This document shows, one piece after another, positions 1 to 27,549 of a stretch of DNA of 27,549 nt. The stretch lies in the IMG/VR virus record IMGVR_UViG_3300049828_000304, positions 1 to 27,549 of that record; one strand, given 5' to 3'. Source of the stretch: a virus (taxonomy: Duplodnaviria; Caudoviricetes). Each line of letters opens with the position of its first letter. Within the stretch, counting starts at the first letter, position 1. The notes under the pieces were generated by a model, which was not told the DNA's origin, ran no database searches, and saw only the letters and a list, made by a program, of their open reading frames with translations. A program made the position numbers and the translations under genes.

Positions 1-212
1 TGAAGTTTAGTTGCAAAATAACAGGATGCGAGTTCGAATCTATGGGGGATTGTACGTTTGCAGATTACTGTCCTAATAAAATAGAAACAGATCCCAATGT
101 ATACTGTAGAAAGCAGGATTTTATTTCCTGCAAATTCTACAATCCTGATGACAATATTTGCGATAGACTAGTAAACGATTGCGAGTTACAATCTAACTAT
201 GAATGGAGCTGA
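1..212 (+). CDS. Cys-rich small hypothetical protein, 5' end at window edge (not in ORF track)
   Basis: Frame open from nt 3 (window begins 'tg', probably a clipped ATG) to TGA 210-212: KFSCKITGCEFESMGDCTFADYCPNKIETDPNVYCRKQDFISCKFYNPDDNICDRLVNDCELQSNYEWS; 8 Cys in two similar clusters. Confidence 0.6.
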   Translation, partial: KFSCKITGCEFESMGDCTFADYCPNKIETDPNVYCRKQDFISCKFYNPDDNICDRLVNDCELQSNYEWS

Positions 213-213
213 T

Positions 214-372
214 ATGTTAGTATGGTTTACGCATTTAGGAGAAGCTCTTACTGAAGTGGAATTTAATAAAAGAGCTTCTATGAGATTAGCCGGACTGTGT
301 CCTTGGGACATGGCGTTACGATTGCAAATGTGGTATGATTTAGACTTAAGTTGTGGATTCGTTTATTTCTGA
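214..372 (+). CDS. hypothetical protein, 52 aa (not in ORF track)
   Basis: GGAG at 205-208, ATG 214, MLVWFTHLGEALTEVEFNKRASMRLAGLCPWDMALRLQMWYDLDLSCGFVYF, TGA 370-372; fills the gap between neighbouring genes. Confidence 0.6.
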   Translation: MLVWFTHLGEALTEVEFNKRASMRLAGLCPWDMALRLQMWYDLDLSCGFVYF

Positions 373-389
373 GTTAACTTTAGGACTAA
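369..389 (+). repeat. junction copy of 21-bp motif
   Basis: CTGAGTTAACTTTAGGACTAA; contains the TGA stop of 214-372 and runs into the TAAGGAG RBS of 399. Confidence 0.9.
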
Positions 390-398
390 GGAGTTTGT

Positions 399-650
399 GT
401 GGACTTAAACTACATTATTTACTGGTCTGAGTTAAGAGGTAAGACTCTGATGGGGCAAGTTAAATTGGCTAATCAGTATTTTCGTAAGTTTGACACTAGT
501 TATAAGTTTCCTATTTGCAGTAAATTTAATGCCACTAACAGGGCTATAAATAGGATACGAAATTCTGGGATAATTTATGATAGTGTATGTGAATACGTGC
601 ATTTAATTGATAGCGAAATTTCGGATATTATAAACAAAGTACTGAGTTAA
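399..650 (+). CDS. hypothetical protein, 83 aa
   Basis: TAAGGAG RBS before GTG start; compact operon context. Confidence 0.7.
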   Translation: MDLNYIIYWSELRGKTLMGQVKLANQYFRKFDTSYKFPICSKFNATNRAINRIRNSGIIYDSVCEYVHLIDSEISDIINKVLS

Positions 651-662
651 CTTTAGAGCTAA
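642..662 (+). repeat. junction copy of 21-bp motif
   Basis: CTGAGTTAACTTTAGAGCTAA; contains the TAA stop of 399-650 and runs into the TAAGGAG RBS of 673. Confidence 0.9.
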
Positions 663-672
663 GGAGTAGGGT

Positions 673-1188
673 ATGGTCGTATCGGATAACGCAAAGTTGT
701 ATGAGTATGCACGAGTGTATGGCTATGCACAAGTGTCTGGCGATGCACAAGTGTCTGGCGATGCACAAGTGTCTGGCGATGCACAAGTGTCTGGCCATGC
801 ACAAGTGTATGGCTATGCAAAAGTGTATGGAGATGCAAAAGTGTATGGAGATGCAAAAGTGTATGGAGATGCAAAAGTGTATGGCGATGCACAAGTGTAT
901 GGCGATGCACAAGTGTATGGCTATGCAAGGGTGTCTGGCTATGCCTGCATAGGAAAAGGAGGGATAGTAGAAAAAACTACCGACTACCTGACTATAGGGC
1001 CGATTGGGTCAAGAAAATTTTATACTACCTTCTATAAGACAGAATCAGGTATATCTGTCTGTTGTGGGTGTTTCAACAATACAATTGAAAAATTTTACGA
1101 AAGAGTGACTGTAGTCTACCCCAGTGGATTGCATAACACACAATATCTAGGGGCTATATTGTTAGCAAAGGGAGTCTTATGCTTATAA
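673..1188 (+). CDS. phage hexapeptide-repeat (left-handed beta-helix-like) protein
   Basis: (V[YS]G[DY]A[QK])n repeats followed by a GPIGSR..TTFY...CGCF..TIEKF C-terminal domain typical of this common phage family; strong RBS. Confidence 0.8.
   Translation: MVVSDNAKLYEYARVYGYAQVSGDAQVSGDAQVSGDAQVSGHAQVYGYAKVYGDAKVYGDAKVYGDAKVYGDAQVYGDAQVYGYARVSGYACIGKGGIVEKTTDYLTIGPIGSRKFYTTFYKTESGISVCCGCFNNTIEKFYERVTVVYPSGLHNTQYLGAILLAKGVLCL
715..948 (+). repeat. 18-bp coding tandem repeat, 13 units
   Basis: Unit approximately GTGT(A/C)TGG(C/A)(G/T/C)ATGCA(C/A)AA, with identical runs (3x VSGDAQ, 3x VYGDAK, 2x VYGDAQ); two more degenerate units at 679-714. Confidence 0.95.
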
Positions 1189-1415
1189 AAACAACTAATA
1201 TTGTTGCAGGGTGTCACAACAAATGTAAGTCATCTTTAGTTTTACCACTAGCTGCGAAGGGAATAATTAGAGTTAGAAATGGGGATGACAAAGTCATAGT
1301 ACAAGCATCATCAGAAGATATTTTAAAAAACGATTGGAATGGAACCTGTGTCGTACTTGGAATTACGACTAAAGTTGACTCAGATAGCAACATTAAACTT
1401 AAACTGGTGAGGTAA
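1179..1415 (+). CDS. hypothetical protein, 78 aa
   Basis: AAGGGAG RBS, overlaps the upstream stop. Confidence 0.65.
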   Translation: MLIKTTNIVAGCHNKCKSSLVLPLAAKGIIRVRNGDDKVIVQASSEDILKNDWNGTCVVLGITTKVDSDSNIKLKLVR

Positions 1416-1418
1416 ACA

Positions 1419-1712
1419 ATGAAAGATTTTATTAACATTGGTAGCAGTCCAAGTGCAGAAGATTGCGTTCAACTAGGTACGGAAAATTACTCGCAAATAG
1501 CAAGAACAGAATGTAATAGATTAATAGCGTTATTGCGTAGAATACATGGTGATGAGCCAGAGGGCGCCAGTTTGAGAATAATGGGATTTAACCACGATTT
1601 TGGCAGATACTATGAGGTAGTCTGTCATTACGACACAGAAAAGCCAGAGAGTGAAGAGTACGCATTCAAATGCGAGAATTTACCAGATACTTGGGAGCCG
1701 GAAGTATGCTGA
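1419..1712 (+). CDS. hypothetical phage protein, 97 aa
   Basis: GAGGT RBS, protein-like composition, operon context. Confidence 0.75.
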   Translation: MKDFINIGSSPSAEDCVQLGTENYSQIARTECNRLIALLRRIHGDEPEGASLRIMGFNHDFGRYYEVVCHYDTEKPESEEYAFKCENLPDTWEPEVC

Positions 1713-4345
1713 AAACCGAAGCGGTAAAAAAATTCCTGCTTACAACAGGCAACAGACACCTAACCGATCTATACGAACCTTGCATGGAATTGCAAGTAAA
1801 TGTAGGTCAAGATGGTGGAACTCGAACAGGCGGAGTATACAATGGAGTGCATTGGTCAGGGTGGACAGACGGCACGAGTACATGGAAATCATTTCGTGTA
1901 CCGTGGGGAGCAGGGAACACGGAGTCAGTTAGCTATACTGACTCAGCCCTTAATTGGAATCTAGAAGACCATGCCGAGGGTATAGGTATGACTGGGTGGG
2001 ATTATGTTAATAGACAATCCCATTGGGTTGGATTCGATTTTGATTCTATAGCTAACCACAAGGTGGGGCTAAGTGTGGAAGAGCTAGAATCTATACGACT
2101 GCAAGTGACTCAGATTCCATGGGTAACACTTGTTAAGTCTACAAGTGGAAAGGGATTGCATATCTATGTACACCTTGACAATGCTGTTGGTATAGGTAAC
2201 CACGGTGAGCATGCCGCTCTAAGTAAGAGTATACTATGTCTGTTATCGCAGGAAACTGGATACAACTTCCAGGCCTCAGTAGATACATGTGGCGGTATTC
2301 TATGGGTATACCACAGAAAACAGGAGGGTACAGACGGTTTAGCTCTGCTAAAGCAAGGAGAGAAACTGAGTAAACTTCCGTCCAATTGGCGGGATTACAT
2401 CGAGGTAGCTCAGGGAAAGAAAAGGAAACTGAGTTACTCTAAGGAGTTTGAAACTCTAATACAGGGTATGAAACAACAAGAGTTAGATGCAGACCACAAG
2501 AGATTGCTTAAGTGGTTCTGCACATCGGCTGACAGGAGTAACTGGTGGGACAGTGAAAACAATATGCTAGTGTGCCACACATTAGACCTAGCCAAGGCTC
2601 ATAAGGAATTAAAACTTATGGGGTTCTTTGCAACTTCATCATCGGGTTCTAGCGACCAAAACTGTTTTTGTTTCCCGTCCCACGGCGGTTCTTGGATGGT
2701 ACGTAGGCACTCTTTAGGGGTTAAGGAACACCAGTCATGGGTGAGTGATCCGTCAGGGTGGACTAGGAGCGGTTTTAACGCCGTTCCAGAGTTTGAGTCA
2801 GCGGCTAAGAATTGCAAGGGCATCGAAAATATTAAAGGAGATTTCGTATTTTCTCAAGCTAGCGACGCCTTTGCCGCTTTATTAGCCCTGGGATTAACTC
2901 AGGTTTCGTGCCCCGAAGGATATGAGTCTAGACCTACTACTGTTGGTAGAAAGATAGAAAGGATACTAGTCAGACTAATGGCCTTTCCAAATGATAAGCC
3001 TCCAGAGGGGTACTTACTGAGTAAAAAAGAGGATCATTGGGAGGCAGTATTCACTCTGCCTCAAGTTAGGCGTGAGGTATACACCCCTGATAATCTTATA
3101 AGGCATATAATATGTAATAGTGCCGAGGCAGGTTGGTATATTCACGCTAGAGAGCGTTGGATAGAAGAAAATAGGCAAAACATCGTTACTGTTCTAAACG
3201 CTCAGGATAGTAAAAATGCACAGGAAATGATGTCTAAGTGTATCTTAAGTCCTTGGGAGATAGTAAACATTCCTTTTGAGAGCGAGTACCCAGGAAATAG
3301 GCAGTGGAATAAAGATTCCGCTAAGTTGGCTAAAAAGCCAGAGGAGGGTAACTTTTCTACTTGGATTGACTTACTATCACACATTGGGGCTAATCTTAAC
3401 TCAGATATTATAAAAGATAGGTGGTGCATAGGCAATGGAGTACGGGATGGCGGAGATTACTTACTCTTATGGGTTGCTAACATGTTTATGCGACCCTACG
3501 AACCGCTACCGTATCTATTCTTAACAGGGGAGCAAAACAGTGGTAAGAGTACGTTTCACGAAGCTCTGGAATTATTATTTCTAGACCGTAGGGGGTATGC
3601 TAGAGCGGACTTAGCTGTAGTTGAAAAATTTAATTCTCAGTTAGCAGGAGCAGTATTAGCAGTAATTGAGGAAACTGATTTAAGAAAAAATAAGGAGGCG
3701 TATAGCAAGATTAAGGATTGGGTTACTAGTAGGACAATAAGCATCAATACCAAATTCGTAAGTGTGTATGATGTTAAGAACACTCTTCACTTCATTCACT
3801 GCACTAACGACAGTAACTTTTGTCCTGTATTTCCTGGGGATACTAGGATAACAGCAATCTATGTAAATAGTATACCTGCTAGTAAAGAGATACCTAAGTT
3901 AAAGCTGTTGGAGAAACTAAATTCTGAGTCAGCCGCATTCCTACACCACATTCTTAATTTAGAATTGCCAGAGAGCGAAGGGCGTTTGAGCATACCTTGC
4001 ATTCATACAGATATTAAGTCTGAGATACAGCAAGGTAATATGACTGATTTAGAATTATTTATTGACGAGAAATGTTATGTAGTTAGAGGTAAGCAGTTGA
4101 ATTGGGACGAGTTCTATTGGGCTTTCATAGAATGGTTGCCGAGTGATAAAAAAGGGGCTTGGAGTACTAATAGAGCGGCTAGGGCTTTTCCTAAAAGAGT
4201 ACCGCTGTGCAAGGGTAAGATAGGCAGTGACAATATTACTGTTATTGGAAATCTGAGCCTAACGCAGGCAGTAGATGAACCGTATGAGTTATTTACAGAT
4301 GACAAAAACAGAATAGGAAGGAGAATGTATGCAAGCAGTAATTGA
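1706..4345 (+). CDS. primase-helicase fusion (AEP/prim-pol-like N-terminus + SF3/DUF5906-like helicase)
   Basis: WVGFDFD (DxD) and STSGKGLHIY AEP motifs; Walker A GEQNSGKST, Walker B AVIEE, motif C HCTN. Start moved from 1670 to ATG 1706 (GGGAG RBS, overlaps upstream stop). Confidence 0.85.
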   Translation: MLKTEAVKKFLLTTGNRHLTDLYEPCMELQVNVGQDGGTRTGGVYNGVHWSGWTDGTSTWKSFRVPWGAGNTESVSYTDSALNWNLEDHAEGIGMTGWDYVNRQSHWVGFDFDSIANHKVGLSVEELESIRLQVTQIPWVTLVKSTSGKGLHIYVHLDNAVGIGNHGEHAALSKSILCLLSQETGYNFQASVDTCGGILWVYHRKQEGTDGLALLKQGEKLSKLPSNWRDYIEVAQGKKRKLSYSKEFETLIQGMKQQELDADHKRLLKWFCTSADRSNWWDSENNMLVCHTLDLAKAHKELKLMGFFATSSSGSSDQNCFCFPSHGGSWMVRRHSLGVKEHQSWVSDPSGWTRSGFNAVPEFESAAKNCKGIENIKGDFVFSQASDAFAALLALGLTQVSCPEGYESRPTTVGRKIERILVRLMAFPNDKPPEGYLLSKKEDHWEAVFTLPQVRREVYTPDNLIRHIICNSAEAGWYIHARERWIEENRQNIVTVLNAQDSKNAQEMMSKCILSPWEIVNIPFESEYPGNRQWNKDSAKLAKKPEEGNFSTWIDLLSHIGANLNSDIIKDRWCIGNGVRDGGDYLLLWVANMFMRPYEPLPYLFLTGEQNSGKSTFHEALELLFLDRRGYARADLAVVEKFNSQLAGAVLAVIEETDLRKNKEAYSKIKDWVTSRTISINTKFVSVYDVKNTLHFIHCTNDSNFCPVFPGDTRITAIYVNSIPASKEIPKLKLLEKLNSESAAFLHHILNLELPESEGRLSIPCIHTDIKSEIQQGNMTDLELFIDEKCYVVRGKQLNWDEFYWAFIEWLPSDKKGAWSTNRAARAFPKRVPLCKGKIGSDNITVIGNLSLTQAVDEPYELFTDDKNRIGRRMYASSN

Positions 4346-4877
4346 CGTAGAAACAACCGGTCTAGTAAGGGGCGTAAATGAAATTATCGAAATTGCAGTT
4401 TTGCAATTTGACGATAACTTTGAGCTGACAGGAAATATATTTCATAGTTTGGTGAAACCTAATACTATGCCTACAGCCGAGGTTACGAAAATAAACAACA
4501 TAGGAATACCTGAGTTAACATTAGCCCCAACAGCATCGCAAGTTAGAAAGAGATTCGTAGAGTGGAAACTGGAAGTATTTGGGGAAGAGAGTATAGTTCC
4601 ACTTGGGCACAACTACGGATTCGATAAGGGATTCTTAGAGAATTTTTTCAAAGACTTGTACTTAGACCTGTTTCACTACCGAAATAGGGATAGTCAGCAG
4701 GCCGCAATATTTCTTAGAGATTGCGGAGTATTGACTGCTAGGTCTACTGGACTGGAAGCGTTAGCTGAACATTTTTCCTTGAAGAGTAAAGGGGATCTTC
4801 ATAGGGCGGTAAGTGACGCGGAAATGACGTTAGAGGTGTACAAAGAATTAATACTTTTACAAAAGGAGATCGTATGA
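4329..4877 (+). CDS. DEDDh 3'-5' exonuclease (DnaQ/epsilon-like)
   Basis: ExoI IDVETTG, ExoII HNYGFD, ExoIII HRAVSDA. Confidence 0.92.
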   Translation: MQAVIDVETTGLVRGVNEIIEIAVLQFDDNFELTGNIFHSLVKPNTMPTAEVTKINNIGIPELTLAPTASQVRKRFVEWKLEVFGEESIVPLGHNYGFDKGFLENFFKDLYLDLFHYRNRDSQQAAIFLRDCGVLTARSTGLEALAEHFSLKSKGDLHRAVSDAEMTLEVYKELILLQKEIV

Positions 4878-5107
4878 ACGAGGCAGGTTTGACAGTTAAA
4901 AAGAATACTTACAGTGCGGAAATTGAAAAGGCGCTTAAGCTGGAAGAGAATTTAAACAACCAATTAAGAGATGTACAGAATACAGTTATGAGATTGCAAG
5001 GTGCGATACTTGCAATAGATTCGATTATCGAAGATGATAAGAAAACAGAAAAGGCTAAAGATGAATTAGTAACACTTAATGCAGATATAGAAAAGGAATT
5101 GTCGTAA
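4874..5107 (+). CDS. small coiled-coil hypothetical protein
   Basis: AAGGAG RBS, ATGA overlap, heptad-like L/E/K/Q pattern. Confidence 0.75.
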   Translation: MNEAGLTVKKNTYSAEIEKALKLEENLNNQLRDVQNTVMRLQGAILAIDSIIEDDKKTEKAKDELVTLNADIEKELS

Positions 5108-5114
5108 CACCTAC

Positions 5115-5157
5115 ACTCAGGTCACAGCAATGTGGCCTGAGTTAACTTTAGGACTAA
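5115..5157 (+). promoter_or_regulatory. 12-bp stem GCAA-tetraloop hairpin fused to a motif copy
   Basis: ACTCAGGTCACA-GCAA-TGTGGCCTGAGT (5115-5142, one G-U pair); the right arm overlaps motif copy 5137-5157. Confidence 0.6.
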
Positions 5158-5159
5158 AC

Positions 5160-5200
5160 AAAAAGGCCAGTAGCATTAATTTGCTACTGGCCTTTTTTTT
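5160..5200. terminator. bidirectional rho-independent terminator
   Basis: AAAAA-GGCCAGTAGCA-TTAATT-TGCTACTGGCC-TTTTTTTT between convergent operons. Confidence 0.92.
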
Positions 5201-7355
5201 AGTTAAAGTGTAAGAATGAGTAAACTATACCATTACCAGTACGTTCCGCCATTGCGTGACCTACCTCACGGAAATGTATTGTATCAACTGGCACTGTAGA
5301 TAAACCCTCCACAGTCCCGGCAGTGGTACTGCCTGTTACGAGTACTTGACCTCTGGAAACATTTCCATATGAATTTACATAAGAATAACCAGTAATCCGT
5401 ACACGCACATACTCACCCGCAGATGCCGCATTTTGAGCCACACCTACCGGCATTGATTGGCCATCTCCACTTGTTGGGCAAGCCCGTACACGATAGTTTG
5501 CACTTGTGCCAAGAGCTGTAACAATGTCATACTGGTTTATTGTTCCGTCAGCTGTTAATGTAAGATCGTTTCCGTAAGTGCTTATTTGATCGTAATGATC
5601 AGCAGTAGTAGAGTACGTTGTTCTAATTAATACACCAGCATTACTTGCTGATATTTCTGTTATTGGATACCCGTCACTCGCTCGCAAGCTTATTGATGGC
5701 GTTGCCGATGTACTTGTACCTGTGATATCAATACCTGATTGCGATATAGATATAACTGGAGACGTTGCTACAGTTAAACTGCTTATAGTTAAACCACTAT
5801 AACTAAGCGTTAAATTTGGCGTATTATCACTTGACATCAATGTAATAATTGGAGTTGTTGAATTGCTCGTAGATTTTAAAGTTAAATCACCATTACCATA
5901 TAGTTTAAGTGTTGAACTGCTCCAATTACTTACTCTTAATAGCGGGTCTGTATCTGCAAGTATAGTGCCATTTATACCAGATAAAATACTAACTCCAGTA
6001 TTGCCCGTACCAGTAGCCAAATCATTAGTAGTAAGTGATCCAGTAGCATCAATAGAAAATGATGTATATGGCCCTGTACCTATATTCAAACTTATACTTG
6101 CAGTTGGAGAACTTGACGCATTAGAATACAAATTTAATTCTGGCCCACCAGAGGTGGCAATATTGTCTACCCGCAGTAAATCAGAAGAAAAATTAAATGC
6201 TCCATCGCTACCAATTGTCAACCTGTCTGTAGGAGTAAAACTACCTGATTTTGTTGTTGAGAATATTAATGATCCAGGTGTGCTACTTCCCGAGGCTGTC
6301 GCTGTTGTTTTTGATTGTATACGGGCAATAGTACGTTGCATATCAGTACCATTAGCGGCACAAAATTCTATCATTCCAACCGCGTCACCAGATTGTACAG
6401 CTCCATTTCCGCCTACGCTTCCACTCGAAGATGCACCTAAATACAATGCAGATGGGAATCCGTTTGAATCGTTATTTATAACGCCTATTGACGCATATCC
6501 TATTTGAGTTCCCTCGACGTGCAATGATGACCCATATGATGTAGTAGCGTCTCCGCCCATATATCTACGTGCTGAAGCGGTGCCAACATATGTCGTGCCA
6601 TCTCCATCAATCCCAAATCTACGAACACTGTTATTAAAAATAGAGTATATCTTGCTTGCATTACCAATACTGGTCTTACTGCCTACGCTCTGCATGGCAA
6701 CATTTATTGCCAAACCTGAGTCACCTGTAGTGCTAGTATTGTAGTAGTCATGAGTTACAGTACCGTTAGCAATATTTTTAGTGTGTCCTAGTGATTGCAT
6801 TAAGAAAGATTCGTTCCTAATAAGGCCGAAGGCCGTTCGTTCGTTTGCAGTACGTGTTCCAGATTCCAAAGCTATAGAGGTAAAACCTGATGTATCTGGA
6901 CTAACAATACTAATAGGTGCTAGCGGCACCGTAGCGGTTGTGCCACTATCCCAGATAGAGTTAGCCCTTACCTTGCTGTCCCCATTTATCTCCAGAGGGA
7001 ATGAAGGATTGCTCATTCCGAAACCTAGACCTAGACCTGAATTTGTAAAATAGGCTCTAGCGACTCCTGCGGGGGAAATGCTTAGACTCGTTGCTCCTAT
7101 ACTGATCTGTGCTGTGCCAGACTGGGATTTAATTTTTTCTATGTACAAATCTTTAAACCAGTTGTCTTCGTAAATCCAAGCACTACCATTCCAGTATTTT
7201 TGATTGGCAGTTACGTGTAAACGAGGCGTACCCTGGCTATCTTTGTAGCACCAATTTCTACTTCCATCGGTATCTATGCCTCTCATTTGCGCTTCAAGAT
7301 TAGCAATCAAATTTGACATAGTATCAACTTTACTGTAAATTTTCTTGTCAGCCAT
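5199..7355 (-). CDS. tail fibre / receptor-binding protein, 718 aa
   Basis: Last gene of the tail operon; Gly/Ser/Thr-rich beta-repeat shaft (RLTIGSDG, RFGIDGDG, PGSLIFST); C-terminal GVAQNAASAGEYVRVRITG domain. Confidence 0.75.
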   Translation of the reverse strand: MADKKIYSKVDTMSNLIANLEAQMRGIDTDGSRNWCYKDSQGTPRLHVTANQKYWNGSAWIYEDNWFKDLYIEKIKSQSGTAQISIGATSLSISPAGVARAYFTNSGLGLGFGMSNPSFPLEINGDSKVRANSIWDSGTTATVPLAPISIVSPDTSGFTSIALESGTRTANERTAFGLIRNESFLMQSLGHTKNIANGTVTHDYYNTSTTGDSGLAINVAMQSVGSKTSIGNASKIYSIFNNSVRRFGIDGDGTTYVGTASARRYMGGDATTSYGSSLHVEGTQIGYASIGVINNDSNGFPSALYLGASSSGSVGGNGAVQSGDAVGMIEFCAANGTDMQRTIARIQSKTTATASGSSTPGSLIFSTTKSGSFTPTDRLTIGSDGAFNFSSDLLRVDNIATSGGPELNLYSNASSSPTASISLNIGTGPYTSFSIDATGSLTTNDLATGTGNTGVSILSGINGTILADTDPLLRVSNWSSSTLKLYGNGDLTLKSTSNSTTPIITLMSSDNTPNLTLSYSGLTISSLTVATSPVISISQSGIDITGTSTSATPSISLRASDGYPITEISASNAGVLIRTTYSTTADHYDQISTYGNDLTLTADGTINQYDIVTALGTSANYRVRACPTSGDGQSMPVGVAQNAASAGEYVRVRITGYSYVNSYGNVSRGQVLVTGSTTAGTVEGLSTVPVDTIHFREVGHAMAERTGNGIVYSFLHFN

Positions 7356-8318
7356 TTAACTTACCTCCTGCACGGTATCCGTGCCAGTTGTTACTTCCTG
7401 CCAGTCACCCGACGGATTACTGGAATATTCTTCATAAATATCGCCCTCAATCTCATCACCACGAAATTCCAATAACTTAAGGGTAGTAGTCATTCGTGAT
7501 ACTGATACCTTTTTCCCTACCACTAGGTAAGTGTTACCAGATGTGTGCCTTACCGTATTGGAGTCAATATCTACCCAATCTCCAATATTCCTAACATACT
7601 CTGTTATGGGTAGTGTAATAGTAAGAGTTCTTCTTGGCCGAGCGTAATAAAGGGCTATATTTCTAGCCAATATACGACCGTATGTTACATCTATGATATA
7701 CTTCAGTTTCAGATTAACTTGTTTCTTTAGCCCTACTGTTAACTCAGGCTCTGCTACATATGAACTAGATATAAAATAAGCATTCTCCTTAGCAGGATTT
7801 TCAAAGGCTTGAAAATAAACATCTGTCACAACGTTATTCAGTGAACTTATTTCTTCACCCCAATCTGTACGACCATTAGAAAGTACCAAATCTGAGTCAA
7901 GATAAGTCCTGATAGATGCCTGAGGGAAAGAATCTGTTAGCCTAAGACTTCCACTTGGGGACTCTGATAGTATTATACCAGTCTGCAAGCAAATATTATT
8001 TATAATATCTCTGTATAGTAACTCCTTTTTCTCACATACTCTTATAGACCAGGAAGCTCTGGATACTTGCATACTGGCAAAACTACCAGTATCAATATTA
8101 GTATATCCTAAACCACGTCTAAGTAAGTCCTCTATTATCTGCACTGGTGAGGTAAGGGTAGCGCCTTCAACGGCTGAGGCCATGCCCGCAGGGGCTAACC
8201 TACCCTTACCAGTAAAAAATACAGCTGTGCCTGAGCTAGAATCTATTGTGAAATCTATTAGAAATTCAGGATTCTGCAAATAGGCAAAGCTACCACTATA
8301 ACTGTTATAATCAGCCAT
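7356..8318 (-). CDS. tail tip / baseplate-hub-like protein, 320 aa
   Basis: Position after TMP/Dit; SPVQIIEDLL, IINNICLQT and IGDWVDID patterns typical of hub proteins; AAGGAG RBS. Confidence 0.6.
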   Translation of the reverse strand: MADYNSYSGSFAYLQNPEFLIDFTIDSSSGTAVFFTGKGRLAPAGMASAVEGATLTSPVQIIEDLLRRGLGYTNIDTGSFASMQVSRASWSIRVCEKKELLYRDIINNICLQTGIILSESPSGSLRLTDSFPQASIRTYLDSDLVLSNGRTDWGEEISSLNNVVTDVYFQAFENPAKENAYFISSSYVAEPELTVGLKKQVNLKLKYIIDVTYGRILARNIALYYARPRRTLTITLPITEYVRNIGDWVDIDSNTVRHTSGNTYLVVGKKVSVSRMTTTLKLLEFRGDEIEGDIYEEYSSNPSGDWQEVTTGTDTVQEVS

Positions 8319-11163
8319 TCCATTCTCCTTGATAGGTTAGTACCCATCTGGTAGTGTTCAAATCCTTCAAATTATTGCCTAGGCAGTAACCATCTCCCGC
8401 CTCGCCAAATTTAACACCTGCTATAAATTTGCCAGTTGGTATACCTTCCCAGTCCATCTTTTGAAAGAAATATGGGTCTTCACCACCTGCTCTAACTATT
8501 GGTAGCAGGAAACATTTCCCCCCAGAGGTAAAATTGATTGCTACACCCCTAGTTGACGCGTATCCTGTCCACTTAAGTTTCATACCTGTGACTTTGGCGT
8601 CAAGATTGACGGTAGGAAATACAACATCCAGTAGATAACAGAAGTACCTTCTATACACATCTGATGCCTCATAGCTGTCAGAATACGCGGGTCGAGAAGA
8701 AAAATTAACCGTTATCTCAGTAACACTACTACCAGTGAATACTGGTGATACTGTAGCCACGGGCCAATTATTAGTTGCCATGTACGGCCCACCAGTATTT
8801 CGTAATTCATTGAACATGCTGTAGTGGCCGTTGGCGACATTAATAGGCAGTAAACTAAGAGACCCAGTGAACTTATTAGATGGTTTGACCGTAGTAGTAT
8901 CTGAATTAGTAGTATCTATTCTGTACACAGCAGACCCGTCAGGATGCTCGGCAGCCACAGAATTATTTATCCCTCTCCGTACTAGGTATGAAGAATGGGT
9001 GTCATTAAATTCTACACTCACCTCCTGAGTTATTTCAAGGTACTCGTCGTCTATTTTGATTATAGTAGTAGGTACTTTAATAGAGCTAGTATGGTCACTA
9101 GAATTTACAAAGTCATCATTAGGGACTAGGAAATCAAATGCTCGGTAAGGCAAAGATACATAGTCAGCAGTTATTATCAGTTCTTCCAATATCTGTATAT
9201 CTTCATCCGATGTGGGATAAGCTACTAGATACATCCTACCAGAAGCAGGGATATATCTGAAATTCTCTGCACATTGAAGAATAAATACATGATTACCAGA
9301 ACCATCTGGCCCTTCATACCTAACATAGTTATCCTGATTATTTGGTCTGTAGTATACATAATCACCCTCTGGCCCCTCATAGATTAATCCATCTGGGTAA
9401 CCATCTATGAATACGTACCACTCTCCTACGTCAAATACAGTTGATGACTGTACTCTTATTTTATACGGATTATACAAGTATAAAAGACGGCTATCAGAGT
9501 AAGTAATCCCCACAGTTTCCAATTCCGGTATTACCTCTTCGGCAGTAACTATTCCGTTACTAGAACTAAGCGAGGATGAATATACAGGGGTAAACGCATC
9601 AGAACTTTCATCATATATAGCCGCCCCTGTTACTTCGCCTATGCCAAGAAAATCAACCACAAGCCTACCCAAATCATCAATCTCGCTAGGCATAGCCGCT
9701 GTAGCATCATAAATAGGATAACTACCATAACATATTCTACCTTCAGTACTAGCATCACTAAGAGAATTAAAACTACTGCGAAGTATCAGAACCAAATTAT
9801 CTCTACTCTTATTTAATTCTGATATTTGCCCAGAAAATATAACCCCTCCATTTACATCTGTCAAACCTGAGTTAACATTAAGCCTAATAGTTGCGATACG
9901 CCCAATAAGTCTGTCCATGCGAATATCAGAATCTAAATCCTGAAGAGTAAGAGTCATTTCACTGGTATCAGCAATCCCACCAAGACCAGATATGGAGTAT
10001 GTACCATTCATTGCAGGTTCGCCAATTTTAAACTCTTGATCGTAGTTATCAATAGACACTAATCTATCCGACAGTAAGTTACTAGATACTACTGCATCTA
10101 TCTCAGTAGTATTACCAAGAATAAAACCGGTATACCCACTACAGGTTGCACTCCCAAATGGAGATGTATCTACTGTATCCCATTCCCCCACAGTTGTCGG
10201 AGTCAATACTACTGATACAGAGTATCCTGGCTTTGGCAGTCCTTCCGCCCGCAGTAAAGTACCATTGGTAGTGGTAGAACCGTATATACTACCGCTGTAG
10301 GAAATAACTTTACTTATCAAAGTTTCTGAGTTTAGCTGAGTGCATATTTTTATCCAACCTGTTTGTGAAGAATTCAGCTTAAAAAGGAAGGCATTATTTC
10401 CCGTACCGCCGTACAGTGACCCTCCGTACTCTACTAATGATGCTATTTCTATTTGAGAATCTGTTTGTGAGCATACGAGTTCCCAGGCATTCTTGCCGGA
10501 ATTGAGTCTAAGAAGCCTACCACTGTTGTAAGAAGTTCCGTATAGCCTATCTTGGTACACTATCAGGGAGCTAATAGAATAATCATCTAAGTACGATTCA
10601 GCCACTAGTTCCCAGGCATCCTCTGTTGAGTTAAGCCGAAATAAATATCCACCGTCGGCTCCATTATATGTCCCTGCGTATAGCACTCCTTCATATACAC
10701 ACAACGCAGTTATTGTAGCTTGAAAGTCCAATTGACTACAAACTAGTTCCCAGGAATTACCTGCAAGGTTAAGCCTCTGTAAATTTCCAAGCGAACCTGT
10801 ACCACCATATAGCCTAGAATTATACTCGCACAACGCACTTACTTGTCTTTGATCATTTATGCTATTAGATACTAAGTCCCAACCATTCTTACTTGAGTTA
10901 AGACTTAACAGTTTGCCGCCATTATTTAGACTATTCCTATACGTGCCTGCATATAATTTATTGTTATACACAAGCAGACTTAGTATTCTAGTTTGACTAG
11001 AATACTGTGCGCAAACTTGTTCCCAGGCATCGCCACTGGAGTTTAATCTATATAGACGACCGCCTTGGCCAGTTCCTGCATAGAGTATCCCTTCAAATTC
11101 ACACATGGCATATATAACACTCTCAGAACCTAACTTGCCTGCTACCTGTACCCAATTTGACAT
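8311..11163 (-). CDS. large tail-tip protein with N-terminal 7-repeat beta-propeller, 950 aa
   Basis: Seven 43-48 aa repeats (WExV...I.AL..Y.G.LY.GT...G.L.RLNS), then hub-like segment (GGVIFSGQI) and a KIDDEYL...VRRG.NNS.AAEH motif. Confidence 0.7.
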   Translation of the reverse strand: MSNWVQVAGKLGSESVIYAMCEFEGILYAGTGQGGRLYRLNSSGDAWEQVCAQYSSQTRILSLLVYNNKLYAGTYRNSLNNGGKLLSLNSSKNGWDLVSNSINDQRQVSALCEYNSRLYGGTGSLGNLQRLNLAGNSWELVCSQLDFQATITALCVYEGVLYAGTYNGADGGYLFRLNSTEDAWELVAESYLDDYSISSLIVYQDRLYGTSYNSGRLLRLNSGKNAWELVCSQTDSQIEIASLVEYGGSLYGGTGNNAFLFKLNSSQTGWIKICTQLNSETLISKVISYSGSIYGSTTTNGTLLRAEGLPKPGYSVSVVLTPTTVGEWDTVDTSPFGSATCSGYTGFILGNTTEIDAVVSSNLLSDRLVSIDNYDQEFKIGEPAMNGTYSISGLGGIADTSEMTLTLQDLDSDIRMDRLIGRIATIRLNVNSGLTDVNGGVIFSGQISELNKSRDNLVLILRSSFNSLSDASTEGRICYGSYPIYDATAAMPSEIDDLGRLVVDFLGIGEVTGAAIYDESSDAFTPVYSSSLSSSNGIVTAEEVIPELETVGITYSDSRLLYLYNPYKIRVQSSTVFDVGEWYVFIDGYPDGLIYEGPEGDYVYYRPNNQDNYVRYEGPDGSGNHVFILQCAENFRYIPASGRMYLVAYPTSDEDIQILEELIITADYVSLPYRAFDFLVPNDDFVNSSDHTSSIKVPTTIIKIDDEYLEITQEVSVEFNDTHSSYLVRRGINNSVAAEHPDGSAVYRIDTTNSDTTTVKPSNKFTGSLSLLPINVANGHYSMFNELRNTGGPYMATNNWPVATVSPVFTGSSVTEITVNFSSRPAYSDSYEASDVYRRYFCYLLDVVFPTVNLDAKVTGMKLKWTGYASTRGVAINFTSGGKCFLLPIVRAGGEDPYFFQKMDWEGIPTGKFIAGVKFGEAGDGYCLGNNLKDLNTTRWVLTYQGEWNG

Positions 11164-11168
11164 AAGGA

Positions 11169-11573
11169 TTAGCTCCTTCTAAATCTGTAAGGTATTTTAA
11201 CATCGTAATTTCCTGGAGCAACAAAAGAAAACATATCTTTAGTAGATGGATCTGAGTCAACATTAGCCGTAACAGCTACATTCTTACCGTTCCCCAAATC
11301 CAGATTAACCACTGCCCCAATTGTAAATGCGTATTTACTAAAAATAATATTATCTTTAATAAATGTTTTTAAACTCTCTCCGTGAGTGTAGGACACGCCT
11401 TTCATAACTAAGATACCATGACAGACAGTAACGCCAGAATCAAAAGTAACCAAACCGCCATCTGCGGTTTGGAGACTTATTTGATTGATTCTTTCATCCC
11501 ACCAATCGGTACCGTATACAACAGAAGCACTTATGGTACATGTAGTACCGTAAGTAAAAGATACATTAATCAT
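11169..11573 (-). CDS. putative distal tail (Dit-like) protein, 134 aa
   Basis: Immediately follows the tape measure gene with ATGA overlap; beta-rich; assignment by synteny only. Confidence 0.55.
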   Translation of the reverse strand: MINVSFTYGTTCTISASVVYGTDWWDERINQISLQTADGGLVTFDSGVTVCHGILVMKGVSYTHGESLKTFIKDNIIFSKYAFTIGAVVNLDLGNGKNVAVTANVDSDPSTKDMFSFVAPGNYDVKIPYRFRRS

Positions 11574-14443
11574 CTTGACAACTCCTTCTTAATGTAAGGC
11601 AGTAATTCCCTGGCCTGTTCTCTCGTCCCAACGAAATTATCAATGCGCACTACTACAGAACTACTTGTAGTATAAGTATTGCCTCTATCAATCATTTGAT
11701 TCAATCTTTCATTCCCACCTATAGCATTTATCTCACTCTCTGCCAATACACGCTCTCCCTTACTTACATAAGCGAGATTGCTGTCACTGGTGCTATTGCC
11801 CTCTGGAAATCCGCCATGGCGGAAATTTTGAGATTGAATAACTAAGGCCTGAGTTGTACCCATAGCTCCGGCAGATATAGCGGCGGCAATCTTAGCATAG
11901 ATAGGGCCATCGGTAGCAAGAAACGCATCCATTGACATTCTTACAGCGTTAATATGCGCCATAATACCCGCTATTCTCTGCTGTTTCTTGGCAAAGGCTG
12001 TATTCTCTTTCTCCGTCTTTTGCCTTAAAGCCTCTTGTGCTCTCTGAAATTTCTCTTCTGCCATAGCTTTCTTAATAGCATTGCTACCGGCTGCAATTGA
12101 CTCAGCATTGTATCGTTTTTCAATTGCAGATTGCTCGTCATAGATTCTCTTCATAGTTTCATTGTGTTGAATCTCCTGTATATTCATTACAGTATTAGCA
12201 GTATTTTCAGTTAGTGCTATGGTGTTATCAGTTGCGTTCTTATACTTCTCAGTCTCTTTCTGCCATATCTTGTCAAAATCTGCTTGGTCTTTTTTCCATA
12301 GAGCAAGTCTCTTAGTGAAATCCTTATCCGATTCAAATGCACCTTGTGCCCCTGCGTACTTAGAATTGACTCGTAGAGGCCCTACAACAGTATTGGAAGA
12401 AGTGTTAGCTATCTCTTCATAAGTCTTTTGTAGCTCCTTATATATTTCATACTGGGCGAGTAACTCTTCAGTATCTTCCTTTTGAACAGCAAGTATTTTT
12501 AGATGTATTGCATAATTTTGTTCCATCAAATCATTTTCAAGTTTATCTAGTTCTATACTAGCTTTTTTCAGACTTTCTCTTTCCTTAGCTATTTTTACAA
12601 GTTCTTTATCGGCCGCCTCTTTCCTCTTAGCCATCATATCGGAATATCTTTTTCCTACTTCTGAGTCAATAATAGGGCTAACAGATGGGTACGGTTCTAA
12701 GGCAGCAATAGAAGGTCTCAACTTCTCTCTGATATAGTCAGCCATTCCTTGTAAGCCGTCGGCGGAGACATCAGGAAATTCCCCACCAGATTTCTTTTTC
12801 CAGTCCTTTTTTATCTTATCCAATTCTTTAAGATGTTCCCTATAAGCCCTTTCCTTTTTGCCGAAAGCATCCAAACTTGCTGCTAGTGACACTAAACTAG
12901 TATTATCAGACCGCATAGCATCTAGGGCTTTTTTCTCTTCCTCTAAAGCCTTTTTTAACTTGGCTACCTTTTCATAAGCGGCGGCATGCTCTAAATTGTT
13001 ATAGCCATCATTAAACTTTTGTTGCGATTCAATAGTTTGGTCTATTGCCTTTTTAACCTTAATGTACTCAGCAGCGAGTGCTACGAGTAAAGCAGTTACA
13101 AGTATTATCTCAGGCGCGGTCAATCCGATAACAACTTTTGCAGCTACTATAGCTTTGGCGAAATTAGCTATGCCAACAGCACTAAGACTTAGCCAATTTA
13201 CAAAACTACCGGTCGCAAGTAAACCAACTACCACAGCTACTTCTTTAAGATGAGCAGCCATATACTCAAGAACAGGAAGAGCCGTTTCTGCCATAAGTTT
13301 AAAGGCAGTGACTAAATCTGTAAAGAATTTCTGTATACTCACTTTATTAGCTATAATATATTTGCCAAAACTTTCTACATAGCCTTTAAGAGATTCAATA
13401 GCCGTTTGCTTTTCAGTTCCGAATGCCTCAAATATGCTTATACCAAGAGCTTGAAAACTATTCTTAACCATAGCCAGTTGGTCTGTAAAGCTTTTACGGA
13501 TTAACTCTGCCTGCTCTTTTGCAGTCATTCCAGAACCGTTTATTATATCCATGAACTTCCCGACTTCGTCGGTATTCTTACTTATCGCCAAGGCACTGTT
13601 AATAGCTCTTTTATCCACTAAAGCCAGTAACTCTTCTACCTTAATGCCTGCGCCTTCCATTTGACCGAGAACCTGAGTTAACGTTAGGCCTTCAAAATTC
13701 ATGCCCTCAAGAGCCTTAGCCGCTTTACTAGTAGGCGCGAGCATATTAAGCATCATATTACGGAGGGAAGTACCTGCCAGAGAGCCCTCAATACCACGTT
13801 GAGAAAGTAATGCGAGTAAAGCACTAGTTTCTTCTAAATTTGTATTAAGAGGATCAGCAACCGAAGCTACATATTTCATAGCTTCCATATAACTCTCTAA
13901 AGACAACTTACTAGCATTTAACGTTCTTGTGTATACATTAGCTACTCTTTCGCTTTCCTCAAAACCGATACCGTATGACATCATTGTATTTATCATACCC
14001 TTAGTAGTGTATAATAAATCCTCCCCTGCGGCAGTAGCTACATTTAATGTATTGGGTAGCATCTTCCATATCTGATCTGCACTCATACCGGCCTTACTCA
14101 TTTCGAGCATAGCTCCGGCAATTGCGGAGGCAGAAAATTCAGTTGTCTTACTTAACTCTATGGCCTGTTTACTATATTTAGCCATGCCTTCAGAACTGGT
14201 ATTAGTGATAGCCCCCATAGAAACTATTGCTTTTTCAAACTTCAATGTTTCGTCGGTACACATCTTAAGAGAATTAATAATAGCATTAAGGCCTTTATAA
14301 GCGGCAGTTGCGGCAAAAGTAAGATTCAAAGTTTGACCGAGAGAAGCTACACTCTTATTAGTCTGTTTTGTAAGAGTTTCAAAGGCGGCTATCCTTGGGG
14401 TAGCCTTATCGTCTACATCTATCTTAACGAGAAGAGTTGGCAT
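11570..14443 (-). CDS. tail tape measure protein (TP901-family core), 957 aa
   Basis: TEFSAS.IA.AM.EMSKAG and GIEGSLAGTSLRNM core, hydrophobic segments, coiled coils; follows the chaperone genes. Confidence 0.95.
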   Translation of the reverse strand: MPTLLVKIDVDDKATPRIAAFETLTKQTNKSVASLGQTLNLTFAATAAYKGLNAIINSLKMCTDETLKFEKAIVSMGAITNTSSEGMAKYSKQAIELSKTTEFSASAIAGAMLEMSKAGMSADQIWKMLPNTLNVATAAGEDLLYTTKGMINTMMSYGIGFEESERVANVYTRTLNASKLSLESYMEAMKYVASVADPLNTNLEETSALLALLSQRGIEGSLAGTSLRNMMLNMLAPTSKAAKALEGMNFEGLTLTQVLGQMEGAGIKVEELLALVDKRAINSALAISKNTDEVGKFMDIINGSGMTAKEQAELIRKSFTDQLAMVKNSFQALGISIFEAFGTEKQTAIESLKGYVESFGKYIIANKVSIQKFFTDLVTAFKLMAETALPVLEYMAAHLKEVAVVVGLLATGSFVNWLSLSAVGIANFAKAIVAAKVVIGLTAPEIILVTALLVALAAEYIKVKKAIDQTIESQQKFNDGYNNLEHAAAYEKVAKLKKALEEEKKALDAMRSDNTSLVSLAASLDAFGKKERAYREHLKELDKIKKDWKKKSGGEFPDVSADGLQGMADYIREKLRPSIAALEPYPSVSPIIDSEVGKRYSDMMAKRKEAADKELVKIAKERESLKKASIELDKLENDLMEQNYAIHLKILAVQKEDTEELLAQYEIYKELQKTYEEIANTSSNTVVGPLRVNSKYAGAQGAFESDKDFTKRLALWKKDQADFDKIWQKETEKYKNATDNTIALTENTANTVMNIQEIQHNETMKRIYDEQSAIEKRYNAESIAAGSNAIKKAMAEEKFQRAQEALRQKTEKENTAFAKKQQRIAGIMAHINAVRMSMDAFLATDGPIYAKIAAAISAGAMGTTQALVIQSQNFRHGGFPEGNSTSDSNLAYVSKGERVLAESEINAIGGNERLNQMIDRGNTYTTSSSVVVRIDNFVGTREQARELLPYIKKELSR

Positions 14444-14825
14444 GATTCACCTTTCTCTTTCTATCCAAGTATATTTTGTGATTACGTCTGCTTAAGAAAT
14501 AACTCATTGCGTCCCAGAATACTTTTAGGCCTACAGGTAACTCAGGTAGTGTACTTAGGTAAGCATGAGCATTATCTATAGTTATAAAACCATTAGCATC
14601 TAACGGGCTGATATTTACGATAGTTGTGAATATGTCCCACAATTCTGGGAGTTTAGTACATTGAACCAACTGTCTGATATTTATATGAGGGTCTTGGATA
14701 CGAAAACAGGAACCTGTCGATTGACAGATTCCTGCTTCCTCACTATTCGTAAACTGACATGACACACACAGTCCGTAAGACCACTCCCAATCGACTGTAG
14801 CGTCACACCAGTTTGTTAGTTTTTT
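14424..14825 (-). CDS. tail assembly chaperone frameshift extension (gpT-like part of gpGT)
   Basis: -1 frame open from the slippery site through the ORF-track ORF 14424-14765 (KLTNWCDATVDWEWSYGLCVSCQF...). Confidence 0.8.
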   Translation of the reverse strand, partial: KKLTNWCDATVDWEWSYGLCVSCQFTNSEEAGICQSTGSCFRIQDPHINIRQLVQCTKLPELWDIFTTIVNISPLDANGFITIDNAHAYLSTLPELPVGLKVFWDAMSYFLSRRNHKIYLDRKRKVNHANSSR

Positions 14826-15169
14826 CCTGTTTCTCCAATGAATGCACTCTGTACTTTACTATACAAATCTGGAAGGCCCAGGATAGATTCAAAGACTGCT
14901 TTTTGATGCAATTCAATGATACTTCCATTTTCCATAACAGGCAATGGTTTACGTTCTCCATCAGCGTCAATGAAATCAATACCTGTCCAATTCACCAATC
15001 CGACGCGCATAGAATAGTAGAAAAGATTTATTCCATTATCATCGATATTTTTTCCCTCGAAACGTTTTCTAAGGTCATTAATATCCGAGTCCTCTTTGAA
15101 CTTCCACTCAAAACTAAATGTGGAATCTTCATGCGTAAACTCGAATTTCTTGGCAAGTTTTACTAACAT
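14816..15169 (-). CDS. tail assembly chaperone (gpG-like), 117 aa
   Basis: Between tail tube and TMP; GLVNWTGI...DADG motif; ends in a slippery sequence. Confidence 0.85.
   Translation of the reverse strand: MLVKLAKKFEFTHEDSTFSFEWKFKEDSDINDLRKRFEGKNIDDNGINLFYYSMRVGLVNWTGIDFIDADGERKPLPVMENGSIIELHQKAVFESILGLPDLYSKVQSAFIGETGKN
14819..14825 (-). promoter_or_regulatory. programmed -1 ribosomal frameshift heptamer A AAA AAC
   Basis: GGA AAA AAC TAA at the 3' end of the gpG-like ORF; a -1 shift enters the frame of 14424-14765. Confidence 0.85.
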
Positions 15170-15179
15170 AGCATTTCCT

Positions 15180-15200
15180 TTAGGGCTAAAGTTAACTCAG
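15180..15200 (-). repeat. junction copy of 21-bp motif
   Basis: CTGAGTTAACTTTAGCCCTAA on - strand, 3 nt after the stop of the 15204 gene, running into the AAAGGA RBS of gpG. Confidence 0.9.
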
Positions 15201-15203
15201 ATA

Positions 15204-16544
15204 TTATACTGCAAACATTTGATTGGCTGAAAGTGAACTGCGTACTCTCATAAGCATAGAACCATTTTGAATCAATGAATTACTTGCTAACCAAGAGCTC
15301 CATTGATTGGTAGTAGGCACGCCTACATCTAGTTCAATAGCCTCTTGCGCTACATCACTTTCATCTGGCCCTGCCGCCTTAATCTTAGCTTCCTGTATAA
15401 GCATTTCTTGCATATAGAAACCACTTCTACTGGCCCAACGTGCAACAACTGAAGTCCAGTTATCAAGATAATCTTGATAGGTTGTTGCACTGTACCTAGA
15501 GATAGTACCACCAAAGGTAACACCATACTTACCTTCTAAATGCGGTTCAGCGATATATGTACCACTAACAGTGTCCTGCATAACTTGCAACGGTATAGTA
15601 AATCCTGCATTGAAAGCTATTATTCCAAGATTTACAAGTGTGGATTCACTAGCCCCTATCTGAAACAGTGTCTGGTGGTGAGCTACGATATTATCATTTG
15701 CCACACTAGTTGTAGGTACAGTCCAGTTACCGCTAGCGTAATTAGCTCTTGTTTCATCGTAAGAACAGAAGTCTATAGCCAATTCAGATAACTGACCTGA
15801 GTCACTTTTAAGACTAAAACCTTTGCACATTGAATTAGGGTAACGGAAATCATTAGTACCCATCTTTACGCCGATGGTAGCCATACGATTCTTTTTAGCT
15901 CCTGAAATCCAACCTCCACCATTTGCGGCTGTTATCTGTTCAGCTGTAGGGTAGTCTACTAAATGCCTAGTAGTCGAGTCCAACTCATACAGATGCTCGT
16001 ACATCAATCCAGAATGGGAGGTGTAAGTGAGCGTTGCATCCCCAGTGCCTGCACTCTTAGTAAGTGTGCCAGTCTGAGAGGTAGGAGCTATTGTCGTACA
16101 AAGGAATACTTGATAGGTGGTAGCTCCCCAAACCTCTTTACGCATGAAAGTAAATGTCTTACTGTCTGTAGTGTAAGTAGCTCCCGCTGTAGGCTGAGTT
16201 GTAGGAGTATTTACAACGAATACAGTTACATTTTTTACAGCATTTTCAAAACCAAATGACCAGTAAAGGAATTTTTCCATGTCATCGAATCTATTGTGCA
16301 TTGATATCGCACGTTCTACATATTCAGTAACTTTGCGAGTAGTATCAGAAAAAGCACTCGTTGTTATACTGTTATCGGATACACTGTTAATAGTTTTTCC
16401 CTTGCCGAGTGACAGGTAAGGAAAAGCATTTCCCGCTCCAAGAGTGACAGGGCTACTGGCCCCTCCCCAAGCACTATTAGTCGGTACTAGACCGGCTTCC
16501 TGCTTAAAAGCTCCTACTTGTAGTATCTTAACACTTTCAGCCAT
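15204..16544 (-). CDS. tail tube protein paralogue 2 (with inserted domain), about 446 aa
   Basis: Similar by eye to 16627-17583 (DNSITTSAFSD/DESISGSAFRD; FRYPN..KGFSLK/NRYAN..NSWALK; GGTISRY/GSFTFSRH). Start moved to ATG 16544 (GGAGG RBS). Confidence 0.7.
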   Translation of the reverse strand: MAESVKILQVGAFKQEAGLVPTNSAWGGASSPVTLGAGNAFPYLSLGKGKTINSVSDNSITTSAFSDTTRKVTEYVERAISMHNRFDDMEKFLYWSFGFENAVKNVTVFVVNTPTTQPTAGATYTTDSKTFTFMRKEVWGATTYQVFLCTTIAPTSQTGTLTKSAGTGDATLTYTSHSGLMYEHLYELDSTTRHLVDYPTAEQITAANGGGWISGAKKNRMATIGVKMGTNDFRYPNSMCKGFSLKSDSGQLSELAIDFCSYDETRANYASGNWTVPTTSVANDNIVAHHQTLFQIGASESTLVNLGIIAFNAGFTIPLQVMQDTVSGTYIAEPHLEGKYGVTFGGTISRYSATTYQDYLDNWTSVVARWASRSGFYMQEMLIQEAKIKAAGPDESDVAQEAIELDVGVPTTNQWSSWLASNSLIQNGSMLMRVRSSLSANQMFAV

Positions 16545-16562
16545 TATAGCCTCCACAAAAGA

Positions 16563-16591
16563 ATTATAAATATTCTTAGTCCTAATGTTAA
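16563..16591 (-). promoter_or_regulatory. candidate sigma70-type promoter TTAACA-N17-TATAAT
   Basis: -35 TTAACA (16586-16591) lies inside motif copy 16576-16596; perfect -10 at 16563-16568; RBS 16550-16554 just downstream. Confidence 0.55.
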
Positions 16592-16623
16592 CTCAGGTCA
16601 ATCTGAGTTAACATTAGGCGTAA
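16576..16623. repeat. back-to-back inverted pair of the 21-bp motif
   Basis: TTAGTCCTAATGTTAACTCAG-GTCAAT-CTGAGTTAACATTAGGCGTAA. Confidence 0.92.
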
Positions 16624-16626
16624 TAG

Positions 16627-17583
16627 TTAGGAATTAACTAAAGTCAGTTTAATAGGTGCTACAAATGCCATGTTAGCATTCTTATAAGTAGTACCAAGTC
16701 CATTGCGGCCAATCATTAAATCGGCAGTGACTTTAGTTGTATCAGAATCGTCAAGAGTCGGCGAAATCTTTACTCTCGGAAGTTGAATTTTTAAATTAGC
16801 CATTGCTGATTTGTAAATCATTATTTCCATTTGCAGAGCCGTATCTGCATCTGCCCAAGTAAATGGGTTATCAGTATCGTGACGAGAAAAAGTAAACGAA
16901 CCGGAGATAGTTGGAAGTGAACCGCCAAATATCGGGGTAAGAGTGCCTTTACCGTCATTGCACCACTGGCCAGTAAAACCATTAGTAATACTAAGATTAA
17001 AGTCCTCAATCTTAATATTATCACCTGCGGCCAGAGCGTCTGCTGTGTCACCTATACGAACGTAACCAGAAGTCCCACCTGCTTCGTGAAAAGTAAATGG
17101 TTCATCATAAACAGTAACAGCAGGATAATTACTAGTAGCCGCTCTGTCCTCAGCGGTAGCACCGATAAAACCGCAATCCATTGTCCAATTGGCATTGACT
17201 CCACCCTTAAGAGCCCAGGAGTTTAGATACACATTAGCGTATCTATTTGCTTTAATATCGTTTAGTGTGCATATACTCATTTTATTGGTGTGACTGGCAT
17301 AGGTATACACCCCTACGGAGGGTGATGAAAAGAATGCACTAAACAATGGTACAGCACTGACTTTGTCGAGTTGGAAGCCTAAAGATGACTCAAATGTATG
17401 CCTGCTTCCCTGTTGAGGCACATCACGGAAGGCAGAACCTGAAATAGATTCGTCCTCGATTACGTCATACGTCTGAGTAGCCTGCCCACTTAACAGGGGG
17501 AGAGCTATCATCGCGTTACTCTCGTAACTAGCACCCGACTGCAACTGACCTGCCATCTTTCTGAGAACCTTGACTGTTGCCAT
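16627..17583 (-). CDS. major tail tube protein (paralogue 1), 318 aa
   Basis: Tube-fold pattern (RY.N....SW.LKG, IEDFNLSITNG, TISGSFTF, LKIQLPRVK); position before chaperones. Confidence 0.8.
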   Translation of the reverse strand: MATVKVLRKMAGQLQSGASYESNAMIALPLLSGQATQTYDVIEDESISGSAFRDVPQQGSRHTFESSLGFQLDKVSAVPLFSAFFSSPSVGVYTYASHTNKMSICTLNDIKANRYANVYLNSWALKGGVNANWTMDCGFIGATAEDRAATSNYPAVTVYDEPFTFHEAGGTSGYVRIGDTADALAAGDNIKIEDFNLSITNGFTGQWCNDGKGTLTPIFGGSLPTISGSFTFSRHDTDNPFTWADADTALQMEIMIYKSAMANLKIQLPRVKISPTLDDSDTTKVTADLMIGRNGLGTTYKNANMAFVAPIKLTLVNS

Positions 17584-18149
17584 TAGAGACTCCTATCATT
17601 CTGCTCTAGGTGAGCTTCGGCGTGGAAAATAAAAGCGCTTATGGCATTCTTTTCAGAGGGAAAAAGTTCAAATTCGTAAAATATTTCTGGAAATTCCCCC
17701 ATCTGTAAGAAGCCGGAACACGGTGGATTACTAGCCTGTTTGTCATCAAGGAAACTATAGTTTAAGGCACGTACTTCGCTTCCAAATGCTGACAGACTAA
17801 CAGCATCTTCAATATCTACATCTAAGTGATCCCTAACTAAGTAACCGGCTATACTGTATCTAAGAGTATAGTTCATGTTTCTTTGAGAGTAGTATCCTTC
17901 TCCTTTGTCTTTAGTTATTAGTATTTCCAATCTAGGGAATCCTATTGGTTCACAATCCTTATCAAAATGTTTGTACAAATCTTCGCTCTCTCCAACGATT
18001 ACATTTTTAGGGTCGGTAATCACGCTACAGGTTTGCAGTTTGGCTAAGAGACTGCGTAGATACTGACCTGTCATATTAGAGAGTACCGAAGACGAGAATG
18101 GGGAATCTGGGCCCCACCAACCGTCAGTAAATTCTAATATTGGATTCAT
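17583..18149 (-). CDS. putative tail terminator / completion protein, 188 aa
   Basis: Directly upstream of the tube gene; acidic; FPRLEI motif; mainly synteny. Confidence 0.5.
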   Translation of the reverse strand: MNPILEFTDGWWGPDSPFSSSVLSNMTGQYLRSLLAKLQTCSVITDPKNVIVGESEDLYKHFDKDCEPIGFPRLEILITKDKGEGYYSQRNMNYTLRYSIAGYLVRDHLDVDIEDAVSLSAFGSEVRALNYSFLDDKQASNPPCSGFLQMGEFPEIFYEFELFPSEKNAISAFIFHAEAHLEQNDRSL

Positions 18150-18697
18150 CCTAAAGTCCTATCTACTGAAGTAGCAGTTGTTTTTCTCAGTGTAAGTATA
18201 TCATCGCCAGTTCTATTCTTATACGTCACTGAATCATCTGAATTATATACACGAGAGCCAGTCATTTTTGCCATTAACAAACTCAAAATCTGAGTAAACG
18301 TTAGGCCTTCTATCGTCGTACTACTTCCTATCATAGTTAGGTCAGATTTTACTCCTACTCCAGACATAGCCGTAGCACCGCCACCTACTACTTTTCCAGG
18401 CAGGTCGTTAGTTGTTACAATATGTATTGTTTCCGGTATTACATTTGGGAGCGTAGTTATAGGTAGTATTACTATATTACTAGCAGTCATTTCCGAATCT
18501 GTTAATACTATCTTATACACTCCAGATGCTGTACTATTGGCTAATAGTAACTCAGATACATTATTGGTGGTAACTGCAAACTGACCACCGTCTTTGCTTA
18601 CCTGCACAGTTATATTTGCCGAACTACTAGTAACAGCTACTCCAGAAGAGTTTCTTATTGAAAATGTAAAAGATGTTGATTTAGCGTATTCTGCCAT
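18146..18697 (-). CDS. virion structural protein, beta-sandwich-like, about 183 aa
   Basis: VSKDGGQF..TTN..SE...GVY..VLT.SEM pattern; start moved to ATG 18697 (AGGGAG RBS). Confidence 0.55.
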   Translation of the reverse strand: MAEYAKSTSFTFSIRNSSGVAVTSSSANITVQVSKDGGQFAVTTNNVSELLLANSTASGVYKIVLTDSEMTASNIVILPITTLPNVIPETIHIVTTNDLPGKVVGGGATAMSGVGVKSDLTMIGSSTTIEGLTFTQILSLLMAKMTGSRVYNSDDSVTYKNRTGDDILTLRKTTATSVDRTLG

Positions 18698-18866
18698 TAT
18701 TAAACTCCCTATGGTTAATATCGTAGCGTAAAAATATAGAACCTCCTGCACTCTCTACTCCTACAAAGGAAAATGGTTTACCATAGTTATCAAATGACAA
18801 ATCATTTAAGTAGGAGGTGGACGTCACTATCATGTTGAAAGGTTTTCCATAATTGTCTAAATCCAT
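18681..18866 (-). CDS. small hypothetical protein with duplicated DNYGKPF motif, about 61 aa
   Basis: GGGGGT RBS before ATG 18866; fills the gap; internal peptide duplication supports coding. Confidence 0.65.
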   Translation of the reverse strand: MDLDNYGKPFNMIVTSTSYLNDLSFDNYGKPFSFVGVESAGGSIFLRYDINHREFNNGRIR

Positions 18867-18877
18867 AAGACCCCCAT

Positions 18878-18898
18878 CTGAGTTAACATTAGTCCTAC
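18878..18898 (+). repeat. junction copy of 21-bp motif
   Basis: CTGAGTTAACATTAGTCCTAC; overlaps the TAG stop (18895-18897) of the upstream - strand gene. Confidence 0.88.
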
Positions 18899-19179
18899 TC
18901 GCCAACCATATCTGCTAAATCTTTCACCGCGTCCTTGATTTGTTTTACTGGAGCATCATCCTTGACTAATTGCATAACAGCTTTAATAGCATCCTTAACA
19001 GGGTTATTCTCTTTTACTGGTTTTACACCCTCTGCTATGTAATCATCCACTGTGTTCTTTATCTTATTCTCGCTCGGAACATTTTTAAATTTAAAAAACA
19101 CCGTTTCGTTATTGTTAATAGACACCCGTACTCTGAAGTTATCACCATGCGGTTCTATGCTTATTACATCGTATTTCAT
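18895..19179 (-). CDS. hypothetical protein (possible fibre chaperone), about 94 aa
   Basis: ATGA overlap with the fibre gene, GGGAG RBS; start moved from 19206 to 19179. Confidence 0.65.
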   Translation of the reverse strand: MKYDVISIEPHGDNFRVRVSINNNETVFFKFKNVPSENKIKNTVDDYIAEGVKPVKENNPVKDAIKAVMQLVKDDAPVKQIKDAVKDLADMVGE

Positions 19180-21371
19180 GTTATGCTCCCCATGCCTGCA
19201 ACCCAACCACTGTAAGTTGAACCGCCATACGCTTGAACGTAAAGGTCAACTACACACGTTTCAGCAGGAGTAAATGTTACTGTAACTCTTTCCCATGCAT
19301 TTGTTCCTGCACTCGTTATTGTTCCTACTACGTCTGTTAAATTTCCTGCTGCAAATTGTTTAACAACCGCTTTGAGGGTTAATCCTGCATTATTTCTCTG
19401 CATGTTTACACCAACAGTTACTGGTACTCCACTTGTTACTGGAAATGAGGCTACAATAAAATCTATTGGGTCTATTTCTGTTCTGTCAGTCGCGTTAGTC
19501 ACGTCAACTTTCCAACCTTTAGTTATTCCAGATGGCCAACCACCAGATGGTGGTGTCGCTGTTCTGGTTATCAATCCCCCATAAAAAAATCCAAACAAAC
19601 TATCAGGAACATCATCATGATTCTTAGACCACAACACGCACGATTGACGTTGATGAGGTATTGTGTAAACTTCTGTACTACTCCCAAAGGTACAGTTTTT
19701 CAAACGAGCAACACCAGTCAATTGTATGTCTCCTAAACCCATATTGTCTGCCATCTTAACTTTATATAAATACTCCATAACACTTAACACTGAAAAAGCA
19801 TTTATTGTGAAGTTATAAAACTGACAACCGTAAATAAAACTGTTATTATCTTTCTTAAATGCAATATCAAAATCAGTCCAACCGATTTGACTAGTCATAC
19901 CCCAAATACCGTAAAAACGACTATTGCCACCGGAACTACTTTGAAAAATTCTAACAGTACAAGAGTAACCACCAACACATTTAAATGTTCCTTGATAATA
20001 TGGTAATAATGCTGTTTCGTTATTAGGAGCTATTATATCTTGAACATATATAGATGAATTAGTTATACTAAAGCTAACAGATAATCCAGATTGGTACATA
20101 GCAAATCTAGCACCATACAACTTAACACAAACAAGAGCAGCTCCCAATCTAATACCGAATCCCATACCATTTTTAGAACTATACCATGTCTCACCATCCA
20201 CTACGTTAGATACAGTGTTGTAACCGCACTTAACAATCAATGGATTGTTAGCAGATGCCAGTATATTTGTTGTTGTTACTGTTTGAGATATAACATTAAC
20301 AGTAGCAACATCTACTGTTATAAATGGTTGTATACACCATAATCTGTAACTACCCCCTGTACCGTAAAATTCCGCATACGTAGTCTGTGTAGGTGTAGTA
20401 GTTGGCCCACCATCAAGCCTTATAGTCACACCATCATCCGCTATACTTTGTATTCTATAATACTGTCTAAATTCATCGTAACCCATACATTGCCACACGC
20501 AGGTATTATCGTTAGTATTTAAGTCTATTACAACATCCCAATCTGGTTCTGTACTATTACTTGTTCCTGCTGACACGCATTTATAATACATATGACAGTA
20601 TGCTGATGCTGTTGGTCTGACTAAATCATTTACATTATAAGATGTATTTGCTACCCATTGCGCTCGTTGTGGTCTACCAATCATCGTGTTATAGTTAAAA
20701 TTTGCATTTGCAGCATGAATACAATCAATGTATAATGTGCTAGCGACAGTAGTCGCCTCAGCATACAACGCAACGCTTTGTATATTACTACCTAAAGCTG
20801 CGCCATATGGCACGTAAATGGTTGATCCTCCTTGTGAATTTGTTGCTGGGCATACTGTTAATGATGGTATTAAAATGGTATTTACTGTAGTTACCCCAAG
20901 AGCATCTGAACATAGTCTAAGACTGTATTTATTGTCTGCTGTGGCTACAGTATTAGCTATATAAAATGATAATCCTGTATATCCAGAATAATCTGCACTG
21001 GTTATAGTTTTATATGCCATTCTAGTCCCAGAGACTACCGAAGCTGGTACGACAAATGAACTGGATCTTGTTCCTTGTTTATACACTGTAGTATTAGTGG
21101 ATACTGAAGTACAGGCAACATTTGTCCATGCGACTTCACAATTATCAACTACTTTAGTCAATGCAGATGCTAACGTAACAGTAGATGAATGATTAGTCCA
21201 AGTAGCACTTATACCAAGGTCTACTGGGTCTGGACTTTTAGCAACTCTAACTTCATCGCCTGCCGAACAAACTACGCCAGATATACCAGTTAAAGTTTTC
21301 TTAGCTGTTGCCCAAGACAACCCATCACCCGTATCGTCTGCTCTATTGTAATCTACATATCTTATTGTCAT
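19176..21371 (-). CDS. beta-helix fibre/spike-like virion protein with carbohydrate-binding modules, 731 aa
   Basis: N-terminal YVD....DTGDGLSWATAKKT motif typical of parallel beta-helix proteins; CBM5/12-like W.ANTSY.VNDLV...YKC..AGTS...EP.W; C-terminal WERVTVTFTP CBM-like strand. Confidence 0.65.
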   Translation of the reverse strand: MTIRYVDYNRADDTGDGLSWATAKKTLTGISGVVCSAGDEVRVAKSPDPVDLGISATWTNHSSTVTLASALTKVVDNCEVAWTNVACTSVSTNTTVYKQGTRSSSFVVPASVVSGTRMAYKTITSADYSGYTGLSFYIANTVATADNKYSLRLCSDALGVTTVNTILIPSLTVCPATNSQGGSTIYVPYGAALGSNIQSVALYAEATTVASTLYIDCIHAANANFNYNTMIGRPQRAQWVANTSYNVNDLVRPTASAYCHMYYKCVSAGTSNSTEPDWDVVIDLNTNDNTCVWQCMGYDEFRQYYRIQSIADDGVTIRLDGGPTTTPTQTTYAEFYGTGGSYRLWCIQPFITVDVATVNVISQTVTTTNILASANNPLIVKCGYNTVSNVVDGETWYSSKNGMGFGIRLGAALVCVKLYGARFAMYQSGLSVSFSITNSSIYVQDIIAPNNETALLPYYQGTFKCVGGYSCTVRIFQSSSGGNSRFYGIWGMTSQIGWTDFDIAFKKDNNSFIYGCQFYNFTINAFSVLSVMEYLYKVKMADNMGLGDIQLTGVARLKNCTFGSSTEVYTIPHQRQSCVLWSKNHDDVPDSLFGFFYGGLITRTATPPSGGWPSGITKGWKVDVTNATDRTEIDPIDFIVASFPVTSGVPVTVGVNMQRNNAGLTLKAVVKQFAAGNLTDVVGTITSAGTNAWERVTVTFTPAETCVVDLYVQAYGGSTYSGWVAGMGSIT

Positions 21372-21956
21372 TTAGAGCTCCATGTCTGAGTTAACATTAG
21401 GACTAACTAACACATATAATTTTGATTTACTTTTAAAATAGTTTGATAACTCCAACGGATTCGGTGCAACAGGGCAATCTGAGTCAACAAAAGTCCTAAG
21501 AATGTCTGCAACATTTTCAGTGCAAAAATCGCCCTTAGCGTTGTTCTTAAACCACGGCATTTTACCAAACAATTTTCGACCCAACGGGCTACTCAAAATT
21601 GCACCTTGTAAATCATAATTCTTTTGCTCTCTACGGAGGTACGACAGTCGCTGTCTTGCGCCCATGCGTATATACCCGTCATCGAATCCTACGCATCGCC
21701 ATACTTGTACAATTTGCTCTCTTGTACCTGCGTACTTTTCAAGGCTATTTTCCTGCAAGTGCAAGCCCATTTCAGTTGCGAAAAACTGACCGTAGTTCTC
21801 CGTTATAAATCCACCGTGTGTCGGGGTGGTATCGTCTTTCGGAGCAAATTTCATCGTTTCGGCAATCCGAATAATCCGGCCAAAAGGCTTATTACTGTGA
21901 GATAGAAATATATCCATATCACGGAACGATTTATAATCTATTGTTGTTTTTTTCAT
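21372..21956 (-). CDS. permuted papain-like NlpC/P60 (YiiX/YebB-like) amidase/peptidase, 194 aa
   Basis: DIFL...IR...THGG (His) precedes YD...FCTE (Cys): permuted catalytic order. Confidence 0.75.
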   Translation of the reverse strand: MKKTTIDYKSFRDMDIFLSHSNKPFGRIIRIAETMKFAPKDDTTPTHGGFITENYGQFFATEMGLHLQENSLEKYAGTREQIVQVWRCVGFDDGYIRMGARQRLSYLRREQKNYDLQGAILSSPLGRKLFGKMPWFKNNAKGDFCTENVADILRTFVDSDCPVAPNPLELSNYFKSKSKLYVLVSPNVNSDMEL

Positions 21957-21964
21957 ACCTACTC

Positions 21965-21985
21965 CTGAGTTAATATTAGGGCTAA
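21965..21985 (+). repeat. junction copy of 21-bp motif
   Basis: CTGAGTTAATATTAGGGCTAA; on the - strand it supplies the TAG stop of the 21982 gene and begins the CAGGAG RBS of 21956. Confidence 0.9.
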
Positions 21986-22626
21986 TCTACTCCAGAGGCT
22001 TTAAAAGAATCCCATTTTTTCTCAAAAATTCTCTTAGTGTTTACAAAAACTTCTTCCGCCGCAGGCGTTATAAACGGTCTACGGTGTCCTCTGATTCCTG
22101 GAGTATCGTGTTTAAATCTTATAGCTAAAGTCTGTTTTGTTTCTGGCTTCCATGCAGTCTTATAATTTTTGCCCTCTATATCGGTTTTATTAAGTACCAT
22201 AGCACGCGCTAGTCCTTGAGTAGAAGTTATGTCTAATTTAAGAGTAGCTACATACTCTTCTTTCTCCCCTTTAAAACCGCTAGTAACTTTAACCATACCC
22301 TTAAGAGCTTCTGTACTTAAAGTCATTGTCTTATTACCAATAACCCACTTTTTGCCAAACGATGATTTATCATTACTCCTATTTAACATTCTTACTAAGG
22401 CGCCAGTTCTAGAAGTCAGTTTAGTTGGGTGGCTAGGTTGCAGGCGTCTTTTTTCTTTTAACCTTCTCTCCTGCGGGTTGGCATCTGGAATTATATATTT
22501 AGTAGCTGCGATATATCTAATTTCATCAAGCGACCTAGCCAGTTCTTGAAAAGTTTCTATCCTAGACTTCTTAACTATCCTACCAAATTTTCCTGGATGC
22601 TTCTCTCTAAATTCACATATTTTCAT
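21982..22626 (-). CDS. HK97 gp10-like neck/tail-completion protein, about 214 aa
   Basis: Very basic; SRTGAL and RPFITPA motifs. Start moved to ATG 22626 (GGGGT RBS). Confidence 0.65.
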   Translation of the reverse strand: MKICEFREKHPGKFGRIVKKSRIETFQELARSLDEIRYIAATKYIIPDANPQERRLKEKRRLQPSHPTKLTSRTGALVRMLNRSNDKSSFGKKWVIGNKTMTLSTEALKGMVKVTSGFKGEKEEYVATLKLDITSTQGLARAMVLNKTDIEGKNYKTAWKPETKQTLAIRFKHDTPGIRGHRRPFITPAAEEVFVNTKRIFEKKWDSFKASGVD

Positions 22627-22661
22627 ATTACCCCATCTTGTGGAGTGTTTATATGGCAATA

Positions 22662-22687
22662 GGAGAGTGCCAATTAAGACACTCTCC
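22662..22687 (-). terminator. hairpin downstream of the major capsid gene (probable partial terminator)
   Basis: GGAGAGTGTC-TTAATT-GGCACTCTCC on - strand, weak U tract; adjacent to motif copy 22692-22712. Confidence 0.6.
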
Positions 22688-22691
22688 CTAC

Positions 22692-22712
22692 CTGAGTCAA
22701 CATTAGGACTAA
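22692..22712 (+). repeat. junction copy of 21-bp motif
   Basis: CTGAGTCAACATTAGGACTAA, intergenic after the capsid gene. Confidence 0.92.
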
Positions 22713-22728
22713 TTAACCAACTAGTTGG

Positions 22729-23730
22729 TTAGATACCATTACTTACGGTAGTCTTCATGTTTTCTGCAAGAACACCATAGTCAGTGTTCACTTTTTCTCC
22801 ACGATACTCGATTGCGCGTACAATCGAACAACGGGTTTTATCTTCAGCGTAGGTTTCAACCAAGTAGTCGTTGGAGAAACGACTGAAAATAGGCTGACGA
22901 CCAAGCCCGAGAGTTTTAGTAGACTGTGTATTTGGTGACAGATACGCAAGCATACCGAACTCGTTCGACCACAAACTACCTGCTGTGAAAGTCTTACCAA
23001 CTCCAGAGGCATCAAAAATATTTGATACTTCGATAATTTCCTTAACTCCAAAATACTGAGCAAGGAACTGGAATTGGCGGTCACGAGGCATAGTGACAAC
23101 TGATTCAGTGTACTGAACTGACTGTTTCACTTCAGTAGTACGAAGGCAGTAGTCAATATTGTCACCAGTGAGAATCAGACTGGCGGCACGTTTGCTAATA
23201 CCGCTCTTAGCACGAAGTTTTTCACCCATAGCAGCTACATCTGCATAAGGAGTTGCGTTACCTGCATCGTCCCACTCATTGGTAATAGTGAGTTTGTCAG
23301 CAGAGGAAGAGAATGTAGTAGTGTTAAATACTGCATTGCTAACACGCTGTTCTCTAGCCATGAGCAGATTTTGCATGCACAATTCGGTACTGGTCTTTTC
23401 AAGGTCAATGAAGTTTTCCCAAATCAGTTGAGAGGTAAGACTGATTTTTTCTTCAAAGCCATACTCTTTTGTCAGATAACCGTCTGACGTAAATTCCCAC
23501 TGTCCACGCTGAAAAGAACCGTCTGGCGAAACGCTAGTATCGTAAATTTTCATACGAGCTTCGCGAGGAAGAACGGGCCAGTATCCAGATACAGCAGGCA
23601 TCTGTATGCCAGGCAGTATTTTGTCAGCGTTAAACTGAAACTGTGAGAAATCGAATTCCTCTGCCAAATCCATCAAATCTTGGCGGAGAACAACTCCAGA
23701 GTTGGCTTGTCCGCTTGCAGGTGTAGTCAT
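22729..23730 (-). CDS. major capsid protein (HK97 fold, lambda gpE-like), 333 aa
   Basis: Size, position after protease/scaffold/decoration; RE.RV...VF, WDDA..ATP..D and VETY.EDK....VR patterns. Confidence 0.85.
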   Translation of the reverse strand: MTTPASGQANSGVVLRQDLMDLAEEFDFSQFQFNADKILPGIQMPAVSGYWPVLPREARMKIYDTSVSPDGSFQRGQWEFTSDGYLTKEYGFEEKISLTSQLIWENFIDLEKTSTELCMQNLLMAREQRVSNAVFNTTTFSSSADKLTITNEWDDAGNATPYADVAAMGEKLRAKSGISKRAASLILTGDNIDYCLRTTEVKQSVQYTESVVTMPRDRQFQFLAQYFGVKEIIEVSNIFDASGVGKTFTAGSLWSNEFGMLAYLSPNTQSTKTLGLGRQPIFSRFSNDYLVETYAEDKTRCSIVRAIEYRGEKVNTDYGVLAENMKTTVSNGI

Positions 23731-23758
23731 AGTACTTTCACTTTCTGGTCTGTTAGAC

Positions 23759-23779
23759 CTGAGTTAACATTAGGACTAA
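23759..23779 (+). repeat. junction copy of 21-bp motif
   Basis: CTGAGTTAACATTAGGACTAA, 3 nt after the stop of the 23783 gene; identical to copies 21386 and 16576. Confidence 0.92.
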
Positions 23780-23782
23780 CGG

Positions 23783-24643
23783 TTAGTTAGTTACAGGTTT
23801 GTAAATAGCATACTGAACGATTGTGCTAGCTCCGCAGTTACCACTACACAAAACAGTGATTGTATTTGCGGTAGGGGTAACTTTCTGAACAGAAACTGCA
23901 TTTGTAGATGCTTGAATCTGAGCAAAAACAATGTCAGTTGCAGCTACATCAGGGTGCCCAATAGTTTGGGTTGCACCGGTAACACCTGTGAATACTCCTG
24001 CATCGTGCAAACGATACGTCGAGCGCAGATTCGAAGGAATCTGATCACGGGTGATTTGAGGCAGGGCAGGGCCGGCAATGATTGTCTGGCCGTCTACTCC
24101 TGCTTCAGTTGCATAGCCAACTACTTTACATTCTGCCCAAGCAGAGGTAGAAGTAGCAACCATGTAGATGCCCTTTTTGCTATTGAACAGAACTGCACCA
24201 ACAGCAGGAGCGGCATACGTCCAACCAGAATTGTAAGTAGCAATCTGACCGGCTTTTCCACTAGCAGTTGTCCAACCGTCGGCGGGTATCAAATAGATAT
24301 CGCCATTAGTAACAACGGTAGGATTATCAACCTGCATATCATCAATGACAGTGTAAGTCTTGGCACTTACTTTACCATTTACGACAGGAACAAGAGCGTC
24401 CTCAGCGGCACAAGTGCCAACAAGATCAACTGCAAAAGTTCCACAAGGTGGATTGAGAGGTGCAACAGTCGTCAAAAGTGTGTTAGCATCGCTACGGGCA
24501 GTAACGACACCACCTGCTACACTACCATAAGATGAATACACACAAGTACCTGCACCGACATTGATACTGACAATTCGATTACGTTCCAATACCGCATTAG
24601 CGGTAAGCGTCAACGGAAACTCACGAGCTCCTTTGAGACCCAT
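23783..24643 (-). CDS. capsid decoration/cement protein (DUF2190-like) with DUF2793-like insertion, 286 aa
   Basis: Position before MCP; cement-like N-part resumed at VVGYATEAGVDGQTI; inserted GDIYLIP..GW....GKAGQIATY.SGW.Y.AP.VG segment. Confidence 0.65.
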   Translation of the reverse strand: MGLKGAREFPLTLTANAVLERNRIVSINVGAGTCVYSSYGSVAGGVVTARSDANTLLTTVAPLNPPCGTFAVDLVGTCAAEDALVPVVNGKVSAKTYTVIDDMQVDNPTVVTNGDIYLIPADGWTTASGKAGQIATYNSGWTYAAPAVGAVLFNSKKGIYMVATSTSAWAECKVVGYATEAGVDGQTIIAGPALPQITRDQIPSNLRSTYRLHDAGVFTGVTGATQTIGHPDVAATDIVFAQIQASTNAVSVQKVTPTANTITVLCSGNCGASTIVQYAIYKPVTN

Positions 24644-24655
24644 AGTCTTTTCTCC

Positions 24656-25129
24656 TTACTGCCTAACGGCAGCTTTATATTGTGAATTAAACAAATCCGC
24701 AAACTCTTTCTTTGCATACATCCAGGCGGTGCCTTTAGAACATGAATACTTCTTTTTGCAAAAATCCATAGCCTCTTCTTTGGTTCTAACATCTTGAGTA
24801 TCCAGTTCACTACCAGTAGCACTACCTGCTGTTTGTGGAGCTGTAGAAGTGAAGGCTAATGCTAACTCAGCTTTGTAACTACTTGCCTTATCAAGGACTG
24901 TAGCTACTATCTCGTTAGCGTCCTTACACGTTCCAGTAAGTTCTTCCACTGTAACATCAAGAGACTTTGCAACTGCTTCAAGAGTATCATTATTTAGGGC
25001 TAATGTTGACTCAGGTTCGGCAACCGTTGGAACAACAGATGCCGCACCTGCCGAGAATATCTCGTCATAAGCGGCTTTATTGTGTTCCTTAATCTGGTCA
25101 ACCGATGCTTTCTTAAGAAAAATAAACAT
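24656..25129 (-). CDS. putative capsid scaffolding protein, 157 aa
   Basis: Acidic Ala/Glu-rich helical protein directly after the protease; AAAGGAG RBS. Confidence 0.6.
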   Translation of the reverse strand: MFIFLKKASVDQIKEHNKAAYDEIFSAGAASVVPTVAEPESTLALNNDTLEAVAKSLDVTVEELTGTCKDANEIVATVLDKASSYKAELALAFTSTAPQTAGSATGSELDTQDVRTKEEAMDFCKKKYSCSKGTAWMYAKKEFADLFNSQYKAAVRQ

Positions 25130-25186
25130 TCCAGACTCCTTTCGCTCGCCAGTGGCGGCAGTTATTAAATTATAATTAAATTATAA

Positions 25187-25984
25187 TTAGATTATTAGGT
25201 CTTTCATAGTTGCTATTTCGTCTATAAGACCGAGTTCCTTAGCTTTGCTAGCCATAAATACTTTGCCATCTGCCCAAACGCTAATATCTGAGTTAACATT
25301 AGGCCTATTAGACTGTACCGCCTTAGTAAACTCATTATAGATACTGTCTACTTGTTCTTGCAAGTATTCAATGCCCATTTCAGTCATCGGAGTATTGGGA
25401 TTACCTATAGCTTTGTATTTGCCCGCTGATATTACGTGTACTTTTAATCCCATAGCATCGTTTATCATAGACTGATCTACTACAGACAAGTAAACTCCTA
25501 TACTGCCAACTAAGTCTGTATTGCTACTAGCAACAATAGCACTACATTGACTAGCTAACCAGTATGCGGCAGAACAACATTCCCCGCTTATAAAGCCAAT
25601 GGTTTCTTTGGAACTGTTTCTAATGGCATTCGCAAATTCCTGTATGCCACTGACTGAACCACCTGGGCTATCAAACTGCAAAACTATTCTAGCTACAGAG
25701 GCATCGGATTGCAAAGCCTCGAATGATTTGGTTAAATCAGTTATAGTTTGCATACCAGACATAGATTCTAAGCCGTAGGTTTTCTTTAAAAGAGTACCCT
25801 CGATTGGCAGAATACCAGTGCTAGCTATCACTACTGAACCTGAGTTAACTTTAGGGCTATCGGTGGTCGGATAAGAGCCAGACATTTTACTAAGTAATAT
25901 GGCATTGAATAGTTCTAATTTATCCTTGCGAATTAACCAAGGTTGTCCACTTACGGTTTCAAGCAATAGATTACCAGTTACCAT
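25187..25984 (-). CDS. head maturation protease, S49/SppA (lambda gpC-like), about 265 aa
   Basis: FDSPGGSV, CSAAYWLAS, VGSIGV, AGKYK, GLIDEI motifs. Start moved to ATG 25984 (GGAGG RBS). Confidence 0.93.
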   Translation of the reverse strand: MVTGNLLLETVSGQPWLIRKDKLELFNAILLSKMSGSYPTTDSPKVNSGSVVIASTGILPIEGTLLKKTYGLESMSGMQTITDLTKSFEALQSDASVARIVLQFDSPGGSVSGIQEFANAIRNSSKETIGFISGECCSAAYWLASQCSAIVASSNTDLVGSIGVYLSVVDQSMINDAMGLKVHVISAGKYKAIGNPNTPMTEMGIEYLQEQVDSIYNEFTKAVQSNRPNVNSDISVWADGKVFMASKAKELGLIDEIATMKDLII

Positions 25985-27542
25985 CTTCTTTCCTCCTTTC
26001 TTTTTTGTCATCTTCGCTTATATCACCATCTTCAACTGATTCCCCAGGTCTTGTTTTAGGCTTATAATCCCCACCCTTGGCGCCGGCGGCGTCAGCGTCA
26101 GCGGCCGTTTCTGGAAACACAAGTCCTTTCTTTTCATACTCTTGCCTCTTGGAAATCAACTCAGCCTGTTCTTCAAGAGCTAAGTTAGCTTCTTCGTTGA
26201 TTTCTTCCATCACTTCATCGTAGTCGTTGCCCTCTTCCTCAACTAGCATCCTACGACTCTTAGTTTTGTTATTCAATGCCAACTTGCTAGCCCTGCCTTC
26301 CTTCTCTGGGTCAAGCATACCAAGTGACGGCCACCGAATTGTAATTGAGACGTCTTTCACATTTCCAGAAACTAAATTCTTAAGTACAGCTTCTTCTATC
26401 ATAGTATCAGTTATCCAAGTAATAACTGAGTCAACTTTACGCCTCCAACGAGTTATGAAGCGTTTAGTCTCCAGAACTGCCCCTCTCCAACTACTGTAGT
26501 TCACCTCAGCGGTGTCTAAAAATAGAATCGGATAAGGTATACGAACATAGGCAGAAACTATTTTAAGAAGTCTTACAATAAAAGCGTCAGTATTGTCCCC
26601 AGGTTTGTTGGGACTAGCCATACTAACGTCTTCTCCTGGCCGCATATATGTTATCTGGCCAGGTTGCAATTTGCTAGCCCTCTGCCCTGACGTTGGGTCA
26701 GATACTGAATCGCCATTATTATAATCAGTAGTCATTGTAGCCAATGCTTTTCCTGGGTTATTTGTCTTTACAAATACAGAAAAGCAGGCAGCAACGCGTG
26801 CTCCTACTACAGTAGCTTCAATAAAATCACCAAGTTGTTTCAGAAAATGAATCGCCGGTGTGATTACTGGAAACTGTCTGCTACTCTTTGGCCTGCTGTT
26901 TAACGGAGCTTTAAATAATTGAGTAACTTTTCTTCTGTACATAGTCCCGTCAGCGAGTGTAACCGACTTATAACACGGAAAAAACGTGAAATTGTTGCTT
27001 GAATCGCCTTCATAATCCACTTTATCAGCATTTTTTACCCAATATCCTTTCACCTTACCTGATACCTCATACTCTACGCCCAAACGAATTTGTTTATTCC
27101 ACAATAAATCATTTGGAGTCTTAATTCTCTGAGCTTCTACCAACTCTACAACTGTTTGGATGCCCTCACGGTCTGTATCAATCGGTAGCGAAATAAGAAT
27201 ATCGCCGTCGGAGAAGCTCCAAGCGACGATTTGTTCTATTAGGTCTACAATTGACTCAGATTCTGTGATGTCTAAGGATTCAAGATTGATTAATTCGTTT
27301 AATTTACGAGTCTGCAAATCATTTTTGCCGTAAATCTTAATAGCAGGATAGCCAATAATTGTAATATAAGACTGCTGTATAGCCGCAGCTACACAGTTGT
27401 CTTTTATTAATTGCCTACTAAGCAATCTCAACTGCTTAAGAGTATTGCTATTATTCAAATCATAGTCAGGAGAAGTCTCAGTACCTATCGGCCAAGATAG
27501 AGTCTGAGCGTTACTTCTCGCCGCTGAAAAGGTTGATGCCAT
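25971..27542 (-). CDS. portal protein, lambda family, 523 aa
   Basis: LR..SR.L..DN, DGD.L, GVE....G...GYW, NYSS.R and DPEKE motifs; upstream of the S49 protease. Confidence 0.93.
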   Translation of the reverse strand: MASTFSAARSNAQTLSWPIGTETSPDYDLNNSNTLKQLRLLSRQLIKDNCVAAAIQQSYITIIGYPAIKIYGKNDLQTRKLNELINLESLDITESESIVDLIEQIVAWSFSDGDILISLPIDTDREGIQTVVELVEAQRIKTPNDLLWNKQIRLGVEYEVSGKVKGYWVKNADKVDYEGDSSNNFTFFPCYKSVTLADGTMYRRKVTQLFKAPLNSRPKSSRQFPVITPAIHFLKQLGDFIEATVVGARVAACFSVFVKTNNPGKALATMTTDYNNGDSVSDPTSGQRASKLQPGQITYMRPGEDVSMASPNKPGDNTDAFIVRLLKIVSAYVRIPYPILFLDTAEVNYSSWRGAVLETKRFITRWRRKVDSVITWITDTMIEEAVLKNLVSGNVKDVSITIRWPSLGMLDPEKEGRASKLALNNKTKSRRMLVEEEGNDYDEVMEEINEEANLALEEQAELISKRQEYEKKGLVFPETAADADAAGAKGGDYKPKTRPGESVEDGDISEDDKKERRKEDGNW

Positions 27543-27549
27543 TTAATAG

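Follow-up and report, generated by a model that had tools for sequence, protein, structure and literature searches.

The closest published systems are the dispersed repeats of the Cluster O mycobacteriophages and the OB sites of KorB, a protein of plasmid RK2. Cluster O phages such as Corndog carry more than 30 dispersed copies of a 17-bp dyad repeat of unknown function, together with an orphan ParB-like gene (PMC4351075). In the part of that report consulted, the phages are described as lacking integrase and parAB, the repeats lie mostly away from promoters, and no link is drawn from the repeats to the ParB-like gene. The OB sites of KorB are dispersed and position-conserved and act over kilobases (PMC13768133, PMC11790492), the protein sliding from 12 of them (PMC13768133), and ParB of P. 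aeruginosa binds hundreds of parS half-sites (PMC5961200). Open questions surround both the genome-wide phage repeats without a known function, as in Cluster O, and the ParB proteins that phages carry as orphans, the latter being so described in the consulted part of PMC12704722.

Here we consider a word repeated throughout a 27,549-nucleotide stretch of DNA (the window), which is a fragment of an uncultured phage with a lambda-type portal. A sequence-only reading had called the system undescribed; this holds for the word itself but not for the kind, which is known from the 17-bp dyads of Cluster O (PMC4351075, consulted in part). New here are the strand-independent even spacing, the family-wide lineage dialects and an orphan ParB-like candidate reader in relatives.

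The repeated word and its spacing

The exact core CTGAGTYAA occurs 29 times in the window, from 369 to 27259 (20 on the + strand, 9 on the - strand), which agrees with an earlier count by eye and compares with about 0.6 expected. The GC content, previously assumed to be 38%, is 40.3%, and the enrichment holds at the measured value. Base shuffles (n=300) yield a mean of 0.56 cores and a maximum of 5. The enrichment also stands against the codon-preserving control that had been proposed, as synonymous-codon shuffles of 30 genes (n=300) yield a mean of 1.08 and a maximum of 5 vs 21 genic cores observed. A weight matrix finds 35 sites above 10 bits, 28 exact and 7 degenerate. A stricter iterated matrix finds 32 full 21-bp sites, 22 on + and 10 on -, close to the 22 and 11 copies listed before; the copy at 427 has the core only. 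The consensus is ayCTGAGTyAACwtTAGkmCTaa (about 28 bits), and the sites are the following.

369..389, +, full site at the end of a 57-aa ORF, fused to SD-like AAGGAG before an 83-aa ORF
427..447, +, core-only copy, below the 10-bit matrix threshold
642..662, +, full site at a gene junction, fused to SD-like AAGGAG
1363..1383, -, within a 78-aa ORF, antisense
2093..2113, -, degenerate, within the primase gene
2882..2902, -, within the primase gene
3384..3404, -, within the primase gene
4510..4530, +, within the DEDD exonuclease gene, sense
5137..5157, +, in the gap where the two arms converge
6716..6736, +, degenerate, within a tail-fibre-like gene
7727..7747, -, in a 320-aa ORF, sense
7892..7912, +, in the 320-aa ORF, antisense
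9867..9887, +, in a 950-aa tail gene
11252..11272, +, in a 134-aa ORF
12085..12105, -, weak site (exact core) in the tape measure gene
12661..12681, +, in the tape measure gene
13673..13693, +, in the tape measure gene
14525..14545, -, degenerate core, in a 113-aa ORF
15180..15200, -, intergenic
15797..15817, +, degenerate core, in a 450-aa ORF
16576..16596, -, intergenic, back to back with the 16603 site; contains the -35 of a sigma70-like match
16603..16623, +, intergenic
18290..18310, +, degenerate core, in a 201-aa ORF
18535..18555, -, weak and degenerate (12.2 bits)
18878..18898, +, at the start of a 74-aa ORF
21386..21406, +, at the end of a 194-aa ORF; contains the -35 of a sigma70-like match
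21479..21499, +, in the 194-aa ORF
21965..21985, +, at a gene junction
22692..22712, +, intergenic, after the major capsid gene
23759..23779, +, intergenic, before the major capsid gene
24850..24870, -, weak and degenerate, in a 157-aa ORF (15.2 bits)
24994..25014, -, in the 157-aa ORF, sense
25288..25308, +, in the S49 protease gene
25840..25860, +, in the S49 protease gene
26426..26446, +, in the portal gene
27239..27259, -, in the portal gene, sense

The word is asymmetric, its inverted-repeat part being a 10-bp internal dyad and not the whole site, and the best self-complementary centre falls at position 16.5. The dyad, TTAG-N2-CTAA, had been noticed before and is real (10 exact copies vs 0.82 expected). 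The HpaI-like GTTAAC, which had been taken for a second design element, is not conserved: it is present in 15 of the 29 cores, and 10 cores have C at position 7. An Rfam scan, made as a test for structured RNA elements, gave no match at gathering score.

Sites recur about once per 870 bases (~0.9 kb), genes included. Inside genes lie 26 of the 35, with the portal, protease, tape measure and primase genes among the hosts and three registers in use, and 8 of 10 intergenic gaps are occupied. As already noted from the sequence, the sites are not locked to the direction of transcription: genic sites are 5 sense and 16 antisense (about 27:37 expected from coding constraint), and intergenic sites point both ways. 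Promoters had been named as an analogue. A phage or sigma70 promoter reading is not supported, given the orientation, which is not sense, the placement and the lack of any fixed -10 spacing relative to the sites. Within 14500-27549, promoter-like matches number 28 vs a shuffle mean of 34.3, and terminator-like matches 7 vs 8.1.

The spacing in the window (n=32) is more even than random (CV 0.63, P=0.005), also when the intergenic sites are held fixed (CV 0.63 vs 0.96, P=0.003); the latter test gives P<=0.0006 in each of six relatives (G001-G006). Evenness is not universal: 7 of 14 lattice sets, including G007, G008, G009, G014, G016 and G023 (six named, 13 tested), fall short of significance, as do 18 of 28 sets in a larger collection. 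A ParABS-style arrangement of a few clustered parS sites does not describe the window, whose sites are under-dispersed genome-wide. Taken strand by strand, the window sites show no significant evenness (+, P=0.06; -, P=0.73). Over 16 contigs, close opposite-strand pairs number 16 vs 44.7 expected, and none of 3000 shifts gave a number as low; the window alone has 2 vs 3.8, which is non-significant (P=0.17). This avoidance between strands suggests that the sites form a single lattice on double-stranded DNA, blind to orientation, and counts against stoperators, promoters and priming sites. Evenness over the two strands restricts the function to covering the whole genome, as opposed to promoter control. 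The earlier proposal of a selected, genome-wide set of protein sites acting at the DNA level is supported.

Relatives, dialects and a candidate reader

The window has a primase-helicase gene (1670..4345, +; DUF5906/D5-like, with a C-terminal Pox_D5-like domain) that serves as a family marker; its true start is probably 1706. No cultured relative was found among 50,697 phage records, the best phage match being 26% over a quarter of the primase, and the capsid protein alone as query retrieved no relatives. Exact scans for other carriers of the window dialect gave 42 loci in IMG/VR, with one match each and 1-2 cores, and five matches, each single, among 185,579 GTDB species; a stricter pattern had no match in metagenomes. 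No second carrier of the window dialect emerged from these scans. Among the sequencing runs listed as holding the sequence, none was of RNA. Contigs of run X1 show no joint between sites in 8000-27549, but as contigs drop rare variants this does not speak against such joints. In 1-8000 they show one unexplained joint (7658-7833), and their motif-bearing loose ends are local matches to other window sites.

Of 17 distinct portal relatives, 15 have a clear dialect of their own, which in 14 of them is built on a TGGGT/TGGAT core. Many members of a sister clade carry 13-15-bp dyads, whose halves vary independently. Among 19 contigs with two ParB genes that were searched for dyads, 15 have a 13-15-bp one of GATT or GAGT type, as is typical of a dimeric binder. 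G002 and G003, which are 50% identical in amino acids and whose sites have the two-part geometry of the window, have up to 9 of 24 testable genic sites at exactly matching positions, often with TGGGT swapped for TGGAT; 0.01 would be expected, and the shared sites include one visible duplicate. No site position is common to the window and any of 19 relatives (3-12 testable sites each), so that the homology of the window word to the TGGGT dialects is one of sequence and geometry only.

No cognate reader gene was found within the window, as the sequence-only reading had stated. The co-occurring DNA-binding proteins, which it had suggested listing, include ParB-like ones, with genes in 22 of the 23 first relative contigs; in relatives this orphan gene belongs to the replication arm. 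The proteins have ParB_N and HTH_ParB domains and match Spo0J, Noc and KorB by profile (E 4e-28 to 2e-16), and a predicted model resembles PadC (Z 11.3), pNOB8 ParB-N (11.2) and KorB (10.4). Sites within 800 bp upstream of the ParB-like gene number 65 vs 16.4 expected, a four-fold excess that comes mostly from a divergent non-coding region which the primase gene also borders (50 vs 18.3 upstream of the primase); upstream of other genes the numbers are 15 vs 12.9 (ParB-B), 20 vs 17.0 (helicase) and 18 vs 17.4 (polymerase). In single-ParB genomes they are 7 vs 3.6 for ParB and 10 vs 5.5 for the primase.

As the gene is absent from the window, ParB is linked to it by family only. ParB-A is present in five window-clade contigs, in which the canonical-looking paralogue ParB-B was not found. 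Window-clade ParB proteins have a highly variable recognition helix without arginines equivalent to R173 and R204 (numbering from the consulted part of PMC7383237), and the CTP boxes of ParB-A are degenerate. The second DNA-contact helix NAIQ of five window-clade proteins recurs in only one main-clade protein, that of G004, where the window core is half of a palindrome; this is one case and weak evidence. Spacer class singled out neither ParB: it requires 7-9 changes on all eight trees, the helicase tree being lowest, and its best score over alignment columns, 0.71, is no higher than in the shuffled null (28 labelled contigs, of which 17 were used after dropping four with mixed spacers, four close kin and three incomplete). 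A ParB-B helix glutamine that appeared to track the GATT dyad was set aside, as several contigs that lack a clear dyad have it too. A ParB-like gene is not sufficient for a lattice. A strong lattice word was not found in G020, G025, G036 and G039 or in a ~43-kb clade (G045, G047, G049, G050, G051, G053), all bearing the gene; G011, also with the gene, has a weak word only, and G027, G029 and G035 show half-site enrichment (z 5-7.5). The lattice-free G036 has five 18-bp palindromes directly upstream of its ParB-like gene.

Weighing other readers

The sites could be operators or roadblocks for a conventional HTH protein of the phage-repressor type, with its gene in the part of the genome that the window lacks and silencing in the manner of stoperators. 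The long asymmetric word and the filled intergenic gaps would suit such a protein, as would the 3 of 39 core matches that precede an SD and start (0.5 expected, and similar in most relatives), the two best sigma70-like matches, each with its -35 inside a site, and a multi-HTH protein in G002 and G003. However, genic sites are not aligned with transcription, opposite strands make one lattice, there is no fixed -10 spacing, the multi-HTH gene is found in only 2 of 43 contigs searched, and 93 of 115 proteins scanned in G006 include no integrase or CI-type repressor family; we consider this reading unlikely. The window's own primase-helicase might instead read the sites as loading or priming points, with replication starting about once per Okazaki-fragment length. 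The primase occurs in the window and all family members, the ~0.9-kb spacing would fit, and sites are enriched upstream of its gene. Its Pox_D5-like domain is a lead only; the equivalent domain of P4 alpha binds origin repeats. The NrS-1 primase recognises an 8-nt site, TTTGGTTA, that resembles the family core (PMC8718748, consulted in part). However, strand-specific priming does not predict opposite-strand avoidance, single-strand site sets are mostly not even, sister-clade dyads with independently varying halves fit a dimer on double-stranded DNA, and the primase tree and columns do not follow spacer class, which leaves priming distinctly unlikely.

It is quite improbable that the phage mimics a host signal (an uptake sequence, a nucleoid-occlusion or a Chi-like site) read by a host protein, with dialects following hosts. 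Uptake sequences do occur about once per kb as a core with a weak extension, much as here, and no cultured relative was found; against this stand the scarce database matches, although these concern the window dialect only and the host may be unsequenced. Sites for recombination or cassette shuffling, or targets of nicking or base modification, are highly improbable. The 83-aa ORF does lie between two direct 26-bp copies, at 369 and 642, each joined to an SD, but both site orientations occur, and exchange would be destructive since most sites lie within genes. Known activators of base-modifying enzymes include phage proteins with a ParB fold (PMC13229309, consulted in part); the family ParB proteins keep the HTH, unlike the dioxygenase activators.

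Proposed reading and known systems

Since the lattice is kept in most close relatives, each with its own spelling, a phage protein likely docks at the sites, and that the lattice docks a protein at all is very probable. The chance that the reader is a ParB-like protein is about even. The sites would load a phage-encoded DNA-binding protein, most probably an orphan ParB/KorB-like one, whose gene in the window phage would sit in the missing replication arm. The 9-bp core, equal to the G004 half-site, may act as a ParB half-site, and the TTAG-N2-CTAA dyad may add another contact of lower strength. With sites ~0.9 kb apart, spreading over short distances would be enough to coat the entire phage chromosome. 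The purpose would be to organise and shield or silence replicating DNA, not partition, as no ParA was found among the 93 of 115 proteins scanned in G006, the one complete relative scanned, from the sister clade. For this proposal as a whole, an evenly spaced, orientation-blind lattice loading an orphan ParB/KorB-like protein that spreads over the chromosome, we hold a chance somewhat short of even. A wider reading is possible but doubtful: that a large uncultured phage family tiles its chromosome from end to end with sites of its own specificity, at which a ParB-type clamp without a partner is loaded, as a phage-private nucleoid marking self DNA, with the code rewritten per lineage and palindromes turned into one-armed words where the second ParB paralogue was lost. 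With more than 15 natural dialects, several of which come with a ParB-like protein from the same source, reader specificity is directly testable by cross-binding. If the ParB link holds, it would give orphan phage ParBs a role and provide a set of orthogonal DNA-loading pairs.

The stoperators of Cluster A phages are 13 bp long. They too are asymmetric words repeated genome-wide; they follow the direction of transcription and belong to a temperate repressor (PMC4351075, consulted in part), whereas the window word is unaligned with transcription. The P. aeruginosa half-sites, as far as described in the consulted part of PMC5961200, likewise present a one-armed word at many places and have a nucleoid-associated role, but they are 7-bp chromosomal sites beside canonical parS and ParA, without a selected 21-bp lattice. 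The resemblance to KorB-OB lies in the ParB-family protein of the relatives, which matches KorB by profile and fold. However, OB sites are palindromes of 13 bp, 12 of them over about 60 kb, and the window sites are non-palindromic, one per ~0.9 kb; KorB is a CTP clamp with a ParA partner and clamp-locking repressors, and here the reader is a candidate only, with degenerate CTP boxes and neither kind of partner seen (PMC13768133, PMC11790492, consulted in part). Like Cluster O, the window has more than 30 copies, genic and intergenic and unoriented to transcription, and the orphan ParB-like gene, a Cluster O trait, is present in the five window-clade contigs though absent from the window fragment. 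Cluster O repeats consist of 7-bp inverted repeats that do not vary, and they are more crowded towards one end of the genome (PMC4351075, consulted in part), whereas the window word is asymmetric and evenly spaced; the sister clade, unlike the window, has full dyads as Cluster O does. The window word is about twice as dense as the Cluster O repeats, and its spelling changes across the family.

The lattice and its spacing

Exact CTGAGTYAA cores number 29 in the window (20 on the + strand, 9 on the - strand), so the strong excess claimed in the sequence-only reading holds: base shuffles give a mean of 0.56 (maximum 5 in 300), and synonymous-codon shuffles a mean of 1.08 genic cores against 21 observed. 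A weight matrix with a threshold of 10 bits yields 35 sites, and a stricter iterated matrix 32. The consensus, ayCTGAGTyAACwtTAGkmCTaa, joins the 9-bp core to a 10-bp dyad, TTAG-N2-CTAA, centered at position 16.5. This palindrome had been recognized earlier together with an HpaI-like GTTAAC; the latter, found in 15 of the 29 cores, is incidental and not a building block. Among the weight-matrix sites, 26 of 35 are genic, and since they occupy three registers and encode unrelated peptides, selection on them is at the DNA level. Eight of the ten intergenic gaps of at least 15 bases in the window hold a site.

The mean distance between sites is 866 bp (CV 0.63, P=0.005). When genic sites are randomized and intergenic sites kept fixed, the CV of 0.63 compares with 0.96 in the null (P=0.003); for genic sites alone, P=0.11. 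In relatives, the fixed-intergenic test gave P<=0.0006 in each of six contigs (G001-G006). Six others (G007, G008, G009, G014, G016, G023) were not significantly even in the plain spacing test, and with looser site sets P was below 0.05 in 10 of 28. Close opposite-strand pairs are depleted in the 16 contigs with asymmetric words (16 versus 44.7 expected); the window alone has 2 versus 3.8, which is not significant. Read most simply, the sites form a single lattice on double-stranded DNA, for which coverage matters and direction does not.

The 27.5-kb record, with no further contig, carries primase-helicase and DEDD exonuclease genes on the + strand; its - strand encodes tail, tape measure and capsid proteins, an S49 protease and a lambda-family portal. 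None of its 30 proteins matched a DNA-binding family, in keeping with the earlier remark that no cognate factor is identifiable there. Individual features are as follows.

Features at and near particular sites in the window
369-394 and 642-667: 26-bp copies, 92% alike, each running directly into an SD-like AAGGAG; they flank an 83-aa ORF, cassette-like, with a core-only copy inside at 427
673-1188: 171-aa protein with YdcK beta-solenoid hexapeptide repeats
16576-16623: back-to-back site pair, 6 bp apart
16591 (-) and 21391 (+; locus 21386-21420): the two best sigma70-like matches (11/12), with TTAACA of the sites as -35; this overlap is limited to 2 of 32 sites
18681-18905: 74-aa ORF in which DNYGKPF occurs twice as an internal repeat; no family match

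Contigs of sequencing run X1 that match the sites at 11269, 13691 and 25287 extend past the site into different sequence. Of the three tails, the two compared with the window are absent from it, so the run holds further motif copies outside the fragment. Clusters of X1 variant letters (455-497, 1427-1508, 3076-3343, 11996-12047, 27276-27477) suggest that the run contains a second strain, and no listed difference lies within a site.

A family of dialects

The lattice is genuine and under selection, extends across the family and has no explanation in print. Related phages, where a search for the motif had been proposed, gave a divided answer: the exact word forms no second lattice in the IMG/VR, metagenome and GTDB species genomes scanned, but 15 of the 17 distinct phages to which 23 portal relatives reduce have a dialect of their own, such as CTGGGTYA, TCTGGGTCG, GTGGATTAC or GGTTAGTCGA. 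G031 and G032 add two more. No cultured relative was found among 50,697 phage records. The primases form a large family, with 775 clusters in the scored candidate set; primase matches of L105, L110 and L117 span about 3.6 kb versus 2.6 kb, which suggests an insertion such as an intein. The complete sister-clade relative G006 has a helicase with an intein and a LAGLIDADG domain (L157:1534-4338), and further sigma70-like and response-regulator receiver genes (L156:13995-14654, L154:14545-15039).

The two-part geometry recurs with a different internal dyad in several relatives (G002, G003, L233), the dyad centre ranking second among centres in G002 and G003. Up to 9 of the 24 genic sites testable between these two coincide in exact register, with one duplicate alignment visible, and at shared sites TGGGT is often changed to TGGAT. 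No window site position is shared with any of 19 relatives, so the lattice would have been laid down afresh, or its word may not be homologous to theirs. Sister-clade words are mostly 13-15-bp dyads, GATT-N3/4/5-AATC and longer forms; the half-site TGAGTTA of G004 is the window's core. A second word in G009, G014 and G029 (GGTCRCTGG or GGTCCGAC type) is clustered and partly tandem, not even. Sparse dispersed 8-mers in a ~43-kb single-ParB clade (14 copies in G034, 11 in G047 and 7 in G049, in 40 kb) are possibly thin lattices, their evenness not significant where tested.

Candidate readers

The protein that binds the sites, like their purpose, we infer. Protein clustering places a ParB-like family in 22 of 23 relative contigs; the remaining contig is a fragment and stops short of the locus. 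Two paralogues, ParB-A and ParB-B, occur in the sister clade. In the window's clade the single copy is ParB-A, and ParB-B was not found there. ParB-A is encoded at the distal end of the replication arm, which in G003 puts it some 13 kb upstream of the primase gene, so the equivalent gene would fall outside the window. It has ParB_N and HTH_ParB domains and profile matches to Spo0J, Noc and KorB, and its predicted model (pLDDT 83) matches ParB-fold structures. Sites upstream of ParB-A are four-fold enriched (65 versus 16.4 expected), in a region usually shared with the primase, upstream of which there are 50 versus 18.3. G036, which has no lattice, carries five copies of an 18-bp palindrome directly upstream of ParB-A:

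L280:3563-3617: 18-bp palindromes at a 19-bp period, upstream of the ParB-like gene
L280:3996-4032: the same

The NAIQ helix occurs in 6 of 85 sequences, G004 being the sole main-clade bearer and sharing it with window-clade proteins. Counting against a ParB reader, some ParB-bearing relatives have no clear lattice. Trees and alignment columns single out neither paralogue, and ParB-A has no arginines equivalent to R173 and R204, which contact parS (PMC7383237) and are mostly kept in ParB-B. The chance that ParB-A reads the lattice is therefore about even.

The sites might instead be read by a repressor-type HTH protein. A multi-HTH protein (L138:1447-1920 in G002, L140:13032-13499 in G003) was found only in these two contigs, which have the most similar two-part sites; against such a reader, the 93 of 115 G006 proteins scanned include no CI-type repressor or integrase. 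The same scan showed no ParA. The primase-helicase could also be the reader, given the NrS-1 precedent (PMC8718748) and its D5-like C-terminal domain. A host factor is a further rival, and the sites may serve recombination or modification.

Comparison with known systems

Among mainly open-access texts, taken without supplements, we found no paper on this phage family, nothing on even spacing of such sites and no ParB link for them. The sites had been set apart from stoperators as not locked to transcription direction, and it is on orientation that stoperator membership fails. In the published text consulted, the closest printed case is the 17-bp dyad of Cluster O mycobacteriophages, of unknown function, present in 34 copies in Corndog, which also encodes an orphan ParB-like protein (PMC4351075). 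How a ParB-type reader could work is shown by KorB at OB (PMC13768133, PMC11790492) and by half-parS binding in P. aeruginosa (PMC5961200).

Follow-up and report, generated by a model that had tools for sequence, protein, structure and literature searches.

The window analysed here, 27.5 kb of DNA from an uncultured phage, carries primase-helicase, exonuclease, tape measure, S49 protease and lambda-type portal genes, as an earlier sequence-only reading had named them, together with 36 copies of a 21-base word, CTGAGTYAACWTTAGSNCTAA, at about one per 750 bases (Table 1). Copies were defined as matches above 11 bits to an iterated weight matrix; 24 lie on the plus and 12 on the minus strand, and motif positions 1–6 and 8 are invariant among them. 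Counted on both strands, CTGAGT occurs 50 times against 12 expected. The motif has the core TGAGTYA and is asymmetric, with the centre of its best dyad lying off that core. A structured RNA was rejected (0 Rfam matches and no compensatory change in the dyad, P = 0.69), as were sigma-70 promoters, which occur at chance level (11 found versus 15.6 expected in positions 1–6000).

Table 1. Copies of the 21-base motif in the window, and the primase-helicase gene
Feature	Position	Strand	Detail
Gene-junction copy	369..389	+	9 nt ahead of start codon
Gene-junction copy	642..662	+	10 nt ahead of start codon
Copy in ORF 1179-1415	1363..1383	-	ITTKVDSD
Primase-helicase gene	1706..4345	+	879 aa; links window to relatives' ParB-bearing replication module; also rival candidate reader
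Primase-helicase copy	2093..2113	-	IRLQVTQ
Weak primase-helicase copy	2366..2386	+	17.8 bits
Weak primase-helicase copy	2429..2449	+	16.8 bits
Primase-helicase copy	2882..2902	-	LALGLTQ
Primase-helicase copy	3384..3404	-	IGANLNSD
Exonuclease copy	4510..4530	+	PELTLAPT
Copy between convergent arms	5137..5157	+	adjoins terminator-like hairpin 5160-5197
Copy in tail-fibre-like gene	6716..6736	+	TSTTGDSG
Copy in ORF 7356-8318	7727..7747	-	PELTVGLK
Copy in ORF 7356-8318	7892..7912	+	IRTYLDSD
Copy in ORF 8311-11163	9867..9887	+	IRLNVNSG
Copy in ORF 11169-11573	11252..11272	+	VTANVDSD
Tape measure gene copy	12661..12681	+	VSPIIDSE
Tape measure gene copy	13673..13693	+	EGLTLTQ
Copy in ORF 14424-14765	14525..14545	-	PELPVGLK
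Gene-junction copy	15180..15200	-	10 nt ahead of start codon
Copy in ORF 15204-16538	15797..15817	+	FSLKSDSG
Perfect copy, left half of head-to-head pair	16576..16596	-	
Right half of head-to-head pair	16603..16623	+	
Copy in ORF ending at 18146	18290..18310	+	EGLTFTQ
Weak copy	18535..18555	-	SELLLANS, 18.8 bits
Copy in small ORF 18681-18905	18878..18898	+	SRTNVNSD
Perfect copy, 3' end of ORF 21372-21956	21386..21406	+	VSPNVNSD
Copy in ORF 21372-21956	21479..21499	+	LRTFVDSD
Gene-junction copy, antisense	21965..21985	+	
Gene-junction copy, antisense	22692..22712	+	
Perfect copy, upstream of major capsid gene, antisense	23759..23779	+	
Weak copy in ORF 24656-25129	24850..24870	-	AELALAFT, 18.2 bits
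Copy in ORF 24656-25129	24994..25014	-	PESTLALN
S49 protease copy	25288..25308	+	NRPNVNSD
S49 protease copy	25840..25860	+	DSPKVNSG
Portal copy	26426..26446	+	WRRKVDSV; V370, L in 54/63 homologues
Portal copy	27239..27259	-	SESIVDLI

The sequence-only reading held that the motif is written into coding sequence in several frames and on both strands, and this was borne out: 27 of the 36 copies lie wholly within open reading frames, against a mean of 4.4 and a maximum of 10 in 200 synonymous-codon shuffles that preserved every protein, as counted with a weight matrix trained on the same copies. All 19 peptides that it listed match in position and frame, but the list lacked eight intragenic copies (starting at 2093, 2366, 2429, 6716, 15797, 18535, 18878 and 24850). 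Because just three of the six frames of the consensus are open, the peptides fall into three classes. Copies between genes are nearest to consensus, as had also been claimed, with junction copies (n = 9) outscoring intragenic ones (n = 27) by 31.3 to 25.2 bits (leave-one-out, P = 0.009).

The junction copies suggest a reading in which the motif serves as operator for a repressor or roadblock acting on particular genes, by KorB-like or stoperator-like control of transcription, with even coverage as a by-product. Such copies are enriched (7 versus 1.6 expected) and lie 8–37 nt ahead of start codons; several relatives show enrichment of sites between their divergent parB and primase genes; and KorB is described as repressing from a distance via its OB sites (PMC11790492). 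Set against this are the 27 intragenic copies, the roughly equal density in the early and late arms, the 0 integrase matches in 14 records and a lack of transcriptional polarity (9 sense and 18 antisense among intragenic copies, 5 and 4 at junctions), whereas stoperators are described as polar (PMC9283540). We judge operators unlikely as the explanation of the copies; they would be compatible with the ParB-type reader that we propose below.

Selection on the DNA of the motif copies, as the sequence-only reading proposed, is supported by the synonymous shuffles, the lineage specificity of the peptides and the low synonymous divergence of relatives' motifs. Alignment with homologues gave no identical homologous 8-mer at the 12 sites that have homologues, and portal and primase alignment columns also show the motif peptides to be lineage-specific. 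Synonymous divergence was assessed in relatives because the window yielded no close one; in a 92%-identical pair, four-fold sites differ at 9 of 158 positions within motifs versus 963 of 5,269 elsewhere. Between two relatives having 18% divergence at four-fold sites, 67 of 75 motif sites are preserved. A single sequencing run contains the window, with no RNA data set listed for it; none of the variant positions listed for that run falls within a motif, at a cover too patchy for this to count.

The cost to proteins is small. Motif codons sit in more variable protein columns than others (0.34 versus 0.47, P = 6e-4) and have forced few changes: in the window, conserved columns are departed from in 1 of 8 cases within motifs versus 53 of 468 elsewhere, and motif residues are barely more unusual than others once matched for variability (P = 0.056). 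The claim that selection is strong enough to bend essential proteins was overstated and is weakly supported in the window; what stands is one clear forced change, portal V370, where 0 of 63 homologues have V and 54 have L, and a small family-wide effect, with departures at columns at least 90% conserved in 16 of 190 cases within motifs versus 465 of 10,549 (P = 0.013). An in-frame insertion element was rejected, the portal sites and most others showing no seven-residue insertion and gaps occurring in variable regions.

Taking both strands together, five of six contigs of the window's clade space their copies more evenly than chance would (combined P = 4e-10; window coefficient of variation 0.70, P = 0.022), and gaps below 250 bp are rarer than expected in the same five. 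Sites number one per 0.3–1.3 kb in most contigs, spread over the whole replicon. When strand labels are shuffled, none of this order is lost in the window (P = 0.47) or in G001, G004 and G010; order beyond this within single strands appears in two of six contigs, G041 (P = 0.005) and G005 (P = 0.032), at a combined P of 0.06. These patterns bear on whether the phage's primase-helicase recognises the word on single-stranded DNA as its place to start, priming on either template strand, a reading that the per-strand order in G041 and G005 would suit. The motif core is similar to TTTGGTTA, the site of NrS-1 prim-pol (PMC8718748), the window's 879-aa protein matches the C-terminal region of a solved phage primase (E = 6e-7), and distances between motifs correlate with those between primases (r = 0.52). 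The order in the other contigs is nevertheless a property of the pooled strands, unlike that expected of NrS-1 prim-pol sites, which are read on one strand; the motif is 21 bp long; sister-clade sites are palindromic; and no palindrome occurs in 18 of the family's PolA loci that lack the second ParB. Priming seems to us quite unlikely.

Relatives came from portal alignment searches; a single-protein portal scan gave none, and no cultured phage is close (portal below 28% identity, primase matches partial only). Scanning IMG/VR with exact and degenerate patterns returned no further carrier of the window's word, and its own matrix matches once among 85 related loci. Motif finding in the relatives was done with masking, given repeats in G012, G016, G024 and G030, and G003 was excluded as a likely chimera: it has two terminases, a motif in its first 22 kb only and no ParB. 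The relatives carry lineage dialects with a common core (TGAGTYA, TGGGTCG, TGGGTYAC, TGGATYA and TAGGT). In a sister clade, which carries a different virion module from the window's clade, the sites are palindromes of 14–15 bp; a short palindrome is enriched (-log10 p above 5) in 20 of 22 ParB-bearing contigs versus 0 of 14 distant portal loci, and the half-site of G022, TGAGTTA, is identical to the window's core. G002 and G017 show short enriched words only, and G032 has no motif, with both ParB-like proteins present. Motif distance correlates with replication-module proteins (r from 0.42 to 0.60) and at about 0 to 0.2 with virion proteins. In Mantel tests on whole proteins ParB does not stand out: the correlations are 0.60 for ParB, 0.57 for exonuclease and 0.52 for primase, and the partial ones 0.42 for exonuclease and 0.30 for ParB.

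ParB-like matches were found in 29 of the 36 records searched, 28 of them strong, with ParB_N and HTH_ParB exceeding Pfam cut-offs in relatives. The closest solved folds to these proteins are Noc, ParB and KorB, Noc topping the fold search with one relative's paralogue 1. GxxR, a nucleotide-binding motif of ParB-CTPase fold proteins (PMC12704722), appears in the relatives as GSRR or GLHR in paralogue 1, GFRR or GHRR in paralogue 2, and GGHR and GMQR in distal ParB-like proteins; paralogue 1 has A or G in place of the EN motif's Glu. ParA (PF13614) was found in none of 14 records, six of them with terminal repeats, where the control was positive in all 14. The window contains no parB gene and no contig of its sequencing run extends its left end; we infer its reader, because any parB genes of its phage would be beyond the contig.

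In the sister clade, recognition-helix positions 173, 174, 177, 178 and 181 of paralogue 2 covary with the motif (r = 0.61, partial 0.50) and with the half-site (r = 0.72, partial 0.65), at n = 19 and to a degree matched by 0 of 600 random five-column sets, for positions picked after the alignment had been seen and with kinship only partly removed. Among 45 held-out loci, which include some near duplicates, the palindrome occurs in 15 of 27 with paralogue 2 (absent in the other 12) versus 0 of 18 without it (P = 6e-5), and W175 with Q177 accompanies a GAT palindrome in 13 of 15 versus 1 of 12. This test, which names a reader, comes from the clade with palindromic sites and a different virion module; the window's sites are asymmetric. 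The covarying paralogue yielded no orthologue in the seven contigs of the window's clade searched, in most of which paralogue 1 is the sole ParB-like protein seen. Paralogue 1 was rejected as reader, its reading head not tracking the motif (r = 0.11, P = 0.83); its N-terminal domain supplies the top 6 of 622 segments in motif correlation. G005 and G006 carry a second ParB-like gene, located at the early operon's far end, and G004 and G010 yielded none; two scans for further contigs of the clade reaching this gene returned known contigs only. The two distal proteins have no mutual BLAST resemblance, and a KorB-domain match in that of G006 is weak (E = 0.01, under the cut-off).

Helix-to-base covariation indicates a sequence-specific HTH protein, and so argues against a drive in which recombination, repair or packaging favours word-bearing fragments and the phage gains nothing, a process proposed for uptake sequences. 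Even, orientation-blind sites at poorly conserved residues, in dialects, are the uptake-sequence pattern (PMC2817400), but drive names no reader, and the 67 of 75 sites retained despite 18% four-fold divergence also speak against it; we regard it as distinctly improbable. A host protein as reader, be it an uptake receptor, a Chi-like nuclease control or a nucleoid protein, could account for dialects if they matched host lineages. The sister-clade motif, however, tracks the helix of a phage protein; the window's pattern gives two isolated matches in GTDB genomes; and in the one bin that contains a relative, which may not be the host's, 65 matches divide into 54 on the 48-kb contig of the phage and 11 across the remaining 5 Mb, compared with 13 for the control. 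We consider a host reader highly improbable.

We propose instead that the 21-base word is probably the loading site of a phage-encoded HTH protein of ParB/Noc/KorB type that would coat the replicating genome. The protein would load at each site and spread outward until the whole replicating genome is covered, presumably as a nucleotide-gated sliding clamp. The window's phage would have the same ParB-like genes past its left end, and the reader in its clade may be the second ParB-like protein, which diverges fast and was seen in G005 and G006; it would bind a TGRGTYA half-site to which the downstream TTAG-NN-CTAA dyad would be a lineage-specific extension. The purpose would be to cover the entire genome, so as to organise the phage's DNA or shield it, and not to regulate individual genes. 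New sites would fix where the protein sequence allows and a gap has opened, which would explain both the permissive placement and the scarcity of short gaps. A broader scenario is possible, though we hold it only tentatively: a large uncultured family of lytic-type phages might build a phage nucleoid from a pair of orphan ParB-family clamps acting on a grid of self-specific sites 0.3–1.3 kb apart, the clamps coating only DNA of their own dialect, apart from that of host or competitor; protein and word would co-evolve, strongly enough that a residue-to-base code can be read, and the window's clade would have given up the palindrome for a bipartite site that is asymmetric and served by two different modules.

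Orphan ParB-fold proteins are reported to be common on phages, mostly with no site or role assigned (PMC12704722). Our literature searches gave no description of this site grid; the phage-wide grid of candidate ParB-type sites appears to be a variation on a known theme. In these phages the genomes themselves reveal the sites, and dozens of natural protein–site pairs, differing in helix and word, offer a ready series for studying specificity in the ParB/Noc family. Should the grid support a whole-genome coat, a phage of about 70 kb would have a means of organising or marking its DNA that needs neither a shell nor modified bases. A DNA signal of one site per kilobase can ride in coding sequence at small protein cost.

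Plasmid RK2 carries about 12 OB sites, and among ParB–parS partition systems are those of plasmid prophages such as N15, whose centromeres are dispersed. The relatives share with ParB–parS partition the ParB_N plus HTH architecture and, in the sister clade, palindromic sites of 14–16 bp, but differ in lacking ParA matches in 14 records, in sites that are dispersed, evenly spaced, unclustered and, in the window, asymmetric, and in bringing their own polymerase, helicase and ligase. KorB/OB of RK2 (PMC11790492) likewise pairs a ParB-family protein of a mobile element, a sliding clamp, with dispersed loading sites both close to promoters and distant from them, the clamp being a prediction here; our sites are far denser, three quarters are intragenic, and no ParA match accompanies them. 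The uptake sequences of Pasteurellaceae and Neisseriaceae, to which the sequence-only reading likened the motif, occupy open frames and poorly conserved residues in both orientations and in dialects (PMC2817400), so that the evolutionary pattern fits; here, however, the sites are on a phage genome, one bin and GTDB show no abundance in cell genomes, and the likely reader is an intracellular, phage-made protein rather than a host uptake system. Stoperators of cluster A mycobacteriophages are described as asymmetric sites, more than 20 per genome, that an HTH protein of the phage reads, as we infer here, yet they are polar and lie in short intergenic spaces (PMC9283540), whereas our sites are non-polar and mostly intragenic. 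Noc, a chromosomal gene of Firmicutes, differs in that the genes here are viral, come as two paralogues, would serve one site per 0.3–1.3 kb in most contigs, and would face sites that have no sequence likeness to parS or NBS and are asymmetric in the window's clade. As in Noc/NBS of Bacillus subtilis (PMC7383237), a ParB-family HTH protein without a ParA role would act at replicon-wide sites, and a few helix residues set specificity, in line with the covariation of paralogue 2 in the sister clade.

The stretch is a 27.5-kb part of an uncultured tailed phage, with a short left arm that encodes the exonuclease as well as the primase-helicase, and a right one running from the portal through to the tail fibre; it contains 36 copies (above 11 bits) of the 21-base word CTGAGTYAACWTTAGSNCTAA. 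Copies lying wholly inside open reading frames number 27, against 4.4 (maximum 10) in 200 synonymous shuffles of the window. All 19 peptides listed in the sequence-only reading are correct; they fall into three classes because stop codons block three of the six consensus frames, and copies at gene junctions do fit the consensus better than intragenic ones (P = 0.009), as that reading had held. Its central claim, that selection acts on the DNA, is borne out by the shuffles, by the lineage specificity of the peptides and by low synonymous divergence within motifs. Identical homologous 8-mers were found at none of the 12 sites having homologues (a thirteenth site had no homologue), so the peptides are not family traits. 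Of 104 related loci, 85 are at least 4 kb long, and in these the window's weight matrix gave a single match. As no close relative of the window occurs in the collections searched, synonymous sites were compared in two relatives that are approximately 92% identical: fourfold sites differ at 9/158 positions within motifs versus 963/5,269 elsewhere (P = 7.5e-6). Of the 75 motif sites covered, the two relatives share 67. A rival account is that the motif accumulates by drive without benefit.

The further claim that this selection bends essential proteins holds only to a small extent: there is a small effect with one clear portal case, but motif columns are variable ones and invariant residues are kept. 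In alignments with 63 homologues of the portal and 117 of the primase, the 50 columns that lie in motifs vary more than the remaining 1,309 (0.34 versus 0.47, P = 6e-4), and with variability matched the window's residues there are marginally more unusual (P = 0.056). Departures at well-conserved columns amount to 1/8 in motifs versus 53/468 elsewhere; portal W366 and primase G561, both invariant and within motifs, are retained. The single clear change is portal V370, where valine occurs in 0/63 homologues and leucine in 54/63. Across five replication proteins of 26 contigs the effect is small and significant (16/190 versus 465/10,549, P = 0.013).

Relatives collected through portal, primase and polymerase alignments carry their own dialects of one common core; in G002 and G017 short enriched words are all that shows. 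With both strands pooled, spacing is more even than random in five of six contigs (combined P = 4e-10; the exception is G041); shuffling strand labels left the spacing order of the window, G001, G004 and G010 unchanged, but some additional order within single strands shows in G005 and G041 (combined P = 0.06). Gene-specific repression through the copies is a competing explanation.

Words and positional features in the window and related phage contigs (G) and loci (L)
Record	Position	Feature
Window	655-978	Tandem repeat, 18-bp unit; codes for YdcK-type beta-solenoid hexapeptide protein
Window	5160-5197	Terminator-like hairpin, 16 pairs, between convergent arms, directly after a motif copy
Window	16576-16623	Two motif copies head-to-head, 6 bp between them, flanked by tail genes
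L017	14559/14569	Similar inverted motif pair
G004	18639/18648	Similar inverted motif pair
Window	18899-21385	Longest copy-free gap (2.5 kb); spans a 731-aa gene
Window	21372-21406	Perfect motif copy supplying the last codons of ORF 21372-21956
Other contigs, run X1	3410, 5156, 7910, 11269, 13691, 25287 (window)	Motif-copy edges at which the match to the window stops
L022	6785-6855	Seven overlapping copies of its own word, direct and inverted; iteron-like cluster
G003 (L117-L122, L130-L134)	First 22 kb	Motif confined to this part of a 208-kb record with two terminase genes and a GC step near 23 kb
G001		Dialect TGGGTCG, 78 copies in 48 kb
G001 (L105-L107)		Second repeated word, TCACTTTGTAAA-like, ~25 copies
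G005		Dialect CTAGGT
G004		Dialect TGGATYACTT
G010		Dialect TGGGTYACTTGAA
G041		Dialect TGGGTTAA

The 731-aa gene, which has no homologue among four long relatives, is possibly a recent acquisition, and ORF 21372-21956 may have been extended through a former junction copy. Matches in run X1 that end at motif edges mean that more DNA in that sample bears the window's word, either the remainder of its genome or a sister phage. G003 is probably a chimeric assembly.

G022 and the sister clade (L219-L222) combine a primase-ParB-helicase-PolA module with a P22-type head; the window's clade has the same module with a head of lambda type. The motif tracks the replication-module proteins; virion proteins do not track with it. 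Sister-clade sites are palindromes (for example, TGATT-N4/5-AATCA and TGAGTTA-N-TAACTCA) in 20 of 22 ParB-bearing contigs, versus 0/14 distant portal loci, which are shorter than those contigs. In several members of the window's clade the site forms a degenerate palindrome of 16 bp, with the best dyad centred at 8.5; the window's motif is asymmetric, with an extra TTAG-NN-CTAA dyad (10 versus 1.2 expected).

Upstream of the primase, and mostly divergent from it, lies a ParB-like gene in 29 of 36 records searched, which were drawn chiefly by length out of a pool of 80 primase loci plus a single portal locus. Its product has ParB_N and HTH_ParB domains and a fold resembling Noc, ParB and KorB; a search of 14 records turned up neither ParA nor a tyrosine integrase. 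The sister clade encodes an additional paralogue (paralogue 2). Five helix positions, which we take to be generic HTH contact positions, were picked after the alignment had been viewed. Tracking of the motif is seen for the reading head of paralogue 2 in the sister clade (r = 0.61, partial 0.50; matched by 0/600 random column sets), position 177 being the best single column, and not for that of paralogue 1 (r = 0.11). Numbering of the recognition helix follows PMC7383237. Among 45 further loci (47 minus two below 12 kb; some are near duplicates), palindromes are present in 15/27 with paralogue 2 and 0/18 without. W175 plus Q177 goes with a GAT palindrome (13/15 versus 1/12), and G or P at 173 with GATA (G030, L325, L330 and L351); in L343 and L363, where paralogue 1 is close and the paralogue 2 helix is altered, the palindrome is lost or changed.

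Because the window shares the half-site TGAGTTA with G022 and the replication module with its relatives, a ParB-type protein is our best inference for the reader of its motif, drawn from relatives since the phage's own parB region would lie past the left end of the contig. Paralogue 1 occurs in seven contigs of the window's clade, in which no orthologue of paralogue 2 was found. In G005 and G006 the early operon has at its far end a further ParB-like gene that has diverged strongly; no such gene was seen in G004 or G010. Alternatively, a host protein could read the motif; the word is not a trait of the one cellular bin containing a relative.

With a ParB-type reader, a dimer would most likely bind each site on double-stranded DNA; a rival proposal makes the copies primase start sites (PMC8718748). 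The bound ParB-type protein would then most likely spread as a clamp, as PMC11790492 describes for the ParB family, so that one site per ~0.7 kb would give continuous cover of the DNA.

Our search of main texts of non-subscription papers on dispersed phage motifs and on phage ParB proteins with sites found no description, and phage orphans are discussed without sites in the passages covered here of PMC12704722, which surveys the ParB-CTPase fold. Stoperators (PMC9283540) are set apart from the window's motif by polarity. The small effect on proteins, at mostly variable columns, matches the account of uptake sequences given by Findlay and Redfield (PMC2817400).
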